Shown: positions 1 to 64,000 of the stretch, piece after piece
Position numbering within the stretch: the first letter of the stretch is position 1
Layout of the letters: every line of letters begins with the position of its first letter
Source of the DNA: an uncultured Ignavibacteria bacterium
GTDB lineage: Bacteria; Zixibacteria; MSB-5A5; SM1-73
Assembly (NCBI GenBank): GCA_964580215.1
Contig: CAZOJT010000013.1
Coordinates: 1,268 to 65,267, forward strand
DNA length: 64,000 nt
Direction of reading: 5' to 3'
Notes under the pieces: generated by a model
Database searches by the model: none
What the model was told of the DNA's origin: nothing
The model's input: the letters and a program-made list of their open reading frames with translations, nothing else
Program-made: the position numbers and the translations under genes

Positions 1-2178
1 GAGGTGGGACAGAAATACAATCTACCTGTGGTTCAACCGGTGGATGTCAAGGGAGAATTCACCTCCGAAGTGACACCATGGAAAGGCATGTTTGTGAAAG
101 ATGCAGATGAGGGCATAATGGAGGATCTGAAGAAAAGGAATCTCTTGTATAAGAGAGGTGAGTATGTTCATACCTATCCCTTTTGTTGGAGATGCAACTC
201 TCCCTTGATCTATTACGCCCGAAAGTCGTGGTATATCCGAACCACCGCCTTCAAAGATAAGCTTCTGGAGAACAACAATAAGATAAACTGGTATCCACCT
301 GAGATAGGTTCTGGGCGATTTGGAGAGTGGCTGGAGAATAATGTGGACTGGGCTCTCTCCCGGGAAAGATTCTGGGGAACGCCATTAAATATCTGGATCT
401 GCGATAAGTGTGGAGAGAAAAAATCTGTGCCCAGCATAAAGGAGCTTTTAGATTCGGCGGTGCAAGATGAATTCTTAGCCTCGTTTAAAAAAGATGTAAA
501 TCTCCATAAGCCCATGATCGATCAGATCACTTTGCGATGTTCTCATTGTGACGGGGTGATGCATCGCACCCCGGAGGTGATCGATTGCTGGTTTGACTCC
601 GGGTCCATGCCATATGCTCAATGGCATTATCCTTTTGAGCATGAGGACGATTTTAAGGGAAAGTTCCCCAGTGAGTTCATCTCCGAGGCGGTGGATCAGA
701 CCAGAGGATGGTTTTACAGCCTCTTAGCCATCTCCACATTTCTTTCTGATCAGCCTGCCTACAAAAACGTGATCGTGATCGAGTTGATTCAGGACGAGGC
801 CGGTGCGAAAATGCATAAATCCAAAGGGAATGTGATCGATCCCTGGGAGGTTTTGAATGTCCAGGGAGCGGATGCTCTGAGATGGTATATGTTGTGGGTA
901 AGTCAGCCCTGGCTTCCCACCAGAATCGACAAGAATGCGATAACCGAGGTGGAAAGGAAATTTTTAAGCACTCTAAGGAACACCTATTCCTTTTTTGCTC
1001 TTTATGCCAACATCGACCAATTCGATCCTTCAGAGCACCAACTTAAAGTAGGAGAGAGAACAGATCTGGACAGGTGGATCATTTCCAGATTGAATTCCTT
1101 GGTCGGGGAGGCCACCTATGCTCTGGATCATTACGATCTGACCAGAGCCGCCCGCCAGATTCAGGAGTTTGTAATAGAGGATTTGAGTAACTGGTATGTG
1201 AGAAGGAGCCGGAGAAGGTTCTGGCAATCCGAAGAGACTAAGGATAAGATCTCCGCCTATTTAACCCTATGGGAGTGTCTGGTAGCGGTGTGCAAGCTAA
1301 TCGCCCCCTACACTCCTTTCATAGCAGAAGAACTATATAGAGAGCTTTGCGCCAAGATCGACCCGAAATTCCCGGAAAGTGTCCATCTTGTTAAGTTCCC
1401 TGAAGTTGTGGAAAAATATGTCGACAAAAGATTGGAACAGAAGATGAACAACTTGCGAAGGATCGTCATCTTAGGAAGGGTGGCTCGAAGCAGAGCGCAA
1501 ATAAAGATAAGGCAACCATTGGGAGAAATACTGGTGGCTCTTCCCCAGGGAGAGTCAAAAAAGGATTTGGAATCTTTATTCGATTTAATTTCGGAAGAGC
1601 TTAATGTAAAAAAGATCTCCTCATGGGATGCAGATCTTCAGTTGAGCCAGCTTTCTGCCAAGCCAAATTTCACCAGACTGGGTCCCAAGTTGGGAAAAAA
1701 GGCAAATCAAATGGCAGAGAAGATAAAATCGTTGAGTCAGGATGAGCTAAAGAAATTCAAAGAGGAAGGTAAATTGAAGATAGATTTAGATGGAGAAAGC
1801 TTGGAGTTGGAGCCGGATGATATGGAGATAACGGAGAAGGAAAAAGAGGGTTGGGTGGTGGAGTCGGAAAACGAGTATAGGCTGGCGCTCTCCACCATCT
1901 TAACAGACGAACTTAAGGATGAGGGATTTGCGCGGGAACTGGTCAATAAGATTCAAAACATGCGTAAGGCGGCAGACTTTGAGGTGATGGATCGAATAAA
2001 GACAGATATCAAAACCACTCCCCGGCTCAACCGGGCCATAAAAGCATTTGAGGATCACATCAAAAAAGAGACGCTATCTGAAAAACTCTCCCTTTCCGGA
2101 GCTAAAGGTGAGCGTATTGAGGAGTGGGATATAAATGGAGAGAAGGCGGTGATTTCGATAGAAAGAGTTAGACCTTAA
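1..2178 (+). CDS. ileS: Isoleucyl-tRNA synthetase, C-terminal ~724 aa (5' end lies outside the window)
   Basis: The reading frame is open from position 4. It contains a KMHKSKGN (KMSKS) motif, an anticodon-binding region and a C-terminal Zn-binding domain. The ileS-lspA synteny is conserved. Confidence 0.9.
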   Translation, partial: EVGQKYNLPVVQPVDVKGEFTSEVTPWKGMFVKDADEGIMEDLKKRNLLYKRGEYVHTYPFCWRCNSPLIYYARKSWYIRTTAFKDKLLENNNKINWYPPEIGSGRFGEWLENNVDWALSRERFWGTPLNIWICDKCGEKKSVPSIKELLDSAVQDEFLASFKKDVNLHKPMIDQITLRCSHCDGVMHRTPEVIDCWFDSGSMPYAQWHYPFEHEDDFKGKFPSEFISEAVDQTRGWFYSLLAISTFLSDQPAYKNVIVIELIQDEAGAKMHKSKGNVIDPWEVLNVQGADALRWYMLWVSQPWLPTRIDKNAITEVERKFLSTLRNTYSFFALYANIDQFDPSEHQLKVGERTDLDRWIISRLNSLVGEATYALDHYDLTRAARQIQEFVIEDLSNWYVRRSRRRFWQSEETKDKISAYLTLWECLVAVCKLIAPYTPFIAEELYRELCAKIDPKFPESVHLVKFPEVVEKYVDKRLEQKMNNLRRIVILGRVARSRAQIKIRQPLGEILVALPQGESKKDLESLFDLISEELNVKKISSWDADLQLSQLSAKPNFTRLGPKLGKKANQMAEKIKSLSQDELKKFKEEGKLKIDLDGESLELEPDDMEITEKEKEGWVVESENEYRLALSTILTDELKDEGFARELVNKIQNMRKAADFEVMDRIKTDIKTTPRLNRAIKAFEDHIKKETLSEKLSLSGAKGERIEEWDINGEKAVISIERVRP

Positions 2179-2191
2179 GTGGAGGAAGAAG

Positions 2192-2578
2192 ATGAAGAAG
2201 AAGGATCTACAAAAATACGAAGCCCTGCTTTTAGCCAAGCGGGCGGAGTTGTTGGAGGAGCTGGGACTTTTGAAAAAAACCGGCTTGAACAGCACTCTCA
2301 AGGACGCATCCGGTGAGATTTCCTCCTACTCCACCCATATGGCGGATCAGGGCACAGATTCCTTTGAAAGGGAAAAGACGTTTCAATTAGCCTCCAAAAG
2401 CGGCAGGTTCCTTCATCACATAGACGAGGCTCTGCGCCGCATCAAGGACAAAACCTATGGGAAATGCCAGGAATGCGGAAAGGAGATAAGCCCCGCCCGA
2501 CTGGAGGCAGTTCCCCATGCCCGATTTTGCATCGCCTGCAAAGAGAAAGAGGAACTCAAAAAGGCTAAGCAAACTTGA
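2192..2578 (+). CDS. DksA/TraR-family C4 zinc-finger protein
   Basis: 128 aa with a C-terminal CQEC-x17-CIAC motif, which is the C-x2-C-x17-C-x2-C spacing typical of DksA/TraR. It is preceded by an N-terminal coiled-coil region. Confidence 0.7.
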   Translation: MKKKDLQKYEALLLAKRAELLEELGLLKKTGLNSTLKDASGEISSYSTHMADQGTDSFEREKTFQLASKSGRFLHHIDEALRRIKDKTYGKCQECGKEISPARLEAVPHARFCIACKEKEELKKAKQT

Positions 2579-2593
2579 TGAAAGCTTTGACCC

Positions 2594-3196
2594 GTGGGTG
2601 TGAACCATGCGGTGCATACCGCAGGAGATGATTTGGTCAAAAAATATGCCCAGGCTTTTCCTCGCAGATTTTTGATCATCACCGTTCTGGCTATCCTTGT
2701 CGATCAACTTTCCAAAACTGCGGTGATTCGTCTTCTTTCTCCGGGTGAGTCTGTTCCGGTTCTGGGTGATCTTTTCAGGCTCACTCTTGTTTTAAATCCG
2801 GGCGGTGTGTTCGGAACCAGATTAGGAAGTCAAAATTTCTACACCTTCATCTCTCTTTTAGCCATGGGGGTCGCCTTATGGTTTTTCTTCAAGACCAGAA
2901 CAAAAGAAAACAGTTTCAGGATAGGGCTTTGCTTAGTTTTGGGAGGGGCGATGGGAAATCTGATCGACCGTTTCCGCTTTGGAGAGGTGGTCGATTTTCT
3001 GGATTTCGATTTCTTTAATATAACTCTTCCCCCAACAAAAGTCTTATTTTTCAAGTTCCCCGGTTTTTATCTTGATCGCTGGCCCGTGTTCAATTTAGCG
3101 GACAGCTTTGTCCTGATAGGAATGGTTTTGATAATCATCCATATGCTGTTTTTCAAAGAAATCCCGACCAGTGATACCTCTGATAAGTCCGAGTGA
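2594..3196 (+). CDS. lspA: Lipoprotein signal peptidase II
   Basis: Four-TM protein with conserved LspA motifs (VDFLDF, FNLADSFVLIG). It lies downstream of ileS as in many bacteria. The annotated start is GTG at 2594, and the true start may be an internal TTG or GTG. Confidence 0.8.
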   Translation: MGVNHAVHTAGDDLVKKYAQAFPRRFLIITVLAILVDQLSKTAVIRLLSPGESVPVLGDLFRLTLVLNPGGVFGTRLGSQNFYTFISLLAMGVALWFFFKTRTKENSFRIGLCLVLGGAMGNLIDRFRFGEVVDFLDFDFFNITLPPTKVLFFKFPGFYLDRWPVFNLADSFVLIGMVLIIIHMLFFKEIPTSDTSDKSE

Positions 3197-3199
3197 TCT

Positions 3200-4174
3200 A
3201 TGGAGAAAGACTCCCTAAGAAGGATAAAAATTTCAGCTCCACAGAAAGGGTCAGGAAAAAGAATAGATTTATTCCTCTCCCAGGAGGATATTGGTCTCTC
3301 CCGTGCTTTTATTCAGAAATTGATCTCAGATCATAATATATTGGTGGATGGCAAACCCATAAAGCCTTCTCACAAGATAAAAGGGGGAGAGAAAATCGAC
3401 ATTGAAGTTCCACCTTTGGAAAAACCATCCCTTGAGCCGGAGGACATCCCTTTGGATATCGCTTATGAGGACTCCGATCTTTTAGTGGTGAATAAGGAAG
3501 CGGGGATGGTGGTTCATCCTGCGGCGGGAAACTACTCTCATACTCTGGTGAATGCCCTTCTTTTCCATTGCCATGATCTTTCTGGTATAAATGGGGTTTT
3601 GCGACCGGGCATTGTGCACCGGCTGGACAAAAATACCTCCGGGCTTTTGGTGGTGGCAAAAAATGATTTTGCACATTTAGGCTTGGCTGAGCAGATAGAA
3701 AACCGAACTCTTTTACGTGAATATATTGCCATAACTTGGGGACATATGCCCGCTGAGAAAGGAGCCATCGAAGCTCCCATCGGAAGAGCTACAAAAGATA
3801 GAAAAAAGATGGCGGTGACCCGATTGAAAGGTCGGGAATCGCTAACCCAGTATCAAGTTCTGGAAAGATTTGATCTGTGTGATCTTCTGTCCATTAGATT
3901 GAAGACCGGCAGGACTCATCAGATCAGAGTTCATCTCTCTTATCTAAATCATCCGGTTTTAGGTGATCCGGAATATGGCGGCAGAGGTAAATGGATCAAA
4001 GGCATTTATGATAGAGACCGTCCTTTCGCTCAAAAGCTTTTGAGCGTAATTGAAAGGCAGGCTCTTCACGCCAAAAAGCTGGGCTTTGTCCATCCCGGGA
4101 CAAAAGAATATAAAGAATTCGATTCCCCTTTGCCTGAAGATATAGAAAATGTTTTAAGTCTTCTCCGCAGATAA
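3200..4174 (+). CDS. rluD: RluA-family 23S rRNA pseudouridine synthase (RluD-like) with an S4 domain
   Basis: Contains the HRLDKNTSGLLVVAKN catalytic Asp motif. An N-terminal S4 RNA-binding region is present. Confidence 0.8.
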   Translation: MEKDSLRRIKISAPQKGSGKRIDLFLSQEDIGLSRAFIQKLISDHNILVDGKPIKPSHKIKGGEKIDIEVPPLEKPSLEPEDIPLDIAYEDSDLLVVNKEAGMVVHPAAGNYSHTLVNALLFHCHDLSGINGVLRPGIVHRLDKNTSGLLVVAKNDFAHLGLAEQIENRTLLREYIAITWGHMPAEKGAIEAPIGRATKDRKKMAVTRLKGRESLTQYQVLERFDLCDLLSIRLKTGRTHQIRVHLSYLNHPVLGDPEYGGRGKWIKGIYDRDRPFAQKLLSVIERQALHAKKLGFVHPGTKEYKEFDSPLPEDIENVLSLLRR

Positions 4175-4656
4175 TCCCAACTAACTCTGTTGGGGCGAGG
4201 GTTGAACCCCCGTTCCCGCTTCCCGTTGGTGTTCTTCACCAACGGGAAACGAACGCCGGTGAAAAATACCCTCTCGGAGCAGGAGAGCCAGAGATTCTTC
4301 CTCCCACCTCTGGCGGGACTCAGAATGACACGAGCACTGTCACCCTGAACGAAGTGAAGGGTCTCACGCTCCATAGTCGAGGGTGCCCTCCCAGACGGGT
4401 CTCCGTCACCCTCGACCAAAAACTATGTGGCAGGGTAAGGGCTTGTCCTGAAGGCGCAGGCCGAAGGATACCCTGACACAACACCATCCAGTTACTTCGC
4501 ACACTCCTTAAAAGAGGTCTCTGAAAAGGTGCAGAAATCGGGCGGGCTAAGAGCCCGCCCTACGCGCTCGGGTATTGAATAACAATGATTTAGCCCGCGT
4601 AGGCGGGGCTCCCAGCCCCGCAAGAACGACTTTTTCAGAAATCTCTAAAAGAAATC

Positions 4657-4685
4657 TTGACAAGCTACGTAGGTCTTTCTATTTT
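4657..4685 (+). promoter_or_regulatory. Putative sigma70 promoter (TTGACA-17 nt-TATTTT) upstream of the BNR/T9SS gene
   Basis: TTGACA lies at 4657-4662, followed by a 17-nt spacer and TATTTT at 4680-4685. It is about 100 bp upstream of the ATG at 4788. Confidence 0.35.
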
Positions 4686-4787
4686 TAAAGTTGACGTATA
4701 AAAACGACAGGCGAACATCTATGGTTCATTTTATACCATCTCACAAGAATCATAATCTTTTTAAAACCTTTACTGAAAGGCGGGGAT

Positions 4788-6305
4788 ATGCTGAAGCGTT
4801 ACGTTGTAATCTTGGCAGTTTTAGTGATTGCCCTTTCGGTTCCCCAGCAGGTTCTGGCTGAGGGTCAGACGTGGGGCAATGATGTTTTGGTCCATCAAGC
4901 TAACCATATTTATGGTTTTGGCATGGATCAAGGGGACAAGGATACCTTACTCGTAGTTGTAACACACACGGGTACCACTAGAGACACACTTTCTATTTAT
5001 CGTTCCACGGACAACGGGCAAAATTGGAACCGTGAAAGAACCTTGATTTCTGGAGGCGATGATTTGCGTTTTGGCAAGGCAGATATTATCGCCGCAAAAG
5101 GTGACTCAAACTTTGTTTTCGTATTTTGGATATGGGACAATGAATTATGGTACTGCAAATACAATTACGGTGACCTTTCCCCACGTTTTTGCACTACGAT
5201 TGATAACGACAATGTAGTAGATTTTTCAGTTTGTCAGGACTTATGGAGTAATTACTGGCTGTACGTTGTTTACCAAACTGATCAGGATTCGGTAATATTT
5301 AAAACCTCCAGAGATTATGGTCAAACGTGGAAATTTAAAAAGAATCTTACTGAAGTTACCCCCATCACCAGCCAACCGAGCGTTGCTTATAGTCAAGGCA
5401 CCTATTTGGTGGTAGCTGGCAAAACCGACGATGATAAGATCTATACCATTAGAAATGATAATTCCGGCTACTCTGCTGATTGGAAAGATGGGCAATACAC
5501 ATCTGCACACACCGACTGCGATGATCCGGTTGTAGCCGCGTCACACGCCTCCCCTGACAGCGAAGCCGTGTTCTGGGTATTCTATGAACGTTACAGTACG
5601 ACCCCTCCTGCGCATTGGGTTTTGAATTTCCACTGGAGCACAGATGCTGGTGCAAGCTGGTTCATCACATCGCAACCTACTGATACCTCAAGTGGCAACC
5701 GGCTTTATCCTTCTTTGCACGTGTTGAAGGAGAACGAGGCGCAAAACATAACCTTAGCTTATCGCTACGAAGGGACGTCACCCAGGCAGATCCGTTACAT
5801 CTACAAGCCGAACGGGCAAGTTAATCCTTCGGTCTGGATGGCACCCTACAGTGGGATAAATGATCACAGTCCCCATCACACTCCTCCGCAGAGGGCATAT
5901 ACTCTGAGGGGGACGGACAATTCAGTCTTCTCTGCCGTGCTTTACGTCCACGACATGCTGAATGACCTGTACTTTGACGCTTCCTCATTCACTGGAGTGG
6001 ATAACGAATGGGGCGAGCAAATCGTTCAGGAATTTTCTCTAAGGCAGAACTATCCCAATCCCTTCAATCCGTCCACAGAAATTGAATTCGAGATCCGTCG
6101 AAACGGCTGGGTGAATCTGGAAATCTACAACATTCTGGGACAAAAGGTGCGCCAATTGCTAACAGACCATCTTGAAAAGGGTCATCATAGAATCACCTGG
6201 GACGGAAAAGACGACAATGGTAAAGATGTGGCGAACGGGATATATTTCTATCGTATCCAGACCGGAGACTTTACTGCAACAAAGAAGATGATTCTGCTCA
6301 AGTGA
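4788..6305 (+). CDS. Secreted BNR/Asp-box repeat protein (sialidase/glycosidase-like fold) with a T9SS C-terminal sorting domain
   Basis: N-terminal signal peptide. Three SxDxGxTW Asp-boxes are present (STDNGQNW, SRDYGQTW, STDAGASW). The ~80 C-terminal residues match the Por/T9SS CTD (NYPNPFNPSTEIEFEI...GIYFYRIQ). Confidence 0.6.
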   Translation: MLKRYVVILAVLVIALSVPQQVLAEGQTWGNDVLVHQANHIYGFGMDQGDKDTLLVVVTHTGTTRDTLSIYRSTDNGQNWNRERTLISGGDDLRFGKADIIAAKGDSNFVFVFWIWDNELWYCKYNYGDLSPRFCTTIDNDNVVDFSVCQDLWSNYWLYVVYQTDQDSVIFKTSRDYGQTWKFKKNLTEVTPITSQPSVAYSQGTYLVVAGKTDDDKIYTIRNDNSGYSADWKDGQYTSAHTDCDDPVVAASHASPDSEAVFWVFYERYSTTPPAHWVLNFHWSTDAGASWFITSQPTDTSSGNRLYPSLHVLKENEAQNITLAYRYEGTSPRQIRYIYKPNGQVNPSVWMAPYSGINDHSPHHTPPQRAYTLRGTDNSVFSAVLYVHDMLNDLYFDASSFTGVDNEWGEQIVQEFSLRQNYPNPFNPSTEIEFEIRRNGWVNLEIYNILGQKVRQLLTDHLEKGHHRITWDGKDDNGKDVANGIYFYRIQTGDFTATKKMILLK

Positions 6306-6530
6306 TCATTTCGTGCTCCCGGGGGATGTTACCCCAGACGAGCCCCCATACGGGTGGGGGTCTCCGTCATCCCACAGCATCAGGTCGGAGATCCCGCCCT
6401 TCGATTTACTCAGGGTGGTGACAGTTCGACTTCGCTCACTGTCCCTGAGCAAGGTCGAAGGGAGCGAAGTCGAACCACCAAAGGTATGAACCGTATGGTC
6501 CATACCAAAGGCGGGGGTGGAATAAACCCC

Positions 6531-6615
6531 ATTCTGATACCTAACCCATAGTCTCTCTTACCACAAAGAGCAAATTCGCAATAACCTTAATGGTGAAAAG
6601 GATAGCTCCACCGTT
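6531..6615. repeat. ~80-bp direct repeat, copy 1 (left flank of the ABC cassette)
   Basis: The sequence tagtctctcttaccacaaAgagcaaAttc...aatggtgaaaaggatagctcc is nearly identical to the copy at 11085-11180. Confidence 0.7.
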
Positions 6616-6835
6616 AAGGGGGTGTGAAAAAGTTTGTAGGTCGGGTTCCGATCCCGCCTTTGGCGGGAGAGACTTAAAGTTGCGTCAGGAGCTCTACTCC
6701 TGATGCTTCGAGGTGTGTCAGGACTGAAGTCCTAACACAACACAAAAATAAAGGGTAATTAAAATATAGAAATAATACGTAGTATAAATCGAGTTAAGAA
6801 TTAAATTTTAACTAAATTATACACGGAGAATCAAT

Positions 6836-7555
6836 ATGGCTTTAATTGAATTAGATAAAGTGTCGAGAATATATGAAATGGGAGAGACTTCTATACAAGC
6901 ACTTGCGGATATAAATCTCGACATTGAACAACAGACTTTTGTTTCTTTTGTTGGGCCTTCCGGCAGCGGTAAAACAACTTTACTCAATTTAATCGGTTGT
7001 TTGGATAAACCCAGTTCAGGTGAAATAAAAGTAAATGATGTTCGCGTGAATGAATTTAACCGCAAAGATGCTGCTGTTTTCCGCGGCACAAATATTGGAT
7101 TTATTTTTCAGAACTTTAACCTCTTGCCTGTGCTGACAGTATATGAAAATGTTGAATATCCCTTGATCATGGTGCAAAGTATAGCCGAAAAAGAACGTCG
7201 CGAACGGGTTTTGAAGTATTTAGAAGCTGTAAGCATGACAGATCAGAAAGATAAGTACCCATCACAGATATCAGGCGGGCAGAAACAACGGGTTGCTGTT
7301 GCACGAGCACTGGTAACAGACCCGAAATTAGTTCTTGCCGACGAACCGACAGCAAATTTAGATCACAAATCAGCATTCAAGGTAATTGAGTTGATGCGCC
7401 AAATGCAGCGGGAATTAAAAACGACTTTTATCTTTTCCACCCACGATCCAAAAATAGTAAAAGAAGCCGAAATTATTTATACCCTGGAAGACGGCCGGTT
7501 AGTAAACAAGGAACTGGTGACCAATCCAAATAACCAGGCGAAGGGAAAAAACTAA
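6836..7555 (+). CDS. ABC transporter ATP-binding protein (MacB/LolD-like)
   Basis: Walker A GPSGSGKTT, ABC signature LSGGQKQRVAVARAL and a Walker B/D-loop are present. It is translationally coupled to the downstream FtsX-type permease. Confidence 0.85.
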   Translation: MALIELDKVSRIYEMGETSIQALADINLDIEQQTFVSFVGPSGSGKTTLLNLIGCLDKPSSGEIKVNDVRVNEFNRKDAAVFRGTNIGFIFQNFNLLPVLTVYENVEYPLIMVQSIAEKERRERVLKYLEAVSMTDQKDKYPSQISGGQKQRVAVARALVTDPKLVLADEPTANLDHKSAFKVIELMRQMQRELKTTFIFSTHDPKIVKEAEIIYTLEDGRLVNKELVTNPNNQAKGKN

Positions 7556-7556
7556 A

Positions 7557-8810
7557 ATGAAAAATATATTTAAAATTGCGCTGCGTAATCTGCTACGCTA
7601 TAAAAGACGTACTCTGCTGACTTCCTCGCTTATCATTCTCGGCGTGGTAATGGTTGTAGTTTTTTCCGGTATTTCAAAATCTTTCAAAGGAATGATGATC
7701 GGCACAATCACCGATTCGATGTTGGGGCATTTACAAATTCATAAAAGAGGATACGTTAGTTCAATCGATAACCTGCCGCTGCATTTGAATCTGAAAGATG
7801 AAGAAATAAACAATCTAAAATCTCTTTTAGATGAAAAGAAAAATGTTATAGAAGCCTATACTTTCAGAATAAAATTCGGGGCAATGCTGAGTAACTATGA
7901 GCAAACTACCAATATCAGGTTGACTGCTGTTATTCCGGAAATGGAAAACAAAGCCAGCCCGGCCCTGGTTGATCGTATTGTTGATTTTTCAAAAAAGCCG
8001 GATTCTTTTGTGAAGCCGGGAGAATTGATTATACCGGAAAACCTGGCAAACGGATTAAAACTAAAGACCGGGCAGGAAGTCGTTTTAGTAACTACCAATC
8101 AGGATGGTTCGGTCAACGGTATGTCATTTAGCATCGCCGGAATAATGAGCGGATTAACAGGTCCTTCCGGCCGTGACGGATACATGCATCTGAATGATGC
8201 TAAAGATTTGCTCCGAATAGACGGCAACGAAATTAATGAAATCGCCATTCGGCTGAAAGATGGCGATGATTTGAAACGCGTAAATAAGATGTTAAATCAA
8301 AGTTTGCAGTCCATAAAAGGTGAAGATGAAAAGCCAGTGTTTGAATTACATACCTGGGCGCAACTTTCACCATTTTCTACAATTGCCACCGTTGTGGATT
8401 TGCTGATTTACATAGTAAAAATTGTGCTGATCTCAATTGTATTAATCAGTATTTTAAACGTGATGATGATGTCGGTTTTTGAACGTGTGAGTGAAATCGG
8501 CACAATCTCAGCCATTGGCACATTGCCTTCAAAAATATTGTGGTTGTTTGTGGCTGAAGGCTTTCTTCTCGGTTTTATCAGCGCCATAGTCGGCAGTGTA
8601 ATCAGTGTACTGAGTTTGTCTTTAATCAATCTGGCAGAGTTTCATTTTTCTTTCGGAAGGATGCAAGGTATTTTGTTAGAGACATCTGTTTCCATTGGAG
8701 AATTAATTACAGTATCAATTATAGTTATCATTATTTCGATTTTATCCAGTTTTCAACCGGCGTATAAAGCGTCAAAAATGGAACCGGTTGATGCATTGAG
8801 ACATGTGTAA
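7557..8810 (+). CDS. ABC transporter permease (FtsX/MacB/LolE-like)
   Basis: An N-terminal TM segment is followed by a large periplasmic domain and three C-terminal TM helices. The start overlaps the stop of the ATPase gene. Confidence 0.7.
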   Translation: MKNIFKIALRNLLRYKRRTLLTSSLIILGVVMVVVFSGISKSFKGMMIGTITDSMLGHLQIHKRGYVSSIDNLPLHLNLKDEEINNLKSLLDEKKNVIEAYTFRIKFGAMLSNYEQTTNIRLTAVIPEMENKASPALVDRIVDFSKKPDSFVKPGELIIPENLANGLKLKTGQEVVLVTTNQDGSVNGMSFSIAGIMSGLTGPSGRDGYMHLNDAKDLLRIDGNEINEIAIRLKDGDDLKRVNKMLNQSLQSIKGEDEKPVFELHTWAQLSPFSTIATVVDLLIYIVKIVLISIVLISILNVMMMSVFERVSEIGTISAIGTLPSKILWLFVAEGFLLGFISAIVGSVISVLSLSLINLAEFHFSFGRMQGILLETSVSIGELITVSIIVIIISILSSFQPAYKASKMEPVDALRHV

Positions 8811-8860
8811 TTCTTTCAAAGGAAAGAAAGACAAAAGAAAAAAGTCAAACATAGAAAGGA

Positions 8861-9616
8861 ATGAACATGCGTTTATTATTATCTGTTTTAATAACTGTCT
8901 TTTTATTCCATGTGCTTCCGGCACAGGAAGCTGTCCAAATAAGCACCAGGGGCAACGCTATTTTAAAAAAAGTCGATGAAATTTTAACTCCCGGTTCGGT
9001 TGAATTTTACCGTAAACTGATCAACGAAGAACCGGACGGAAAGAAAAAGGAATTTATTTTTTATACGGTGAAAAAAGATCGGGACAAAGTTGCCATGCTC
9101 TATCTGTCACCGGCGAGTGATAAAGGACGAGCCACTTTGCGATTGGGCGATAATATGTGGTTGTATATTCCCAATGTGGGAAAACCAATTCGCATTACCA
9201 GCATGCAGTCCGTAGTTGGTGGCGTGTTTAATAATGCCGATATCATGCGGCTTGATTATTCCGCCGAATACGATGCGACAAATCTTGAAGAAAGCGGTGA
9301 AAATTTAATTCTTGATTTAAAGGCAAAAACAAGGACCGTGTCCTATGACCGCCTGAAAATGTGGGTGATTAAAAAGAACAACATCGTCGAGAAGGTGGAA
9401 TGTTACGCTGCATCCGGGAAATTAATCAAAACTCTGAATTTTAAACAGGTAAAAGATTTTGGTAAAGGAATTGTTCGTCCGGCTGTGATTGAAACGACAA
9501 GTCCGTTGTATAAAGGTTTCAAATCAGTGATGATTTATTCGAAAATAAAAAACAGAAAATTCCCCGATGAAGTTTTCACATTGGATTATCTTTCAAGATT
9601 AAGCGAGTTACGATGA
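8861..9616 (+). CDS. Outer-membrane lipoprotein-sorting (LolA-like) protein
   Basis: Has a signal peptide and the size and beta-rich composition typical of LolA-like family proteins that accompany MacB-type exporters. The assignment rests on context plus composition. Confidence 0.4.
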   Translation: MNMRLLLSVLITVFLFHVLPAQEAVQISTRGNAILKKVDEILTPGSVEFYRKLINEEPDGKKKEFIFYTVKKDRDKVAMLYLSPASDKGRATLRLGDNMWLYIPNVGKPIRITSMQSVVGGVFNNADIMRLDYSAEYDATNLEESGENLILDLKAKTRTVSYDRLKMWVIKKNNIVEKVECYAASGKLIKTLNFKQVKDFGKGIVRPAVIETTSPLYKGFKSVMIYSKIKNRKFPDEVFTLDYLSRLSELR

Positions 9617-10905
9617 TTTTACATAAACAAATATTTTTATACCTGGTAATTACATCCGCGCTGTTGCTTTTAAGATACTCAGCCAGCGCTCAGGATTATG
9701 ATTTTGAAATTCCCGAAGAAGAAACGGCAAAGATAGAGTTTAACGGCAACCTGGATGCAAAATGGGGTATTTTGCAAACAAATGAATCTTCCCCCTTTTA
9801 TGGATTGCAATTTTTCGGACAGGAAAGACCGGATGAGTACCTTTCCCAGTACCGTCTTGATTTCTATTTTAACGGTGATTACCGCTACAAACAAGTTGGT
9901 TTCACTTTGCGAACTTTCGCACAATACATAAAAGAAGAACCGATTGACCTGTCATTTTTTGAATTGTTTGGCAGTTTAAATCTTTCACCAAGGTTGACAG
10001 GGGGAATTGGCAAGCGCCGTTATAACTGGGGCAAAGGCTACGCATTTAATCCGGTCGGTTATGTGAATGCCGAGAAAGACCCGGAGAACCCCGATCTCGC
10101 ACTGGCCGGTAAAAACTCGCTTTTTATTAACTACAATCGTAGTTTTTCTTCCGGCTGGATTCAGAACCTGTCTTTATCTACAATTGTACTTCCGCGGGAA
10201 GACGACATTCTGGATAAATACGCTGAACTCGATAAGACGTCCTTGGCTATTAAACTCTATTTGCTTTTGCGAAATATTGATCTGGATTTTATGGTATTCA
10301 CAGGGAAAAACCAACCGCAGCGCTACGGCATAGATTTTTCAACCAATCTGCAGGAAAATATCGAAGTGCATGGAGAAGTCAGTTACGCTAAGGATGAAGA
10401 TTTTAGTTTTATTCAAAATAATATGGTTCAAATGAGCAAAACAGACGGATTCTCCTATTTGCTTGGAATGCGCTATCTTACCAGTCTTAACATGACACTT
10501 ATTGCCGAGTATTATCACAACAATCGCGGATTGACTTCTTCAGAATACAAAGATTATCAGGGGTATCTCATAAACAGTTTAAACAGTGAAGATGCTGAAT
10601 TGATTGGTTTGGCTAAGTCGGTTATTACCACCACTTTCCGTTCAAAAAACATAATGCAGGATTATATCTATTTCAAAGCCAGTCTGCCGGAACCTTTTGA
10701 ATGGTTGTATTCTTCCGTTGCGGTTTTCACAATCTACAACGTCAATGATGGTAGTTTTCTTTTATCTCCGCAATTAGGTTACAAACCTTTTACCAATTCA
10801 GAAATCCTTCTGTGGCCAAGCATCTTTGTCGGAGATGACAATTCAGAGTACGGGAGCAGACAGTTTCAAAAGAAAGTTGAGATGTGGTTTCGTTTTTATT
10901 TTTAG
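9613..10905 (+). CDS. Putative outer-membrane beta-barrel protein of the exporter cassette
   Basis: Has a signal peptide, alternating amphipathic beta-strand composition and a C-terminal aromatic residue (…WFRFYF). Its start overlaps the upstream gene. Confidence 0.3.
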   Translation: MILHKQIFLYLVITSALLLLRYSASAQDYDFEIPEEETAKIEFNGNLDAKWGILQTNESSPFYGLQFFGQERPDEYLSQYRLDFYFNGDYRYKQVGFTLRTFAQYIKEEPIDLSFFELFGSLNLSPRLTGGIGKRRYNWGKGYAFNPVGYVNAEKDPENPDLALAGKNSLFINYNRSFSSGWIQNLSLSTIVLPREDDILDKYAELDKTSLAIKLYLLLRNIDLDFMVFTGKNQPQRYGIDFSTNLQENIEVHGEVSYAKDEDFSFIQNNMVQMSKTDGFSYLLGMRYLTSLNMTLIAEYYHNNRGLTSSEYKDYQGYLINSLNSEDAELIGLAKSVITTTFRSKNIMQDYIYFKASLPEPFEWLYSSVAVFTIYNVNDGSFLLSPQLGYKPFTNSEILLWPSIFVGDDNSEYGSRQFQKKVEMWFRFYF

Positions 10906-11084
10906 ATTTTAATTTCGTTTAAACTATTATATTTTTTTGTAAATCGAATGGCGAGTAATTCTGTCCTGTGGGAATGCCTTTGTCATAAGAATCTTTTTAC
11001 ATGCAGTAAACAATCAACTCATCAATATAGTTCGTAGGTCAGGTGCCCTGAGCACCTGACACCAAGATAAAACCCCATTTATGG

Positions 11085-11180
11085 TGAGCGTCGAACCATT
11101 CTCATACCTTCCCTGTAGTCTCTCTTACCACAAGGAGCAAGTTCACTATGACTCCAATGGTGAAAAGGATAGCTCCCTTA
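11085..11180. repeat. ~80-bp direct repeat, copy 2 (right flank of the ABC cassette)
   Basis: The sequence tagtctctcttaccacaaGgagcaaGttc...aatggtgaaaaggatagctcc matches the copy at 6531-6615. Confidence 0.7.
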
Positions 11181-11269
11181 TTTATAGGAGATGGAATATA
11201 TTGTTCATGCACCTTTACCGAATTTACAGGATGCGTAACTTTGAATTTCGAACTTTGAACTCTCAGCTC

Positions 11270-11470
11270 TAAATGTCTTTGACTTTATTGAACTCTTGAA
11301 CTCTTGAACTTTTAAACTTTTGAACTCTTATTTTGAACCTTGGATTCATCAAAATTCATCAAAATTAATATCTAAGGCGCTAAACTTGAATCACTTGGAG
11401 GAAAAGTGAGAAAAAAATTAAAAATACCACCAGATGCACCAGAAGCACCAGTTCCACCAGCCAAGCATCT
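11270..11470. repeat. Short tandem repeats ((t)tgaactc(t) x5, ttcatcaaaa x2, caccag x5)
   Basis: Direct reading of the sequence between the right repeat and the 3' end of secA. Confidence 0.6.
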
Positions 11471-11637
11471 TCGCTTGCGTTGAATCCCTTCAGGATGAAT
11501 CTCCACCCTCGACCAAAAATATGTGGCTCGAATTTGAATCCTGTGGACAAATTCGGATTTCTATTTTGTTTGTTTGGGTTTTAGCGGTGGACGGCAGACT
11601 GTGGACTGTGGACGTTTTTCAATCCGTTGACCACTTT

Positions 11638-14600
11638 TCAAGCCCCACAACATTTTTTGTATTTCTTCCCACTGCCGCAGGGGCAGGGGTCGTTTCGTCC
11701 AACCTTTTTGCCCACCCTCACCGGCTTGGGCTTGCCGGGAGCCACCTGTTCTGCTGGTTGAGTCTCGGCATATCCCATTCCCACTGTGGACTGGTGGACC
11801 GTACTCATCTGTCTTTCTGGTTCCCTTCCCTTGGGTCTTTCTTTCTCCTCCACCTGCAGTTTGAAGATAAGCTCCAGAGTCTCCTCGTCAATTCCCTCAA
11901 GCATTTCGGTAAATAAGGCAAATGCCTCCTTTTTGTATTCAATCAGCGGGTCTCTCTGGCCATAAGCTCTCAGGCCGATGCCGGTTTTAAGCTGATCTAA
12001 ATCATAAAGATGCTCCTTCCACTTTTCATCTATAGTCCGGAGCATGGCATATCTTTCTAACTGCCGCATCAACTCCTCACCCAGCATCTTCTCCTTATGG
12101 TCATAGATCTGAAGAGCCATCTTATAAAGGTTTTGCTTCAAATCCCCCTGTTTCAGCTCGTTTAAATCCTTCTGGTCGAACTTAACGTCCACCAGAAAGG
12201 TTCTTAAGAGGTCCTGTTTTAGACCGGTCAGGTCCCATGCCTCGGGATAGGTTTTGTCATCGGTATGAGCTTCCACCTTGAACTCGATCACGGTTTTGAT
12301 TAGATCCAGGATTTCTTCTCTTAGGTCTGCACCCTCTAAGACTGCCAGTCGGCGGTCATAGATAACCTCTCTTTGCTGGTTCATCACGTCATCATATTCC
12401 AAAAGGTGTTTTCTTATGGAAAAGTTCTGTGCCTCCACCCTCTTTTGTGCTCTCTCTATCGCCTTGGTGACCATGGAATGTCTGATCACCTCTCCATCCT
12501 GCACGCCTAACCTATCCATTATAGAAGCGATTCTGTCCGAACCGAAAAGCCGCATCAGATTATCTTCTAAGGAGAGGAAAAATTTGGAGGAACCCGGATC
12601 GCCCTGCCTTCCGCTTCTTCCTCTGAGCTGTCTGTCGATCCTTCGAGCTTCATGCCTTTCTGTCCCTATGATGCGAAGCCCGCAGGGAACATCCTCATTG
12701 CAACCCAACTCCTCCAGATAGGGACAACCATCTTCCCTGTTTGGGGTAACCAACCTGCAGTGGAGATGTTTGACCACATCCGGACCCAATTTGATATCTG
12801 TTCCCCGTCCTGCCATGTTGGTAGCGATGGTGACCGTGCCCGCCTGGCCCGCCCGGGACACGATCTCTGCCTCCTGTTGATGGTATTTGGCATTCAGAAC
12901 GGAATGCTTTATCCCTTTTCTTTTTAGCATGCGGGAGAGGGTCTCAGAAGCTTCCACAGACACGGTCCCCACCAGGGCTGGTCTGCCAACTTCATGACAG
13001 CGGACGATCTCATCAATTATGGCGTTATATTTTTCCCTTCTGGTTCGATAGATCATGTCATCGTAATCAATTCTTCTCACCGGCTCGTTAGTGGGGATAG
13101 CCACCACGTCCACCTTGTAGATCTCCCATAATTCTGATGCTTCCGTCACTGCGGTTCCGGTCATCCCAGCCAGCTTGTGGTAAAGTCTGAAGAAATTCTG
13201 CAGGGTGATGGTGGCAAAGGTTTGCGTCTCTCCCTCAACTTTAACTTTTTCCTTTGCCTCTATGGCTTGGTGCAATCCATCGCTGTATCTTCTGCCCGGC
13301 ATAAGCCTGCCGGTGAACTCGTCCACGATCATCACCTTATCATCCTGCACCACATACTCCACATCTTTTTCAAACAAAGAAAATGCTTTCAAAAGCTGGT
13401 TTATGGAATGGTTCTTTTCACTGCGTTCCGCATGAAGCTGATATAACTTCTCCTTTCTTTTTAATTTCTCCTCAGAGGAGAGAGAATCGTCTGAATCGAT
13501 TTGGTGTATCCCCTCGGTGATATCCGGAAGGATAAAAAGCACTTGATCCTCCGGTGAGAGAAGCGACCTTCCCATCTCATTCAAATTGATGCTGTTCTCC
13601 CTTTCATCGATGGAGAAATACAAAAGGTCATCTATCTCATACAGTTTTTTGTCCCGCATGAAATCTAACTCCACCCGGGTGATCAGCTTTTTGACCCCTG
13701 GCTCCTTTTGTAGCTTTATCAATCTTTTGTTCTTGGGAGCACCCCTCTGGGCGGTCAGAAGCTTTATCCCCGCCTCGTATTCCTTTCCACCTTTCAACAA
13801 TTCCTCTCCATCAGCTACCAGCTTATTTACCAAAGTGGATTGTTTGCGAAACAACTGCTCCACCAAGGGTCTCATCTCCATGTAGCTTTGGGTAACGTTG
13901 GAGCTTACCGGACCGGAGATGATCAGAGGAGTGCGGGCTTCGTCAATTAAAACCGAGTCTACTTCGTCCACTATGGAGTAATTATATCCTCGCTGAACCC
14001 TGTCCTCAGCCCGGATAGCCATGTTATCTCTCAGGTAGTCAAAGCCGAACTCATTGTTGGTCCCATAAGTGATGTCATAGTTATACTGAACTTTCCTCTG
14101 TTCATTATCCATCTCATTTTGTATACAACCCACAGTCAGACCCAAGAACTTATATATCTCTCCCATCCACTCGGTATCTCTTCGAGCCAGATAATCGTTC
14201 ACCGTCACCAGATGGCACCCTTTGCCTGTTAGAGCATTCAGATAAAGTGGCATGGTGGCGACCAAGGTTTTCCCTTCGCCGGTTGCCATCTCTGTAATCT
14301 TGCCCTGATGCAAGACCACTGCGCCAATGAGCTGAACGTTATAGGGAACCATATCCCACTCTATCTGGATGTCGCACACCTCCCATTTTTTGCCCAAAAG
14401 CCTTCGGCAGGTCTGTTTGACCACAGCAAAAGCCTCCGGGAGGATTTCATCTAAAGTCTCCTGCTCCACCTTTTTTATTTCACTCTGGATTTCCTTCATC
14501 TGTTGCAAGAGCTCTTCCCTTCGAGATCTAACCTCTGCCCTCTCCTCCTCGGAAAGTCCGTGAGTTTTTATGCCGGCAAACTCTTCTTTTAATGCATCCA

Positions 14601-14793
14601 GTTGCCTTTCAAACTCTCCGCTTCTCTCCTTGATCCTCTGCTTGAATTCTTCGGTTTTCCCCTTCAGTTCCTCATCTGAGAGACTTTCATATTGCTCATG
14701 GAATTTGTTAATTTCCTCCACGATCGGGCGGATTTTCTTTACGTCTCTATCGTGTTTGGAACCGAATATCCTGGTAACTAAATTGGGACTCAT
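11638..14793 (-). CDS. secA: Preprotein translocase ATPase SecA
   Basis: 1051 aa with the DEAD-like motor domains. The N-terminus is MSPNLVTRIFGSKHDRDVKK and the C-terminus carries the Zn-binding CPCGSGKKYKKCCG. Confidence 0.95.
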   Translation of the reverse strand: MSPNLVTRIFGSKHDRDVKKIRPIVEEINKFHEQYESLSDEELKGKTEEFKQRIKERSGEFERQLDALKEEFAGIKTHGLSEEERAEVRSRREELLQQMKEIQSEIKKVEQETLDEILPEAFAVVKQTCRRLLGKKWEVCDIQIEWDMVPYNVQLIGAVVLHQGKITEMATGEGKTLVATMPLYLNALTGKGCHLVTVNDYLARRDTEWMGEIYKFLGLTVGCIQNEMDNEQRKVQYNYDITYGTNNEFGFDYLRDNMAIRAEDRVQRGYNYSIVDEVDSVLIDEARTPLIISGPVSSNVTQSYMEMRPLVEQLFRKQSTLVNKLVADGEELLKGGKEYEAGIKLLTAQRGAPKNKRLIKLQKEPGVKKLITRVELDFMRDKKLYEIDDLLYFSIDERENSINLNEMGRSLLSPEDQVLFILPDITEGIHQIDSDDSLSSEEKLKRKEKLYQLHAERSEKNHSINQLLKAFSLFEKDVEYVVQDDKVMIVDEFTGRLMPGRRYSDGLHQAIEAKEKVKVEGETQTFATITLQNFFRLYHKLAGMTGTAVTEASELWEIYKVDVVAIPTNEPVRRIDYDDMIYRTRREKYNAIIDEIVRCHEVGRPALVGTVSVEASETLSRMLKRKGIKHSVLNAKYHQQEAEIVSRAGQAGTVTIATNMAGRGTDIKLGPDVVKHLHCRLVTPNREDGCPYLEELGCNEDVPCGLRIIGTERHEARRIDRQLRGRSGRQGDPGSSKFFLSLEDNLMRLFGSDRIASIMDRLGVQDGEVIRHSMVTKAIERAQKRVEAQNFSIRKHLLEYDDVMNQQREVIYDRRLAVLEGADLREEILDLIKTVIEFKVEAHTDDKTYPEAWDLTGLKQDLLRTFLVDVKFDQKDLNELKQGDLKQNLYKMALQIYDHKEKMLGEELMRQLERYAMLRTIDEKWKEHLYDLDQLKTGIGLRAYGQRDPLIEYKKEAFALFTEMLEGIDEETLELIFKLQVEEKERPKGREPERQMSTVHQSTVGMGYAETQPAEQVAPGKPKPVRVGKKVGRNDPCPCGSGKKYKKCCGA

Positions 14794-14922
14794 TTACATC
14801 ACTCCACAAAAATGGATCTTTAGTCTTTTATCATTTTCTACGTATCAGAGCAAGACTTTATGAAAGATATACAACCTCTTTGCCTATGACAACCATAATC
14901 TTGCAGAGAATAAAGACCGTGG

Positions 14923-15624
14923 TTAAGAATTTTCGTGCGCAGATAATTGACTGTGTTTTGGTGTAACTACCATACCGAGAAATGCACTAAAAGGATTTTT
15001 TCGGAAAGAAAGTTTTCTATCCAACCATTGAAAGAATCTTATCCTCGAATAAGGAACAAAGTATACACCCTCCCATTGCACCGACTCAAGTACGCCGGAA
15101 TTCTTCAACAACCTTTTCAGCTTCCAGATATTGAAAAAATTTGCCCGGTTGTATATTGAAGGCTTGAACCATCCTTTTATTCTTCTGCTTACAGCCAGCA
15201 TAGACCAGCTATTCAGCACCCCTATAAAGATTTTTTCTCTGGTTACTCTTCGTACCTCCTGGAGGACTTTTACGGGATCTTCACAAAATCCCAGGGTAGT
15301 GATCAAGATGGTAATATCAAAAGCAGAGTCCTTTATGGGAAGCTGTTCCCCCTTTGCTAAGATCAGCTTGAAATTGCCTTTCCCCTTAGCCCTTTGCAAC
15401 ATGAAAACTGACGTATCCACCCCGATTGGATCTGAACCCAGAGTTTGAAAGAGCTTTAGATGATTTCCGGTTCCACAACCGATATCAAGGATTTTTTGAT
15501 GGTGCACCTCCCCTATTAACTTTACCATCAACCTTTCTTCTAATGAACTGGTATATCTTCCGAAGTCGGTTTCATACCACTTATCGTAGTTTTGCGCAAC
15601 CTTCTGGTCGAAATCTGTTTTCAT
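14923..15624 (-). CDS. Class I SAM-dependent methyltransferase
   Basis: Motif I ILDIGCGTGNH is present, consistent with the Methyltransf_11 fold. Confidence 0.6.
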   Translation of the reverse strand: MKTDFDQKVAQNYDKWYETDFGRYTSSLEERLMVKLIGEVHHQKILDIGCGTGNHLKLFQTLGSDPIGVDTSVFMLQRAKGKGNFKLILAKGEQLPIKDSAFDITILITTLGFCEDPVKVLQEVRRVTREKIFIGVLNSWSMLAVSRRIKGWFKPSIYNRANFFNIWKLKRLLKNSGVLESVQWEGVYFVPYSRIRFFQWLDRKLSFRKNPFSAFLGMVVTPKHSQLSAHENS

Positions 15625-15996
15625 TTGTATTATTCTATTGGCATTGCAGATTGGCAGGGAAAATCAAGGGCGCTTTTGCATGAAGAAAAAACTAAAGTGT
15701 TTTTTGCCTTGTCTAAAAAGAGAGGTGCTCTAAAGGTTTTTTTACTTACTAATAGGAGCAGGAATCAGTTCACATATTATTATTCGTATGAATGCTTCGC
15801 ATTGATTTTTTCTCCCCCACCTGTTTTGGGCTTGACTTGAAATGCGTATGCATTCATACGAATCCCCCTTTAGTAAAGGGGGATTTAGGGGGATTTTCCA
15901 AGTTTCAAATCCCCCCTTCCCCCATTTCTTTAGGGGGGATGTAAACAATTATATGCTTTCCTTAATATGAGCAGACTGCTCAAAAGCCTAAGAGGC

Positions 15997-16191
15997 TCAG
16001 GTGAATCCTTTGCTTGAGCAGGCGGAAGAAGAGTTGTCTGAAGAGATACCACCAGCAAATACCGAAAAGACTTTCATTGGGTTATCTGCATCACACTTCG
16101 GGCATTTTAACCCTTTGCCATCCTCCCCCATTTTCTGTAAGACCTCAAATTTATGATCGCATACTCTGCATCGGTATTCATAGATGGGCAC
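15997..16191 (-). CDS. FmdB-family zinc-ribbon protein
   Basis: Contains MPIYEYRCRVCDHKFE ... CPKCD, the two CxxC pairs characteristic of FmdB putative regulators. Confidence 0.6.
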   Translation of the reverse strand: MPIYEYRCRVCDHKFEVLQKMGEDGKGLKCPKCDADNPMKVFSVFAGGISSDNSSSACSSKGFT

Positions 16192-16267
16192 AGCAGTTTA
16201 CCTCCTTTAAAAAACACTATCTCTCATTTATAAACCAAAATAGCTGGGGATATGTTTGACTAAAATT

Positions 16268-17119
16268 CTATTTGCCCATTTTCTTGACCACAAAATCTCC
16301 TACCGAACATCCCAGGTCCCGGGCAATGATTTTGCACTTCACCATTAAAAGAAAATAGAGTCTTTTCTCTTTGACTTCATTTAAGGTCTCATAATTTCCG
16401 TGTCCTTTGGCGATCACCAGATCGGCTCTCTTAAAGATATTTTTGAATTCTTCCGAACAATCCTCCAAGATAGTTCCGGGGGCATCTGAGCCATTGGAGA
16501 TGACCTTCGCCACTTGATCTAAGCCGGCGAAATAGGCATCTTCGGAGGTGGCGTCGTTAATCACCGGAGAACCACGAACCGCATAGTAAATTTCTCCATG
16601 AGGCATATGCTCAATCAAAATTTTATCAAAAAAAGTTTCTCCAGCGTTATCCCCCAGATAAAGGATCAAAGAAGCTTTCTTGAGATCCTTTTCTAAGCTT
16701 TCGGTATCATCTATGGCAGGTTTTTTGGCCAACACCCTGTCAATGGTTTTCATTAATTCAAAATGATGGCCAGGTGCGAAATCGATGATATTACCCGCTA
16801 TGGCGAGTTTGACTGCGCAACTAAATTGATCGGATGAACTGTTTACCTTTTCCTTTAAGGAGGGATAAAGCTTCTTGACCACCTGGTTGAATTCCCTTTT
16901 CAATTTAAGAAAGGGATCATGATTGTCTAACACCTTACGGATCACCCGATGTGCCTCTTTGCCCAGATAGGGTGGAGTCTGGCGGTAAGAAATGTTGCTC
17001 AAAACCACCAGTACCTTTTGGAGCAGGTCTTCCCGTTTTCCCTCATCCTGGGTCACCTGTTGAGCGACCTTTATCGTCTGATCAATAATGCAGGGGATAC
17101 ATTCTAAATAAGTTCTCAT
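16268..17119 (-). CDS. DUF89/ARMT1-like metal-dependent phosphatase family protein
   Basis: Contains a conserved LGDNAGE motif and KGHGNYE. The ~283-aa size fits DUF89. Confidence 0.45.
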   Translation of the reverse strand: MRTYLECIPCIIDQTIKVAQQVTQDEGKREDLLQKVLVVLSNISYRQTPPYLGKEAHRVIRKVLDNHDPFLKLKREFNQVVKKLYPSLKEKVNSSSDQFSCAVKLAIAGNIIDFAPGHHFELMKTIDRVLAKKPAIDDTESLEKDLKKASLILYLGDNAGETFFDKILIEHMPHGEIYYAVRGSPVINDATSEDAYFAGLDQVAKVISNGSDAPGTILEDCSEEFKNIFKRADLVIAKGHGNYETLNEVKEKRLYFLLMVKCKIIARDLGCSVGDFVVKKMGK

Positions 17120-17520
17120 CGATTAACTCCATTGGATAACAAACATAGCACGGCAGAAAGACTTTATGCCTTCTCGTTTTTTTTGGGACACCACCGGGGT
17201 ACTTCTCATATCTAAATTTTTGGTCCTCCTCCACTTTAGTTGCTGGAATTCTTCATAACTAAAAGAAACCTTAAGGACTTAATTGAGTTGAGATTTGAAG
17301 ACCTCACCCCCTATCCCCTTCTCCCTTGCCTCCGGCGGGATTCTCAATCACCGCCGTTGGTGGGATCTTCGACATGAAATGGAGAGGGGGAACAAAGGGG
17401 GAGAGACAAAAGAAAGCCTGTGGTTTTTTTTGGTGCAAATAATATTCGTATGAATGCTTCGCATAAACTTGTGCATTAGCAACTCTCTTGGAGAAGACCC
17501 AAATTCCTAAGCCATTTTCT

Positions 17521-18456
17521 TTATGTGGTTGCAAAATAAGCTTCTGATTTACCTTCAACTCGTACTCTTCTAATTTTCTTCCTCTCCTCTAAAACCTGAA
17601 GATATTTAACAGTCTCATTAGGATGAACCCCTAAAGCGGTCGCCATCTCATCTTTTCTAACAGGTCTCCTTTTCAAAAGTTCAGTTATAACCTGCTCTAA
17701 ATCTTTGTGATACGCCTTGCTGGTTATTCTATCAAAATCCGCCACGATTTCCACCGGTAGCTTGGGGTCAAACCAAGCCTTGATCTTAACAAGCTTTTCT
17801 TTATCCAGTGGCTTGGCTGTAAACTCGCCCGGAGGTCTGATCACGGTATTGAGTTGAATTTTATCTACGTTCAGTTCCCGGACGAATTGATTGATCTTTT
17901 CTATCTCCTCCTCAGAATCATTGATCTCTTTAACCAACATGATCTCCAGATAGATTTTTCCTTCGAAATTTTCGCAGAAATCTCTTAACCCCTCCAGAAC
18001 TTTCTTTATATTCAGCCCCTTAACGGGACGATTGACCTTATCAAAGAACTCCTCAGAAACAGCGTCCACTGAAGGAACAACCAGATCGGCCCCTGAGAGA
18101 TCTTTCCTGACTTTCTTGTCCCATAATAAAGATCCATTGGTCAACACCGCCACCGGAATCTGAGTGAAGCTTTTTACTTTTCTTATCATTTCACCAATAT
18201 CACTATTTAAGGTAGGCTCACCCGAGCCGGAAAAGGTTACGTAGTCGATATCACTGTTTTGGTCTATCACCTGTTTTATCTCTTTAATCACAGAGTCAAC
18301 TGAAACCAAGGATTTCCTCTGGATGGTTTGATTTGTGGTCTTCCCTAACTGGCAGTAGAGACAATCATAACTGCAGTTCTTATAGGGGATGATATCGACT
18401 CCCAGAGAAATTCCCAACCTTCTGGAGGGAACCGGTCCATAGATTAATTTTTTCAT
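17521..18456 (-). CDS. Radical SAM protein with a C-terminal winged-helix domain
   Basis: Contains CSYDCLYC (CxxxCxxC) near the N-terminus, after GPVPSRRLGISLG. The last ~80 aa have a wHTH-like composition. Confidence 0.75.
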   Translation of the reverse strand: MKKLIYGPVPSRRLGISLGVDIIPYKNCSYDCLYCQLGKTTNQTIQRKSLVSVDSVIKEIKQVIDQNSDIDYVTFSGSGEPTLNSDIGEMIRKVKSFTQIPVAVLTNGSLLWDKKVRKDLSGADLVVPSVDAVSEEFFDKVNRPVKGLNIKKVLEGLRDFCENFEGKIYLEIMLVKEINDSEEEIEKINQFVRELNVDKIQLNTVIRPPGEFTAKPLDKEKLVKIKAWFDPKLPVEIVADFDRITSKAYHKDLEQVITELLKRRPVRKDEMATALGVHPNETVKYLQVLEERKKIRRVRVEGKSEAYFATT

Positions 18457-18876
18457 ACTCCTCTCTTTTTAAAGTACGAGGATTGTAAAATCTCAATGCC
18501 GGTGAGTGATATATCGGTGGTTCTGTTCATTTTGAGATCTCTGAAAAAGCCTTTGGATAACGGAAATTGGAGTGTCCTGCTTTAGCGGGACCAAGAAAAA
18601 CTCTTATGGATACGTATGCATTTAAGTTTAATTTGCACAAAGAGTTGAACTTTAAGCTTTTTTTACCTCCCCCCCTTTCCCTGACGGGTCTCCGTGTCCC
18701 CCCTCTCCCCCGCCTCCGGCGGGATCTTCGACATGAAATGGAGAGGGGGAGATAGGAGGTGAGGTCGAAACAAAAGAGTTTTTCAGAAGCACTCAATTGA
18801 AATTCCTTGACACCTGAAGGCAGTTGTAGTAAATTTGCTTTTCATTCGTATATGATATGTTTAAATAGAAGGTGAC

Positions 18877-20283
18877 ATGTTAGAGAATTTAATTCATGAA
18901 GAATGTGGTGTCTTTGGCATCTTTGGAGCAAAAAAGGCGGCTGAGCTAACCTATCTGGGACTTTATGCCCTACAGCATAGAGGACAGGAAGGAGCAGGGA
19001 TTGTTTCCTCCAACGGTGAGAGAATCTATCAGCATAGAGGTCTGGGGGAGGTAAATGAGGTCTTTTCCCAAAAGAATATCCTCAATGGATTAAAAGGACA
19101 TGTAGCCATCGGACATAATCGCTACTCCACCACCGGTGCCTCCTCTTTAGTCAATGTTCAGCCTCTTTCGATCACCTACAAGAAGGGGAAGTTAGCTTTA
19201 GCTCACAACGGAAACCTGACCAATTCTTACAGTTTGCGCACCTCCATGGAAAGGAACGGTTCCATCTTTCAAACCTCCAGTGATAGCGAGATAATTTTGC
19301 ACCTGGTGGCTCGCTCAAAGAAAGAGACCGTGGAGGAGATGATCCAGGACGCCCTTTTGAGGGTGAAGGGAGCGTTTTCTGTTGTCTTCAATACCGGTGA
19401 TTCCATTGTGGCCGCAAGAGATCCTCATGGATTTCGCCCTCTGGCTTTGGGCAAACTTAGAAACGCCTGGGTGGTGGCATCGGAAACCTGCGCATTCGAT
19501 ATAATTGGAGCAAAATACCAAAGGGATATCCAGCCGGGTGAGATTGCAGTAATCAATCAGAAAGGAATCAAGTCTTACTTTCCGTTCAAACCGGTCAGAC
19601 ATGCATTTTGCATTTTTGAATTCATCTACTTTGCCCGTCCGGACAGCATCATTTATAATGAGAATGTGGATAAAATCCGCAGAAGATTGGGCGGGCAACT
19701 GGCAAAAGAAAAGCCCGCAAAAGCCGACATTGTGATTTCGGTTCCCGATTCCTCTAACACCGCCACACTGGGATATTGTGAAGAATCCGGGATAAAGTAT
19801 GAGGTGGGTCTGATTCGCAATCATTACATCGGAAGAACCTTCATTGAGCCGGAGCAAACCATAAGAGATCTAGATGCGCGGATTAAGTTTAATCCGGTAA
19901 GAGGGGTTTTGAAGAATCAAAGGGTGGTGGTCGTGGACGATTCCATTGTCCGGGGGACCACCAGTAAAAAGCTCATCCATATGTTACGGAATGCCGGGGC
20001 AAAGGAAGTTCATTTCCGGGTAAGTTCACCCCCCATAATCTCCCCCTGCTTTTATGGGGTAGATATGCCCACCAAAGAGGAATTGGTCGCTTCGTCCAAA
20101 TCAGTGGAACAGATCAGAAAATATCTGAACGTAGATAGTCTGGGTTATCTTTCCCTGCCGGGGATGCTTTCTCTGCACTCTCTGAACGGAAGAGATTTCT
20201 GCGTAGCCTGCTTTTCCGGCAAATATCCCACCAAGATTGGAGATAACAGTGGAAAATATGTTTTAGAGACAAAACGTTGTTGA
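18877..20283 (+). CDS. purF: Amidophosphoribosyltransferase
   Basis: Shows N-terminal Cys CGVFGIFG (Ntn amidotransferase), a PRPP-binding VVVVDDSIVRGTT motif and C-terminal Fe-S cysteines. Confidence 0.9.
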   Translation: MLENLIHEECGVFGIFGAKKAAELTYLGLYALQHRGQEGAGIVSSNGERIYQHRGLGEVNEVFSQKNILNGLKGHVAIGHNRYSTTGASSLVNVQPLSITYKKGKLALAHNGNLTNSYSLRTSMERNGSIFQTSSDSEIILHLVARSKKETVEEMIQDALLRVKGAFSVVFNTGDSIVAARDPHGFRPLALGKLRNAWVVASETCAFDIIGAKYQRDIQPGEIAVINQKGIKSYFPFKPVRHAFCIFEFIYFARPDSIIYNENVDKIRRRLGGQLAKEKPAKADIVISVPDSSNTATLGYCEESGIKYEVGLIRNHYIGRTFIEPEQTIRDLDARIKFNPVRGVLKNQRVVVVDDSIVRGTTSKKLIHMLRNAGAKEVHFRVSSPPIISPCFYGVDMPTKEELVASSKSVEQIRKYLNVDSLGYLSLPGMLSLHSLNGRDFCVACFSGKYPTKIGDNSGKYVLETKRC

Positions 20284-20308
20284 CAATTGCCATCTTAGTT
20301 TAAATTAT
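20280..20308 (+). promoter_or_regulatory. Putative sigma70 promoter for the RM gene (TTGACA-17-AATTAT, second TTGACA downstream)
   Basis: Read directly in the AT-rich spacer between purF and the RM gene. TTGACA at 20280-20285 overlaps the purF stop codon. Confidence 0.3.
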
Positions 20309-20366
20309 ATTGACATATATTTAATATATATAAATTTACCTAAAACTGAAGCTAAGCAAAATAAAT

Positions 20367-23300
20367 ATGCCTCTCACCGAACCAGAATTCAATGCCAAAG
20401 TCGTAGGGCTGATGAATCAAATCATCAGAGAGAAAGGCTTGGGTTTTGAAGAAGCTCGCATGGGCACCAGCCTGAAGATGACTGATGAAACCACCAAGTT
20501 CCCGGATGGGGTCATCTGGAAGAACAAGTCTACCAAAAGAGCATCTCTCCTTTTTGAGATAAAAAATCCAAGCTGGGATGCCTCCAATATTAAATTGGTC
20601 GACCAAGCTGGCACGAAAGCTTACGAATTAGGTACAAAATATTTTGCGACTTGGAACATGAGAGATTTTATCCTCTGGGAAACTTTCCGCGAAGGAGTCC
20701 CCTTATATGACAGACATAAAGAATGGTACAAAAACATAATCCTCGTAAAAGATATAAGTCAAGTAGACAGAAAAGAGAACTGGGAGAAAATCAAGAAATT
20801 TTTAGATAAGTTCTTAGATGCTCTAAATCAGGATATATTTAGACGAAGGAGGGTGTTTGTTGGTCTTCCAATAGATCAATTCTTTATAAGAAAGCTAGAC
20901 GCCAATGTAGATATCAACACGCGGGTTTTTTCCATAGCTTTAAAGCAGAAATGTACAGAAGATAAGAATTACTATCGACAGCTATGCAAATGGATTTGGG
21001 ATCAAGGTTGGCATCCTGATCTAAAGAAAAAAGCACAGGATACAGATCATTTTCTGTATGAGAGAATCGCTCGTGTTGCCGCGTATACCTTAGCTAACAA
21101 GATTCTATTCTATAATGTTCTTCGCACAGAACACCAAGAACTTGAGCCTATCCAGACTGAAAGGATTAAAGAGAGTCCAGACCTAAACCAGATTCTAAAA
21201 AAGCATTTCCAAGACGTCTTAAGAATCAATTATGATACCATTTACAAGATAGATATTTTCGATGACCTGAGAGTGCCAGATAATTGTTTAGAGCAAATGA
21301 TTAGGTTTCTGGATGATTTTGACAAATACGATTTCAAAGGGGTTAATTATGAGATATTGGGGCAGGTTTATGAGGATTTGATCCCCGGAACTGAAAAGCA
21401 CGAGATGGGTCAATATTTCACGCCTCCTTCGACCGTGGATCTGATTAACAGCTTCTGCATTCAGAAGCCCAATGATGTGATTTTAGATTTGGGCTGTGGC
21501 GCTGGAACTTTTCTGGTCAGAGCCCACGCTCGATTAAAGTATCTGAAGAAGAAAAAGACTCATAGAGAACTTCTGGAACAACTTTGGGGCGTTGACAAGG
21601 CTTCTTTCCCCGCTCATTTAGCCCAAATCAATTTGGTCCTGCCAGGTTTGTCCAAGACGGAAAATTTTCCCTACATAGAAAATAAGGATGCTTTTGACAT
21701 CAAACCCCAAGAGACCTATTTTGAGGTCCCCTATCACCGGGGAATAAAGCATGAATATAAGAAGATTTCAATGAAAACAGCAAAAGTGAAAATCCCGGAC
21801 ATGGATGCAGTGGTTGGCAATCCTCCATATATCCGACAGGAGAAACTCGCAGAGGAAGATAAAGAGCACATAAGAAAAGCAGTGGAAAAAGATTGGGGAA
21901 ACTTTAGACTTACCAGCCAAACCGGTCTTTCTATAAGCAGGCAAGCAGACATCTACGTTTATTTCTTCATTCACGCTGCCAGATTTCTAAAGGAAGGTGG
22001 TCGTTTAGGATTCGTGACCTCCAATTCCTGGCTGGATGTCAGATACGGAGCAGGATTGCAAAAATTCTTTTTGGACAACTTCAAGATCATCGCTATCATT
22101 GAGAGCAAAGTAGAGAGGTCTTTTGCCAAAGCGGATATCAATACTGCCATCACCATTATCGAACGTTGTTCTGACAAGAGAAAGAGAGATAACAACACCG
22201 TCAAGTTTGTGGTCTTGAAGGAGAAAATGGACACCCTCATCCCCAAAGACGGAGATAGGGATAGATTTTTGGTTTGTGAAAAATTGATCTCCAAAATTAC
22301 CCGTAGCAGAAAACTATATGAAGATTCTCAAATCAGAGTGCTTCCTAAAAAGCAAAAAGAACTGTATCGAGAAGGAATTGAAGATAATGTCTATGTTGGG
22401 TCAAAATGGGGCGGAAAATATCTGAGAGCGCCGGATATTTTCTTCAAGATTCTGGAGAAAGGGGAAGACTTATTTGTCCCCTTGAAGGATGTAGCCGAGG
22501 TTAGAAGAGGCTTTACTACAGGAGCAAATGATTTCTTCTACTTGACGGAAGAGCAGATCAAAGCCCACATGATAGAGGATAAGTTTTTAGAACCAGTGAT
22601 GAGAACACCAAGAGAAAATGACTGCATTTTAATTGACCCACGTAATTTAAAATTCAAGGTTTTGCTGGTGCACAAGGACAAAAGAGAATTAAAAGGCACA
22701 AATGTATTGAAGTATATCTACTGGGGTGAACTAAAAGAATATGATCAAAGATCAACTTGTCGTTCAAGAGCGAGATGGTATAGTTTACCGGCACCTCGAA
22801 ATGCAAAGATTGCTTGGAGTATGATTCACGCCCACCGACATGTTGTCTTTTATAACAAGTTCGGTTGTCAACTAGATCACAATTTTTTTGAAATTTTACC
22901 AAAAAAGAAACGGTATACGACAATTTTTTTGGCCCAATTAGTGTCTACAATTTCTATGCTAACAAAAGAACTTTTTGGGCGCCAATATGGCGGTGGTAGC
23001 GGCCCAATTAAAACAGAGGGAATCGACATAGAAAAACTACTTGTAATACGCCCCGAGAAAATTCAAACCAAGATGAAACAAAAAATTAGACAAGCCTTTG
23101 ATGTCCTTACTCATCGTCCGATTCAAGTGGTATTTGAAGAGGTTAAGCAAAAAGATCGGCAACAATTGGACAACATCTTTTTTGATATTTTAGGCTTGAC
23201 TAAATACGAAAGACAGCAGGTCTATGACGCGGTTTGTGAATTAGTCAGGAATAGATTAGAGAAGGCTAAAACATTTGGAAAAAAGAACACGAACAAAAAA

Positions 23301-23732
23301 GAGGAGTTTAATCCTTCCTCTTATGCAGACCACATCTTAGAGGAAGTTTTCTTGGCGCAAGAAAAAAAGGAATTCCCAAAAGATTTCACAGAACCATCTT
23401 GGGAGACTTTCGCTATTCAACTGCCCAAGATCGAACCAAAAGGTAAATTAACCATCGAGGAATTCTTCGGGAAAGCAAGCTTAAGAATAGACGGTGAGAC
23501 GATCGATTGCCAAACTACACCAAAAGCAAATTTTGTGGAGTTAGCAATAGAAAAAGGCGTTAGAGATCAAGTTGCTGTTCCTGCGGATGACAAGAATTGC
23601 ATTAAGGCAATCAGAGGTTATTTGAATTACCGCAAGATTATCCAGGCACAGATCGAAGACACCATGAAAATGTTTAATTTGACCAAAAAGCAAACCAAAG
23701 CTGTTCTTTTGGAAATGGAGAACAGATTCTAA
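20367..23732 (+). CDS. Single-chain Type IIG/IIL restriction-modification enzyme (MmeI/Eco57I-like): N-terminal PD-(D/E)xK nuclease fused to an N6-adenine DNA methyltransferase and a C-terminal specificity region
   Basis: The first ~110 aa carry a PD…EIK arrangement (FPDGVIW…LLFEIKNP). The central region has motif I DLGCGAGTFLV and motif IV VVGNPPYIRQ (NPPY, gamma-class amino-MTase). A long C-terminal region of ~550 aa fits a target-recognition domain. The gene has lower GC than its flanks. Confidence 0.6.
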   Translation: MPLTEPEFNAKVVGLMNQIIREKGLGFEEARMGTSLKMTDETTKFPDGVIWKNKSTKRASLLFEIKNPSWDASNIKLVDQAGTKAYELGTKYFATWNMRDFILWETFREGVPLYDRHKEWYKNIILVKDISQVDRKENWEKIKKFLDKFLDALNQDIFRRRRVFVGLPIDQFFIRKLDANVDINTRVFSIALKQKCTEDKNYYRQLCKWIWDQGWHPDLKKKAQDTDHFLYERIARVAAYTLANKILFYNVLRTEHQELEPIQTERIKESPDLNQILKKHFQDVLRINYDTIYKIDIFDDLRVPDNCLEQMIRFLDDFDKYDFKGVNYEILGQVYEDLIPGTEKHEMGQYFTPPSTVDLINSFCIQKPNDVILDLGCGAGTFLVRAHARLKYLKKKKTHRELLEQLWGVDKASFPAHLAQINLVLPGLSKTENFPYIENKDAFDIKPQETYFEVPYHRGIKHEYKKISMKTAKVKIPDMDAVVGNPPYIRQEKLAEEDKEHIRKAVEKDWGNFRLTSQTGLSISRQADIYVYFFIHAARFLKEGGRLGFVTSNSWLDVRYGAGLQKFFLDNFKIIAIIESKVERSFAKADINTAITIIERCSDKRKRDNNTVKFVVLKEKMDTLIPKDGDRDRFLVCEKLISKITRSRKLYEDSQIRVLPKKQKELYREGIEDNVYVGSKWGGKYLRAPDIFFKILEKGEDLFVPLKDVAEVRRGFTTGANDFFYLTEEQIKAHMIEDKFLEPVMRTPRENDCILIDPRNLKFKVLLVHKDKRELKGTNVLKYIYWGELKEYDQRSTCRSRARWYSLPAPRNAKIAWSMIHAHRHVVFYNKFGCQLDHNFFEILPKKKRYTTIFLAQLVSTISMLTKELFGRQYGGGSGPIKTEGIDIEKLLVIRPEKIQTKMKQKIRQAFDVLTHRPIQVVFEEVKQKDRQQLDNIFFDILGLTKYERQQVYDAVCELVRNRLEKAKTFGKKNTNKKEEFNPSSYADHILEEVFLAQEKKEFPKDFTEPSWETFAIQLPKIEPKGKLTIEEFFGKASLRIDGETIDCQTTPKANFVELAIEKGVRDQVAVPADDKNCIKAIRGYLNYRKIIQAQIEDTMKMFNLTKKQTKAVLLEMENRF

Positions 23733-23818
23733 CCCAAATCGTCCGACACTGGGCCGGACGCTATATTTTCCTTATTGTCTTCACCTAATTCATACCCTTT
23801 TTTCATAGGATAGAAGCT

Positions 23819-24301
23819 TTGAACTCCAAAATGTTTTCCTTCATTCAAGCAAGACAGACCCAGCGTTTTGTAAAATTCGGACTGGTCGGAACCTGGGGAT
23901 TTCTGGTTAATATGTTTTTCTTGTGGTTTCTGACCGAGAAAGTAGGGGTTTATTATCTTTTCTCCAGCATCGTGGCAATTGAGATATCGCTTTTAAATAA
24001 CTACGTGCTGAACGATCTGTGGACCTGGCATGATCGGGGAAAAGAGGGAAAAAAAGAATACTTCAAAAGAATGCTTCAGTACCATGTTTCTGCCAGCGCC
24101 GCCACGATGACGAATCTCGTGGTTTTATGGATTTTGACTGAGCTTTTCGACATATATTATTTGGCTTCCAACATCTTTGGTATTTTGTGCGGTACCCTGT
24201 TAAACTTCTTTATCAATGACCGCTGGACCTTCAAACACAAAAAGGAATTGTCAGCGGAATCTTTAGAAATGCCAAATGGCGGGCATGCCCGACAAGATTA
24301 G
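23819..24301 (+). CDS. GtrA-family membrane protein (polyprenyl-phosphate-sugar flippase-like)
   Basis: 160 aa with four TM helices and an N-terminus (FVKFGLVGTWGFLVN) typical of GtrA. Confidence 0.55.
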   Translation: MNSKMFSFIQARQTQRFVKFGLVGTWGFLVNMFFLWFLTEKVGVYYLFSSIVAIEISLLNNYVLNDLWTWHDRGKEGKKEYFKRMLQYHVSASAATMTNLVVLWILTELFDIYYLASNIFGILCGTLLNFFINDRWTFKHKKELSAESLEMPNGGHARQD

Positions 24302-24315
24302 CGTTTAGGCGGGAT

Positions 24316-24356
24316 ATGCGTATGCTCGTATGAGTGCATACGCACATTCATACGAA
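24316..24356. repeat. Nested palindromic repeat (family gcgtatgc-tcgtatgagt-gcatacgc…cattcatacgaa)
   Basis: The sequence atgcgtatgctcgtatgagtgcatacgcacattcatacgaa has at least 12 related copies in the window. Confidence 0.8.
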
Positions 24357-24470
24357 AATTCCCGTCTCTATGGGAGGATTATCTTCTCACCCATAGGGCA
24401 GGGCATTCAGCCCTGCCACAAGATTCTCGGTCGTTCATTAATTACGGGTTAGGCTAAAACCTAACACTCC

Positions 24471-25697
24471 ATGCTTTCTGTTTTCTTAATGCGAATATCT
24501 GAACTGAAGAAAAAAGACTATTTCAGGATAGCCTTATATGTGATTCTTATAATCGTCATGCTCGGCTTTTTTCGGAATACCCTGCGAAAAGGTATGAGCG
24601 ACTTCAAGGTGGTTCATCGTGCCGCCACAAGAGTCCTAAATCAGGAAAACCTTTATAATTTTGATGATGGTCATTATCTTTATAAATATTCGCCCTCTTT
24701 CGCTGTCATGGTCGCTCCGCTGGGGCTTCTTCCTCTCTTTCCAGCCCAGATAGTATGGCTTGCTGGAATGTGCATTTGTCTGTTCTTTATCATGAAGTGG
24801 AGCAAAAAGATGATTTTGGGGGATAAATCACCTCCCCCCTATTTATACCTTCTGACCTTGCTTTTCACCTCGAAATTCATAGTGCGGGAGTTTTGGCTGG
24901 GACAGACAGACTTTTTGATGCTTCTTTTCATCTTCCTGTTTATTTTGTCCACTGATCGAGGAAAAGAATTAAAAGCGGGGGGCTTTCTTGCCTTATCGGT
25001 CATGATTAAACCTACCCCTCTGATCCTTGTGCCATACCTTTTGTATAGGAAAAAATTCAAACTGATCGGCTATCTCGCCATAACGTGTGCTGTCTTTCTT
25101 TTTGTTCCTTTATTCGTTTATGGAATTCCCGACAGTCTGAATCTGCTTTCTGGTTGGAAAACCGTCTTGTCGGCTTCATCTCCCCCACTTTTGGCTGCGG
25201 ATGTTAATCAGTCTTTGTTCGGCTTCTTTTATCGCTTTCTGACACCCGCTCCTTTTCAGGTCAACATCCTGAATCTGAATTATACCGTGGTAAATTTACT
25301 AATATATGCCACGGCAGTAGGTTTGTTTCTATTTCTTCTTTTCTTAAACCAAAGATTGAAATTTGTGGAAAACAGTTTCGTGCATCGGCGAGAATGTATA
25401 GAATACTCACTTCTTCTAATTTTTATGACGCTTTTTTCACCTCTGGGTTGGTTTCAAAATTATTCCTCATCCATTCTGGCTTACATGCTTCTTCTATATT
25501 ATGTTTTAAAGACCGGACTTGAAAATCGTTTTGTCTTTATACTACTGATGCTATCCTTCCTTCTGGTAGATGCTATCAATTTCGAGACTGTGGGACGAAA
25601 GATTAACGATCTCTCTTTGTATTTCTCCTTCATCACTTTCGGGATCTTCCTGGTGATAATTTGCCTTTCTAAATTAAGGCTATCCAAAATTGCTTAA
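24471..25697 (+). CDS. Polytopic membrane protein, possible GT-C-type glycosyltransferase (DUF2029/GT87-like)
   Basis: 408 aa with about 10-12 TM helices and short loops. It lies in a glycosylation gene context. No catalytic motif was verified. Confidence 0.3.
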   Translation: MLSVFLMRISELKKKDYFRIALYVILIIVMLGFFRNTLRKGMSDFKVVHRAATRVLNQENLYNFDDGHYLYKYSPSFAVMVAPLGLLPLFPAQIVWLAGMCICLFFIMKWSKKMILGDKSPPPYLYLLTLLFTSKFIVREFWLGQTDFLMLLFIFLFILSTDRGKELKAGGFLALSVMIKPTPLILVPYLLYRKKFKLIGYLAITCAVFLFVPLFVYGIPDSLNLLSGWKTVLSASSPPLLAADVNQSLFGFFYRFLTPAPFQVNILNLNYTVVNLLIYATAVGLFLFLLFLNQRLKFVENSFVHRRECIEYSLLLIFMTLFSPLGWFQNYSSSILAYMLLLYYVLKTGLENRFVFILLMLSFLLVDAINFETVGRKINDLSLYFSFITFGIFLVIICLSKLRLSKIA

Positions 25698-25863
25698 GAC
25701 CTATTTGAGTATACATTTATGAATCCCCTGGCTGGTAGGAACCATAGTGTTCATATCAGCCCAAAAGCAAACCAGGTTTTGTTTTTCTTTACAGAAGACT
25801 TACCTCTCTGCCGATAATAAAACCAGTTGCCAGTCAATAGTCATAAGTCACCAGTAATTCGTC

Positions 25864-27285
25864 ATGCGTTATCAGTCATTCGTGATTGAATTAGGGGGGA
25901 ATATGGACAAGGCTAAGATCTTGGTGGTTGACGATGAGGAGTCGATGTGCAAGTTCATGGAGATCATGCTGAAAAAGGAGGGCTATCAGGTCATCACCAG
26001 CCAGGATGCCTCCACCGCATTAGAGCGAGTCAAAAGTGAAACCTATGATCTGGTGATTGCCGATCTGATGATGCCGAAGATGAGCGGACTGGAGCTTCTC
26101 TCCCAGGCCAAATCCATCAATCCGGATCTTGACTTTATCGTGATGACCGCATTTGCCTCCGTGGACTCCGCCATTGAAGCATTAAAAAAAGGTGCTTTTG
26201 ACTATATAACCAAGCCCTTCCGGGTGGATGAGATAAAGATCGCGGTAAGGAAATCTTTAGAACAAAAAAAGATCGTTCGGGAAAATATTAAACTGAAGAA
26301 GGAACTTCAGACCAAATCCGATTTCGATTCTTTTATCGGTAATAGTCTGGAAATAACCAAGCTGAAAAAGATGTCGGAGAGGATCGCCAGATCCGATTCG
26401 ACCGTTTTGATCGAAGGTGAATCGGGCACCGGCAAGGAGCTGATCGCCAGAGCCATCCATTACCACAGCCCCAGATCGGACAAACCCTTCGTCACCATAA
26501 ACTGTGCCGCCCTTCCGGAAAACCTTCTGGAAAGTGAGTTGTTTGGACATGTGAAAGGATCATTCACCGGAGCCATCAAGGACAAGGAGGGACTGTTCAA
26601 AGTGGCGGACGGTGGAACGTTCTTTTTAGACGAGGTGGGAATGACCTCGCCCGCAATTCAGGCAAAACTATTGAGAGTTCTGGAGGAGAAAGAGATGACC
26701 CCGGTGGGAGGCACCGCTCCCATCAAAGTGGACGTGCGCTTAATCGCCGCCACCAATGCCGATTTAGAGCAAGAGGTGAAATCAGGAAACTTCAGGGCAG
26801 ATCTTTATTATCGCCTGCATGTTATACCCATAAGGATTCCTCCTCTGCGCCAAAGAAAGGACGACATCAAGCTTCTTTCCGCCTATTTTGTCAGAAAATA
26901 CTGTCAGAAGATGCAAATAGAGGAAAAGAACATCACCGATGAGGCTATGAACCGATTGCTCTCCAACAAATGGCCCGGCAATGTGAGAGAGCTGGAAAAC
27001 GCCCTCGAACACGCGGTTTTGCTGTCCAAAAGTAATCAGATAACCACAGAAGACCTTCCTCAAAAGATAAAAGAGGAGAAGGAGATTGACTTGGTCACAG
27101 AAGCGCAGCCAACTGCTCCTGCACTGGAAATCATAGAAAAAGCTTATATCTTCTGGGTGTTGAATCAGACCGGTTGGCAGAAAAGCAAAGCCTCTTCAGT
27201 TCTGGGGATAGACTCATCCACCTTATATAGAAAGATAGAGAAGTATAAATTAAAATCACCCGCCTCCTCTGTTGGTGAACTCTAA
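25864..27285 (+). CDS. Sigma54-dependent NtrC-family response regulator (receiver-AAA+-Fis HTH)
   Basis: Receiver domain (ILVVDDEE…D), an AAA+ domain with GESGTGKELIARAIH and GSFTGA (GAFTGA variant), and a C-terminal HTH. The true start is likely the ATG at 25903 (MDKAKILVVDD), which has an upstream GGGGGG RBS. Confidence 0.85.
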   Translation: MRYQSFVIELGGNMDKAKILVVDDEESMCKFMEIMLKKEGYQVITSQDASTALERVKSETYDLVIADLMMPKMSGLELLSQAKSINPDLDFIVMTAFASVDSAIEALKKGAFDYITKPFRVDEIKIAVRKSLEQKKIVRENIKLKKELQTKSDFDSFIGNSLEITKLKKMSERIARSDSTVLIEGESGTGKELIARAIHYHSPRSDKPFVTINCAALPENLLESELFGHVKGSFTGAIKDKEGLFKVADGGTFFLDEVGMTSPAIQAKLLRVLEEKEMTPVGGTAPIKVDVRLIAATNADLEQEVKSGNFRADLYYRLHVIPIRIPPLRQRKDDIKLLSAYFVRKYCQKMQIEEKNITDEAMNRLLSNKWPGNVRELENALEHAVLLSKSNQITTEDLPQKIKEEKEIDLVTEAQPTAPALEIIEKAYIFWVLNQTGWQKSKASSVLGIDSSTLYRKIEKYKLKSPASSVGEL

Positions 27286-27310
27286 CAAAAGAAGCTTCAA
27301 AAGAAAAGAT

Positions 27311-27470
27311 ATTTTGTCTTTGTAGTTGCCCAATTCATTGGGCTTTATGAGGCTCGATCCTTCGACAGGCTCAGGATGCCATAAATCGAGCGACTACAGT
27401 TTCGTAGTTGCCCGATTCATTGGGCTTTATGTAGCTCGATAAATCGAGCAACTACAATTTTTATGCGCTA
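27311..27470. repeat. Two tandem copies of the repeat family gtagttgcc-(c/t)gattcattgggctttatg…gcaactaca
   Basis: Related copies occur at 37990-38105 and 44795-44865. They have inverted termini attgtagttgc…gcaactacaat. Confidence 0.7.
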
Positions 27471-27484
27471 TTGATATTTGCCCG

Positions 27485-29452
27485 ATGGGAAAAAATTCAA
27501 ACCAGACAAAATACTCCGAGCAAAGGAAGAAGAGACTATTTACGACTGAAAATGCGCTTTGTGCTTCCGTGTTCCTCTTCTTCTTTGCAGTTTACACCAT
27601 AACATTGTGTCCCACCGTTTTCTGGTGGGACTCAGGGGAGTTGATTGCCAACATCGCGGTCTTGGGAATACCCCATCGCCCCAGCTTTCCCATTTACGTG
27701 CTTTTAGGTAAACTTTTCTCCTTTCTCCCCTTCTGGAGTTTTGCCTTAAAGGTGAATTTTCTCTCCGGCCTCTTTGCTTCTTTTTCACTGGCAATCTTTT
27801 GTAAGATTTTTCTCAAGAGTGCTAACCTGTTTTTCCCGGAAATGGCTAAAAAGAGGGGATTGGTTCTGGCTTCAGGTTTCTTTTTTCTTTTAGTTTTTGG
27901 GTTTACCTATTCGTTCTGGATTCAGGCGGTAAGGGCAGAAGTTTATTCTTTGAATGTTCTTTTCTTTTCCCTGCTTTTGTTTTCAAGCATTTTATACCTT
28001 AAGGATGGAAAGCTGAAATATATCTATCTTTTTTTCTTCCTTTTAGGATTGGGTCTGGGAAATCATCATCTTAGTTTATTATCATCCACTCCCGCTTTGT
28101 TCTTCCTTCTCTTGTGTTCATCCGCTCACAATGAATCCGTCATTCGTCATTCGTCATTCGTCATAAATCTCAAAAGATCTCTTTTATGCACTTTACTTTT
28201 CTTATTCGGTTTAAGCATCTATCTTTATCTTCCCATCCGCTCCCTATCCCAACCAACCTTAGCTTGGGGTGAGGTCAAATCCATTTCCTCGTCTGCAAAT
28301 TCCATCTTTGCCCTCGACACCATTAAGAATCTGAATCTGGAGTTTTTGTCAGATATTACTACCACGATGTCACAGATACTTTTACTTATCTCTGATCAAC
28401 TCACTCTCTTATGTTTCACCATCAGCCTTCTGGGGCTTTTTCTACTTTTCAGGCATAACCGCAAGCTTTTGACTTTTCTACTATTGTTGATAGGAGGCAA
28501 CTGTGCGGTGGTGATATTTATGACCACGGAGTTTATATCCACCAATCCCGATCTACATGGCTATTTAATTTTCTCCATCTTCGCTCTGGCTTTCTCTTAT
28601 GGTATAGGTGTCTTCTTTATATTAAATAATATTCGTCATTCGTCATGGTTCGACTTTGCTCACCACAAGTCCGCCATCCGTCATCTTTTTTTGATCGTTT
28701 TTGGAGCGATTTCCCTCATTCCTATGTTTAAACACTATCCGGAGGCGAATCTATCCAACAATCGGATTGCCCATAATTACGGCTTGAGTGTTATCTCCGA
28801 TCTGGATTCTAACTCGGTCGTTTTCGCGGACAACGTCAATTTGAATTTCATCTTGAGGGAACTTCGCTATGCAGAAGGACTAAGAAAAGATGTAACCGTT
28901 CTTGATCGTGGTCTTTTGAGCTTTAACTGGTATGTGACACAAAAAAGAAATGAGCAAAAAGTCCTCTTCTCAGGTATTCCGGGGAGCTTAATTGGTGAGC
29001 CTCTGTTTGAAGCGCTTCTAAAAAGATGCCAAGATTCAGAGAAGCCCACATATATCGAATTCACTGAAAGGGATTCAAATCTGGTGAACCATCTCATTCC
29101 CAGAGGATATGTTTTTAAAATAAGCAAGACACGAATTGGTCAACTTTCGGAAAGGGTTCTACTATCTCAGAAAAGATGGGAACATGATGGTCCCTTCGAT
29201 CCACAGGATGAGGTGTTTCAAAGAGACTGGGATACTAAAAGGGTGTTTGCTCTTTCTTTTTATCGATTAGGGCTTTTCTATGAATGGAAGGGGATGACCT
29301 CCTTTGCTCTGGAAAAATTCGCACAGGTCAGAAAGATCGACCCGGGAAATAAGGAACTCATCCTGAAGATCGAGCATTTGGAGACGATAAAGAGATTATC
29401 GGAGAGTTCTGAGGCGGGTTCTTTTCCATCTCCAGGAAAACCTCTTAGATGA
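27485..29452 (+). CDS. DUF2723/PMT-like (TMEM260-type) GT-C glycosyltransferase with a C-terminal TPR domain, copy 1
   Basis: The first loop carries WWDSGE (the DxE/DSGE acceptor motif of PMT/ArnT-like GT-C enzymes). About 11 TM helices follow. A large C-terminal soluble region has TPR-like repeats. There is a paralog at 31111-33126. Confidence 0.55.
   Translation: MGKNSNQTKYSEQRKKRLFTTENALCASVFLFFFAVYTITLCPTVFWWDSGELIANIAVLGIPHRPSFPIYVLLGKLFSFLPFWSFALKVNFLSGLFASFSLAIFCKIFLKSANLFFPEMAKKRGLVLASGFFFLLVFGFTYSFWIQAVRAEVYSLNVLFFSLLLFSSILYLKDGKLKYIYLFFFLLGLGLGNHHLSLLSSTPALFFLLLCSSAHNESVIRHSSFVINLKRSLLCTLLFLFGLSIYLYLPIRSLSQPTLAWGEVKSISSSANSIFALDTIKNLNLEFLSDITTTMSQILLLISDQLTLLCFTISLLGLFLLFRHNRKLLTFLLLLIGGNCAVVIFMTTEFISTNPDLHGYLIFSIFALAFSYGIGVFFILNNIRHSSWFDFAHHKSAIRHLFLIVFGAISLIPMFKHYPEANLSNNRIAHNYGLSVISDLDSNSVVFADNVNLNFILRELRYAEGLRKDVTVLDRGLLSFNWYVTQKRNEQKVLFSGIPGSLIGEPLFEALLKRCQDSEKPTYIEFTERDSNLVNHLIPRGYVFKISKTRIGQLSERVLLSQKRWEHDGPFDPQDEVFQRDWDTKRVFALSFYRLGLFYEWKGMTSFALEKFAQVRKIDPGNKELILKIEHLETIKRLSESSEAGSFPSPGKPLR
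28137..28164 (+). repeat. Heptanucleotide tandem repeat (cgtcatt)x4 inside the DUF2723 CDS
   Basis: The sequence ccgtcattcgtcattcgtcattcgtcat was read directly. A second 2-copy tract (attcgtcattcgtcat) lies at 28631-28646. Confidence 0.8.
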
Positions 29453-29629
29453 ACTCTTTCTTGAGTCGTAGAATTAAGCAAAAAAGGGGGGGGGGACGGT
29501 GATTGCATTTTGCAAGGATTCAGGTAAAAACCTCGATACACAAACATCTGCTCAAAAACCGATCCAACTCTTTCCTCCTGTCCGAAAACACCTTAGTGAT
29601 TATAGTTCAGGATTGCATGATTTTTGTAG

Positions 29630-30094
29630 TTGTTAAACTTAAAGAGACCATTTATGAGATCAAAAAAGCATTGGCGGAATAAAGGCTTTACTTTGATCGA
29701 GCTGATGATCGTGGTAGTCATCATCGCCATCCTGGCGGCGATGGCTATTCCCCGTTTCATGCGTACTTCGGTGAAAACCAAGCAGACCGAGGCAAGACTA
29801 ATCTTGAAGCAGATTTATACCATGGAAAGAGCTTACCGGCAGGAAAAGGACAGCTACTACCCGGGTGACGGAAGCACCATTGTTGCTCAACCTGGAGGAG
29901 CCTTCGCTGCTTTATATGTGGAGATCATGACTCCGGCTTATTATAGTTACTCAATTTCCGGAGACGCCTCATCCTTTTCAGCCACCGCTGGGTCCAAAAG
30001 CGCCACCGGGCTGGATGGTGACCCTACTTTAGATGTCTGGACCATAGACCAAACCGGTAATCTGACCTGCGTCACTGATGACTCTGAAGACTGA
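29630..30094 (+). CDS. Type IV pilin / pseudopilin (prepilin-type N-terminal cleavage/methylation domain), copy 1
   Basis: Contains …NKGFTLIELMIVVVIIAILAAMAIPRF, which is the G/FTLIE class III signal plus a hydrophobic helix. The true start is probably MRSKKHWRNKG at ~29654. Confidence 0.75.
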   Translation: MLNLKRPFMRSKKHWRNKGFTLIELMIVVVIIAILAAMAIPRFMRTSVKTKQTEARLILKQIYTMERAYRQEKDSYYPGDGSTIVAQPGGAFAALYVEIMTPAYYSYSISGDASSFSATAGSKSATGLDGDPTLDVWTIDQTGNLTCVTDDSED

Positions 30095-30246
30095 ACAGGA
30101 GGAAACCAAACACAGCGTTTTGCAAAAAGACAAGCAAAATACTCTAAGAAAAGGTGTTGAATAGAGGAGCATCAAGTTTTAAACAGTTAAATTATCCTAT
30201 TTTAAGATAAGAACTTAGAAGAGGAAAAACACAGGTAAATAACAAA

Positions 30247-30262
30247 TGGCACAGCTTTTGCT
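30247..30262 (+). promoter_or_regulatory. Sigma54 (RpoN) promoter, TGGCAC-N5-TTGCT
   Basis: tggcacagcttttgct is a perfect match to the -24/-12 consensus (GG and GC spaced 10 nt). It lies ~80 bp upstream of the second pilin start. Confidence 0.65.
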
Positions 30263-30339
30263 TTAAAGTTTATGTGAAGATGAAAAGTGCTAAGAAAGTG
30301 AACAGGAAAAACTTAAACTAATGAAGGGGGTGAGAGAAG

Positions 30340-30771
30340 ATGTTGAGCAAATTTCACAGAAGTCAGAAGGGTTTCACCTTGATCGAGTTGATGATCGTGG
30401 TGGTCATCATCGGAATTTTGGCCGCACTGGCCATCCCACGATTCATGCGAGCGACCACCAAGTCCAAGCAGTCTGAGGCAAAGCAGGTCTTGAAGCAGAT
30501 CTACGCCATGGAGAGAGCTTATCGTCAGGAGTATAATGCCTACTGGGGTAACGGTATCAAAGCCTCAGCCGTCGCCGCCCAACAGGATAACTTCGGCCGC
30601 ATCGGTGTGGACATCATGTCCACCGCTCGTTACACTTACACCATCGTTGCGGCTGCGAACACCTTTACCGTAACCGCCACCTCAGGCATCCTGGACGATG
30701 ATGCCAAGGTGGATACCTGGACCATCAACGACGCAGGTCTTCTGTCCTGCACCAGCGATGACGCGCTCTAA
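30340..30771 (+). CDS. Type IV pilin (PilA-like), copy 2
   Basis: MLSKFHRSQKGFTLIELMIVVVIIGILAALAIPRF is the prepilin leader plus N-methyl-Phe helix. A variable C-terminal domain ends with a Cys pair (…CTSDDAL). Confidence 0.75.
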   Translation: MLSKFHRSQKGFTLIELMIVVVIIGILAALAIPRFMRATTKSKQSEAKQVLKQIYAMERAYRQEYNAYWGNGIKASAVAAQQDNFGRIGVDIMSTARYTYTIVAAANTFTVTATSGILDDDAKVDTWTINDAGLLSCTSDDAL

Positions 30772-30796
30772 GGGTTTAACTTCTTGTCTGACTAAA

Positions 30797-30833
30797 GGGG
30801 ACTCAAGGGTTTGAGTCCCCTTTTTTGTTTTTT
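30797..30833 (+). terminator. Rho-independent terminator after the pilin genes
   Basis: ggggactcaagggtttgagtcccc forms a stem, followed by tttttt gtttttt. Confidence 0.75.
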
Positions 30834-31063
30834 AGTAGGTCGGGTTTTCCGCCAAAGGCGAATCCACCTCCGGTGGAAAAGCAATTGTAGGTCCGAACCC
30901 CCCCGCCAACGGCGGGGGTTTCGGACAACAAAAGATTAATAAACAACCGAGAAAATCCGCAGGGATGAACCCTGCGCTACGCAAGCTAATGCACTCAATT
31001 CTCTCGCGTAGCCAAGCCTTTATGGCTTGGATGAACAATTTTTTCGCCGGAACAGCAAAGAGA

Positions 31064-31100
31064 TGTCGGATAGTCCCGCCTTTGGCGGGACATATCCGAC
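31064..31100. repeat. Extended hairpin containing the cccgcc-ttt-ggcggg core (widespread repeat family)
   Basis: tcggatagtcccgcctttggcgggacatatccga. The same core recurs at 6652-6668, 53121-53139, 38045-38063, 17327-17345, 18707-18722, 33212-33230, 50241-50258, 55445-55462, 55563-55580, 44083-44101 and 30893-30911. Confidence 0.8.
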
Positions 31101-31110
31101 CTACTAACCT

Positions 31111-33126
31111 ATGAGGTTAGAGATTAAATGTTTCTGCCCTTTTTCCGACCATAATAATATGCAATGGGTCGATGGATCCACCACAAGAAAGAATACAATC
31201 ATCGGTGGGGCAATTTTCATTGTAACATTCGGTATGTACATTTTCACCATGTGCCCCACCATTTACTGGGAGGACTCCGCTGCTTTTTGTGCTGTTCATT
31301 CCCTGTTGGGGATTCCTCATTCTCCAGGTTTTCCCATATATGTCCTTTGGGGGAGGCTTCTTACCATGGTCTCCATTTCCAATTCTGCCTTCTGCTCCAA
31401 CCTTATGTCCGCCTTCTGGGGCAGTCTAACACTGGCACTCCTATATCTTCTTATCATCGAAATCTTTGATCAGATGAAGTCCAGCCGTTCGCTTTTAAGA
31501 TTGTCCACCATAACCAGCATATTATTCTTGGCATTCTCCACCTCCTTTTGGCTTCAAGCCATAAGAGCAGAGGTTTATACTTTGAATATTTTTTCCACCG
31601 TTCTTCTGATTTTTCTTATGATAAAATGGTGGCACTTCAAGGAATCTCATCTCGGCTTCAGAATCTTGCTCTTGTTTTCTTTTATTCTGGGGCTATCTTT
31701 GACCAACCATCCTCTTCTGATCATCACCCTACTACCTGCCTTTCTGTTATTTTTCTTTTCCGCCCAGACGGGCGGTCGTCTAATCGCTGATTCTGAGTTT
31801 CTTTTAAACCCAAAGAAACTGTTTTTGTTGGCCATATTTCTTATGCTGGGAATATCCGTTTATCTTTATCTACCCATCCGATCAAATCTTTCACCTCTTA
31901 TCAACTGGGGAAAACCGGACTCCTGGTCAAACCTTCTCTGTTATCTGTTCCGAACCTCCCAGACAAGTGTTACTGCTTCTGATCCAGGTTTTCCCTATTT
32001 GAATCGCTTGTGGTTCAATCTCTCCTTCCCGGTGGCTCAATTCGGTCTGCCTTTTTTCTGGTTAGGTGTGGTGGGAGCAATTTCTTTGTTTAAATCCTGC
32101 CGGGGGATTTTCTTTCTCACTTTTTTTATCTTCACCCTGAACATGTTAACCGCCAGTTGGGCTGTCGATTTCTCTTTGAGAAACTATGATCTTTTGGGTT
32201 ATCTTTTGCCCTCGCTTTCCGTGTTTACCATCTGGTTCGCTTTAGGATTAAAGACAGTTTTAAGTTGGATGTTTAAAGAAGTTAGAATCCTTCACACAAA
32301 TCCCATTGGCCAAACCAATAAAGTTGTGAGCTATATGGTTGTATATGCCCTTTTTGGACTATTCCTCTTGCTGCCGTCCTTTCAGGTGTGGAGAAACCTC
32401 GACCAGTGCAATAAGAAATCCCAAGCTTGGGCTTACAGTTATGCGCACCAGATTCTAAGCTCTGTTAAAAAAGACGCCATGATCCTGGTGGGCGATGATA
32501 ACACTTTAACCTCCCTGTGGTATTTGAATCTGTCTTGTGGCATAAGACCGGATGTCAAGATATTAAGTATATCTGCCCTAACGCAGAAAAGTTATAGAGA
32601 ACAGATAAGCCAGCAATATAGAGACATAAAACTTCCAAAGCTTGGACAAAAAGATTTTGGGGAAATCGCATATGAGGTTTCCCAAATAAATGCTGACAAT
32701 TTCCCGGTCTATTCCACTCACTTCTCCAAACATCCCCTTTTTGTCCAGTATCTACGTCCGGCTGGATATTTGTTCGAGTTTTGTCCAAAAGGGGTAATTT
32801 TGACCGATAAAGATATTAAAGAACAGAAAGATTTCCTTAAAAGAAATTTGAAGCACGAAAACTTTGATATCTTAACCCGGGAGCATTTCGGGAATCTTAT
32901 TTTTAACCTGGGTGCATTTTATGACCTGAAAGGTGGTTCATCTTCATCCATAGAATATTTTCTGTGGGCTCTGGATGTGGACTCAACCAATCCAAGGATC
33001 TACTTTCAGTTGGGGAAAGCGTTTCTGAAAAACGGGGACAAAACTAAAGCTCTAGATTTCTTTCAGGCAGGTTTGGAGTTGGATCCATATAATCTGGAGG
33101 CAAGAAGGCTTTTAGAAAAAACTTAA
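31111..33126 (+). CDS. DUF2723/PMT-like GT-C glycosyltransferase with a C-terminal TPR domain, copy 2
   Basis: Paralog of 27485-29452 with the same architecture (IYWEDSAAF motif in the first loop, polytopic membrane region, C-terminal TPR). The start is probably the internal ATG at ~31159. Confidence 0.55.
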   Translation: MRLEIKCFCPFSDHNNMQWVDGSTTRKNTIIGGAIFIVTFGMYIFTMCPTIYWEDSAAFCAVHSLLGIPHSPGFPIYVLWGRLLTMVSISNSAFCSNLMSAFWGSLTLALLYLLIIEIFDQMKSSRSLLRLSTITSILFLAFSTSFWLQAIRAEVYTLNIFSTVLLIFLMIKWWHFKESHLGFRILLLFSFILGLSLTNHPLLIITLLPAFLLFFFSAQTGGRLIADSEFLLNPKKLFLLAIFLMLGISVYLYLPIRSNLSPLINWGKPDSWSNLLCYLFRTSQTSVTASDPGFPYLNRLWFNLSFPVAQFGLPFFWLGVVGAISLFKSCRGIFFLTFFIFTLNMLTASWAVDFSLRNYDLLGYLLPSLSVFTIWFALGLKTVLSWMFKEVRILHTNPIGQTNKVVSYMVVYALFGLFLLLPSFQVWRNLDQCNKKSQAWAYSYAHQILSSVKKDAMILVGDDNTLTSLWYLNLSCGIRPDVKILSISALTQKSYREQISQQYRDIKLPKLGQKDFGEIAYEVSQINADNFPVYSTHFSKHPLFVQYLRPAGYLFEFCPKGVILTDKDIKEQKDFLKRNLKHENFDILTREHFGNLIFNLGAFYDLKGGSSSSIEYFLWALDVDSTNPRIYFQLGKAFLKNGDKTKALDFFQAGLELDPYNLEARRLLEKT

Positions 33127-33304
33127 AAAGAGGGCTTTTTTACCTCGCCCCCTTTGTTCCCCTTCAGGGTGAATCCTTCAGGGTGAACCCCTCTCCATTC
33201 CAGGTCGAAGATCCCGCCAGAGGCGGGGGAGAGAGGGATAGGGGGAAAGATTTTCCTCTCAAGAACTTTAGGCACTAAAGCGAAGAAAACCTAAAGAGAA
33301 AAAA

Positions 33305-34384
33305 ATGAGGCAGAAAAAAGACATAGACATATCTGTGGTTGTGCCCATGTTCAATGAACAGGAGAATGTCAAAAACACTCTGGACCGGCTTACCCAGGCT
33401 TTGGACTCCATCCCCAAAACATGGGAGATAATTGTGGTGGATGATGGCTCAACTGATCAGACCAAAAAGTTGGTGAAGGATTACTCCCATTTCAATCGCT
33501 GGGTCAAGCTGATCTCTTATCCTATCAACCAGGGAAGAGGGAAAGCGCTGAGAGTTGGATTTGCCCATGCTCAGGGTAAGATAATATGCACCACTGATGC
33601 TGATCTAAGCTATGATGAAAGATACATTCTGCAGATGATTGAGATTCTGGATAAAAATCCGGATGTGGATCTGGTGGTGGGCTCACCCTATGCTCATGGA
33701 GGGGAAGCCGAGGGAGTTTCTCTCTTCAGATTGCTTTTAAGCAAATGGGGGAATAAGATTTTAGGATTTGCCATGAAAGGTGGGCTTTCCACTGTGACCG
33801 GAGTTTTAAGGGCATATCATAAAGAATGCATAAGCTCGCTGGAGTTGGAATCAGATGGTAAGGAGATACATCTGGAGATTCTGTCCAAAGCACTGTCCAT
33901 GGGCTACAAAGCCAAAGAACTGCCCGCCACCTTGAAAGCCAGAACCAAAGGGAAGTCTAAGTTTAAGTTTAAAGCCACCGCAGTATCGCATCTGATCTTT
34001 TCGTTTTTCGAAAAACCCATAATTCTATTTGGCGCCATCGGTCTTTTCATGCTCTTCTTAGGATTTGTTGGTGGAACTTACATTATATATCTTTGGCAGA
34101 AGGGAACTTTAAATCCCAACCGACCCCTGATGACTTTGATAGTGCTTTTGATCGTAGCTGGAATTCAGGTGCTCCTTTTTGGATTTTTGGGGACACAGAT
34201 AGTTCACTTAAGAAAAGAACTTTATAAAATACAAAGAGAAAACAAAACTTTGGAAAACAAAATAAACAATTTACCTGCAAAGATTGAAGTGGAGAAGAAA
34301 GAACCGGAGCGTGTATCTTCAAACAAGCCCAGACAATCTAAAAACTGTTCAGCCCAGCAGATGAATATATCTCCCAACAGATGA
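33305..34384 (+). CDS. GT2-family polyprenyl-phosphate glycosyltransferase (Dpm1/GtrB/ArnC-like) with a C-terminal TM anchor
   Basis: VVVPMFNEQENV, VVDDGSTD and DADL (DxD) motifs are present. Two C-terminal TM helices follow, as in GtrB/ArnC. Confidence 0.75.
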   Translation: MRQKKDIDISVVVPMFNEQENVKNTLDRLTQALDSIPKTWEIIVVDDGSTDQTKKLVKDYSHFNRWVKLISYPINQGRGKALRVGFAHAQGKIICTTDADLSYDERYILQMIEILDKNPDVDLVVGSPYAHGGEAEGVSLFRLLLSKWGNKILGFAMKGGLSTVTGVLRAYHKECISSLELESDGKEIHLEILSKALSMGYKAKELPATLKARTKGKSKFKFKATAVSHLIFSFFEKPIILFGAIGLFMLFLGFVGGTYIIYLWQKGTLNPNRPLMTLIVLLIVAGIQVLLFGFLGTQIVHLRKELYKIQRENKTLENKINNLPAKIEVEKKEPERVSSNKPRQSKNCSAQQMNISPNR

Positions 34385-34470
34385 AATAGATCAAAAGATA
34401 AGAAAATGCGTGTGCATCTTCGATCTGTTTAATCCTTTCATCTGTTGGGAATTCTTTAATCTGTTGGAAA
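34370..34470. repeat. Inverted-repeat element cccaacagatgaaa…tcatctgttggg (second copy at 52985-53045)
   Basis: Read directly from the sequence. Confidence 0.7.
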
Positions 34471-34488
34471 AAGCCAATCAAAGAACAA

Positions 34489-35682
34489 ATGTCAACCTCC
34501 CAAAAAATCTGCCTGATCACCAATCGTTATCCTACGCATCCTGACGATGTGGCTTCACCCTTTGTGCATGACTTTCATTTGGGATTGAAGGAAAGAGGGC
34601 TGGATGTTTCCGCCTTCACCCCCTATTATCCGAATCTGGACCCTGCGGATCAAACACAAAAGACAGATTGGACAGAGGATATAGTTAGATTTCACTGGTG
34701 GGGGGGAGAAAAGGTGGTGGGCTCTTTAAATTTCTTTAATCCCAAAGAGTTTTTTCAGCTTTACTCTTTTCTCAAAAATGGGAAATCTCAGCTTTTAGAA
34801 CATCTCAAAAAAACCAATCCCGATTTTTGCTTGGCTTTATGGGCACTTCCCTCAGGATGGTTTGCTTATCAGGCAAAGAAAGAACTTGACATCCCTTATT
34901 CCGTTTGGTGTCTCGGCTCGGATATTTACGTCTGGGCAAAAAAGCCGATTTTGCGAAAAATCATAAGAAAAGTCCTGCAGGAGGCAGACTATCTTTTTGC
35001 AGATGGATTCGATTTGAAAGAAAAGACCGAAAAGCTATCGGGCAAAAGGTGTCTTTTTCTTCCCAGCATGAGAAAGCTTCCACAAGCATTTAACAAAAAA
35101 GACCAACTTGATCCTGCAAAATTCAATTTCTTGTATGTGGGGCGATGGGATAAAAAGAAAGGTTTAGATGATTTGATTAAAGCATTTGGTCTGGTCAAAA
35201 ACAAGCTGCCCTCTGTCAATCTTCATATTCTTGGATGGGGTAGCTTTGAGAAAAAGATGAAGAAATTGATAGAAGAACTCAAATTAGAAGAGCAGATCAA
35301 AATAGTAGGAAGAGTTTCTACCACCATGGTGGCTAACTATATCAAGCAATCAGACTGCGTGACCATCCCCTCTAAAAGTGACAGCATTCCTTTAGTCTTC
35401 TCCGAGGCGCTTCAGATGGGGACTCCTCTTATTGTCACCGATGTGGGAGACATGGGTTCTCTAGTAAAAAGATTTAAGCTGGGCAAAGTAGTTCCCCCAG
35501 GAGACACACAAAAGTTAGCCCAAGCTATGATCGAGTTTGCCTGCGAAAAAAAGGATTACTCTAAGAATATGCCAGAAGCCTTAAAATTACTTAACATTGA
35601 AAAAGCAGTGAATGATTATCTAAAGACCGTTGGCTTTGAAGAGCACACCCAAGCCTCAACCATCCGGACGTTAAGCCACTGA
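34489..35682 (+). CDS. GT4-family (GT-B, group 1) glycosyltransferase
   Basis: A C-terminal EX7E-type motif region (FSEALQMGTPLIVTDVG) and a Rossmann-like GT-B arrangement are present. Confidence 0.7.
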   Translation: MSTSQKICLITNRYPTHPDDVASPFVHDFHLGLKERGLDVSAFTPYYPNLDPADQTQKTDWTEDIVRFHWWGGEKVVGSLNFFNPKEFFQLYSFLKNGKSQLLEHLKKTNPDFCLALWALPSGWFAYQAKKELDIPYSVWCLGSDIYVWAKKPILRKIIRKVLQEADYLFADGFDLKEKTEKLSGKRCLFLPSMRKLPQAFNKKDQLDPAKFNFLYVGRWDKKKGLDDLIKAFGLVKNKLPSVNLHILGWGSFEKKMKKLIEELKLEEQIKIVGRVSTTMVANYIKQSDCVTIPSKSDSIPLVFSEALQMGTPLIVTDVGDMGSLVKRFKLGKVVPPGDTQKLAQAMIEFACEKKDYSKNMPEALKLLNIEKAVNDYLKTVGFEEHTQASTIRTLSH

Positions 35683-35869
35683 GACTTTCTGTGCCCGCCA
35701 GGTCCCCTGACCTGGCGGAAGCTGCCTGTCGGGTCGGGGACCCGACAGGCACAGGGAGAATATGCCAGAAGCCTTAAAATTACTCAATATTGAAAAGGCA
35801 GTGGATGATTATCTAAAGACCGTTGGCTTTAAAGAGCACACCCAAGCCCAAACCTGCAGTATCTTAAAC
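35673..35869 (+). repeat. Structured ~85-bp insert with two GC-rich hairpins and ctgtgcc/ggcacag termini, followed by a ~95-bp diverged duplicate of the GT4 3' end
   Basis: 35759-35853 is about 93% identical to 35566-35660, and the duplicate retains a stop codon in the same relative position. The insert contains the hairpins cgccaggtcccctgacctggcg and gcctgtcgggtcggggacccgacaggc. Confidence 0.7.
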
Positions 35870-35994
35870 CGATAAGATTTACCTGCCCGTCATGCTCTTC
35901 GAAAAATGAGAAATTTTTGGTGTCAATTTGACTTGCTTTTAGAAGGGGATTTGATTATCTATTATTTCAAATTCAAAGTTAGGAGAAACGAAAT

Positions 35995-36984
35995 TTGAAG
36001 ATAAAAGGTAAAAAGGTTTTGGTCACCGGAGCGGGTGGATTTGTGGGAAGCCATCTAGTGGAGGCGCTGGTGAAAAGAAACGCCCGAGTAAGGGCTTTTG
36101 TCCATTACAATTCCCGAAATGACTGGGGAATGCTGGAGGATGTGGCAAAAAATATACTGAATGAGGTTAAAGTGGTGACTGGGGATTTAAAAGATGCAGA
36201 CTGTGTCAGAGAAGCTGTCCGTGGTCAACAGGTGATATTTCATCTGGGAGCTTTAATCGGAATCCCTTATTCCTACGTAAACCCCAGAGACGTGGTCGAT
36301 ACCAACATAAATGGCACCCTTAATGTTCTGACCGCAGCACTTGATTTTGGCACGGAAAAAGTAGTCCACACCTCCACCAGCGAGATCTACGGCACGGCTC
36401 AATATGTTCCCATGGATGAGAAACACCCGGTAAATCCTCAATCACCTTATGCCGCCAGCAAGTTGGGAGCAGATCTTTTAGCGTTAAGCTTTCACCGCTC
36501 CTTTGATCTGCCAGTGGGGATAATCAGACCTTTCAACATCTATGGTCCCAGACAATCCGCCCGGGCAGTGATCCCGTCCATTATCACCCAGGTTCTGCTT
36601 AAAAAGAAAATCGCCTTAGGCTCTGTTTATCCCACCCGAGATTTGACTTTTGTGAAGGACTCGGTGAACGGATTCATCGACTTTGCCGAATGCGAAAAAA
36701 CAGTGGGTGAGGTGGTGAACTTAGGATCGGGTTTTGAGGTGTCGATAAATCAAATAATCAACCTTATTTTAGATTGTCTGGGAAAGAGAATCCAGTTTCA
36801 AAGAGAAAAGAAAAGGATTCGACCTGAAAAAAGTGAGGTGGAAAGGCTTTTTTCAGATTCCAGCAAAGCCAAAAGACTTTTTGGATGGCAACCCAAAACA
36901 AATCTCAAGCGGGGAATAGAGAAGACCATAAGTTGGTATGAAAAGAATCTAAGAAGATACAAAGCGGATATTTACAATATTTAA
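35995..36984 (+). CDS. NAD-dependent nucleotide-sugar epimerase/dehydratase (extended SDR)
   Basis: VLVTGAGGFVGSHLVEAL (GxxGxxG) and YAASK (YxxxK) are present. A TTG start at 35995 is preceded by an AGGAGA RBS. Confidence 0.8.
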   Translation: MKIKGKKVLVTGAGGFVGSHLVEALVKRNARVRAFVHYNSRNDWGMLEDVAKNILNEVKVVTGDLKDADCVREAVRGQQVIFHLGALIGIPYSYVNPRDVVDTNINGTLNVLTAALDFGTEKVVHTSTSEIYGTAQYVPMDEKHPVNPQSPYAASKLGADLLALSFHRSFDLPVGIIRPFNIYGPRQSARAVIPSIITQVLLKKKIALGSVYPTRDLTFVKDSVNGFIDFAECEKTVGEVVNLGSGFEVSINQIINLILDCLGKRIQFQREKKRIRPEKSEVERLFSDSSKAKRLFGWQPKTNLKRGIEKTISWYEKNLRRYKADIYNI

Positions 36985-37212
36985 CCAAATTTGGAGTGTG
37001 TGGATAAATTCTGTGTAGGGACAGGGCTTGTCCCTGTCCTGGCTCCAATAAGGACAGCCACAAGGGTTCATCCTGAAGGGTTGTCCCTACGATTGCCATG
37101 CGATGTTGAACTAAGATCGTCTATAGGGGCGGGAATTTATCCCGCCCCAAGATCTGGATTTTTTAGCAGCCCAAAAAGATTTTGGCTACAACTATCAGAG
37201 GTAATCTAAACT

Positions 37213-37923
37213 ATGAAGGTGATTATCTTAGCCGGTGGTAAAGGCAGACGGCTTTATCCTTATACTGTGGTTTTGCCCAAGCCACTTATGCCCATCGGTG
37301 ATTTCCCCATCCTGGAGGTGATCTTAAGGCAACTTAAAAAATGCAATCTTGTCGACATCACTCTGGCCGTAGGTCATCTGGGCAATTTGATTCAAACCTA
37401 TTTCGGTGATGGGTCCAAATGGGGGGTAAACATTGAATATAGCTTCGAGGAAGAACCTCTGGGCACAGTTGGTCCCTTGACCTGTTTGAACAATTTGGAT
37501 CAAACGTTTATGGTGATGAACGGCGATCTACTCACCACGTTGAATTATCTTGATTTAGTTGAATATCACAAAAAACAGAATGCGATCGCCACAGTGGCAT
37601 CACAGAAAAGATGGGTGGATGTCGACTTCGGCGTGATCCAAAAAGATAAAGATGAGAGCATGGTCAAATACATAGAAAAGCCCAGGCTATCTTATCTGGT
37701 GAGTATGGGAATTTACGTGTTTGAGCCGGAGATAATCGACTTCATCCCCCGGGGCGAAAAATTTGATTTCCCCGATCTGATGCAACTTCTTCTGCAAAAG
37801 GAAAAAAAGGTGGGGATATATGAATCTTTTGATTTCTGGCTGGATATAGGAAGACCGGACGACTATCAAAAAGCTGTGGAGGAATTTGAGAAAAACAGAA
37901 ATAAATTTCTGAACGAAGAATAA
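37213..37923 (+). CDS. Sugar-1-phosphate nucleotidyltransferase (RfbF/glucose-1-P cytidylyltransferase-like)
   Basis: Contains MKVIILAGGKGRRLYPYT, the G-rich NTP-transferase signature. Length is ~236 aa. Confidence 0.7.
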   Translation: MKVIILAGGKGRRLYPYTVVLPKPLMPIGDFPILEVILRQLKKCNLVDITLAVGHLGNLIQTYFGDGSKWGVNIEYSFEEEPLGTVGPLTCLNNLDQTFMVMNGDLLTTLNYLDLVEYHKKQNAIATVASQKRWVDVDFGVIQKDKDESMVKYIEKPRLSYLVSMGIYVFEPEIIDFIPRGEKFDFPDLMQLLLQKEKKVGIYESFDFWLDIGRPDDYQKAVEEFEKNRNKFLNEE

Positions 37924-38126
37924 AAAAATAACAAATTTGACTGTATCGCAGTCCTATTAAAACGCTAACGAAAACATATCGAGCATGAAGACAAGCTCTA
38001 AGCTCCTCTGAGAATGTAGTTGCTCGATTTATCGGGCCCAATCACCGCCTTTGTCCCGCCTCCGGCGGGATAAAAGCGGTATGAATTGGGCAACTACAAT
38101 TTCTTACCAAAGATCAAAGATAAAAA

Positions 38127-39275
38127 ATGAAATGGAAAGTTACTTTATCTGATCTGAATTTCGACCAGCGTGAGCGAAAGATGGTTGATAGGGTGATAAG
38201 AAGCAAGTGGCTCACCATGGGCGAAACTGTCGAAAGGCTGGAGAAAGAGTTCGCCGAATTTATAGGGACCAAACATGCCATCGCAGTCTCCAGTGGCACG
38301 GCGGCTTTGCATCTGGCTATGAGAGTTCTAAACATCAAATCAAATGACGAGGTCATCGTTCCATCATTAAGTTTTGTTGCCTCCTCCAATGCCATCCTGT
38401 ATGTGGGAGCAAAGCCTGTGTTCGTGGATATAAGCTCACGAAATGATTTCAACCTATCCTGTGAAGATTTAGAGAGGAAGATCACTCCCAAAACCCGGGC
38501 GATAGTGGTGGTTCACTACGGCGGGTATCTGGCGGACATGGACGAAATTGAAAGAATCGCCAGAAAACACCGGCTTTTCATCATCGAAGATTCAGCCCAT
38601 GCCATAGGAGCAGACCTAAATTCAAAGATGGCTGGCACACTTGGGGACGTGGGTTGTTTCTCTTTTTTCTCCAACAAGAATCTGGCAACCGGTGAGGGAG
38701 GAATGATCGTAACCGACAACGATCGGCTTGCAAAAAGACTCAAACTTCTCAGGTCTCATGGAATGACCAGCATGACCCTGAACAGACACAAAGGTCATGC
38801 TTATTCATACGACGTGGTGGAGCTGGGATATAATTATCGAATGACCGAGATATCTGCCGCACTTGGTATATTGCAGTTAAAGAAATTATCTCAGGCTAAT
38901 AAAAAAAGAAAGATCTTAACAAATATTTATGTGTCGAATTTAGAAAAGGCCGAAGGTCTTTCCATCCCGTTCAAGGATTATCCACGCAACTCCTCCTATC
39001 ATCTTTTTCCCATCCTTCTGAACAAAAAGACAAACAGGAAAAAATTTATGGAGCTTTTGAAAAAAGAAGGAATCCAGTCCAGCATACATTACCCGCCCAT
39101 TCATAAGTTTTCCTTCTATCGAAGAAATCTAAAGGGAAATCAGACAAAGCTCCCCTTAACAGAATATGTGGGGGCACATGAGTTAACCCTTCCCCTACAT
39201 CCTCTGCTTGAAAAGGAAAACGTTGTTTTTGTCTGTGAGAAAATAAAAAAGATTCTCCCCAAAACTTTAAGATGA
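38127..39275 (+). CDS. DegT/DnrJ/EryC1/StrS-family PLP-dependent sugar aminotransferase
   Basis: DSAHAIGA and a PLP lysine in FSFFSNKNLATGEGG are present, consistent with the fold-type I AAT family. Confidence 0.8.
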   Translation: MKWKVTLSDLNFDQRERKMVDRVIRSKWLTMGETVERLEKEFAEFIGTKHAIAVSSGTAALHLAMRVLNIKSNDEVIVPSLSFVASSNAILYVGAKPVFVDISSRNDFNLSCEDLERKITPKTRAIVVVHYGGYLADMDEIERIARKHRLFIIEDSAHAIGADLNSKMAGTLGDVGCFSFFSNKNLATGEGGMIVTDNDRLAKRLKLLRSHGMTSMTLNRHKGHAYSYDVVELGYNYRMTEISAALGILQLKKLSQANKKRKILTNIYVSNLEKAEGLSIPFKDYPRNSSYHLFPILLNKKTNRKKFMELLKKEGIQSSIHYPPIHKFSFYRRNLKGNQTKLPLTEYVGAHELTLPLHPLLEKENVVFVCEKIKKILPKTLR

Positions 39276-40288
39276 ATTTGATCGTCTTAGAAGAGCCAAA
39301 TGACAAGTGGGATGAGTTTGTTTGCTTACATTCGAACCTGATCTTCCATACCTCCTTATGGTGGAAAGTCTTGAAAGAAAGCTATGGATGCGGTATGCAA
39401 TATTTGGTATTCGAAGATGGAGGAAAATGGCTTTCTGCTCTGCCTGGAATGATGGTGGGCAACCGATTCTTTAAGGTGTTCTATTCTCTAATCCCATACG
39501 GGGGGTTTATCGGAGATCGAGAGCACATCCCTGAATTCTTAAGCTTTTTGAACAGTTGGGCGAGGAAGGAGAAAATTCAACGCATTCAGATCGTGGATGT
39601 AGACATTAAGAAAAAGCAAGATCTGCCCGATTTTAACTGTGTGGAGTCATATCGGCATCTGTTGGAGTTGAGAGACAAAACCACAGATCAGATCTGGAAA
39701 AATTATAAAGATAGTCTGAAAAGGAACATAAAGACCGCTTTGAAATCGGATCTTTATTTTGAAAAGATAAAATCGCGGGAAGAGGTGGATCTATTTTATC
39801 GTCTCTATCTGGATTCGATGAGAAGGAACAAAGCTTTGGTTAAATATCCGATCCAGCTTTTCTTAAAGATTTATGATCTTTTGGTTCCCAAATTTTCCGA
39901 TATGTTTTTTATGAAATACCGCAACCAGCCAGTAGCAGGGATGGTGGTAATTTATTCTGACGCCGCCGCTCATTATTTCCATGGCGGATCGGCTACCGAA
40001 TACCTACATTTAAGACCCAACGATCTTTTATTTCATCATGCCATCCAGATCGCCAAAGAGAAAGGAAAATCATATTTCGATTTCTTTGGTTCAGACAAGA
40101 AACTTTTATCTCTGATTCAGTTTAAGGATAAGTGGGGAACAAAAAGAGAGGAGCTTTTGAACTTTCATAAGGATATAGGTGTAGTTCGACCTCTTCTCTT
40201 CAAAATCGTTTTAAGATTGGCGCAAACTTCCGTTGGATCTGCGGTTCATAGAGGACTGAAATCGCTGCATAAGGGGAGCAGAGCATGA
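39272..40288 (+). CDS. FemAB-like / GNAT-fold acyltransferase (probable amino-sugar N-acyl or aminoacyl transferase)
   Basis: 338 aa with a composition resembling the FemAB / Acetyltransf_6 family seen in O-antigen clusters. Its start overlaps the aminotransferase gene. No motif was verified. Confidence 0.35.
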   Translation: MNLIVLEEPNDKWDEFVCLHSNLIFHTSLWWKVLKESYGCGMQYLVFEDGGKWLSALPGMMVGNRFFKVFYSLIPYGGFIGDREHIPEFLSFLNSWARKEKIQRIQIVDVDIKKKQDLPDFNCVESYRHLLELRDKTTDQIWKNYKDSLKRNIKTALKSDLYFEKIKSREEVDLFYRLYLDSMRRNKALVKYPIQLFLKIYDLLVPKFSDMFFMKYRNQPVAGMVVIYSDAAAHYFHGGSATEYLHLRPNDLLFHHAIQIAKEKGKSYFDFFGSDKKLLSLIQFKDKWGTKREELLNFHKDIGVVRPLLFKIVLRLAQTSVGSAVHRGLKSLHKGSRA

Positions 40289-41319
40289 AGACCAGTTTTC
40301 GGAAACGAATCTTTTCAGCCGATGCTCAGAGTGATGAACCTTCGCTTTCCGAAAAAAGCGAGATTGGTCGCATCTCGGAGCGGAAAGGAAAACCTGCTTT
40401 TCTGAAAAAGATTGTTGCCTTTTTAGTAATTCTCACCTGCTTCTTTTTTCTGGGGAAAACCCTTTATCACAACCTGGGACAGATAAGGGCTTATCAGTGG
40501 GACTTAAAACCATCCTTTCTTATCCTTTCATTTCTTTTCCTGGTGATCAATTTAGCCATCTCCGCTTTTGCCTGGAAAAAGATCCTCTATTTGTTTGAAG
40601 TCCGGTTACCTTTTAATCAGAGCTTCAAGATAATGTTCGTCTCCGGGTTAGGAAAATATCTTCCTGGAAAAGTCTGGCAATACCTCAGCCAGATATATTT
40701 ATCCGGGAAGGTAAAAATCTCTAAAAGCGTTACCCTCTTCAGCATGTTTTTGCTGTTTGGGGGTTATACTTTAGCCGGGATGCTGGTCTTTATTTTCTCA
40801 CTTTTCCTGTGGGATATGTTTTCGCCGGTCCTGCTCTCTTTCCTTCTTTTAATATTTTTCTTCATCTTTATGATCATTTTCTCTCCCCGAATCTTAAACC
40901 GCATATTGAAAGTTTTGACCCTTATCTCTGAAAAATTCAAGAAAGGACTAATTCCGGAAGAGTTGACCACCCGTGGTGGAATAAGTCAGATAGGTCAGAT
41001 CATCTTGATTTTGATGGCGGACTGGATAATCTTTGGAGTAGCGGTTTATTTTTTGATCAATTCTTTTTATCATATCGACCTTTCTCAGACAGTGATATTA
41101 TGTGGCATTTTCGCCATCTCGGTGATATCGGGAATTTTAAGTTTTTTCGTTCCAGCGGGATTGGGAGTCAGAGAAGGAATTTTAAGTTATCTGTTAAGCT
41201 TGTTTATACCTATCTCCGCCGCCATCTTGATTTCTCTGGTTATGAGAGTGTGGATGATTTTGGGAGAGTTGGCTTGTTTTTTTGTTGCCTTGAAGATCAA
41301 AAAGCCAGAATTGTGGTAA
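40285..41319 (+). CDS. Flippase-like polytopic membrane protein (lysylphosphatidylglycerol-synthase TM-region family)
   Basis: 344 aa with about 8 TM helices and a short cytoplasmic N-terminus. It is translationally coupled to the upstream gene. Confidence 0.4.
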   Translation: MKTSFRKRIFSADAQSDEPSLSEKSEIGRISERKGKPAFLKKIVAFLVILTCFFFLGKTLYHNLGQIRAYQWDLKPSFLILSFLFLVINLAISAFAWKKILYLFEVRLPFNQSFKIMFVSGLGKYLPGKVWQYLSQIYLSGKVKISKSVTLFSMFLLFGGYTLAGMLVFIFSLFLWDMFSPVLLSFLLLIFFFIFMIIFSPRILNRILKVLTLISEKFKKGLIPEELTTRGGISQIGQIILILMADWIIFGVAVYFLINSFYHIDLSQTVILCGIFAISVISGILSFFVPAGLGVREGILSYLLSLFIPISAAILISLVMRVWMILGELACFFVALKIKKPELW

Positions 41320-41396
41320 AGCATATTCAGACAAAATCTACACCGCGTAGCGGAGCCTTCATGGCTCCGCATCCAGCTTTTTAAAATGGTGAAAAA

Positions 41397-42137
41397 ATGA
41401 AGACTCAACAGTTACAGCATTTCCAGACCGACGGTGAAACCTGGCAAAAACGAGCAGCGAAAGGGAAACTTCCTGCGGTTATTGACCCCGGCGATCTGAA
41501 GGGAAGAAAAAATCTTTATATTGACACCCTACAAAAGATGGCAGTCCAGAAAGCACTGGGAAAAGAAAAAAGAAAGTTCATCCTTGATTTTGGCTGTGGA
41601 AGCGGAAGATTTTCAGACCTTTTAGCTGAAAGGTGTGAATTTCTGATGGGGATGGAAATAACCCACCAGATGCTTCTTCTGGCAAAAGATGAAAGCCAAT
41701 GTTCCAACACCGGTTTTGCCCTTTTTGATGGAATGAACTTTCCCCTAAAAGAGGGGAAGGTGGATACGGTGATCTCTGTGAACGTGCTCCAATACATCAC
41801 CAAGGATTCCGAGTTGAATAAAGTGCTCTCCCAGGTGCAGAAAAGTCTAAAGCCCGGAGGCAAATTTATTGACATAGAGCAGGTAACCAGAAACAAAAAA
41901 AGATGGCAGAGGGACTTGAAAACGTATTTACGCTTCTTTGAACAGAATGATCTCAGAAAAGTTGCCGATTATCCTATAAGGAAAGGTCATTTTCTGTTCC
42001 TTTACCCGATCTACTTCGGTTTAATCCCGAAGAAGTGGTTTAAAACAATGGCAAGACTTGAGATGTTTTTAAGAAAAATCTTGTGGCAGTCGTTCTGGGA
42101 TTATCAGGATCATTTCTTTGAGATGGAAAAAATATGA
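41397..42137 (+). CDS. Class I SAM-dependent methyltransferase
   Basis: Motif I LDFGCGSGRFSDLL and motif II VISVNVLQYI are present. Confidence 0.6.
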   Translation: MKTQQLQHFQTDGETWQKRAAKGKLPAVIDPGDLKGRKNLYIDTLQKMAVQKALGKEKRKFILDFGCGSGRFSDLLAERCEFLMGMEITHQMLLLAKDESQCSNTGFALFDGMNFPLKEGKVDTVISVNVLQYITKDSELNKVLSQVQKSLKPGGKFIDIEQVTRNKKRWQRDLKTYLRFFEQNDLRKVADYPIRKGHFLFLYPIYFGLIPKKWFKTMARLEMFLRKILWQSFWDYQDHFFEMEKI

Positions 42138-42520
42138 TTTGCCCAGAATTAGTAAACTCGTTTAACGTTGGCGAAGCTTGTATCGAAGCTCGAAAATCGA
42201 GGCTGGAGAAATGCGGATTAAAGAAGGATTTTTTCAAACATCGAGCTTCAATTGACCACAGGGTGAACGAGAACTCCAATTGTGTCATTCTGAACGGAGC
42301 CCTTCGGCACTTGTCACCCTGAGCGAAGCCTTGCCTAAGGCGGGCGAAGCGAAGGGTCTGGATTGCCTCAGGGTAAACTCCGCGGAGTGAAGAATCTTAG
42401 TTTTATGCGGGTTGGGAAGCGAGATTCTTCCCCACATGGGTCAGAATGACAATTCTCAGTCATCCTGCCCAGATTCGATACCAACCTCGAAAACGATAAC
42501 CGAGAAACAAAGCAATTTCG

Positions 42521-43294
42521 ATGAGCACAATAATTCTGATTTTGACAATATTGATAGGCTTAGCCCTGGGTAGTTTTTTAAACGTTTGCATCTACAGGAT
42601 TCCCCAGAAAAAATCCATACTTTTCCCCGGCTCGTTCTGTCCCAGGTGTAGAGCAAAGATTCGCTCCTACGACAACATCCCCCTTTTAAGCTACATCATC
42701 TTAAAGGGAAGATGCAGAAATTGCAAAGAGAAAATCTCTTTGCAATATCCCCTGGTGGAGTTTGTCACCTCCGCTTTGCTGGTTTTAGCCTATCTGCGCT
42801 TTGGGTTGACCTGGGATTTTGTGGCGAGAAGCATATTGATTCTCTTTATGATTTTGACCTTCTTTATCGACTTGAAGCACAGGATTATCCCGGATGTGCT
42901 CACCTTCCCCGGTATCATCCTCGGCTTCCTTTTATCCTTTGTGGTCAAATCCCCGTCTATTTTGAATTCGCTTCTGGGGATTCTGGTGGGCGGTGGAATG
43001 TTTTATCTGGCTGCTATTTTAGGAGAGCTCCTTTTTAAAAAAGAGAGCTTGGGGGGAGGAGATATAAAGCTGGCTATGATGCTGGGAGCATTTTTAGGAT
43101 GGCAGAAGATACTTTTGGTGCTTCTGCTTTCCGCTTTCTTAGGCAGTCTAATCGGTGGCGTAGCTTTATTCTTCTCAAAGGATGTAAAAGAGACCCGAAC
43201 CATCCCCTTCGGTCCCTTCTTGGCTTTGGGGACAGTAATCGCCATGTTTGCAGGCGACGCTATAATTTCCGCATACTTAAAAACTTTCTTTTAG
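42521..43294 (+). CDS. pilD: Type IV prepilin peptidase (A24 family)
   Basis: A CPRC…CRNC tetra-Cys zinc motif is in the first cytoplasmic loop. The polytopic membrane core has conserved Asp residues, consistent with A24 family peptidases. Confidence 0.8.
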   Translation: MSTIILILTILIGLALGSFLNVCIYRIPQKKSILFPGSFCPRCRAKIRSYDNIPLLSYIILKGRCRNCKEKISLQYPLVEFVTSALLVLAYLRFGLTWDFVARSILILFMILTFFIDLKHRIIPDVLTFPGIILGFLLSFVVKSPSILNSLLGILVGGGMFYLAAILGELLFKKESLGGGDIKLAMMLGAFLGWQKILLVLLLSAFLGSLIGGVALFFSKDVKETRTIPFGPFLALGTVIAMFAGDAIISAYLKTFF

Positions 43295-43542
43295 AATCTG
43301 AACCCCTTCTTCCACCCAAAGCAGTTTTTTTCATTTCATAGATTACCACGGACTCTGTAGAGAGGACTCTCTGAATAGTTTTATATCCTGAGAAGACCTC
43401 ACCCCCGTCTCTCCCCCTCTCCACAAAGAGACTGTGTCATAATTATGAGGAGCGGAGGTAGAGATTTTTGAAAATAAACTATACCATTCAACATGCGATA
43501 TGCTGTCTTATGCTGTAAAGATAAATATGAAAGGAGCATATT

Positions 43543-45150
43543 ATGGCATATCGACATGGTGATAGAAATCAAATGCAACTGCTTCCACCAAACATAGAAG
43601 AATACGTAACTCCGGATGATTCTGTTCGGGCGTATAGTGCCTTTGTGGATTCGCTTTCTCTGGCTGAGTTGGGCATCCTTTGGGATGAACATAAAGTTGG
43701 CAACTCCGAATATAATCCTAAAGCCATGATCAAGCTTTTGGTATATGGCTACTCCTATGGTTTACGCAGTTCTCGGAAATTGGAAATGGCGACTTATCAT
43801 AACCTCTCTTTTATCTGGTCCTATGGATCCAAATTCGGACTTATGGGTGGTCTGATTGAAGGCAATACGCTTTTTGTGGATGGGAGTAAGATAAGGGCGA
43901 ATGCCTCCATTGGTAATACCTGGACACCAGATAGATGTGAACGCTATCTTAAGGAGGTGGATCAGCATATAGAATCCATTCTTTCTGAGTGCGACACTAT
44001 GGATGAACAAGAACAGGATCATTCCTCTCTGGTTAAGCTTTCAGAAGAGCTGAAAGATAAAGAACGTCTTAAATCCAGTCCCGCCTCTGGCGGGATTGAA
44101 AGAACTCCAAGAACAAGAAAGGGAATCAATAAACACCACCGATCCGGATTGTGTTAAGGTCAAAGGGCGTCAAGGCATTCATGCGGGTTATAATGGGCAG
44201 ATCGTGGTGGATGAAAAGCATGGGCTGATAGTGCACAGTGACGTGGTGAATGACGGAGACCCGTCTGGGAAAGTAATGATGTTCATCAGTTTGCCCATCA
44301 GACTTGTAGTGAGCGTAGCGAACCTATTGAACAGGCTAATCAAACCCTGGAACATAAATGTACCAGCGCCTGTGCGGATGCGGGTTATTCTGACATCCAA
44401 GAGTTAAAAAAGATCGATGACCAACATGCTCGTATGAGTGCATACGCATCACCGTTATCGTTCCTTCGCAAAAACAAGCTCATGATAGACCAGTAAAACC
44501 AAATGACAAAGAACAATTTCTTTATGATGAACCGAATGATCGTTATATTTGTCCGCGAGGACATTCCTTGAGTTATACTTTCTTAGATAAGCACAGGAAT
44601 CATAAAGTGTATCAGATTACAGATGCGTATGCTCGTATGAGTGCATACGCACATTCATACGAATAAATCTTTGTGTTTGGAGTGCCAGCATTTTGGTCTT
44701 TGCACCAAAGCTAAATATGGTGGACGAATAAGGCGTCTGATTCATGAGGACATTAAATTAAAACTAGAGCTCTGTAACATAAATTTATTCGCTATTGTAG
44801 TTGCCTGATTTATCAGGCATAGTGACGACAGTGCTCAATAAATTGAGCAACTACAATATCCTGAATTTATGTTACAGCCCACTAGAGCATCAATATAATA
44901 AAGAGTCATCACAAGCAATTTATAAACTAAGAAAAGAAAAGGTGGAACTCGAAGAGTCATACGACTTCCTTTTGGACATGCGTATGCACTCATACGAGCA
45001 TCAAACGAAATTTAGGAGTGACCTCCTTTCTGCTTCGAGGATTGGAAGGAGTTAAAGCAGAAATGTCGCTATTAGCCAGTTGCTTTGATATCACTCGCCT
45101 GATCAACATTGTTGGAGTTCCATTGCTTGTGGCAAAGCTTATGAGTTAAT
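43543..45150 (+). mobile_element. Degenerate IS1182/IS5-superfamily insertion sequence (transposase pseudogene with frameshifts and repeat insertions)
   Basis: The DUF772 N-terminal domain is present (QMQLLPPNIEEYVTPDDSVRAYSAFVDSL). DDE-region pieces appear in other frames (TDPDCVKVKGRQGIHAGYNGQIVVDEKHGLIV, CADAGYSDIQEL). A zinc-finger region and a C-terminal RGLEGVKAEMSLLASCFDITRL follow. Palindromic repeats are inserted at 44426-44449, 44625-44663 and 44978-45002. Confidence 0.6.
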
Positions 45151-45326
45151 CGTTTTTAGGATACATCTCTATGATTCTAGTGAATAAAACCATAATCTTG
45201 TAGAACAAAGTTAATATTGTTCTGTTTTTATTCCAAAACCTAAAACCTTATCTCCCTTAACCAGGTATTATGACACACCCTCAAAGTGGGGAGGGGGAAT
45301 AAGAGGGTGGGGTTTCAATTTCGTGG

Positions 45327-46388
45327 TTACCTTTTCTTTTTAGTAGTTCTCTTCTTTTCTGCTGTCTTCTTTTTCGCCTTTTTAGACTTAGCAGTCACTT
45401 TTCTCTTTGCCGGCTTCTTAACTTTCTTCGGTTTAAGAACCTTTTTAGCTGGTTTTTTGGCCTTTTTCGGTGTAGCAATCTTCTTCTTTTTAAGCGGTTT
45501 CTTAGCCTTTTTCTTTAGTCCCTCCAATTCCTGTTTCATCAAGACCGCCACTTCAGCCGGGCTTTCTGCCACCTTGATTTTTGCCTTTTGGAAGGCAGCG
45601 ACTTTTTCAGCCGCGGTTCCGCTTCCACCGGCGATTATGGCGCCAGCATGTCCCATTCTCTTTCCCGGAGGAGCGGTCCTTCCTGCCACAAAAGCCACCA
45701 CCGGCTTGGTCATGTTTTTCTTTATGAATGCCGCCGCCTCCTCCTCATCTGTTCCACCAATCTCACCGATCAAAACCACCGCCCTGGTCTGGGGGTCTTT
45801 TTCAAACATCTCCAACACGTCCAAAAAGCCTGTCCCCACGATCTGATCTCCACCAGTTCCCAAACAGGTGGATTGCCCCATGCCATTTTGGGTGAGATGA
45901 TACACCACCTCATAGGTCAAGGTTCCACTGCGAGAGACCACTCCCACATTGCCCTTCATATGAATCTGACCCGGCATAATCCCTACCTTGGTCACGCCGG
46001 GGGTAATCAAGCCGGGAGTATTCGGTCCCACCAACCTGGTCTTTTTGCCTTTCAAGTAATTGTACACTTCGAGCATGTCCATGGCGGGAATGCCTTCGCT
46101 TATGCAGATCACCAGATCAATTCCCGCCTCTGCCGCCTCGTAGATGGCATCCACGGCAAATTTTGAGGGGACGTAGATTACCGAGGTATTAGCTTTTGTG
46201 GCATCTCTTGCCTCTTTAACCGAGTCAAAGACTAAAACGCCTTCAACCCTTTCTCCTGCTTTCCCCGGTGTGACCCCAGCCACAACCTTTGTTCCGTAGT
46301 CCAGCATCTGTTTGGTATGAAACGCCCCATCCCGTCCGGTGATCCCCTGAACTATCACCCTGGTATTTTTGTCAATTAGTATGCTCAT
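45327..46388 (-). CDS. sucD: Succinyl-CoA synthetase alpha subunit with an atypical ~65-aa Lys/Ala/Pro-rich C-terminal tail
   Basis: The N-terminus [21 protein letters not shown] is canonical SucD, and the catalytic His region is present. The reading frame continues into [39 protein letters not shown]…KKKR before the stop. Confidence 0.85.
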
Positions 46389-46394
46389 GGAAGT

Positions 46395-46500
46395 TCTCCT
46401 TTTTGTTAATTTATAGATTTTTTTCGGGCTGGGATGAATTCCCAGCCCTATGGGATTGAATGTCTACCTCATAGTCGGAGGAATTTATCCTCCGACATAA
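46395..46500. repeat. REP-like hairpins flanking the RAYT (ggctgggatgaattcccagccc; gtcggaggaatttatcctccgac)
   Basis: A matching hairpin ggctgggatgaattcccagccc lies at 47075-47105 on the other side of the transposase. Hairpins with a gaatttatc loop also occur at 46695-46715, 46760-46785 and 37115-37140. Confidence 0.7.
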
Positions 46501-47058
46501 CCCTCAAGATCAGTCTCACACTTCCCTGTTGCTGAAGAATATTTGTAATTCTCCGGTTTATCTGCTAATTTTGCCCTAACCGGGTTGTCGTGAATATAAT
46601 TTAGTCGTTGAACAAACTCCTTCTTGTTGCGAACAACATGATCGTAGAAGCTTGCCTGCCAGACCTTCGGTTTGGGCAGGGATAAATTCCCTGCCCAAAC
46701 TATGATTCTTAGATTCGCGGGACGAGGACAAATCCTCTGTCCTGTGGTTCTCCGGCTCATAGTCGGGGGAATTTATCCCCCGACTAAGTTGATTATATCT
46801 TCGAGCGAAACGACCTTTGATGTGACGCATCACATCGGAGATGGAATTTCTCTTATCCGGCACCAACATTAAATGAATATGATTAGGCATTACCACAAAA
46901 GCGAGAAGTCTAAATCTTAGCTTTTTCCTAACCTCGAAGATGGTTTGAATCAAAAGATCAGCCGCTTTCCCTTCTGAGAAAATTTTAGTGTTACGGTGCG
47001 TTTTGCTCGTGACAAAATGACAATAGTTCTCAAGGTTGAAACGAGCTACTTTACTCAT
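46485..47058 (-). pseudogene. REP-associated tyrosine transposase (RAYT / IS200-like Y1 HuH), interrupted by a ~130-bp hairpin insertion
   Basis: The N-terminal ORF carries the HuH motif (VMPNHIHLML) and …GRFARRYNQL. The C-terminal part continues in another frame with WQASFYDHVVRN…YIHDNPVRAKL (RAYT signature). Between them lie two gaatttatc-loop hairpins at 46665-46790. Confidence 0.65.
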
Positions 47059-47164
47059 AGTTAAATTCTAAGTCTTATGGCTGGGATGAATTCCCAGCCC
47101 TATGTATTGAATGGATATGTTCACCACTATATGGTTAAGAAATGTTCATTGCGTTGGACTTAGA

Positions 47165-48322
47165 CTAACCCCCGAACATGGTGGTTTGTGTCATTCCCGA
47201 AAGCTCAATCGCTCTCTTTACCACTTCTTCCATGGAGCTGGTGGCGGAGAGGTTTATCTCCTCTAAAATCTTTCTGGCTTTAGCTTCGTTGGTGCCGGTC
47301 AATCTCACCACAATGGGGACTCTTGGCTTTAGTTGTTTGACCGCATAAACTATTCCATTTGCCACATCGTCGCACCGGGTGATCCCTCCGAAGATGTTGA
47401 AAAGGATGGCCTTCACATTCGGGTCCCGCAGGATGATGTTCATGGCACTTACCACCTTCTCCGGGTTGGAGCTTCCTCCGATATCCAAAAAATTAGCGGG
47501 CTCAGCCCCAAATCTTTTTACCAGATCCATGGTAGCCATTGCCAGCCCGGCTCCGTTTACAATGCAACCTATGTTTCCGTCCAGTTTCACAAAGGAAAGC
47601 TCCTTTTCCCTTGCCTCAATTTCTGCTTTTTCCTCCGCATCCAGATCCCGCATCGCCTCGATTTCTGGATGCCTTGCCAGACCAGAATCATCTATGTTTA
47701 TCTTGGCATCTAAAGCCCACACCTCTCCGTCTGGTGTGGTGATGAACGGGTTTATCTCGGCTAAGGAGCAATCGTTTTCCGTGAAGGCGCTGTAGAGTTT
47801 CAAGATAACCGGACAAGTCTTATTGGCGATCTTTCTGTCCGAATAAAGTAGATAGGCTAAATTTCGGGCTTGAAAGTATTGCAAGCCTAAAAGCGGGTCC
47901 ACCTCCAACTTAAAAATCTTCTCTGGGGTCTCCCGGGCCACCTCCTCGATGTCTATTCCTCCTGCCGCTGAGACCATGATCACCGGCTTTTTGCTCTTTC
48001 GGTCGACGATCACACCCAGATAGGCTTCGCTGGCAATGTCTTTACACTCGGTGACTAAAATCTTCTTAACCGGAAGCCCCTTGATCTCCATACCCAAAAT
48101 CTGGGAAGCCATCTCGAATGCTTCATCCGGATTATCCGCCTTCTTTATACCGCCAGCTTTGCCTCTTCCTCCCACATGTACCTGCGCTTTCACCATAACC
48201 GGCTTACCGATCCTTGTGGCAATTTCTCTTGCTTCCTCCGGGGTGGTTGCCATCTCACCGGCAGGAAGAGGAATGCCATACTTGGCAAATATCTGTTTAG
48301 CCTGATATTCGTGTATCTTCAT
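47165..48322 (-). CDS. sucC: Succinyl-CoA synthetase beta subunit
   Basis: MKIHEYQAKQIFAKYGIPLP is the canonical ATP-grasp N-terminus. The start is chosen at the internal Met of the ORF. Confidence 0.9.
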   Translation of the reverse strand: MKIHEYQAKQIFAKYGIPLPAGEMATTPEEAREIATRIGKPVMVKAQVHVGGRGKAGGIKKADNPDEAFEMASQILGMEIKGLPVKKILVTECKDIASEAYLGVIVDRKSKKPVIMVSAAGGIDIEEVARETPEKIFKLEVDPLLGLQYFQARNLAYLLYSDRKIANKTCPVILKLYSAFTENDCSLAEINPFITTPDGEVWALDAKINIDDSGLARHPEIEAMRDLDAEEKAEIEAREKELSFVKLDGNIGCIVNGAGLAMATMDLVKRFGAEPANFLDIGGSSNPEKVVSAMNIILRDPNVKAILFNIFGGITRCDDVANGIVYAVKQLKPRVPIVVRLTGTNEAKARKILEEINLSATSSMEEVVKRAIELSGMTQTTMFGG

Positions 48323-48432
48323 AATGACTCCTTTGGTTTTATCCCCCCTTCTCCACGCCCACTCCACCGTCCGCCGACCGCCGCTAAACCAGTTCTTGCG
48401 GCGGACTGTCGACTGTGGACCGTGGGCGCTTT

Positions 48433-49821
48433 TTATTTCTGATTCGCTGAAGTGGTCGAGATATTTTTCAAAAAAACCTCTGCCTCCTTTAAGAGTCTAT
48501 CTTTTTGGTTTAGTTCAGGGTTATCCAGAACCAGCTCTAAAAGATAATTCAATACCTGTCCCACCAGAGGGGAGGGTGGAATCTTAAAAGTATCCATAAT
48601 ATCATTTCCCTTCACCTCCAAATCCTTCAACCCAAAAGGAGGTTTTCTCTCCAATTCCAGCCTTATCCTCTCCTCCAACTCATCCACGTCTTTGGTGCTT
48701 CCTTCCTTGCCCTGTGCCGTCACATCCGCTCTGCGTAAATCCAGAAGAGAAAACACAAGCTCCCCCCCCATCTTTCTTATCAGTCTCCGCACTCCTTTAT
48801 CAGTCACTCCGGTGGTAAACATGTGCTTATCTATCAGAAGGGTGACCTTTTCAATTATCTGATTGGAGTAGCGCAATCTTTGCAACACCTTCCGGGCGAC
48901 CCTGGCACCTCTTTTCTCATGTCCATAAAAAGTGGCACCTTCTTGGGTGGGAACCTTAGTCTCCGGCTTGGATATATCATGGAAAAGTGCCGCCAGACGA
49001 ATCACCAGATCTCGGGGGGCGAAGTCAACAGCCAATATAGAATGCTCGAACACGTCATAGGCGTGATAGCCGCCCGGCTGGGTTACTCCCACACAATCGG
49101 CTAACTCCGGCATAATCCTTTCTAAAAGCCCCACCCTTTGCATCAATCTGAAGCCAACGCTGGGATATTTAGCTTTAAGCAGTAGCTTGTTTAATTCCTC
49201 CTGAATTCTTTCTGATGAGATGGTGGTGATCAAATCCACATTCTCCTTTAGACTCTGAAGGGTGCCCTCTTCCAGCTCAAATTCAAACCTGGCGGCAAAC
49301 TGTATTCCCCGGAGCATCCTCAAAGGATCGTCCCTAAAAGAGTCGGGATTGGTAATACGGATTAATCTCCTTTTTATGTCTTTTCTTCCATTTAAAGGGT
49401 CCACCAACTCTCCCGTGGAAAGATCCTCCGCCACGGCGTTTATGGTGAAATCCCGGCGGGAAAGGTCATCCTCTACCTTCAGGTTATGATCGTATTCCAC
49501 CTTGAAGTCCTTATGCCCCGGTCCGGTGCTGTATTCCTTGCGAGGCAATGCAACATCAAAGACATGCTCCCCGTTGAATTTTTTGAAAGGCAGAAATTTT
49601 ATCACCCCAAAGGATTTTCCTACCAGATCCACCTTTCCAAATCCACTCAACAGAGAACAAAGCTCATCTATGGGGATTCCGGTTATCAGATAGTCTTTGT
49701 CCTTATCCGACAGGATGGGGGAGATATATTTGTCCCGCACCGCTCCCCCCACCTCGTAGATACTCCCTTTTTTTAGAATCGCCTTTACGATCTGGTCACT
49801 CAATCCCGCTATCTTTTCCAT
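48433..49821 (-). CDS. cca: CCA-adding tRNA nucleotidyltransferase with a C-terminal HD domain
   Basis: VGGAVRDKYI (GGxVRD), the PolyA_pol head domain and an HD motif (HDISKP) are present. Confidence 0.8.
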   Translation of the reverse strand: MEKIAGLSDQIVKAILKKGSIYEVGGAVRDKYISPILSDKDKDYLITGIPIDELCSLLSGFGKVDLVGKSFGVIKFLPFKKFNGEHVFDVALPRKEYSTGPGHKDFKVEYDHNLKVEDDLSRRDFTINAVAEDLSTGELVDPLNGRKDIKRRLIRITNPDSFRDDPLRMLRGIQFAARFEFELEEGTLQSLKENVDLITTISSERIQEELNKLLLKAKYPSVGFRLMQRVGLLERIMPELADCVGVTQPGGYHAYDVFEHSILAVDFAPRDLVIRLAALFHDISKPETKVPTQEGATFYGHEKRGARVARKVLQRLRYSNQIIEKVTLLIDKHMFTTGVTDKGVRRLIRKMGGELVFSLLDLRRADVTAQGKEGSTKDVDELEERIRLELERKPPFGLKDLEVKGNDIMDTFKIPPSPLVGQVLNYLLELVLDNPELNQKDRLLKEAEVFLKNISTTSANQK

Positions 49822-50286
49822 ATAAATTTCAATTCCAAACGAAAGTCGTTCGTTTCTTCAAAATTATGCTTCAGATACTTTTGACTGCCAAGCCATGAAG
49901 GCTTGGCTACGCAAAAATCAGCAATCAAATGCTACACGTTTATTCGTCTATCAGCCAAATGAAGGTGGCACATAATCTATCTTGATACAAACTGAAGCAC
50001 TCGTAGAAAAACCCAAACCTGAGTGCACTAGCCTGCTGGTGTGGTTTTCTTCTTGCGAAAGCAAGCTTTTGCACTCCGAAAAACTCTTTTTCAACAGTCC
50101 CTGAAGGTTGCGGCTACCTTTTTCTGTATTCCTCAATAAGAGCAACTTGGTAGCCGCTCCGCTCTCGGCGGAGCGCTTTTGCTTCTCTTACCTCACCCCC
50201 TGTCCTACGGATCTTCGATCTCCTTCTCCATTTCATGTTGAAAATCCCGCCGGAGGCGGGGGAGAGAGGACAAGGGGGGAGAGGTT

Positions 50287-51237
50287 TTATTTAAGCACTA
50301 TTCTGGTCCCAGCGGTCTTTTTCTTCACCGCATTATACGCTTCAGATATGGAAGTGATTATAACCTCTTTTCCTCCTGATTCTAAAAACTGTATGGCCGC
50401 TTCGATTTTGGGACCCATGCTTCCGGGAGGGAAATGCCTTTCTTTTTGATATTTTTTCGCCTCCTCCACAGTTAGTTTATCCAGATCAATCTGCAAAAGG
50501 GTGCCGAAATTTAAAGCCACTTTCTCCACCTCGGTTAAAATCAAAAGCAGTTCCGCCCCTATGTCCCGGGCTAAGACGGCGGAGGCCCTGTCTTTATCTA
50601 TGACCGCATCCATTCCCTCCAAAGCTCCGTTCTTCTTCATATAAACCGGTATTCCCCCACCACCTGCGGCAATTACGATTACCCCCTTCTCTACCAGATT
50701 CTTTACAGTTTTTTTTTCCACGATCTGCAGAGGAATGGGGGAAGGGACCACCCTTCTCCACATCTTAGCCCGGTCCTCCTTCACCATCCAACCTCTCTCC
50801 CGGGCAAGTTTCTTTGCTTCCTTTCTGGCATAGAATTGACCTATGAATTTTGTGGGCTCCTTTATGGAGGGATCATCCTTGTCCACTATTACCTGAGTGA
50901 CGATGGTGACCACGTCCCGCTTTATCCTTTCTTTTTCCAGCCGATTTTGAAGAGATTGTTCTATCATGTATCCCATTCCTCCTTCAGTATCTGCCACGCA
51001 GATGCCTAAAGGCAGAATGGGAGCTTTTCCTCTGGCAAGCTCCACCCGCAAGACGGCGTTTCCCACCTGAGGTCCATTGCCGTGGGTTATAGCCAGGTTA
51101 TAACCGTCCCGAATCAGCTCCACGATGCCACGCAAGCTCTCCCGGGTGTTGGCAAACTGTCGGGCAATGGTATCCTCTTCTCCTTTTTTGGTGATGGCAT
51201 TCCCTCCCAAAGCCACCACCGCAGTTCTCTTTCTCAT
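50287..51237 (-). CDS. arcC: Carbamate kinase
   Basis: MRKRTAVVALGGNAI and the amino-acid-kinase fold are present. Length is ~316 aa. Confidence 0.8.
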   Translation of the reverse strand: MRKRTAVVALGGNAITKKGEEDTIARQFANTRESLRGIVELIRDGYNLAITHGNGPQVGNAVLRVELARGKAPILPLGICVADTEGGMGYMIEQSLQNRLEKERIKRDVVTIVTQVIVDKDDPSIKEPTKFIGQFYARKEAKKLARERGWMVKEDRAKMWRRVVPSPIPLQIVEKKTVKNLVEKGVIVIAAGGGGIPVYMKKNGALEGMDAVIDKDRASAVLARDIGAELLLILTEVEKVALNFGTLLQIDLDKLTVEEAKKYQKERHFPPGSMGPKIEAAIQFLESGGKEVIITSISEAYNAVKKKTAGTRIVLK

Positions 51238-51286
51238 GTTAGAATAAAGACAAAATCAGCTTTAAAGGTCTCCTCAAAAGCGAAGC

Positions 51287-52612
51287 CTATCGTCTTTTTT
51301 CCAGAAATCTCTCTATTATCTCTTCCAGATCTGGTTTTCCGATCTCATCAAGTTCGTATCGCACTCTGACCGATGGTTTATTAATCTTAAGCAGTCGGGT
51401 TAAATCTATTGGTGTGCCTACGACAACCGAGTCGCAGGGGATGGCGTTTATGGTCTTTTGCAAATCCTTTATCTGCTTTTTACTGTAACCTAAAGCCGGA
51501 AGCAGGCTGCCAATCTCAGGATAGGCTTCGAAAGCCTTCCTTATCTCGCCTTTTACCCAGGGTCGGGGATCGATAATATCTTTAGCTCCAAACTTTTCTG
51601 CGGCTATCACCCCGGCACCATAGGTCATTCCTCCATGGGTTAAGGTGGGTCCGTCCTCCACCACCAGCACCCTTTTCCCTCGAATCCTTTCAGGATGATC
51701 CACGAAAATCGGAGAAGCCGCCTCAATCAAAATCGCCTCTGGATTGACTTCTCTCACATTGAATCGAACTTGTTCGATGTCCTCATAGTCAGCCGAGTCC
51801 ACCTTATTTATCAAAACCACATCCGCTAAGAGCAGATTGGTCCTTCCAGGAAAATAACAAAGCTCGTCTCCGGGTCGGTGAGGATCTACCACCGTTATGT
51901 GGAGATCAGGTTGGTAGAATGGGATGTCGTTGTTACCACCATCCCAAACAATCACCTCTGCTTCCTTTTCCGCCTCCTTGAGGATGACTCCGTAATCCAC
52001 CCCTGCATAAACCACCGTTCCCTGACGTATGTGAGGCTCATATTCCTCTCTCTCCTCTATGGTGCACTGATGCTTATCCATATCAGAAAGAGAGGCGAAG
52101 CGTTGACAGATCTGCTTGGTGAGGTTACCATAGGGCATGGGATGTCTGATAACCACCGGATCAATTCCCGCACTTTTCAAAAGTTGGCACACTTTTCGGG
52201 TGGTCTGGCTTTTCCCACTTCCGGTTCTGGTAGCACACACGGCAATAACCGGCCGTTTGGATTTAAGGGTAGTGTTCTGTTTGCCCAAAAGCTTGAAGTC
52301 TGCTCCCGCCGCCAAAACCATAGCACCCTTTTGCATCACGTATTGATAGGAGACATCACTGTATGAAAAAATTACCTCATCGATTTTGAATTTCTTTATC
52401 AGTTTGACCAGATCATCCTCTGAGAGGATCGGTATGCCTTTAGGATACAGCTTGCCAGCCAGCTTGCCAGGATACTTGCGACCATAGATATTAGGTATCT
52501 GAGTGGCGGTAAAGGCAATCACCTGATATTGAGGCTTGTCTCTGAACACTACATTGAAATTATGAAAATCCCGACCTGCCGCACCCATTATCAAAACTTT
52601 TTTCTTCTGCAT
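51287..52612 (-). CDS. P-loop GTPase-like protein with an N-terminal Rossmann domain (DUF1611 / cyclic-2,3-diphosphoglycerate-synthetase-like)
   Basis: Walker A ATRTGSGKSQTT and a G4-like NKVD are present. The family assignment is from memory only. Confidence 0.3.
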   Translation of the reverse strand: MQKKKVLIMGAAGRDFHNFNVVFRDKPQYQVIAFTATQIPNIYGRKYPGKLAGKLYPKGIPILSEDDLVKLIKKFKIDEVIFSYSDVSYQYVMQKGAMVLAAGADFKLLGKQNTTLKSKRPVIAVCATRTGSGKSQTTRKVCQLLKSAGIDPVVIRHPMPYGNLTKQICQRFASLSDMDKHQCTIEEREEYEPHIRQGTVVYAGVDYGVILKEAEKEAEVIVWDGGNNDIPFYQPDLHITVVDPHRPGDELCYFPGRTNLLLADVVLINKVDSADYEDIEQVRFNVREVNPEAILIEAASPIFVDHPERIRGKRVLVVEDGPTLTHGGMTYGAGVIAAEKFGAKDIIDPRPWVKGEIRKAFEAYPEIGSLLPALGYSKKQIKDLQKTINAIPCDSVVVGTPIDLTRLLKINKPSVRVRYELDEIGKPDLEEIIERFLEKRR

Positions 52613-52630
52613 AAAGCTTCCTTGGTTTGA

Positions 52631-52826
52631 ATATTAATACGAATGCATTTGCATATGCTCGTCCCGCAAAGTGCGGAACGCACATTCATACGAATCGAAG
52701 ATGCATACGCATATTTCTGATACGAAACTGCCCCCTCTCCCTATCCCTCTCCCCCGTGGAGAGAGGGGAAGGGTGAGGGGAAATCAAATAGAATGTAACA
52801 AACTCGTATGAGTGCATACGCATTGT
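52631..52826. repeat. Cluster of dispersed palindromic repeats (catacgaa / gcatacgc family, ccctctccc…gggagaggg family)
   Basis: Read directly from the sequence. Several repeat families co-occur in the 52.6-53.3 kb spacer. Confidence 0.7.
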
Positions 52827-53265
52827 CAACTTATTTGCTACGATCCTAAATGATGAATCTTGGGTTCTAAACCGTCATGTCATTGCGAACGAACACAGTG
52901 TGCGTGGCAATCTCTCTGTTTTCAAATGCACTTGTGTTTGTGTCAGGACCTCAGTAATCCTGACACCTTCTAAAAGATGCCCAACAGATGAAACAGATTA
53001 AGCAGATGATCTTTTTATCTGTTTAATCTGTTGGGAATTTTTGTATTGCGTCAGGAGTAGAGCTCCTGACGCAACTATTCAAATACTGTTTCATATTCCT
53101 TATATCCAAGAGATTGCTTCGTCCCACCTTTGGCGGGACTCGCAACGACAAGCATGGTTGTGTTTTCCCGATTGAACCTAAATGCTGGCGGGCGTCCATA
53201 AGGACGCCCACCAGTTTGTCGTAACGTGTTTGTGCGAACTACTGCACCTTGAGGTCGGAAAGAAG

Positions 53266-54762
53266 TTATGGCATTATGTCGTCGATCTGAGCCTTCTGCA
53301 ACTTTCCGCTGAAGTCCACATAGATTGCTTTCCATTCGGAGAAGACATCCAGTGCCGCAGTCCCAGCCTCACGATGTCCATTTCCAGTTTGGTTGGTGCC
53401 ACCGAAGGGAAGATGAACCTCGGCTCCAATGGTGGAAGCATTGATGTAGAAGATTCCGGTATAGGCATCTCTCATGGCCACGAAAGCCCGGTTCACATCC
53501 TGAGTATAAACCGAGGAGGAAAGCCCATAGATGGTGCCGTTGTTTATCTCGATGGCATGCTCCAAGCTGTCGCATGGGATGATGGCTACCACAGGACCGA
53601 ATATCTCCTCCTGCGCAATTCTCATCTGCGGATCCACATCTCCGAAGATGGTGGGCTCATGAAAATATCCGTGAGCATAGTCGCCGGAAGTCAGCCGATT
53701 TCCGCCGCAAAGAAGTTTTGCCTCACCTTTGCCGATCTCCACATACTTCATCACCGTCTTAAGCTGATCCTCGCTTATTGATGGCCCCATTTCCACGCTC
53801 GGGTCCAGGCCATTGCCTATCTTCAAAGCTTTGGCACGTGCCACAAATTTGTCGGTGAACTCCTTTATCACCTTTTTGTGCACAATCACCCTGGATGCGG
53901 CGGTGCATCTCTGACCGGTGGTGCCGAACCCTCCCCAGATGGCGCCTTCCACTGCTAGATCGATCTTGGCATCATCCATCACCATGATGGCATTCTTTCC
54001 TCCCATCTCCATGTTGGTATGTTTGAAGCTGGGAGCACATGCTTCAGAGACCAATTTTCCCACCGCGGTGGAGCCGGTGAAGGAGACCAGCTTTACATCA
54101 TCCGATTTCATCAAGGGCGTACCTACTTTTCCTCCTGATCCGGTGACGAAATTAACCACCCCTTTGGGAATTCCCGCCTCTTCGCAGGCTTTCACTAGAT
54201 TTAAAGCGGAAAGCGGAGTATAGGAAGCCGGCTTAAATACCACCGTGTTCCCGCAGACCAAAGCTGGCAACAGTTTCCAGGAGGGGATAGCCATGGGGAA
54301 GTTCCAGGGTGTGATCAGAGTGCAAACTCCCATGGGCATTCGCACCGACATCATGAATTTGTTGGGCAACTCCGAGGGAGTGGTCTGTCCGAACTGCCTT
54401 CTTCCTTCGCCTGCCATATAGTAGCTCATGTCAATGGCTTCTTGAATATCACCTCGGGTCTCCTTCAAGACTTTCCCCATCTCCTGGGTCATCTGGCGGG
54501 CCCAATCCTCTTTCCTTTTTACCAAAATTTCTGCCATCTTAAAGAGGATTTCGCCTCTTCTCGGAGCTGGGACCAGTCTCCATTTCTTATAAGCCTCCTT
54601 GGCCGCATCAATTGCCCGCTTCACATCCTCCTCATTGGAGGCTTGAAAGAGTCCCAGAAGCTCACGGGTGTCTGCTGGATTTCGGTTCTCAAAGGTTTTC
54701 TTGGTGACCGAATCCACCCATTCGCCGTTTATGAAGTTTTTGTAAACCTTTGCGTCTGCCAT
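53266..54762 (-). CDS. NAD(P)+-dependent aldehyde dehydrogenase
   Basis: The EMGGKNA motif, catalytic Cys (GQRCTAASR) and ~498-aa length fit this family. Confidence 0.9.
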
Positions 54763-54934
54763 AAAACCTCCTCAAAATAATGCGTGAGTGTTAATGTTTG
54801 CTCTGCTTTTCTACCTTCATAACAATCCTACCATGTATTGATTTCTTTTGACCAAAATCCCAGCTTTTTTGCACGCAGATTCCTTTTTGCAAAAAGCAAA
54901 ATATAAATCTTGTGCCTTAAATTGTCAACTGTTT

Positions 54935-54965
54935 TTTGACACTTTGTCAACGCAAATTAAAAATG
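54935..54965. promoter_or_regulatory. Direct-repeat TTGTCAAC-N9-TTGACA-N3-TTGTCAAC upstream of the ALDH gene (candidate operator)
   Basis: ttgtcaactgttttttgacactttgtcaacg was read directly. It is ~180 bp upstream of the ALDH start on the minus strand. Confidence 0.25.
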
Positions 54966-55098
54966 TCAGGTGCGAAGCATTCATACGATTTTTTTGCAAA
55001 TTTAAAATGTCAGTAATTTATGGTTACAATTTCTGTTTCCTTTTGTCCGATAACAGAGCTAAAGGATTTGATCCTCTTCTTTGATATCGGTTTATGTT

Positions 55099-56312
55099 TT
55101 AGCCTTTTGCCTTGATAGAAGATGTTGAGGCGACCATCCAGACATTCATGTACCTCCACCTTGGCCTTGCAGTAGCTTGGGCGGCTTGTATGAGTGCATA
55201 CGCATATTCATTGGGCAGGATCTGAAAAACCTTTCCATTGTAACTTATGGTATTATCCCCAGAAACAGTTCTTTCTTCTTTTAAGCAGAAGATGTCCTTT
55301 AACTTCAACCCCTTAGGTAAGGGTCTATAGGCAGAATCAGGCTCTTTGGCAGAACGTGAAAACATCCGATTGTGCTTTGGAATAAATTGTTCTTTTAGAT
55401 AGCGATTGGCTTCCTCTAAGCTAGAGATATTATGGAGTCTGAGCTCCGAACCCCGCCAAAGGCGGGGGAACACTCCAAACTTTCTCTCAATCCTTCCCTT
55501 GACCTGCGGAGAATAAGCATAGATCATCCTTACTCCTAATTCCTCTAAAGCCCTGGCAAACTGAGTGGTCCCGCCATAGGCGGGATAAGTTAATACTCCA
55601 TACTCTGGTAACGGGTGGTCTTAAAGTTAGAACCACGATCCACATACACACTCAAGGGAATCCCTCTTTTCCGAACAATATCCCTAAATACTCCCATGTT
55701 CTGTTTTATCCCATCAGTTAACACAAATCCTATGGACTCAATTTCGAGCTTGGCTCCCGCTACCTTGCCGGTACTATCATCTACACCTCCAATCAGATAA
55801 AGCCTGGGACCTCTCCCTTCTAACCAATCATGATCGGAGGTGTCAAATTGAACCATCTGACCCTCCCTCGCAGAAGGTTCTCTCCACCGCCTATGCTTAG
55901 GATATCTCCTCTTTTTGACATAAGACTCTTTCCCCAATAAAATCTGCCTCACCGATTCCCTCGAAACCTTTGCGAAGCTCGTATGAGTGCATACGCACAT
56001 TCATACGAATATCCCTTCCTCCTGATTCAAATACTCCGTCATGTGAGTCAGGTTGAAACCTCTATATTTACTCCTATAAAAATGGTCTATCTTATCCCTG
56101 ATCTTCTCCGTAAGCCAACGCGGAGCTTTCTTACCTTTACTTTTATGGATTATCCCTCCCATTCCCTCCTTCTCCACCCGCGCCTTTATCCGATATACCT
56201 GCCGCTCGCTTAATCCTAATATCTCTCCAGCCTCTTTAATCCTAAGATACCCACCTTCTACCTCCGATATTATTTTATACCTCCCCGCCTCTTGCATAGT
56301 CAGGTTTAACAC
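55099..56312 (-). mobile_element. IS481/retroviral-integrase-type (rve DDE) transposase gene split into three ORFs by repeat insertions
   Basis: An N-terminal HTH ORF, a DDE core (QFDTSDHDW…) and a C-terminal SPQVKGRIERKFG are present. The palindromic repeat ctcgtatgagtgcatacgcacattcatacgaa sits at the HTH/core junction (55974-56012). A cccgccataggcggg hairpin lies at the core/C-terminus junction (55563-55580). Another repeat is at 55178-55205. Confidence 0.55.
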
Positions 56313-56500
56313 TCTTCATCCCTATGGATGATTATAACCTGACATTTTCTATTTGCAAACTACTGACATTATTATATTGCGAAGACAGAAAAAAACTTAA
56401 ACCTCTCAAAAACTCCTTGACTTTATTAGTTTTTCAGTTAAGTTAAAAGCGAGCATGATGGTCTAACAGTAGATGAATTCTGTCATTATCAAAGGAGGAT

Positions 56501-57730
56501 ATGGTGAGTCTGAACTGGATTTTTTCTGTCAGGGCGCATGAGATGAAAAGCTCCATCATCCGTGAGATATTGAAAATAACTCAAAGACCTGATGTGATCT
56601 CCTTTGCCGGGGGGTTGCCTGCACCCGAGCTTTTCCCTATCGAACCGTTGAAAAAAGCATGTGAGAAGGTTCTGGATAATTATGGATCTGAAGCTTTACA
56701 GTACAGTCTTACCAGGGGAGTGCTGCCCTTACGCCAGATTCTGGCGGAGAGGCTCTCCCAAAAAGGGACGGCTCTCACTGAGGAAAACATTTTCATCACC
56801 GGAGGCTCACAACAGGCATTGGATCTGGCGGGGAGGGTTTTTCTGGATAAGGGAAGTGTGGTGATCTGTGAAAGCCCCACCTATCTGGGAGCAATCCAGG
56901 CGTTTAATGCTTACAATCCCCAATATATTACCGTGGATATGGATAAGGAGGGGATGCTTGTAGACCAACTGGAGGAGAATATAAAGAAATACAAGCCACG
57001 ATTTATCTACGTGGTCTCCAATTTCCAAAATCCATCCGGCGTAACCTTAAACTATGAAAGAAGAAAACATCTGGTCAAGCTGGCTGAAGAATACTATATC
57101 CCCATCATAGATGATAATCCCTATGGGGATTTGAGATATGTAGGAGAGGACGTTCCTTCACTCAAAAGTCTCGGTGGTGATCTAGTAATCGAGTTGGGGA
57201 CCTGTTCTAAGATTGTGTCACCAGGCCTGAGAATTGGATGGGTGGTTGCCTCCACCGAAGTGCTGGCCATGTTCGAACGGATGAAACAGGGAGCTGACCT
57301 GCACACTAACACCTTCGCTCAGTATGTGTTCTACGAATATATAAAGGATGGAAACTTGGACCGCCATATCCAGGAGATCAAAGACGCTTACAGTGAAAGA
57401 AGGGATGTGATGATCAAAGCACTGAAGGAGCATTTCCCTGAAAATGTGAAATGGATTGAGCCAGGGGGAGGACTCTTCCTTTGGGTGGAATTGCCCCAGG
57501 AGGTCTCCGCCACCAAACTGCTGGACGAGGCAGTTAAGCAGAAGGTGGCTTATGTTCCCGGCAAGCCTTTTTATCCTTATGAAGATAAAGATAACACTTT
57601 GCGACTGAACTTCTCCAATGCCAGCCCGGAGATGATCCAGGAAGGGATAAAGAGATTGGGCAAGGTTTTTCGGGAGAACGTCAAAACTCTCACTCTGAAG
57701 AAGGAAAAGACCAAACAAAAAGCAGGTTAA
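56501..57730 (+). CDS. PLP-dependent class I aminotransferase (AspC/LysN-like)
   Basis: The N-terminus …SSIIREILKITQRPDVISFAGGLPAPELFP and a PLP lysine in the TCSKIVSPGLRIGW region are present. Confidence 0.75.
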   Translation: MVSLNWIFSVRAHEMKSSIIREILKITQRPDVISFAGGLPAPELFPIEPLKKACEKVLDNYGSEALQYSLTRGVLPLRQILAERLSQKGTALTEENIFITGGSQQALDLAGRVFLDKGSVVICESPTYLGAIQAFNAYNPQYITVDMDKEGMLVDQLEENIKKYKPRFIYVVSNFQNPSGVTLNYERRKHLVKLAEEYYIPIIDDNPYGDLRYVGEDVPSLKSLGGDLVIELGTCSKIVSPGLRIGWVVASTEVLAMFERMKQGADLHTNTFAQYVFYEYIKDGNLDRHIQEIKDAYSERRDVMIKALKEHFPENVKWIEPGGGLFLWVELPQEVSATKLLDEAVKQKVAYVPGKPFYPYEDKDNTLRLNFSNASPEMIQEGIKRLGKVFRENVKTLTLKKEKTKQKAG

Positions 57731-58123
57731 AGATATATTTCCATCCTAATAGGGGCTACTCTTCTAACTGAGTAGCTCCTGCCTGATCGAATTTTTCAGC
57801 CCCATTTCCCCTCAAATTGGACAAAAAAATCAGTTCTTCCCACATTTTTTTATTCTCCAAAGCTAACTCATTCCTGATTAAAGGGTTAAACTGAACCATA
57901 TAGGATAGGTTTTATCCTGATTTTTTAATGTTTTTCTTAAGTATTATAATTATATTAAAATTGAGAAGATAAAGAGCTTAGAGGCTGATTGAGAAAAAAG
58001 TCTTTAAGGTTAGAGTTGAGCAAAAGTTTGGTGTTTTAGTTAAGGTATTCCTAAGTAAGGATATAGCTGGGCAAGATGCTGAGTTTACCCGGGGCGTGAA
58101 CTACCTGAATTATCTAGGGCAAG

Positions 58124-58163
58124 GCAACTCCAGAACCTAACTTAAGTTAGGTTCTGGAGTTGC
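58124..58163. other. Perfect 18-bp-stem hairpin (gcaactccagaacctaac-ttaa-gttaggttctggagttgc)
   Basis: Read directly from the sequence. It is not followed by a T-tract. Confidence 0.6.
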
Positions 58164-58720
58164 AATATGATGTTTCGCACCGGTGGAAGCGACCGATGGT
58201 GGGGATACCAGGGTTTTATCCCGTTTTTGGGGGCGCACCTGTCCGAATTCTGGATCCTGCGGATGAGTTGGCGGGCGTCTCGACTCCAACAAAAACAAAT
58301 TAAACCCTTGAACTTTTGAACCCTAAGAATGACTTCTTGAGAAGTGCGGGATTTGAATCTGCTGTTGCGAACTCCTTGATTTTTTACTTGGCAAAGAAGG
58401 TAAATGAATTATTTTACTTTTTGGAAGAGGAAAGATTCTTTTTTCATCTGAGTTGGAAAAATGGCAGAGCACTTCTTTTCAATCCCAAGAAGGATAGTCT
58501 AACAATTTTTGAATTTGTGATCACCCGGAGTTCGGGAGGAAAGAGATTTTCGCTTCGAGAGTATCCAGTGTAGTTCAGTCTTTTGGCTTTAAAAAAAGAG
58601 TATCTTAAGAGATGTTAAGTAAAACAAACTTTACCCGATCTAAAAAAGGAGGTGATCTTTTAAAGAATTCATTAGATTTAAAACCTATGTTCTTAAACGT
58701 TCAGATTAGGAGGAAAGAAG

Positions 58721-61700
58721 ATGTCAAAGAAAACAGTAATAGTTCTGGTTCTGTCATTTGCTTTGATTCTACTGATGGTATCCTCTATAGCTATAACGGC
58801 ATATACAACGGATAAGCAATGTGACTGGCAGCCGGGCGATCCTCACAAGATGCACTACCCGCAGTTGCCGGATGAGGATGGCTGGGACGTGAATGCGACC
58901 CAACCTTTGGTCTTAGCAGACGACTGGCAATGTTCGGATTCAGGCTGGGTCAAGGACATCCATTTCTGGGGTTCGTGGAAGAATGGCCTCGAGGGAACGA
59001 TTGTTGGCTTCTGGCTCAGTATCCACTCCAATATCCCTGAAGATCCGCCTTACATTCCCTACAGCAGGCCAGGCGAGACGCTGTGGGAGTTGTACGTTGA
59101 GGATTTCGACTTTACTCCGATCGATCCACCTACCATGGAAGGGTGGTATGATCCTTCCACCGGCGAGGTCATCCCGAACGATCATCAGGCCTACTTCCAG
59201 TACAACATCTGTCTCCACGAACCAGACTGGTTCTGCCAGTACCAGGACACCATCTACTGGTTGAATATCTCTGCAGTGGTTGAGGGTCCTGTCGGAACCC
59301 AGTGGGGCTGGAAGAACTCCGAGGATCACTTTCTGGATGACGCGGTCTGGGCTTTTTGGGGCGAGCTGAACTGGATCGACATTTGGGAACCGTCAACGCC
59401 ACTGTCCAACTTGTTCTGGGTGGCGGTCGACCCGGGTGGGATGCTCGATCCCGGGATGAGTGGTGGAACCAGCTACTTCGATGATGGTACCTCAATCAAT
59501 GGCTGGTACTACTACGAGGACACCGGATGGTGGAATATCTGGTTCTACGATCACCCATTTGATTCCTTGCGCATGAAGGAGGCACACATCGAGTTTGATC
59601 TGTTTGAATACATGACAGGTGAGCCTTCCTGGTTCACCTTTGCTGTCAACTGGTCAACCGACGTGTGGTCCATCGAACAACCCCCTGGCGACAGCATGCC
59701 GCCTCTGCCGGGAGTCTCTCCGGAGGAGCTCTACATTGGTCGCGAGATTCTCTACGATGGTCCGGTTGATCCCGGTCATTATGTCTTTGACTGGGAGTGG
59801 CCTGACTATAACCCAGAGTGGGTCTCCATCGACGTCATGGGTTACAACTTCGTGATCCCCGAAGGAATGGGGTGGATCGAACACGACTGCCGAGGTTCGC
59901 TCGACTTGGCGTTTGTGATCACCGGAGGACCAGAATGTGAGCCAAGCATCGATGTGGAGAAAAAAGTGTGGGATGAGACGCAAGGAGGCTGGGTTGACTC
60001 TACAGACATAGACGTATGCACAGATGCCCAATTTCTCATCACCATCCATAACGATGGAACCTGCTGTGACTTGACCAACATCTATGTTTACGACTTCATG
60101 GACTCGAGCTTGGAATTCCTGGATGCGGTCCCGCCTCCAGATACGGTAAGGTTGGTTCCGGGAGGCACAGGGCTGATCTGGTTAGACCCTGGACCATTAC
60201 CACCTTGCAACACGATTGACATCACGGTCACCGCGCATGTGGTTGGACCAGCTTGCCACCTCGATTCAAACTATGTATGGGCACAGGGCGACTGTGAAGA
60301 ACAGGCTGTGGGTGTATACGATGAAGACGTCGCATACGTGCATGCCACCGAGCCTCCATGGCCCAACCACAAGATGCACTACCCGCAACTGCCAGATCCA
60401 AATGGCTGGGACGTTGTGGCGACCATGGGGCATGATCTCCATCCGGGGATAGTGGTAGCAGATGACTTCATGTGTTCAAAATCACTCCCCATCACAGATA
60501 TTCACTTCTGGGGTTCATGGCTGTACGACGTAGAGGCACCTATTTTTGGCTTCTTCCTATCTATCCATGACAACGTCATTGGACCTCCGAGCCATCCAGG
60601 CGAGGAGCTGTGGTCAGCCTACATCACAGACTACGAAATGGTCCCGGAAGGTGAGGGTCCGCAAGGATGGTATGATCCGTTTGAGGGATGGTATGAGCAA
60701 TCCAACCACATCATGTATTACCGATACGACATAGACAGCATCCCGGAGCCATTCTACCAGGATAGTGGGACCATTTACTGGCTGAACATCATAGCCGACA
60801 TTGGTCCACCAGGGTATCAGGGATTTCCTGAGCCGCCGTTATGGGGTTGGAAGACCTCATTGGATCATTGGATGGATGATGCGGTGTGGTCCGTGTTTAT
60901 GCCGCCTTATGCGTGGACTCCGCTGTACGACCCGATAACCGGAGAGACGCTTGACATGGCGTTTGTGATCACCGGGGAGGCTCCTTGCGACCCACCAAAT
61001 ATCAACTGCCCGAGTGATGAGACCCAGAACCAGAACGGCGTTTATACCACCATCACCCAGTGGACCGCAGACGATGGAAATCCGGGTGATCCCAATGTTT
61101 GGTTAACCAGTGTTACGGTTCGGCCGCCCCTGCCACCTGGAATCTCAGTTGCCGTCGTGAATGTCGATCCACCCGGTCTTCCCGCAAAGACAGCAACCGG
61201 GACGGTTACCTATACCGTGGCCAATCACTGCCAAGCTGGTGGTCCCATAATCCTGATGGCTAAAAACAACTGTCCACCACCAAACACGGCTACATGCTCA
61301 TTCGACGTGATTTTGACCAACGACCCGCCTGCTATCACCCAGCCCGATTCCCTCGAAGGCGTTGTGAACGATGTTGTGCAGTATGACATCACCGGCAACG
61401 ATCCGGACGGAGACGTTATTGAGGACCAAGCCTCCATACGCATTGAGCCCGACTGTGGCAACTACTCAATAACCAGAACTGCAGGATCTGGAACTCCTAC
61501 AGGCACCTGGCAGATCACTTGGGACACTTTTGGTTGCACAGCTTGCCAGACCTACCTGGTTATCCACGATCTGACTGATGGTTGCGATACCTCCTGGTGC
61601 ACCACCAAGGTGCATCTCTCTGAGCCGGTGGGATGGTGCTGGAAGGATTCATTCCCGGATTATGCTCCCAACGGCATGCCAGACATCGACCAGAGGCAGG

Positions 61701-63343
61701 ATAGCTGGATAAAGGCGGAGACTGAGCAGTGGACCTTCTGTGGACCTTGTGCTGTTGCCAACTGCTTCAAGTGGTTCGACTCCAAGTATAACGTTCCACC
61801 TGGCGGTCCGGGAGACGGAAGTGACATGTTCCCGCTGGTAAGACAGTATATTGACGTGATCGGCGGAATGATCTGTCCATGGGATGACCACGATCCTTTC
61901 AATGTAGATCACCCTGGTACTCCCTGGCAGTTTGGAGCTACTCCACCGCCTCCTCCTACTCTTCCTCAACCTTTCGTTCCCGGTCCACAGCCTCCAGGAC
62001 CCATGCCTCCTTGGGGCGAATTGGTGGAGAGATTGGCCTGGTACTTTAACACGGACGGGGTTCAAACCGAATACTGTGAGTTCTCAGGAACCGATGTCAT
62101 GGAGATGCAAGCGGGAATTCAGGATTGGCTTGAAAGCGAAAGGTTCCCGGGCGCAGAGCAGATGTTTATAAGAGGAGATGTCAACGAGGATGGGGTTGTC
62201 AACTTGGCTGATGTGGCCGCATGTGCAGCTGGAGGACCCTTCTCCTGCGATGATGCCGCCGATGTCAATGATGACGGGATACTGAATGTGGCTGACTGTG
62301 TCTATCTCACCAACTATCTCACAACAGGAGGACCACCTCCACCTCCGCCATACCCGGATTGCGGTGTGGATCCAACCGCGGATGGACTCGATTGCGCCGA
62401 TTATCCTCCTTGTCCATTCAGCAACACCCTGGCAGATACTCTATGCGAAGTGACCAGAAAAATGCCCACCTTTGCCTATGTGGAATCCCTGGTGGAGAAA
62501 TCTGAGGATGTGATCTTGCTATTGGGCTTCTGGTATGAGGATTCACCGGGAAGTGGAGAATGGTGGAGAGTTGGTGGACACTATGTCACCGTGGCAGGCG
62601 TGAACTCTCAGGAAAGGGCGATAGCCTTCTCCGACCCGTTCATCGATGCCTTCGAGATGGGTATGGCTCCGGGTAGAGTGGGAGATGGATGGATTATTCC
62701 TCACGAGCATGGACCTCATGAGCCCACAGTGCATAACGATGAAGGAAATGTCTGTCATGATATGTATTGGGTCTCAGAAGATCCTATCAGCCCTGGAGGA
62801 CTGTGGTGGTTGCCTGAGTATGTAGTCATGATGGATCCTTACTACTGGACTTGGAACTTCTTTAACCAGAACGTTCCGGATGAATTCATCCCTGTGACTG
62901 CACCGTGGAATGAAATGTCGCCCATCTTCACCGAGGTGGAGTATTGCGTGCACATCAGCCCGTGGGATTATCGAGGAGACGTTCAGCCTATTGGTGGCAA
63001 TGGAGTGGTGGACTTAGGTGACTTGCTCTTCATTATCAATTACCTGTACAAAGGAGGACCAGCACCTGTTCCACTCTCAGAGGGAGACGTCAACTGCGAC
63101 GGAGTAATAGACCTTGGAGATGTCCTCTTCCTGATCAGCTACCTGTATAAGGGTGGCCCGTTTCCAAATGCTGTGATCCATAGTTGCCTTCCAACCGGAA
63201 GCAGTAAGATCAAAAGCCCCGCCAACAAGCGGGGCTTTTGTCTTTCTTCAACCCTATCTTTACCATCGATCAAGTTTGTCAAAAAGGTCATAATTTGTAT
63301 TCGTAAACGGTCTCGGATTCATCCTGAAGGAAAAAGAACTTGA
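58721..63343 (+). CDS. Large secreted protein with an internally duplicated unknown domain, a proline-rich linker and two C-terminal dockerin-like modules
   Basis: Has a signal peptide. A repeated ~300-aa unit starts with HKMHYPQLPD…GWDV…ADD..C…DIHFWGSW. A PPPPPTLPQPFVPGPQPPGPMPP linker follows. There are four dockerin-type Ca-binding repeats (GDVNEDGVVNLADV, DVNDDGILNVADCVYLTNYL, GNGVVDLGDLLFIINYLYKGGP, GDVNCDGVIDLGDVLFLISYLYKGGP). GC content is clearly higher than the surrounding genes. Confidence 0.6.
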   Translation: MSKKTVIVLVLSFALILLMVSSIAITAYTTDKQCDWQPGDPHKMHYPQLPDEDGWDVNATQPLVLADDWQCSDSGWVKDIHFWGSWKNGLEGTIVGFWLSIHSNIPEDPPYIPYSRPGETLWELYVEDFDFTPIDPPTMEGWYDPSTGEVIPNDHQAYFQYNICLHEPDWFCQYQDTIYWLNISAVVEGPVGTQWGWKNSEDHFLDDAVWAFWGELNWIDIWEPSTPLSNLFWVAVDPGGMLDPGMSGGTSYFDDGTSINGWYYYEDTGWWNIWFYDHPFDSLRMKEAHIEFDLFEYMTGEPSWFTFAVNWSTDVWSIEQPPGDSMPPLPGVSPEELYIGREILYDGPVDPGHYVFDWEWPDYNPEWVSIDVMGYNFVIPEGMGWIEHDCRGSLDLAFVITGGPECEPSIDVEKKVWDETQGGWVDSTDIDVCTDAQFLITIHNDGTCCDLTNIYVYDFMDSSLEFLDAVPPPDTVRLVPGGTGLIWLDPGPLPPCNTIDITVTAHVVGPACHLDSNYVWAQGDCEEQAVGVYDEDVAYVHATEPPWPNHKMHYPQLPDPNGWDVVATMGHDLHPGIVVADDFMCSKSLPITDIHFWGSWLYDVEAPIFGFFLSIHDNVIGPPSHPGEELWSAYITDYEMVPEGEGPQGWYDPFEGWYEQSNHIMYYRYDIDSIPEPFYQDSGTIYWLNIIADIGPPGYQGFPEPPLWGWKTSLDHWMDDAVWSVFMPPYAWTPLYDPITGETLDMAFVITGEAPCDPPNINCPSDETQNQNGVYTTITQWTADDGNPGDPNVWLTSVTVRPPLPPGISVAVVNVDPPGLPAKTATGTVTYTVANHCQAGGPIILMAKNNCPPPNTATCSFDVILTNDPPAITQPDSLEGVVNDVVQYDITGNDPDGDVIEDQASIRIEPDCGNYSITRTAGSGTPTGTWQITWDTFGCTACQTYLVIHDLTDGCDTSWCTTKVHLSEPVGWCWKDSFPDYAPNGMPDIDQRQDSWIKAETEQWTFCGPCAVANCFKWFDSKYNVPPGGPGDGSDMFPLVRQYIDVIGGMICPWDDHDPFNVDHPGTPWQFGATPPPPPTLPQPFVPGPQPPGPMPPWGELVERLAWYFNTDGVQTEYCEFSGTDVMEMQAGIQDWLESERFPGAEQMFIRGDVNEDGVVNLADVAACAAGGPFSCDDAADVNDDGILNVADCVYLTNYLTTGGPPPPPPYPDCGVDPTADGLDCADYPPCPFSNTLADTLCEVTRKMPTFAYVESLVEKSEDVILLLGFWYEDSPGSGEWWRVGGHYVTVAGVNSQERAIAFSDPFIDAFEMGMAPGRVGDGWIIPHEHGPHEPTVHNDEGNVCHDMYWVSEDPISPGGLWWLPEYVVMMDPYYWTWNFFNQNVPDEFIPVTAPWNEMSPIFTEVEYCVHISPWDYRGDVQPIGGNGVVDLGDLLFIINYLYKGGPAPVPLSEGDVNCDGVIDLGDVLFLISYLYKGGPFPNAVIHSCLPTGSSKIKSPANKRGFCLSSTLSLPSIKFVKKVIICIRKRSRIHPEGKRT
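63213..63246 (+). terminator. Rho-independent terminator (gccccgc-caacaa-gcggggc + ttttgtctttc)
   Basis: Read directly. It lies inside the last ~40 codons of the annotated ORF, just after the final dockerin repeat. Confidence 0.6.
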
Positions 63344-63432
63344 TTTTACAGGCACATGTATTTATATAATGACCTGACTGATTTTTGATCCGATTCGCAT
63401 AAATCAAATTGACCCGTTCATATGAAACTTTT

Positions 63433-64000
<568 letters not shown>

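Follow-up and report, generated by a model that had tools for sequence, protein, structure and literature searches.

REP elements are among the commonest repeats in bacterial genomes. Other small repeats are the classical MITEs and palindromic elements able to insert into genes, such as Rickettsia RPE and the Neisseria Correia elements.

The described REPs most like those reported here are the GTAG-tagged superfamily (PMC3733652, PMC3116915), i.e., palindromes of 20-40 nt with stems of 6-13 bp and an unpaired GTAG-like tag at one end. They occur as singlets and inverted dimers (BIME/REPIN), and their sub-families differ by complementary stem changes. Most copies are intergenic and occasional ones lie in genes; a genome has several families, and stop codons may come from TAG or loop bases. 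Bertels and Rainey took doublets (REPINs), not singlets, as the mobile unit (PMC3116915), and the abstract of PMC8266576 describes REP spread as poorly understood.

Among RAYTs, the transposases associated with REPs, the closest group is subclass 2.4, or Bertels group 4 (PMC6006769, PMC5581495). According to the passages of these papers that define it, its members have NH[IFV]H, WQ and YIxNNP motifs, vary from 175 to 232 aa via variable inserts, and go with long and double-foot REPs and a low copy number of the flanking REP sequence. REPs in frame inside the RAYT gene have been described as a feature unique to subclass 2.4, so such in-frame REPs are not new. The best solved relative is E. coli TnpA_REP (4ER8; PMC3479197), at only about 30% identity. 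Together with the IS200/IS605 TnpAs (IS608, ISDra2) it provides the mechanistic model: recognition of a single-stranded DNA hairpin, a tyrosine nucleophile, and no target duplication.

The elements in our window (the whole 64,000-nt stretch of DNA analysed) share the above properties of GTAG-tagged REPs. They differ in their host, which is an uncultured, Zixibacteria-like sediment bacterium, in their tag, which is often ATAG, and in that nearly every copy has a unique stem around a fixed TTYA loop. Moreover, families 1, 2 and 4 (below), whose units are the commonest in the window, carry neither a GTAG nor a CGTC tag on their own. The window also encodes a RAYT with the subclass 2.4 traits. It differs from that group in its fixed place between sucC and sucD, which the relevant passages of PMC6006769 and PMC5581495 do not appear to state for the group, in having its stop codon in a REP loop, and in the inactivation of the window copy by a palindrome-extending 4-nt insertion. 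E. coli REPs are different again, with long, bulged, conserved stems, and IS200/IS605 elements are autonomous, multi-copy and often accompanied by tnpB, none of which was seen here. Like classical MITEs, the repeats are small and non-autonomous, one (44770-44880) has inverted repeats and a duplication, and some are tolerated in frame inside proteins. However, the units that we call class A and class B have no terminal inverted repeats or target duplications and are 5-10 times shorter than classical MITEs.

We consider it probable that the spacers hold a mixed, largely mobile set of REP-type miniature palindromes, with class A linked to a subclass 2.4-type RAYT and class B inserted, probably by a single-strand (HuH-like) mechanism, with no target duplication.

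Hairpin repeats in the spacers and their classes

The first-pass annotation had described at least ten families of dispersed palindromic, REP/MITE-like repeats (families 1-10) in the intergenic spacers of the window. These repeats are real: all ten motifs lie at or within a few bases of where they had been placed, and they are far more frequent than shuffled or simulated sequence would give. For example, CCCGCC-N3-GGCGGG (family 1) has 12 copies with at most one mismatch against 0.06 expected from 100 dinucleotide shuffles, and the family-2 core TCGTATGARTGCATACGC (a CGTATG hairpin) has 8 copies against 0.00. A census of perfect hairpins (stem of at least 7 bp, loop 3-12) counted 46 in the 11.1 kb of intergenic DNA, compared with 7.1 expected and a maximum of 16 in Markov-1 simulations. 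Coding DNA had no such excess (42 vs 37.4 expected).

Sharing between spacers gave the same picture. An exact 14-mer common to at least two spacers was present in 17 of the 32 spacers, compared with 3.8 in size-matched coding chunks, and shared 14-mer sequence came to 1026 nt in spacers and 62 nt in the chunks (this control used non-overlapping coding chunks and 12-14-mers). The family motifs are likewise over-represented in 835 kb of other contigs; the excess is clear in the 64-kb window and in those contigs. Folding z-scores of the elements are mostly between -3 and -8, with stems of 6-13 bp. An Rfam 15 scan gave 0 matches at gathering thresholds and, in E-value mode, only chance-level miRNA-like matches to long hairpins; a tRNA/tmRNA search found none.

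The claim that the repeats occupy nearly every spacer was overstated. About 20 of the 26 spacers of at least 100 nt contain an element, and several spacers contain none (14794, 25698, 29453, 30095, 63344). The ten families are also not independent, and they collapse into a few classes. Families 5, 7 and 9 have one common architecture and, with many singletons, make up class A: REPs with a [G/A]TAG foot, a variable GC-rich stem and a TTYA loop. Class B comprises family 2 and part of family 1, and consists of untagged hairpin units of 17-26 nt. Beyond these two classes there are long palindromes, a single classical MITE and short tandem repeats. Families 3, 4, 5 and 2 contain family 1 as a nested module.

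The spacer that had been singled out illustrates this mixture:

4176-4248, no strand assigned: start of the spacer, directly after the rluD stop, with two hairpins, CCCAAC..GTTGGG (4176-4195) and a 12-bp stem TTCCCGTTGGTG-ttctt-CACCAACGGGAA (4220-4248)
4290-4333, minus: family-3 frame GTCATTCTGAG...GAAGAATC with a family-1 hairpin (TCCCGCC-AGA-GGTGGGA) at its apex
4339-4364, plus: short family-3 unit GTCACCCTGAACGAAGTGAAGGGTCT, with a second copy at 42313-42359
4376-4416, plus: hairpin with a 10-bp stem, GTCGAGGGTG...CACCCTCGAC, whose loop holds a 17-nt unit (4389-4405, minus) identical to the insertion at 44254-44270 in an IS1182 gene
4540-4621, no strand assigned: inverted REP doublet (REPIN/BIME-like), z = -5.0, made of GGGCGGGCT-aag-AGCCCGCCC+CTAC, a 38-nt spacer and GTAG+GCGGGGCT-ccc-AGCCCCGC

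The family-3 copies that had been reported were found, the one at 6405 in a degenerate and inverted form.

Three contigs from independent assemblies (L001-L003) are 100% identical to the window and are therefore uninformative on strain polymorphism. All of them end inside hairpin spacers, which indicates that these repeats fragment metagenome assemblies. The repeats also yield spurious small ORFs and frameshifts, and annotators should expect both.

Class A REPs and the RAYT gene between sucC and sucD

Conserved loops with co-varying stems had been proposed for the repeats in general, and this holds for the [G/A]TAG-footed class. Across approximately 1.03 Mb, footed hairpins have TTYA at the apex 106 times and its reverse complement (TRAA) 7 times. 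The coupling of foot and loop is thus oriented (p = 8e-24, odds ratio 9.6 vs unfooted hairpins). The foot is present in 126 of 831 unique hairpins (899 kb), and within the window a GTAG-like foot accompanies 25/73 intergenic hairpins vs 8/108 coding ones. The description does not extend to families 1, 2 and 4, with their lack of a GTAG tag.

Class A occurs as singlets, inverted doublets and “double-foot” doublets. The stems are 6-13 bp, GC-rich and of almost any sequence; they are perfectly complementary yet highly diverse. Inverted dimers of the REPIN/BIME-like type are found at 4540-4621, 27319-27458, 38013-38100, 44794-44857 and 46426-46496. Copies away from the RAYT locus include:

24393-24417, plus: dispersed REP, ATAG GGCAGGGC attca GCCCTGCC
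27319-27458, plus: two tandem family-5 double-foot doublets, GTAGTTGC + hairpin ... hairpin + GCAACTAC
30846-31101, no strand assigned: cluster of GTAG-footed REPs, z = -7.4, with members GTAGGTCGG.., GTAGGTCCGAACCCCCCCGCC-aac-GGCGGGGGTTTCGGAC, CGCAGGG-atgaa-CCCTGCG+CTAC, GTAG+CCAAGCC-tttat-GGCTTGG (family 7) and a long bulged REP GTCGGATAGTCCCGCC-ttt-GGCGGGACATATCCGAC+CTAC
37015-37039, plus: REP, GTAG GGACAGGG cttgt CCCTGTCC, the first of two in 37015-37148
37123-37148, plus: REP, ATAG GGGCGGGA attta TCCCGCCCC, the second of these two
38013-38100, plus: family-5 double-foot doublet, z = -7.0, whose arms enclose a nested family-1 hairpin (38053-38071)
41346-41370, plus: family-7-type REP, GTAG CGGAGCC ttcat GGCTCCGC
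49887-49911, minus: family-7 REP, GTAG CCAAGCC ttcat GGCTTGGC

The suggestion that a RAYT recognises the repeats was borne out in part: a RAYT is encoded in the window amid class-A hairpins, but no Y1 transposase was found in the 835 kb of contigs with family 2. The features of the RAYT locus are:

46426-46496, no strand assigned: doublet of REP-a (46472-46496, bearing the RAYT stop codon) and REP-b (46427-46452), between RAYT and sucD
46485-47058, minus: RAYT (TnpA_REP, subclass 2.4-like) pseudogene between sucC and sucD
46670-46700, minus: REP-b within the RAYT reading frame, with a 4-nt insertion, GTTT
46760-46786, plus: REP-a within the RAYT reading frame, its minus strand coding for SRGINSPDY
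47079-47104, minus: REP-b CATAGGGCTGGGAATTCATCCCAGCC upstream of RAYT

The identity of the gene is well defined. Pfam Y1_Tnp matches it, and the NCBIfam model REP_Tyr_transpos (NF047646) covers it over the whole profile at 120.6 bits (cut-off 80), with the NCBIfam IS200 model at 40 bits, below its cut-off of 55. Its best PDB match is E. coli TnpA_REP (4ER8, E = 2.5e-13), with IS200/IS605 TnpAs at about 1e-4 or weaker. The NHIH, WQ and YIHDNP motifs agree with the subclass 2.4 table of PMC6006769, and orthologues have DHIH, WQ and YIYNNP or YIYYNP. The departures are small: D replaces N in the Y motif of the window RAYT, and likewise in the HuH motif of the orthologues. No tnpB is present, and RAYT is syntenic, not dispersed.

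The order sucC-RAYT-sucD is kept in seven related loci besides the window (eight in all), two of which are labelled Zixibacteria. SucC and SucD of these loci are 87-97% identical to those of the window and RAYT is 57-75% identical, and from these comparisons the place of RAYT inside sucC-sucD across lineages looks like vertical inheritance. In all orthologous loci, RAYT has REPs on its flanks and in frame within its coding sequence, and its stop codon belongs to a REP; in the window this codon is a TAA in the loop of REP-a. The flanks, in the window as in L004-L013, consist of REP-b upstream and the REP-a + REP-b doublet downstream, and the upstream REP-b is 26/26 identical in L004, L006 and L008. 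Orthologues contain at least two in-frame REP units (e.g., SRGMNSPDY, HRAGNSSLP). Their REPs show compensatory stem changes, namely GGGCAGGG/CCCTGCCC, GGGCGGGG/CCCCGCCC and GGGCCGGG/CCCGGCCC, and GTCGG/CCGAC vs GCCGG/CCGGC.

The window copy shares these inserts and is in addition frameshifted by +4, with the N-terminal half (HuH motif NHIH) in a different frame from the C-terminal half (VWQ..YIHDNP). The cause is the GTTT insertion, which brings the 9-bp stem of the internal REP-b to 13 bp and turns an imperfect palindrome into a perfect one. The split ORFs also occur in P0031 and P0037, and in L013 a REP-REP event has deleted the N-terminal half of the gene. The frameshift makes current activity of the window RAYT doubtful, so class A is probably no longer mobilised by this copy.

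Because the REPs around and inside RAYT share the class-A architecture, we infer that the dispersed copies are, or were, cognate substrates of a subclass 2.4-type RAYT, i.e., an HuH/Tyr single-strand DNA transposase. GGAATTYATCC, the RAYT loop motif plus the base pairs that close it, has few copies away from the RAYT locus (7 vs 2.6 expected in 835 kb), so what links RAYT to the wider GTAG/TTYA population is shared architecture only. The fixed-length pattern RTAG-N8-WTTYAW had 6 matches vs 2.7 expected and is too rigid. If it acts as E. coli TnpA_REP and IS608 TnpA do, the enzyme would bind the folded hairpin on single-stranded DNA, recognising its foot and loop, not the stem sequence. It would then cut at the foot via its tyrosine and rejoin the element elsewhere with no target duplication.

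Class B units and dead insertion sequences

Class-B units have fixed ends, CT-CG...CG-CA, the commonest being the 20-mer CTCGTATGAGTGCATACGCA. Their cores are interchangeable: the core can be CGTATG-AGTG-CATACG or the family-1 hairpin TCCCGCC-N3-GGCGGGA, and apex modules have been swapped between units with the same ends. Across 136 unique flanking contexts of the 20-mer, conservation stops at the ends of the unit. Three dead insertion sequences are riddled with units, and in L090 taking out seven 20-mers restores the ORFs of an IS4-like transposase. In the window, insertions could be mapped by aligning an IS1182-family gene with an intact homologue (79% identical), which revealed exact insertions of 17, 20, 20 and 40 nt. 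Dead elements and their insertions in the window are:

43543-45148, plus: IS1182-family transposase pseudogene with at least seven small insertions
44254-44270, plus: 17-nt unit CGGAGACCCGTCTGGGA, between codons VVNE|SNDV
44429-44448, plus: 20-nt class-B unit, the commonest 20-mer, at DDQH|ITVI, with no target duplication
44625-44664, plus: 40-nt nested unit at QITD|KSLC, one 20-mer lying inverted in the centre of another
44770-44880, plus: classical MITE of 111 nt, z = -8.2, whose terminal inverted repeats CTGTAACATAAATT are 14 bp long and whose target is duplicated over 7 bp (ACTAGAG, 44763-44769 and again 44881-44887), with a family-5 doublet inside (44794-44857)
44979-44998, minus: 20-nt class-B unit, inverted, at FGH|IKR
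55099-56312, minus: IS3/IS481-like remnant (HTH + rve fragments), in which lie two family-2 units (55185-55204, 55978-55997) and one family-1 hairpin (55452-55466)

The family-1 hairpin at 44078-44096 was not resolved as a clean insertion, as approximately 19 nt replace approximately 15 nt of the IS1182 gene. Further class-B elements lie in the spacers:

15784-15862, no strand assigned: family-2 short form TCGTATGAATGCTTCGCAT (15784-15802) and a variant-A 20-mer (15843-15862, minus), the latter inverted relative to the same site in L090
24318-24356, plus: nested family-2 unit (inner 20-mer 24325-24344), directly after a GtrA-like gene
52640-52822, no strand assigned: family-2 pieces, including a unit with a CCCGC..GCGG hairpin as its apex (~52655-52695) and a 20-mer (52803-52822)

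Class-B insertion is exact (20 nt for the commonest unit), leaves no target duplication and occurs mostly at purine|pyrimidine junctions. Strikingly often the site is the loop or the middle of a palindrome that was already there; for example, 25- and 26-nt units bearing family 1 have inserted into hairpin loops. This entry into loops explains the nested palindromes that the first-pass annotation had noticed. Dozens of filled/empty pairs have gaps of exactly 20 nt and are by themselves compatible with insertion or precise excision, and the comparison of L161 with L187 is an unambiguous filled/empty pair with no target duplication. These pairs and the three dead insertion sequences show that the units are mobile. 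At one site, an 18-20-nt unit is reversed in place between two genomes.

Class-B units leave no target duplications and favour loops, both of which point to movement by a single-strand (HuH-like) mechanism. Class-B orientation relative to gene direction has no significant bias, which might count against a strongly strand-specific mechanism. No class-B transposase was found in the window or in the 835 kb of element-bearing contigs. An HMM built from the RAYT alignment matched none of the ORFs of the 115 loci making up those 835 kb, even at E = 1, and all-against-all clustering of the ORFs gave no recurrent transposase-like family.

A bolder reading, which we regard as doubtful, is that the CT-hairpin-CA units (17-26 nt) are a distinct minimal form of mobile DNA. 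Such units, with fixed 2-4-nt ends and swappable cores, would transpose as singlets with no target duplication and build nested palindromes recursively by entering loops, driven either by the subclass 2.4 RAYT, which would then accept more than GTAG substrates, or by another enzyme. If this were true, the filled/empty pairs would give nucleotide-resolution junctions for the movement of a single REP-like unit.

Alternative origins and remaining elements

The hairpins might instead serve mainly as RNA or DNA structures that act as terminators, stabilise the 3' ends of mRNAs or bind proteins; selection would then keep them locus by locus, and their likeness would be due to convergence or constraint. 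Many elements do start right after stop codons, the REP upstream of RAYT is 26/26 identical across lineages, and functional roles for REPs have been reported (PMC3733652). Two elements, a hairpin that follows the aldehyde dehydrogenase gene and a family-4 palindrome that follows the amino-acid kinase gene, are examples that hold orthologous positions in diverged genomes with their structure kept and their sequence changed, so these may be functional rather than mobile. We nevertheless judge this explanation unlikely as a general one, because identical units of 17 and 20 nt occur within the reading frames of transposases, dozens of sites are polymorphic for filled and empty states, and there is no orientation bias relative to transcription. 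As intrinsic (Rho-independent) terminators, a role the first-pass annotation had proposed, the hairpins were rejected: a T-run follows only 4 of the 46 intergenic hairpins, and a terminator scan of 1-20 kb gave 18 sites vs 22 expected, with no repeat unit among them. Individual copies may have been recruited secondarily to functional roles. Ordinary MITEs, i.e., insertion sequences that have lost internal parts, keep terminal inverted repeats and are mobilised in trans by DDE transposases (such as those of the IS1182, IS3 or IS4 elements in these genomes), are also improbable as the general source, although DDE insertion sequences do occur in the window and the element at 44770-44880 fits this description with its 14-bp repeats and 7-bp duplication. 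The abundant units, at 17-26 nt, are too short for two transposase-binding ends and insert with no target duplication (the L161/L187 case and the codon-exact IS1182 insertions). Furthermore, the DDE elements are themselves riddled with units, and no DDE family recurs beside them.

Spread by template-switching, slipped strands and gene conversion between palindromes, with RAYT incidental and no dedicated transposase, would account for several observations: the 4-nt extension that turned an imperfect REP-b palindrome perfect, the unit inverted in place in two genomes, the perfect complementarity of such diverse stems, the exchange of apex modules between units with the same ends, and the REP-REP deletion in L013. 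It explains in-place remodelling, but not an exact 20-mer with sharp ends in more than 130 unrelated contexts, the oriented foot-loop coupling, or the long-term retention of a RAYT tied to hairpins, and we find it improbable as the whole account. Chance, base composition or assembly artefact is a negligible explanation for the recurrences; nothing speaks for it beyond the shortness of some motifs, and the shuffle and simulation controls and the three independent assemblies identical to the window oppose it.

We therefore favour a mixed, largely mobile set of REP-type palindromes. Such elements would pile up where selection tolerates them: between genes, in insertion sequences that are already dead, and in a loop of the transposase gene that is permissive. 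REP-REP recombination would remodel them further, as would template-switching during replication at hairpins, which extends stems and inverts units in place. The lineage offers a REP/RAYT system from a candidate phylum none of whose members has been cultured, in which the RAYT is fixed between two housekeeping genes and has its own putative substrates embedded in frame. The dead insertion sequences and the filled/empty sites form an unusually clean natural junction record for 20-nt hairpin units. That record could guide biochemistry on what a RAYT recognises: foot and loop, or stem.

The elements outside classes A and B include long palindromes and a tandem repeat:

18659-18768, plus: family-4 long palindrome ACCTCCCCCCC..CCCCCTCTCC ... 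GGAGAGGGGG..GGAGGTGAGGT, with a family-1 hairpin and a GACGGGTCTCCGT unit nested in it; other copies at 17304-17400, 33136-33250 and 50184-50286
52976-53040, plus: family-6 long palindrome CCCAACAGATGAAACAGAT...ATCTGTTGGG, z = -7.2
11589-11613, plus: family 10, second copy at 48403-48427

The gene at 33305-34384 has its stop codon within a second family-6 copy (34353-34470). Family 10 had been listed as a palindrome and is actually a tandem heptad repeat of the (G/A)GACTGT type. An example of a genuine intrinsic terminator in the window is at 30794-30823.

Repeat abundance and classes

On the best-supported reading, the spacer repeats form a population of mobile hairpins of the REP type. All ten motifs of the first-pass annotation lie where it had placed them or a few bases away, and they exceed the expectation from base composition in both the window and 835 kb of other contigs. 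In the window, family 1 (CCCGCC-N3-GGCGGG) has 12 copies with at most one mismatch, versus 0.06 expected from dinucleotide shuffles, and the CGTATG hairpin core TCGTATGARTGCATACGC has 8 versus 0.00. Intergenic hairpins with a perfect stem of at least 7 bp number 46 in 11.1 kb (7.1 expected and a simulated maximum of 16, Markov-1), and the window's coding DNA shows no surplus (42 versus 37.4 expected). Exact 14-mers common to at least two spacers occur in 17 of 32 spacers, compared to 3.8 for size-matched, non-overlapping coding chunks. In the 835 kb, which were chosen for the presence of family 2 and over-represent the hot-spot region equivalent to window 15760-15960, Markov-1 expectations are likewise exceeded by family 1 (96 observed, 0.2 expected), ACCTCNCCCCC (52, 1.8), GTAGGTCGG (25, 1.4) and the family 4 core (80, 10).

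The repeats had been said to occupy nearly every spacer, which is too strong as worded: among spacers of 100 nt or more, about four in five hold an element. Contigs of three independent assemblies are 100% identical to the window, with contig ends falling within these spacers. Related genomes bearing a RAYT (REP-associated tyrosine transposase) have a similar intergenic hairpin density (3.5-7.8 per kb), and their orthologous spacers carry other element sets and are mostly shorter (e.g., 195-410 nt versus 653 nt in the window).

The ten proposed families collapse into a few classes: class A, class B, long palindromes (families 4 and 6, plus family-3 frames), one MITE and tandem repeats. Class A elements have a [G/A]TAG foot, a variable stem and a TTYA loop. 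Families 5, 7 and 9 all share this architecture, as do several singletons, with family 5 taking the form of a "double-foot" doublet, GTAGTTGC...GCAACTAC. The foot is found on 25/73 intergenic hairpins versus 8/108 coding ones. The earlier description of conserved loops and co-varying stems holds for this class, i.e., TTYA is kept (read from the foot: ATTCA, ATTTA, TTCAT, TTTAT, TTCA or TTTA) while stems vary from copy to copy. Across the ~1.03 Mb of the window and related contigs, 106 footed hairpins carry an apical TTYA and 7 its reverse complement (p = 8e-24; odds ratio 9.6 against unfooted hairpins). Class B consists of mini-hairpins without a tag, in units of 17-26 nt. Family 1 was rejected as an independent family: it is an apex hairpin module in families 3, 4, 5 and 2 and in long GTAG REPs.

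Family 10 and the TTGAACTC repeat are short tandem repeats belonging to neither class. Non-palindromic tandem arrays comprise (TTGAACTY)n octamers (11288-11328 and 58300-58324) and (GTCCACA)n-type heptads (11589-11613 and 48403-48427), and a related contig, L006, has a similar TAGTTCGTGGTTCA repeat at ~7160.

Mosaic spacer and interrupted insertion sequences

In the spacer after rluD (4175-4787), seven or more elements form a mosaic.

Elements of the spacer 4175-4787
4176-4195 and 4220-4248, two plain hairpins
4290-4333, minus strand, GTCATTCTGAG...GAAGAATC frame, apex occupied by a family-1 hairpin
4339-4364, short family-3 unit
4376-4416, hairpin with a 10-bp stem and a 17-nt unit (4389-4405) in its loop
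Long hairpin of the GTCAGG type
4540-4621, inverted doublet of GTAG-footed REPs
Beyond the repeat elements, promoter-like site of the next gene

The 17-nt unit at 4389-4405 is identical to an insertion 40 kb away (44254-44270) in an IS1182 transposase gene (43543-45148). Mapping this gene onto an intact homologue (79% identical) revealed codon-exact insertions and a classical MITE, which holds a family-5 REP doublet at its centre.

Insertions in the IS1182 gene
44254-44270, codon-exact, 17 nt
44429-44448, codon-exact, 20 nt
44625-44664, codon-exact, 40 nt, one 20-mer nested inverted in another
44770-44880, MITE, 111 nt, terminal inverted repeats CTGTAACATAAATT, 7-bp target duplication ACTAGAG
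44979-44998, codon-exact, 20 nt, inverted

In the related contig L090, an IS4-like transposase regains its reading frames, which lengthen from 146 to 204 aa and from 88 to 173 aa, once seven 20-mers are removed. Three DDE insertion sequences are dead and carry several mini-hairpin units each, at a density resembling that of spacers.

Dead insertion sequences with mini-hairpin units
Window 43543-45148, IS1182
Window 55099-56312, IS3/IS481-like
L090 900-2100, IS4-like

The RAYT gene between sucC and sucD

Recognition by a protein such as a RAYT had been suggested, and the window does contain a RAYT gene. Pfam Y1_Tnp matches an ORF on the minus strand (46576-47058), and the gene runs on past it with a change of frame, ending at a stop at 46485. 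Among solved structures, the joined protein is closest to E. coli TnpA_REP (4ER8, E = 2.5e-13), versus ~1e-4 or weaker for IS200/IS605 transposases, and it scores 120.6 bits against the NCBIfam REP-associated tyrosine transposase model (cut-off 80). CATAGGGCTGGGAATTCATCCCAGCC lies ahead of the gene and a REP doublet behind it, two class A REPs lie within it between the HuH and Tyr motifs, and one REP loop contains its stop codon. In homologues, which are 175-232 aa long, two or more REPs are in frame, encoding peptides such as SRGMNSPDY and HRAGNSSLP.

The order sucC-RAYT-sucD is found in seven further loci (SucC and SucD 87-97% identical to the window proteins, RAYT 57-75%), which points to long vertical retention. 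REP stems among the orthologues show compensatory changes (A-T, G-C and C-G pairs at one stem position), a pattern that argues for selection on the hairpins. The window's frameshift is a 4-nt insertion (GTTT) in the internal REP at 46670-46700 (minus strand); it pairs the left arm with a downstream AAAC, so that a 9-bp stem becomes one of 13 bp, and is a signature of hairpin-templated (template-switch) mutation. ORFs split in the same way are found in two other assemblies (P0031 and P0037). In Zixibacteria SM23_73_3 (L013, 6197-6230), the N-terminal half is missing exactly between the upstream and internal REPs, which are of one type, so here REP-REP recombination destroyed the transposase gene.

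The paper of Quentin et al. 2018 (PMC6006769) gives REPs in frame inside the gene as a unique hallmark of TnpA_REP subclass 2.4, so we do not regard them as a new feature. It also lists "double-foot" REPs and the motifs NH[IFV]H, WQ and YIxNNP for this subclass; those of the window RAYT are NHIH, WQ and YIHDNP. Class A and the RAYT fit published descriptions throughout (GTAG REPs, PMC3733652; subclass 2.4, PMC6006769), and the rarity of the RAYT's own loop motif with closing base pairs in the 835 kb (7 versus 2.6 expected) agrees with the low flanking-repeat counts published for Bertels group 4. Compared with these descriptions, the novelties are the host lineage, a constant place of the gene between sucC and sucD, stems of extreme diversity and the way in which the RAYT was inactivated.

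Distant homologues (34-40% identity) occur in Patescibacteria/Parcubacteria MAGs (L014-L018 and L035). They have variable inserts in the corresponding loop that resemble translated palindromes (e.g., GGQGLNALPG), so in-frame REPs may reach candidate phyla radiation bacteria too.

The source is metagenomic. The nearest relatives of its RAYT come from two MAGs labelled Candidatus Zixiibacteriota or Zixibacteria and two labelled "uncultured Ignavibacteria", and the window also encodes a type IX secretion sorting domain, as fits the FCB group of phyla.

Unit mobility, alternative explanations and other duplications

A metagenome scan placed the family-2 core in more than 115 stretches and, among the matches listed, at least 136 unique contexts. 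For the AGTG-loop variant, conservation ends abruptly at C-TCGTATGAGTGCATACGC-A, and for the AATG-loop variant it does so at T-TCGTATGAATGCATACGC-AT; the latter always sits at an AT, leaving a 2-3-nt junction ambiguity. Dozens of filled/empty site pairs differ by exactly 20 nt, with the direction of change not polarised, and one pair (L161 versus L187) is unambiguous, with the unit between GTAGTTCATT and TCCCCTC and no target duplication. Units of 25-26 nt with class B ends and a family-1 core sit within the loops of other hairpins, and the nested family-2 forms are one unit inserted into another's centre. An 18-20-nt unit between GAAAT and ATCCCCC has opposite orientations in window 15843-15862 and L090 876-895, either because it was inverted in place or because one site received insertions independently.

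The 20-mers have a hot spot of insertion at 15760-15960, a ~200-nt G5/C5-rich set of hairpins (AATCCCCCTTTAGTAAAGGGGGATT, GGGGGATTT..AAATCCCCC) that is found again in at least 15 metagenome contigs. Nothing in Rfam matches this set, which may be a conserved structured RNA or leader.

Class A shares its architecture with the REPs in and around the RAYT gene, and we take it to be the RAYT-linked type. By analogy with TnpA_REP and IS608, the hairpin would be recognised on single-stranded DNA, the tyrosine would cut at the foot, and the element would be rejoined without target duplication. Conserved feet and loops with free stems suggest that the enzyme reads foot and loop, not stem sequence. Class B is REP-like yet falls outside the GTAG-tagged and CGTC-tagged superfamilies. 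It behaves like class A, its units being exact, leaving no target duplication and favouring loops. No enzyme for it was found in the window or the 835 kb. As read from sequence comparison, the mobility of class B singlets and their loop targeting would be the most novel aspect. Selection would restrict the mobile hairpins to tolerant DNA.

A role as terminators, also proposed earlier, gained no support from terminator tests, and the units have no orientation bias relative to transcription. A few hairpins conserved at orthologous sites may have been recruited to a function. The hairpin GGGCGTCC..GGACGCCC downstream of the aldehyde dehydrogenase gene keeps its position in four genomes and, judged by this conservation, is likely a functional structure, not a mobile copy. 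A family-4-type long palindrome after the amino-acid kinase gene holds a position common to three genomes, its sequences diverged and its palindromic structure retained. Template switching and REP-REP recombination have clearly remodelled elements, but they cannot account for how identical units were dispersed.

Hairpins at orthologous positions
Window 53190-53209, L004 3985-4045, L006 and L008 equivalents, after the aldehyde dehydrogenase gene
Window 50184-50286, L004 7188-7282, L008 6781-6860, after the amino-acid kinase gene

The window is otherwise ordinary chromosome (ileS, lspA, rluD, secA, purF, a glycosylation cluster, pilin genes, sucCD, cca and others), and Rfam and tRNA searches of it gave zero matches. 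In SecA (1051 aa, 11638-14793), a DEAD-like match stretches a 290-position profile over residues 7-556, implying a large insertion. The largest direct repeat stems from two paralogous genes (29630-30094 and 30340-30771) whose proteins have pilin-like N-terminal methylation motifs; the genes are 76% identical over 164 nt and have no relation to the hairpin families. An 81-nt direct repeat (6529-6609 and 11096-11176, 84% identical, no Rfam match) flanks a four-gene ABC/FtsX/LolA-like operon, each copy adjoining a GTCAGG-type hairpin. The final 124 nt of a GT4 glycosyltransferase gene, stop codon included, are duplicated (35564-35687 and 35757-35880, 85% identity) around two strong hairpins (35695-35751), and the copy looks like an old 3' end displaced by allele replacement or hairpin-associated duplication. 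Another glycosyltransferase gene (33305-34384) has its stop codon within a family-6 palindrome (34353-34386), so its final codons are repeat-derived.

Follow-up and report, generated by a model that had tools for sequence, protein, structure and literature searches.

Gene X and its neighbours

The window, i.e., the whole 64,000-nucleotide stretch of DNA that was analysed, contains a long reading frame, here called gene X, placed next to purF (Table 1). The 1121-aa ORF described in the earlier note is real, and the start given there, 20280, takes in the intergenic stretch. Upstream of X, a promoter-like pair, TTGACA-17-AATTAT, was found at 20280-20308 and a further TTGACA at about 20311, both as consensus matches only. 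A repeat of 9-10 nt, TATATTKAA, was located at 20306-20333, and no tandem repeats were detected besides this short promoter repeat. Phase variation of X was considered and rejected, as homopolymer and SSR tracts were absent from the gene.

By domain scan of the flanking ORFs, the neighbours of X were assigned as purF, GtrA, GT87, and NtrC-like genes. X, purF, and the downstream glycosylation and pilin genes were all placed on one strand. tRNA genes were not detected in the window, and the scan of ten ORFs flanking X gave no mobility-type domains.

Gene X is solitary, in agreement with the earlier note, i.e., neither a DNA methyltransferase (MTase) gene nor a specificity gene was found within about 10 kb. 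The sole other MTase (14923..15624, minus strand) was of Methyltransf_11/UbiE type. Genes for a DNA MTase, an S subunit, or a helicase were found neither near X in the window nor in the loci of the Zixibacteria relatives, and the same was true of brx, mad, and hsd genes. Across 64 loci, no MTase partner recurred beside the X homologs.

Table 1. Position and basis of the features assigned to gene X and its upstream region
Feature	Residues	Position in the window	Strand	Basis or remark
purF-X intergenic region		20284..20366	+	AT-rich, 83 nt, promoter-like hexamers (consensus matches only)
Gene X	1-1121	20367..23732 (including stop codon)	+	single ORF, 1121 aa, ATG start
PD-(D/E)xK endonuclease domain	1-125	20367..20741	+	conserved residues, Pfam on family N-termini, AF2 model, Foldseek
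Catalytic candidates	D47; E64; K66	20505-20507; 20556-20558; 20562-20564	+	conservation
Helical connector between nuclease and MTase	126-325	20742..21341	+	AF2, Foldseek
Gamma-class N6-adenine DNA MTase core	326-625	21342..22241	+	Pfam, PDB profile, invariant motifs
SAM motif I, DLGCGAGTFL	374-383	21486-21515	+	invariant in homologs
Catalytic NPPY	485-488	21819-21830	+	invariant in homologs
MTase C-terminal part and target-recognition domain	626-915	22242..23111	+	M.Eco57I_C / M.BseCI / TaqI type
Hypervariable recognition cassette	about 780-920	22704..23126	+	identity drop vs relatives
Conserved helices and K-rich flexible linker	916-965; 966-982	23112..23312	+	conservation, AF2
Orphan C-terminal module	983-1121	23313..23729	+	AF2; family-specific, separable

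Domain organisation of the X protein

The three motifs on which the earlier note was built, i.e., P46-D47 ... E64-I-K66, D374-LGCGAGTFL-383, and N485-PPY-488, sit where it had put them. In the N-terminal motif, D47 and E64 were invariant in 24 diverse homologs. K66 was kept in at least 90% of homologs and was replaced in a few family members, e.g., in EIE or EIW. When the N-terminus of X was searched against the PDB by sequence and by profile, no match rose above chance level. Pfam HSDR_N_2 matched 9/24 family N-termini, and VRR_NUC and YhcG_C matched as well. The AlphaFold (AF2) model of the N-terminus had a canonical nuclease core with pLDDT 89.7. In Foldseek, the best match of residues 1-325 was the Type IIG enzyme BpuSI (E 1.5e-5, prob 1.00, 320 columns), the second match of the N-terminus was the Type IIL enzyme DrdV (E 2.4e-4, 319 columns), and the PD-(D/E)xK nucleases TT1808, HsdR, NucC, and Can2 were among the others. 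By family Pfam matches, AF2, and Foldseek, the N-terminus models as PD-(D/E)xK, the nuclease that had been proposed from the PD...EIK motif. The conservation of the catalytic residues, complete or almost so in bacteria and archaea alike, favours a working nuclease.

The connector was all-helical over residues 136-320 in the AF2 model, and the BpuSI and DrdV alignments in Foldseek extended over the nuclease plus the connector. The helical connector of BpuSI has been described (PMC3185434).

The residues of motif I and NPPY were invariant in the 24 diverse homologs. On the MTase core, Pfam returned N6_Mtase (5e-24), Eco57I (5e-24), and MmeI_Mtase (6e-10). In the PDB, 7lni, a 578-aa adenine-specific methyltransferase, was matched by profile search (E 1.8e-19), and Type I HsdM proteins, MmeI, DrdV, and BrxX/PglX were also matched over the core. 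The fusion of a gamma-class N6-adenine MTase to the nuclease in one ORF, as first read from the motifs, is borne out by Pfam and by their invariance.

A C-terminal target-recognition domain (TRD) of ~550 aa had been suggested. A TRD is present, but the region is really made of several parts, i.e., residues 626-915, 916-965, 966-982, and 983-1121. In the first part, Pfam M_Eco57I_C spans residues 706-900. M.BseCI (7qw5) aligned with residues 477-856 in the single-sequence search (E 1.4e-12) and with positions 482-914 of the family profile (E 2.3e-18), and TaqI_C (PF12950) was matched by some X homologs. Residues 626-915 are the most basic segment of X, with pI 10.1 and net charge +12.

The helices that follow carry the motif DRxxLDxIxFxILGLTxxExxxVYxAV, and E925, L934, D935, L944, E948, and R963 were invariant in the 24 diverse homologs. 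The K-rich linker has the sequence KTFGKKNTNKKEEFN, with AF2 pLDDT falling to 65-68. In other genomes, the gene is split at this linker.

The last part is the extra domain, absent from MmeI, which the earlier note had thought the long C-terminus could hold. It was modelled as a small alpha/beta fold of four strands, a helix, a strand, and two long helices (AF2 pLDDT 88.6). Pfam gave no consistent family for the C-terminal region of 30 family members, and PDB sequence and profile searches with the C-terminus of X gave chance-level matches only. Foldseek with the C-terminal model found nothing at E <= 0.001, the best matches being 0.3 in the PDB and 0.05 in BFVD, i.e., viral structures. PADLOC returned nothing meaningful for fused or split modules. 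The module is restricted to the family, where it was found in 651 clusters and at least 565 species genomes. It was placed at the extreme C-terminus in 150/150 matches listed and was encoded as its own downstream ORF in 7/87 loci. It has no invariant polar residue, and its pI is 5.6. With low confidence, this acidic-to-neutral, non-catalytic, and separable module may make protein-protein contacts, either for oligomerisation in cleavage or for licensing of the nuclease. The proposed role draws only on negative evidence, charge, and conservation patterns.

Comparison with known restriction systems

PADLOC matched residues 35-950 of X to positions 43-916 of the 935 in the profile REase_MTase_IIG PDLC03606 (E 2.2e-60). 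As in Type IIG enzymes, nuclease and MTase are joined in one polypeptide, with one shared TRD of M_Eco57I_C / BseCI type that presumably serves both activities. As in Type IIL systems, no separate methyltransferase gene was found among the linked genes in the window, the Zixibacteria loci, or the 64 loci. Among known kinds of bacterial anti-virus enzymes, X is most likely a solitary Type IIG/IIL-like restriction-modification (RM) enzyme, as predicted from its sequence and structure models.

The family name MmeI-like, used in the earlier note, did not hold. Only MmeI_Mtase matched X (39.2 bits, residues 372-555), none of the other MmeI models in Pfam (N-terminal, helical, TRD, and C-terminal) matched it at E <= 1, and the PDB match to MmeI was restricted to profile positions 301-435. 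In MmeI and DrdV (Type IIL; PDB 5HR4, 7LO5), as in X, nuclease, MTase, and specificity come from one gene without a companion methylase, and changes in the TRD of these enzymes alter specificity (PMC2582602, PMC4833311). Their TRD is of another type than that of X.

The same domain order as in X was found in BpuSI (Type IIG, PDB 3S1S), i.e., a PD-x(n)-ExK nuclease, a helical connector, a gamma-class N6-adenine MTase with NPPY, and a C-terminal recognition domain (PMC3185434). The two enzymes also differ. BpuSI has about 870 aa and lacks the module found at residues 983-1121 of X, and two distinct methyltransferase genes, M1 and M2, were cloned along with it (PMC3185434), whereas X is solitary. 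In BpuSI, the TRD looks like a shortened Type I S subunit into which an extra domain is inserted, whereas that of X is of BseCI/TaqI/Eco57I_C type. Sequence identity between the two enzymes was about 15% and the TM-score 0.40, a low value explained by the different orientation of the domains. The methyltransferases M.BseCI and M.TaqI stand alone, i.e., they lack the nuclease, connector, and C-terminal module that X has. A separate M.Eco57I is part of Eco57I systems.

[quoted passage not shown] These proteins have experimentally characterised relatives in B. burgdorferi and H. pylori (PMC4389544). The X homologs listed include members of 1031-1039 aa. No Borrelia plasmid was found among the 30 plasmid matches listed of 47 at E <= 1e-10.

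Three methyltransferases of multi-gene systems were tried as assignments and rejected. For BREX PglX, the model BREX_1_MTaseX scored 30.7 bits on X, where the cut-off is 500, over residues 469-614 only. MADS MAD2 reached 74 bits in NCBIfam, where the cut-off is 720, over the MTase core only. The match to Type I HsdM, a subunit of about 500 aa encoded with hsdS and hsdR, was limited to the N-terminal half of the MTase, residues ~310-445, and X has its own nuclease and TRD. The N-terminus models as a nuclease and no end-to-end alignment with PglX or HsdM was obtained, which were the outcomes on which the earlier note had staked its proposal.

The possibility that X is a non-cleaving methyltransferase of such a system, with its partners elsewhere, was also weighed. 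It would agree with the weak MAD2 and PglX scores, with the PADLOC mad2 match over the MTase core (E 5e-31), with the PDB profile matches of this core to BrxX/PglX and HsdM, and with a UPF0758_N gene that precedes the homolog in other phyla. However, the scores are far under the curated cut-offs and come from the MTase core only, PglX, MAD2, and HsdM have no N-terminal nuclease as X does, and no brx, mad, or hsd genes lie near X or its relatives. Neither the window nor the Zixibacteria clade has the UPF0758_N partner. This reading is largely refuted, and its chance of being right is extremely small.

X is probably a solitary single-chain RM enzyme of Type IIG style with Type IIL gene organisation, judging from its sequence and modelled domains. 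If X works like BpuSI, MmeI, and DrdV, its recognition domain would bind a short specific sequence, and on host DNA the SAM-bound MTase would flip out and methylate an adenine in this sequence. Foreign DNA that lacks the methylation would be cut by the nuclease, which the helical connector holds, on one side of the site and at a set distance from it. A double-strand break should take two or more cooperating molecules, because each chain has a single nuclease active site.

History of the locus and spread of the family

The gene order purF-X-GtrA was common to four other Zixibacteria assemblies. The longer order purF-X-GtrA-(GT87)-sigma54 regulator-TMEM260-like was found in L003, L005/L006, L008, and L012. 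At 73% identity, X falls within the range of its neighbours, 59-87%. Because synteny is shared and X diverges like its neighbours, sequence comparison indicates that X is long-resident in its Zixibacteria lineage and not newly acquired.

Horizontal acquisition had been suggested from base composition. The GC of X was 0.397, against 0.464 in purF, 0.418 in gtrA, and 0.399 in GT87. The lower GC is therefore real, but it is modest, since X with z = -1.24 ranks 4 of 39 ORFs and is no outlier in the window. X was AT-rich in every relative, often with a larger deficit, e.g., GC3 in L005 was 0.376 vs 0.626 in purF. That a recent transfer into this genome brought X, and hence its low GC, would be in keeping with a GC below purF and the window mean, the AT-rich upstream region, a 61%-identical copy in an 'Ignavibacteria' MAG, and a family which as a whole clearly spread horizontally between phyla and domains. 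This is very unlikely, however, as the same slot is filled in the four other assemblies, X falls inside the divergence range of its neighbours, and the tRNA genes, mobility-type domains, and repeats of an island were not found in the searches described above. Exchange of alleles or cassettes in a resident locus better explains the lasting AT-richness. Low GC alone is a misleading sign of recent transfer here.

Such exchange was seen in the recognition domain. Identity to close relatives was 25-50% in the cassette and 80-95% in its flanks. Nucleotide homology to L003 and L008 was lost at aa 750/805 and came back at 929/937. At least three TRD classes were found in one chromosomal slot, inside a clade of 76-87% backbone identity. 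By these alignments, the cassette at residues ~780-920 is exchanged between alleles, discordantly with the backbone. Cassette swapping fits a specificity module under diversifying selection. Specificity would be diversified by recombinational replacement of this cassette, in the Zixibacteria lineage within the fixed slot between purF and gtrA.

It is unusual for an RM gene to be kept for long at a housekeeping locus, which may reflect a partly domesticated role. X might then be mainly an epigenetic N6-adenine methylase of the chromosome, marking DNA for gene regulation, replication, or repair, with a nuclease that is silent, autoinhibited, or repurposed, and without phage restriction. The slot kept between housekeeping genes in five Zixibacteria assemblies, divergence like that of the neighbours, and co-direction with purF and the glycosylation and pilin genes would suit this role, as would the absence of tRNA genes from the window, of mobility-type domains from the ten scanned ORFs, and, essentially, of the family from viral contigs. 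Against it, the nuclease residues are (nearly) invariant across bacteria and archaea, repeated replacement of the cassette is more in line with an arms race than with a regulatory motif that stays fixed, and the patchy spread of the family fits a mobile defence gene. Full domestication is thus unlikely, and a restricting enzyme is preferred.

The family is distributed patchily, at 33-43% identity across many phyla of bacteria and archaea, and nearly all members found were from uncultivated organisms. In viral contigs, two distant MTase-only matches were obtained. Plasmid relatives from haloarchaea and lactobacilli showed 21-28% identity and end at about residue 930-976, without the C-terminal module. 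A phage or plasmid vector for the X subfamily was rejected on these grounds.

In other phyla, a small conserved RadC-N-like gene (UPF0758_N) was located just upstream of the X homolog. By tblastn, no such gene was found below E 0.27 in the window or the Zixibacteria loci. PADLOC gave nothing meaningful for the RadC-N-like proteins, and no relevant paper turned up in a literature search that combined RadC/UPF0758 with Type IIG. Tentatively, the subfamily may represent a form of Type IIG/IIL restriction that has several parts and has not been described before, though this is the less probable view of it. The ~135-aa novel-fold module, fused or encoded by a downstream gene, and elsewhere often an upstream RadC-N-type helix-hairpin-helix protein, would both license or assemble the nuclease, and in Zixibacteria the locus would be resident with in-place cassette exchange. 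The accessory roles pictured are, e.g., oligomerisation for double-strand cleavage or sensing of the DNA state.

Annotations of X-type proteins usually read 'N-6 DNA methylase' or 'type I restriction enzyme M protein', an error which is corrected here. Steps of control or assembly undescribed for Type IIG/IIL in the libraries searched are suggested by the C-terminal module, conserved and separable, and by the RadC-N-like partner that recurs in other phyla. The subfamily is large, with relatives in at least 565 species-representative genomes of bacteria and archaea. The engineering of new DNA-cleavage and methylation specificities has its main natural scaffold in single-chain RM enzymes with swappable recognition domains, e.g., the MmeI family. 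The Zixibacteria alleles form natural sets, i.e., backbones of 76-87% identity with at least three recognition cassettes, and are suited to decoding and re-engineering specificity.

Domain set and class assignment

The nuclease-methyltransferase gene under study, hereafter X, is predicted to encode a solitary Type IIG/IIL-like restriction-modification (RM) enzyme. The REBASE-derived PADLOC Type IIG profile PDLC03606 matched aa 35-950 (profile 43-916 of 935) with an E value of 2.2e-60. The motifs quoted in the earlier note were found in the protein, i.e., PD47...E64-I-K66, D374-LGCGAGTFL, and N485-PPY. D47, E64, the motif I residues, and NPPY were invariant in an alignment of 24 sequences (35-88% identity), and K66 was kept in 90% or more of the sequences in another N-terminal alignment of greater diversity. 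In sequence and profile search against PDB, matches were limited to the methyltransferase (MTase) core and recognition domain. They comprised 7lni (an adenine methyltransferase of 578 aa), Type I HsdM proteins, MmeI, DrdV, BREX methyltransferases, and M.BseCI, which aligned over query 477-856 when the single sequence was used and over profile positions 482-914 when the A1 profile was used.

Across 24 family members, the first 325 aa showed weak but consistent Pfam matches to PD-(D/E)xK families: 9 of the 24 matched HSDR_N_2 (best E 8e-6), and matches to VRR_NUC and YhcG_C occurred as well. The AlphaFold2 model of aa 1-325 was confident (pLDDT 89.7, pTM 0.85) and consisted of a nuclease part followed by a helical bundle. 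In PDB, the top Foldseek match was Type IIG BpuSI (E 1.5e-5 over 320 aligned columns); Type IIL DrdV came next (E 2.4e-4), followed by TT1808, HsdR fragments, NucC, Can2, and other PD-(D/E)xK nucleases. As modelled, the N-terminus is a PD-(D/E)xK nuclease with a BpuSI-type helical connector; such a connector after the nuclease has been described for BpuSI (PMC3185434). The nuclease fold proposed in the earlier note was borne out by these Pfam, AlphaFold2, and Foldseek results, and its reading of a nuclease-bearing enzyme therefore stands.

The functional call of the earlier note, a single-protein RM enzyme, was right. The MmeI-family label was dropped: the resemblance is confined to the MTase core, and no N-terminal, helical, target-recognition domain (TRD), or C-terminal MmeI model was matched in Pfam. 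BREX PglX (30.7 bits, cut-off 500) and MADS MAD2 (74 bits, cut-off 720) were rejected, each match lying within the MTase core only. No brx, mad, or hsd genes were found in the X neighbourhood.

Coordinates of X, its domains, and related genes at homolog loci (L numbers)
Feature	Location	Strand	Remark
X, single long ORF	window 20367..23732	+	1121 aa
N6_Mtase	aa 328-622		Pfam
MmeI_Mtase	aa 372-555		Pfam, weak
Eco57I	aa 404-584		Pfam
M_Eco57I_C	aa 706-900		Pfam
Two conserved helices	aa 916-965
Lysine-rich linker	aa 966-982
C-terminal module	aa 983-1121		139 aa, after linker
Separate module ORFs, clean gap	L038:9045-9428, L048:9047-9415, L073:8985-9392, L076:9033-9452		~125-140 aa
RadC-N-like genes, examples	L017:5616-5954, L025:5640-5954, L031:5603-5956, L022:5592-5915		and 31 other loci
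Full-length RadC	L019:5041-5778 (= L007:7086-7823)		one locus

Genomic setting and composition

The nearest relatives of X were all from Zixibacteria, at 57-88% identity over the full length. The order purF-X-GtrA-(GT87)-sigma54 regulator-TMEM260-like-pilin was also found in four other assemblies (L003, L005/L006, L008, and L012). Between the window and L003, X was 73% identical, within the range of its neighbours, from 59% (GtrA) to 87% (purF). There were no tRNA genes across the window and no mobility-type domains in the ten flanking ORFs scanned. X is therefore a resident locus and not a recent island, and the island reading in the earlier note is not supported. In more distant Zixibacteria, the gene was placed at other housekeeping sites, likewise alone.

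The L005 and L006 contigs encode an identical X protein (P0014). GtrA was called in L006 only (L006:11965-12429, compared with L005:13435-13872), though tblastn detects it in both, so the two contigs differ in gene calling and not by a deletion. A Zixibacteria-type copy with 61% identity was found in L010 (CAYURP010000042.1, labelled uncultured Ignavibacteria), which suggests mis-binning or inter-phylum transfer. The L010 contig begins within the X gene.

X is separated from purF by an 83-nt AT-rich spacer and followed by gtrA, both identities being backed by Pfam. The spacer contains a short AT-rich tandem repeat, TATATTKAA, in about three copies (window 20306-20333) between two TTGACA boxes; a promoter or regulatory function of this repeat is possible. 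The ATG is not preceded by a clear Shine-Dalgarno sequence. A GC-rich inverted repeat with an 8-bp stem, CGTCCGGC...GTCGGACG, lies 8 nt past the stop codon (window 23740-23760), and it scored as terminator-like on the minus strand only. Downstream on the same strand, a conserved cluster (window 23819-33126), syntenic across Zixibacteria, encodes GtrA, a GT87 glycosyltransferase, a sigma54-dependent response regulator, two TMEM260-like O-mannosyltransferase-type proteins, and an N_methyl (type IV pilin-like) protein. A possible assignment for this cluster is pilin or surface glycosylation.

The lower GC reported for X was a genuine dip, i.e., 0.397 against 0.464 in purF, 0.418 in gtrA, and 0.399 in the GT87 gene, but only a modest one in the window (fourth lowest of 39 ORFs, z = -1.24). 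Four consecutive ORFs at window 6836-10905 have GC of 0.39-0.40, equal to or below X, and a 1540-aa ORF at window 58721-63343 has the highest (0.526); GC thus varies widely from gene to gene in this genome.

Probable cassette exchange and proposed mechanism

X is a mosaic. At aa ~780-920, the recognition cassette, identity to close relatives drops to 25-50%, against 80-95% in the flanks. DNA homology to L003 and L008 ends at aa 750/805 and returns at 929/937. At least three cassette classes were found inside a clade of 76-87% backbone identity. Homolog P0001 has the window's cassette (95%) with a more diverged aa 61-160, and some proteins of other phyla showed higher identity in the cassette (47-51%) than in the backbone (37-40%).

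The GC of X was 0.35-0.42 in every Zixibacteria relative, against local GC of 0.40-0.47. It stayed low in L003, L005, L008, L012, L001, and L004, even beside genes with GC3 above 0.6; in L005, GC3 was 0.376 for X and 0.626 for purF. It could be kept low by the exchange of alleles drawn from a common pool or by selection for AT-rich sequence. From these sequence comparisons, we read the cassette and GC pattern as exchange of alleles and cassettes at a locus that itself stays fixed, which would explain why the composition of X never converges on that of its host. RM enzymes under selection for new specificities usually show such exchange.

The domain set, conserved catalytic motifs, variable recognition cassette, and solitary gene organization of X are shown by sequence and models. 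If X works like BpuSI, MmeI, and DrdV, its recognition domain would bind a short sequence, and in host DNA the MTase would methylate adenine at that site. DNA lacking the methylation would be cut at a fixed offset by the tethered nuclease, SAM being the cofactor. A double-strand break would require X molecules to cooperate, since a chain carries a single nuclease site. A partly domesticated epigenetic methylase is the main rival reading; it is favoured by the stable housekeeping context, and both the invariance of the nuclease residues and the turnover of the recognition cassette count against it.

C-terminal module and RadC-N-like partner

The PADLOC profile stops at about aa 950. The C-terminal module was confidently modelled by AlphaFold as a small alpha/beta domain (pLDDT 88.6). 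It had no match in Pfam or PDB sequences, and structural search gave no neighbour either (best E values 0.3 in PDB and 0.05 in BFVD). Profile search recovered 651 representative clusters; among the matches listed, the module was at the extreme C-terminus in 150 of 150, in proteins of ~1100-1200 aa or shorter proteins of 83-728 aa. It was encoded in 84 of the 87 fetched loci. In seven of the 87, it forms a separate open frame directly 3' of a shorter enzyme gene, split at a point corresponding to the X linker. Four of these have a clean gap of 9-81 nt, and three (L042, L080, and L086) overlap the main frame and could be frameshifts or assembly errors.

Conserved module positions were F1003, P1020, G1036, C1048, A1054, P1072, and K1108, with no invariant polar residue. 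The module is acidic to neutral (pI 5.6 in the window, family median 6.3), unlike the strongly basic TRD (pI 10.1, net charge +12). Its separability at the linker, its charge, and the lack of an invariant polar residue thus indicate an autonomous, probably non-catalytic module. It might act through protein-protein contacts, either to oligomerise the enzyme for double-strand cleavage or to control its nuclease.

Relatives of X were found in at least 565 genomes by a scan of species-representative genomes. They are spread over many phyla of both Bacteria and Archaea, with CPR, DPANN, and Asgard lineages among them, and identity is 33-43% in most cases. The family was virtually absent from viral contigs, and plasmid relatives among the matches listed were distant, tail-less forms only.

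Upstream of the X homolog, a same-strand gene of ~100 aa was found in 35 of 64 other-phyla loci, in most of them 17-90 nt away. It matched Pfam UPF0758_N (E down to 5e-27), usually without a JAB domain; UPF0758_N is the helix-hairpin-helix N-terminal domain of RadC. This RadC-N-like gene was absent from the window and every Zixibacteria-clade locus. PADLOC has no model for it, and no paper tying it to Type IIG enzymes was found. No experimental data were found for members of the large X subfamily. Two features set this subfamily apart: its separable orphan module at the C-terminus and, in lineages other than Zixibacteria, the RadC-N-like partner.

What the first reader, a model, noticed from the sequence alone, without database searches (positions are those of the whole stretch)
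23819..43294. Candidate type IV pilin O-glycosylation locus: tandem pilins bracketed by two TPR-containing PMT/TMEM260-like GT-C glycosyltransferases
Two pilA-like genes (29630-30094, 30340-30771) sit between two paralogous DUF2723 proteins (27485-29452, 31111-33126). The first-loop DSGE/EDS motif and polytopic GT-C architecture of these proteins match protein O-mannosyltransferases (PMT/TMEM260). The C-terminal TPR domains would suit protein-substrate recognition.

The full lipid-linked sugar supply chain is in the same locus. It includes a GtrA flippase, a Dpm1/GtrB-like GT2, a GT4, a nucleotide-sugar epimerase, a sugar-1-P nucleotidyltransferase, a DegT aminotransferase, a FemAB-like acyltransferase, a flippase-like membrane protein and a SAM methyltransferase. 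PilD and a sigma54 activator are also present.

Known pilin glycosylation uses OTase (PglL/PilO) or TfpW/arabinosyltransferase enzymes. A PMT/TMEM260-type enzyme dedicated to pilins would be undescribed.
Basis: partly seen in the sequence, partly recalled or inferred. Interest (0 to 1): 0.78.

Follow-up and report, generated by a model that had tools for sequence, protein, structure and literature searches.

The report
Pilin genes flanked by TMEM260-like glycosyltransferases
In this Zixibacteria genome, two type IV pilin genes sit between two membrane glycosyltransferases of the human TMEM260 family, inside a sugar-supply gene cluster, and the arrangement recurs in several phyla, so these enzymes probably attach sugars to pilins, which would be the first function proposed for the bacterial branch of this family.

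Summary
Window 23819-43294 is one same-strand cluster:
- GtrA
- a sigma54 response regulator
- a TMEM260-like GT-C (GT117a)
- two type IV pilins
- a second TMEM260-like GT-C with TPR (GT117b)
- a membrane-anchored GT2 and a GT4
- a nucleotide-sugar pathway: nucleotidyltransferase, LegB-like 4,6-dehydratase, PseC/LegC/ArnB-like aminotransferase, FemAB-like transferase, methyltransferase
- a flippase-like protein
- PilD

Both GT-C proteins match Pfam PF11028. A family profile matches the solved human TMEM260 at E=3e-63. GT117b keeps the equivalents of D52, H67, E144, R264 and D441. GT117a keeps the first three only.

Synteny is strongly conserved. Of 61 related GT117 genes with enough flanking DNA, 45 have a pilin within 2.5 kb, and all 92 pilins are on the same strand. 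The linked genes fall in three deep clades, sit next to two unrelated pilin families, and occur in Zixibacteria, Abyssobacteria and Poribacteria. A Lindowbacteria contig shows the upstream half of the same arrangement.

Best reading: a pilin-dedicated periplasmic O-glycosylation system that uses polyprenyl-phosphate sugars. This is inferred, not shown.

The closest precedent is Pseudomonas TfpW (GT-C plus TPR, encoded next to pilA). I could not obtain its sequence, so homology is untested. I rate the finding a new variant of a known kind.

The parts
23819..24301 (+). GtrA-family small membrane protein, the putative flippase for polyprenyl-phosphate sugar
   Evidence: PF04138 GtrA_DPMS_TM, E=2e-29. 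A GtrA-GT87 pair precedes the regulator in many Zixibacteria loci.
24471..25697 (+). GT87-family GT-C glycosyltransferase, a polytopic enzyme that depends on polyprenyl-phosphate sugar. Candidate for a second, periplasmic glycan-extension step.
   Evidence: PF09594 GT87, E=6e-23. Weak NCBIfam match to a mannosyltransferase. Conserved upstream of the regulator in relatives.
25864..27285 (+). Sigma54-dependent response regulator in the PilR position
   Evidence: Response_reg + Sigma54_activat + AAA_lid_14 + HTH_8. It precedes the GT117/pilin block in nearly all related loci. In Lindowbacteria it follows a PilS-type kinase and precedes PilC.
27485..29452 (+). GT117a: TMEM260-like GT-C glycosyltransferase, the divergent paralogue
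   Evidence: PF11028 at 104.8 bits. phmmer against solved TMEM260 9rql_A gives E=2.9e-25 over residues 28-487. The AF2 model has pLDDT 86.5 and shows a GT-C TM domain, an alpha/beta domain and a helical C-terminal bundle. It keeps the D52/H67/E144 equivalents but has Ala at the R264 position and its Asp lies two residues before the D441 position.
29492..29507 (+). Possible sigma54 promoter upstream of pilin 1 (GGGGACggtgaTTGCA). The -24 GG lies in a G10 tract.
   Evidence: Two mismatches to TGGCAC-N5-TTGCW. The same position in L001 reads TGGATGgaagcTTGCA. This is weak evidence on its own.
29630..30094 (+). Type IV prepilin 1 (mature part begins FTLIELMIVV..., about 135 aa)
   Evidence: N_methyl, E=7e-10. 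NCBIfam PilA (Myxo) N-terminal match and IV_pilin_GFxxxE. Orthologues occupy the same position in relatives.
30247..30262 (+). Sigma54 promoter consensus TGGCACagcttTTGCT, 78 bp upstream of pilin 2
   Evidence: The only zero-mismatch match in the 64 kb window. The strict motif is found upstream of 7 of 86 related pilins, against 10 of 3371 background windows.
30340..30771 (+). Type IV prepilin 2 (mature about 132 aa), probably the major pilin
   Evidence: N_methyl, E=7e-11, plus ComP_DUS. Perfect sigma54 promoter upstream and the strongest terminator of the region downstream.
30794..30833 (+). Intrinsic terminator after pilin 2 (13-bp perfect stem followed by a T run)
   Evidence: Top-ranked terminator-like site in 23600-43500. 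Perfect inverted repeat.
31111..33126 (+). GT117b: TMEM260-like GT-C glycosyltransferase with a C-terminal TPR. Likely true start is 31159.
   Evidence: PF11028 at 110 bits plus TPR_1/2/8. Profile A1 against 9rql_A gives E=2.9e-63. The D52, H67, E144, R264 and D441 equivalents are D39, H54, E138, R265 and D447. The AF2 model has pLDDT 87.4. Foldseek returns the GT-C enzymes PglB, AglB, ArnT, AftA, DPY19, ALG12 and Pmt4.
33305..34384 (+). GT2 polyprenyl-phosphate glycosyltransferase (GtrB/ArnC/Dpm1-like) with hydrophobic C-terminal helices
   Evidence: PF00535. Best NCBIfam matches are PgfS, AglJ and ArnC, full length but below their cut-offs. It lies immediately downstream of GT117b in almost all relatives.
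34489..35682 (+). GT4 cytoplasmic glycosyltransferase. Its role is unclear.
   Evidence: Glycos_transf_1. TuaC/EpsE-like. The GT2-GT4 pair is conserved in Zixibacteria.
35995..36984 (+). NDP-sugar 4,6-dehydratase (LegB-like)
   Evidence: TIGR04180 LegB at 457.5 bits (cut-off 475); dTDP-glucose dehydratase at 174 bits.
37213..37923 (+). Sugar-1-phosphate nucleotidyltransferase
   Evidence: PF00483, E=6e-41.
38127..39275 (+). PLP-dependent sugar aminotransferase (PseC/ArnB/LegC-like)
   Evidence: DegT_DnrJ_EryC1, E=1e-124. PseC at 371 bits, ArnB at 305 and LegC at 281, all below their cut-offs.
39272..40288 (+). FemAB/GNAT-like acyl or aminoacyl transferase, possibly N-acylating the amino sugar
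   Evidence: FemAB E=7e-20 and Acetyltransf_6 E=2e-13. TIGR03019 at 82.7 bits, below its cut-off. It overlaps the aminotransferase gene by 4 bp.
40285..41319 (+). LPG_synthase_TM (MprF flippase-domain-like) membrane protein, a possible second lipid-sugar flippase
   Evidence: PF03706, E=2e-17.
41397..42137 (+). SAM-dependent methyltransferase
   Evidence: Methyltransf_11/25.
42521..43294 (+). Prepilin peptidase/N-methylase PilD
   Evidence: A24_N_bact E=2e-35 and Peptidase_A24 E=3e-23. It closes the cluster in many relatives.

Best explanation
This is a type IV pilin gene cluster with a built-in periplasmic O-glycosylation system of the 'three-component' kind: a lipid-phosphate sugar synthase, a flippase and a GT-C transferase.

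Proposed sequence of events:
1. The PilR-like sigma54 activator switches on the pilin genes. A sigma54 promoter is seen in the sequence; the regulation itself is inferred.
2. PilD processes the prepilins. This follows from family assignment.
3. In the cytoplasm, the nucleotidyltransferase, the LegB-like 4,6-dehydratase and the PseC/LegC-like aminotransferase make an NDP-4-amino-4,6-dideoxy sugar. The FemAB-like enzyme and the methyltransferase may then decorate it. The sugar identity is inferred only from family matches that fall below their cut-offs.
4. The membrane-anchored GT2 loads a monosaccharide onto polyprenyl phosphate.
5. GtrA and/or the MprF-like protein flips the loaded lipid to the periplasmic face.
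6. At that face the two TMEM260-like GT-C enzymes (CAZy GT117) transfer the sugar to Ser/Thr of the membrane-anchored pilins. By analogy with solved TMEM260, their C-terminal helical/TPR 'fingers' would hold an extended stretch of the acceptor.
7. GT87 may add a further sugar.

GT117b has the full TMEM260 residue set and is the likely catalyst. GT117a is divergent. It may be specialised for another donor or site, or act as a partner.

Shown here: gene content, family membership, residue conservation and conserved synteny. Inferred: the acceptor, the sugar and the order of steps.
For: Family and fold:
- Both proteins match PF11028.
- The family profile matches solved human TMEM260 in one stretch covering the TM and luminal domains, at E=2.9e-63.
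- AF2 models show a GT-C TM domain, an alpha/beta domain and a helical TPR-like end, with pLDDT 87 and 86.5.
- Foldseek returns only GT-C enzymes as full-length matches.

Residues:
- Equivalents of TMEM260 D52, H67 and E144 are invariant in 23 sequences.
- The R264 and D441 equivalents are conserved in the GT117b clade.
- The roles of these residues come from bioRxiv 10.64898/2026.03.17.711096.

Synteny:
- Among 73 genome loci, 45 of 61 GT117 genes with at least 2.5 kb on both sides have a pilin within 2.5 kb.
- All 92 pilins are on the same strand as the GT117 gene.
- Pilin-linked genes form at least three deep clades sharing about 25-30% identity.
- The neighbouring pilins belong to two families with unrelated globular parts.
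- In Abyssobacteria the order is pilR-pilC-epimerase-acetyltransferase-GT2-GT117x3-pilin-pilin.
- In Lindowbacteria it is T2SSE ATPase-pilS-pilR-pilC-epimerase-acetyltransferase-GT2-GT117, after which the contig ends.
- In the window the sugar genes lie between the pilins and pilD.

Donor side:
- GtrA is present.
- The GT2 matches the polyprenyl-phosphate glycosyltransferases PgfS, AglJ and ArnC over its full length.

Precedent: TfpW has the same architecture and gene position, and needs a GtrA-like flippase.
Against: - No direct evidence exists that these pilins are modified.
- The pilins have no Ser/Thr-rich tract. S+T content is 15-19%, and only a few Ser/Thr columns are conserved.
- GT117a lacks the R264 equivalent, and its Asp is displaced relative to D441.
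- A strong terminator and about 330 bp separate pilin 2 from GT117b, so co-transcription is not assured.
- Other GT117 clades are not near pilins, including Planctomycetota, Acidobacteriota, Myxococcota and Chloroflexi. The family as a whole is therefore not pilin-specific.
- GT4 has no obvious role in this model.
- Most surveyed loci come from one phylum, so the counts overstate the number of independent observations.
Confidence: 0.6

Rival explanations
1. The GT117 enzymes glycosylate something other than the major pilins. Candidates are minor pilins or other pilus-machine proteins, many periplasmic or surface proteins, or an S-layer protein. On this view they sit beside the pilin genes only because surface structures are co-regulated by the same sigma54 activator.
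For: - Human TMEM260 is a protein O-mannosyltransferase whose clients share a fold, not a sequence motif.
- Many GT117 clades are not pilin-linked.
- A terminator separates pilin 2 from GT117b.
Against: - Adjacency to pilin genes persists across three deep GT117 clades and two unrelated pilin families. No other candidate acceptor gene is conserved in these clusters.
- In Abyssobacteria the GT117 genes lie between pilC and the pilins, and in Lindowbacteria they follow pilC directly.
Confidence: 0.2
2. The GT-C enzymes modify a non-protein acceptor such as lipid A, LPS, a capsule or an exopolysaccharide, in the manner of ArnT or GtrC. The cluster would then be a surface-polysaccharide modification locus that happens to be fused to a pilin cluster.
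For: - The aminotransferase, GT2 and GT-C combination resembles ArnB/ArnC/ArnT. ArnB scores 305 bits and ArnC 94.5 bits, both below their cut-offs.
- GT4, the FemAB-like protein (closest to an XrtA/PEP-CTERM-associated model) and GT87 are typical of polysaccharide loci.
Against: - The enzymes belong to the TMEM260 family. They share its luminal domain and the D441-type Asp that activates a protein hydroxyl.
- They carry TPR-like fingers, which in TMEM260 bind a peptide.
- No Wzx, Wzy, Wzz, ABC-exporter or ligase gene is present in the cluster.
- Synteny is conserved with pilins, not with polysaccharide genes.
Confidence: 0.12
3. GT117a, and possibly both proteins, are non-catalytic. They would act as TPR-bearing chaperones or assembly factors for pilins, and the sugar genes would serve another pathway.
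For: - GT117a lacks two of the five TMEM260 functional residues at the aligned positions.
- JGI names some relatives 'PilF' or 'TadD' because of their TPRs.
Against: - The W-x-D-S, G-I-P-H and R-A-E-V-Y motifs are invariant in both clades.
- GT117b keeps all five residues.
- A dedicated GT2 and GtrA are conserved beside the GT117 genes.
Confidence: 0.05

Closest known systems
TfpW of Pseudomonas aeruginosa/paraeruginosa group IV strains (pilin D-arabinofuranosyltransferase)
   Same: - The gene lies beside the major pilin gene.
[quoted passage not shown]
- The donor is a polyprenyl-phosphate monosaccharide made in the cytoplasm, and a GtrA-like flippase is required.
- The pilin accessory genes of P. 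aeruginosa are described as regulated through the expression level set by pilA.
   Different: - The sugar pathway is different. There is no PRPP/DprE1/DprE2 arabinose route. Instead there is a GT2 synthase plus a 4-amino-4,6-dideoxy sugar pathway.
- TfpW's YX6PFX7P motif is absent from all 90 GT117 homologues examined.
- Here there are two or three paralogous transferases and two or more pilins per locus.
- Sequence homology to TfpW could not be tested because its sequence was not obtainable with these tools.
Human TMEM260 (CAZy GT117), protein O-mannosyltransferase for IPT domains of cMET, RON and plexins
   Same: - Same Pfam family.
- The profile match at E=3e-63 spans the GT-C domain and the luminal domain.
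- The D52, H67, E144, R264 and D441 equivalents are conserved in GT117b.
- Same three-part architecture.
   Different: - The window proteins are bacterial and would act in the periplasm rather than the ER.
- The presumed acceptor is a type IV pilin, not an IPT domain.
- The sugar is unknown and may not be mannose.
- The R355 and Y267 equivalents are not conserved.
PglL/TfpO/PilO O-oligosaccharyltransferases
   Same: They glycosylate type IV pilins in the periplasm. tfpO also lies directly downstream of pilA.
   Different: - They transfer preassembled undecaprenyl-diphosphate oligosaccharides and belong to the Wzy_C/O-antigen-ligase-like family.
- No protein in this locus matches that family.
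- No initiating phosphoglycosyltransferase is present.
Three-component periplasmic glycosylation systems (GtrABC; ArnB/C/T; Streptococcus Pgf; actinobacterial Pmt with PimE)
   Same: - GtrA-like flippase, GtrB/ArnC/PgfS-like GT2 and GT-C transferase(s).
- The pairing of GT87 with a protein O-glycosyltransferase recalls Pmt/PimE in mycobacteria. This last point rests on my own knowledge and was not checked here.
   Different: Those systems modify O antigen, lipid A or Gram-positive adhesins and secreted proteins. None uses a GT117 enzyme or is embedded in a pilin cluster.

Membership tests
GT117 / TMEM260-like (Pfam PF11028) | Significant match to the family's N-terminal GT-C model | tested here: met
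   104.8 and 110 bits against a cut-off of 24.2. NCBI names relatives 'DUF2723 domain-containing' or 'glycosyltransferase family 117 protein'.
GT117 / TMEM260-like (Pfam PF11028) | Homology to solved TMEM260 across both the TM and luminal domains | tested here: met
   Profile A1 against 9rql_A: E=2.9e-63, profile positions 16-496 to chain residues 28-498. Single sequences give E=1.6e-19 and 2.9e-25.
GT117 / TMEM260-like (Pfam PF11028) | Donor-side residues D52, H67 and the E144 loop | tested here: met
   W-x-D-S, G-I-P-H and R-A-E-V-Y are invariant in 23 sequences, including both window proteins.
GT117 / TMEM260-like (Pfam PF11028) | Phosphate-binding R264 and catalytic base D441 | tested here: inconclusive
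   GT117b has R265 and D447 at the aligned positions. GT117a has Ala at the R264 position, and its Asp (D449) lies two residues before the D441 position.
GT117 / TMEM260-like (Pfam PF11028) | Architecture: GT-C wrist, Rossmann-like palm and a five-helix TPR finger domain | tested here: met
   AF2 models of both proteins show TM helices to about residue 420, beta-alpha-beta elements at about 440-545 and 4-6 C-terminal helices. Pfam TPR hits are found only in GT117b. Direct superposition on 9rql was not possible because the entry was not among the Foldseek matches.
GT117 / TMEM260-like (Pfam PF11028) | Transfers mannose from a polyprenyl/dolichyl phosphate donor to protein Ser/Thr | not testable with these tools
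   This needs biochemistry. The donor-supply genes (GT2, GtrA) are present.
TfpW-type pilin glycosyltransferase | Gene adjacent to the major pilin gene | tested here: met
TfpW-type pilin glycosylation | About 11 TM helices in a GT-C fold, a periplasmic C-terminal TPR and an acidic first-loop motif | tested here: met
TfpW-type pilin glycosyltransferase | Proline-rich YX6PFX7P motif in periplasmic loop 4 | tested here: not met
   Found in 0 of 90 GT117 homologues, including both window proteins.
TfpW-type pilin glycosyltransferase | Sequence homology to TfpW (AAM52060.1) | not testable with these tools
   The TfpW sequence could not be obtained.
PglL/TfpO O-oligosaccharyltransferase | Wzy_C / O-antigen-ligase-like domain | tested here: not met
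   No such Pfam hit for any of the 16 proteins of the locus.
PMT (GT39) protein O-mannosyltransferase | PMT, MIR and PMT_4TMC domains | tested here: not met
   No PMT or MIR hits in the window proteins. Pmt4 and Pmt1-Pmt2 appear only as distant fold matches.
Three-component periplasmic glycosylation system | Polyprenyl-phosphate sugar synthase (GT2 with a membrane anchor), small flippase and GT-C transferase in one locus | tested here: met
   GT2 matches PgfS, AglJ and ArnC. GtrA, and three GT-C proteins (GT87, GT117a, GT117b), are present.

The most novel reading that the evidence does not exclude
Bacterial GT117 (TMEM260-like, formerly DUF2723) enzymes are dedicated type IV pilin O-glycosyltransferases. 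They would form a further class of pilin glycosylation machinery, distinct in sequence from PglL/TfpO and possibly from TfpW. They would use paralogous transferases for different pilins or sites, and a lipid-phosphate amino-deoxy sugar as donor. This would give the first function for the prokaryotic branch of the family that gave rise to the human disease gene TMEM260.
Probability: 0.45. Interest if true: 0.75.

Novelty: new variant of a known kind. Interest (0 to 1): 0.6.

Why it matters
The family related to these proteins is very large. A profile search found 9,645 clusters at 50% identity with E<=1e-30. I found no paper in the searchable library that assigns a function to any bacterial member.

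A conserved genetic link to pilins supplies a concrete, testable substrate. It connects the newly solved human O-mannosyltransferase TMEM260 to a bacterial setting where donor, flippase, enzyme and acceptor are encoded side by side. It also extends pilin glycosylation, which in Pseudomonas protects against pilus-specific phages, to uncultured phyla.

The multi-paralogue, multi-pilin layouts suggest diversification of the pilus surface. Up to six tandem pilins occur in L012.

Tried and rejected
1. I tried to decide whether TfpW belongs to PF11028.
   - The 2008 TfpW paper is not held.
   - The preprint and later papers give no sequence or Pfam assignment.
   - The afdb50 fold library is not installed.
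   - A plasmid tblastn gave only one weak, irrelevant hit.
   - The only available proxy, TfpW's YX6PFX7P motif, is absent here.
2. The Foldseek PDB search did not return the TMEM260 entry, although its sequence is in the sequence copy. The structural comparison therefore rests on sequence alignment plus secondary structure.
3. An Rfam scan of 23000-44500 found nothing.
4. The sigma54 promoter is a perfect match upstream of pilin 2. The strict motif is found in only 7 of 86 related pilin upstream regions, so regulation is supported but not general.
5. I looked for a Ser/Thr-rich acceptor tract in the pilins and found none, only scattered conserved Ser/Thr columns.
6. Chance adjacency and a PglL-type mechanism were considered and rejected.

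Full report
**What is in the window**

Window 23819-43294 is an uninterrupted run of 16 same-strand genes. It is bounded upstream by an Eco57I-like restriction-modification fusion (20367-23732) and downstream by a transposase remnant (43543-44157). The rest of the window holds housekeeping genes and no other pilus genes. The organism is a member of Zixibacteria. The closest genome locus, L001, comes from 'Zixibacteria bacterium SM23_73_3', where the relative of GT117b is 79% identical.

Pfam assigns the genes as follows:
- GtrA
- GT87
- a response regulator with a sigma54 AAA+ domain and HTH_8
- PF11028 TMEM260-like (27485-29452, here GT117a)
- two prepilins with the N-methylation motif
- PF11028 TMEM260-like plus TPR (31111-33126, here GT117b)
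- GT2
- GT4
- an SDR epimerase/dehydratase
- a sugar-phosphate nucleotidyltransferase
- a DegT aminotransferase
- a FemAB/Acetyltransf_6 protein
- an LPG_synthase_TM protein
- a methyltransferase
- the prepilin peptidase

It missed GT87, a third GT-C enzyme. Pfam finds TPR in only one of the two TMEM260-like proteins.

**Are the two GT-C proteins really TMEM260-like and plausibly active?**

A profile of 23 homologues (A1) matches the sequence of the solved human TMEM260 (9rql) at E=2.9e-63. The match is one stretch covering profile positions 16-496. Each window protein alone also matches, at E=1.6e-19 and 2.9e-25.

The 2026 structure paper defines the functional residues: D52 and H67 for donor binding, an E144 loop, R264 and Y267 for phosphate and sugar, R355, and D441 as the base in a luminal Rossmann-like domain. 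It also describes TPR 'fingers' that hold an extended acceptor peptide.

- On alignment, D52, H67 and E144 correspond to the invariant W-x-D-S, G-I-P-H and R-A-E-V-Y motifs of both window proteins.
- GT117b also has R265 and D447 at the R264 and D441 positions.
- GT117a has Ala at the R264 position, and its Asp lies two residues earlier in the same strand-loop-helix element.
- AF2 models of both proteins (pLDDT 87.4 and 86.5) show the same three parts: a GT-C transmembrane domain, an alpha/beta domain and a C-terminal helical bundle.
- Foldseek finds PglB, AglB, ArnT, AftA, DPY19, ALG12 and Pmt4.

GT117b therefore looks fully competent. GT117a is a conserved but divergent paralogue.

**Is the pilin adjacency more than chance?**

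A scan of one genome per species returned 73 loci, which I annotated with the window's proteins.

- The order regulator-GT117a-pilin(s)-GT117b-GT2-GT4 recurs throughout Zixibacteria, often followed by the same sugar genes and pilD.
- Of 61 GT117 genes with at least 2.5 kb on both sides, 45 have a pilin within 2.5 kb. All 92 pilins are on the GT117 strand.
- A neighbour-joining tree places the pilin-linked genes in at least three deep clades (GT117a, GT117b and an Abyssobacteria/Poribacteria group), interleaved with unlinked clades.
- In Abyssobacteria SURF_17 the order is pilR-pilC-epimerase-hexapeptide transferase-GT2-three GT117-two pilins.
- In Lindowbacteria it is T2SSE ATPase-pilS-pilR-pilC-epimerase-acetyltransferase-GT2-GT117, where the contig ends.
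- The pilins of that group have a different globular part from the Zixibacteria pilins. The link is therefore between GT117 and pilins in general, not one inherited gene pair.
- GT117 genes from Planctomycetota and Acidobacteriota have no pilin neighbour. The association is specific to certain clades.

**Regulatory signals**

The only perfect sigma54 promoter consensus in the window (TGGCACagcttTTGCT, 30247-30262) lies 78 bp upstream of pilin 2. The strongest terminator of the region follows pilin 2. A weaker sigma54-like site precedes pilin 1. Among relatives, the strict motif occurs upstream of 7 of 86 pilins, against 10 of 3371 background windows.

**Sugar supply**

The GT2 has hydrophobic C-terminal helices. 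It matches the polyprenyl-phosphate glycosyltransferases PgfS, AglJ and ArnC over its full length, below their equivalog cut-offs. With GtrA and GT-C enzymes, this forms the classic three-component periplasmic glycosylation layout.

The dehydratase scores 457 bits on the LegB model, whose cut-off is 475. The aminotransferase is closest to PseC, ArnB and LegC. Together with the nucleotidyltransferase, these point to an NDP-4-amino-4,6-dideoxy sugar. The FemAB-like enzyme, whose gene overlaps the aminotransferase gene by 4 bp, and the methyltransferase could modify that sugar.

Which sugar the GT2 loads is unknown. So is whether GT87 extends the glycan and what GT4 does.

**Comparison with what is known**

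The closest functional precedent is TfpW. It is 646 aa with 11 TM helices in a GT-C fold, a DDX motif in loop 1 and a periplasmic TPR domain. It is encoded directly after pilA, uses a lipid-phosphate sugar and depends on a GtrA-like flippase. That is the same design.

I could not obtain the TfpW sequence, so homology is untested. Its YX6PFX7P motif is absent from all 90 GT117 homologues here.

PglL/TfpO-type enzymes are excluded because no Wzy_C-like domain is present. GT39 PMTs are excluded because there are no PMT or MIR domains.

No paper in the library links TMEM260/DUF2723/GT117 to pilins or assigns any bacterial function. The only paper combining pilin, GT-C and tetratricopeptide is the TfpW preprint.

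**Verdict**

Family membership, catalytic motif and conserved synteny all hold. Pilin glycosylation itself remains inferred, GT117a is divergent, and the novelty claim is narrower than stated because of TfpW.

I rate it a new variant of a known kind: pilin-adjacent GT-C/TPR glycosyltransferases with a three-component sugar supply, here built on the TMEM260 family.

It matters because the family is very large, with 9,645 clusters at E<=1e-30, and has no characterised bacterial member. This locus offers donor, flippase, enzyme and acceptor in one testable unit.

Noticed in passing
window 29481-29496: A G10 homopolymer overlaps the -24 element of the weak sigma54-like promoter upstream of pilin 1. 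The closest genome (L001 8320-8345) has no G tract there. This could be phase variation of pilin 1 expression or an assembly artefact.
   Followed up: partly
L012 6088-9731; L009 8044-9865; L028 3715-6234: The number of tandem pilin genes next to the GT117 genes varies from two to six (six in L012). This suggests pilin gene amplification or diversification within the glycosylation cassette.
   Followed up: no
L009 and L041 (both from chromosome CP070839): In one complete Zixibacteria chromosome the cluster is split. GT87-regulator-GT117a lies without pilins at one site. A GT117a fragment, three pilins and GT117b lie about 1 Mb away.
   Followed up: no
window 31111-33126 (protein P0001): The public gene call for the identical protein is 586 aa. 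It starts about 70-85 codons too late, which removes TM1 and the W-x-D-S catalytic loop. Other homologues support a start at 31159.
   Followed up: partly
window 30840-31110: The 330-bp spacer between the pilin 2 terminator and GT117b contains several short GC-rich hairpin-like palindromes, for example cccccgccaacggcggggg and gtcccgcctttggcgggac. No Rfam family matches. I did not check whether they are repeated elements.
   Followed up: partly
window 20367-23732; L039 4151-7639: A 1121-aa Eco57I/MmeI-like restriction-modification fusion lies directly upstream of GtrA. A homologue sits in the same place in L039.
   Followed up: no
window 43543-44157 and 46576-47058: Transposase remnants (DUF772 and an IS200-like Y1 transposase) lie just downstream of pilD, at the edge of the cluster.
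   Followed up: no
window 4788-6305 and 58721-63343: A BNR-repeat protein carries a type IX secretion C-terminal sorting domain. A separate 1540-aa protein has DUF7901 and dockerin domains. Both are large surface or secreted proteins unrelated to the finding.
   Followed up: no
proteins P0001-P0120: Most relatives carry a precomputed Pfam domain, PF28495.1, that is absent from the local Pfam copy. It may be a newly defined domain of this family and could not be identified.
   Followed up: no
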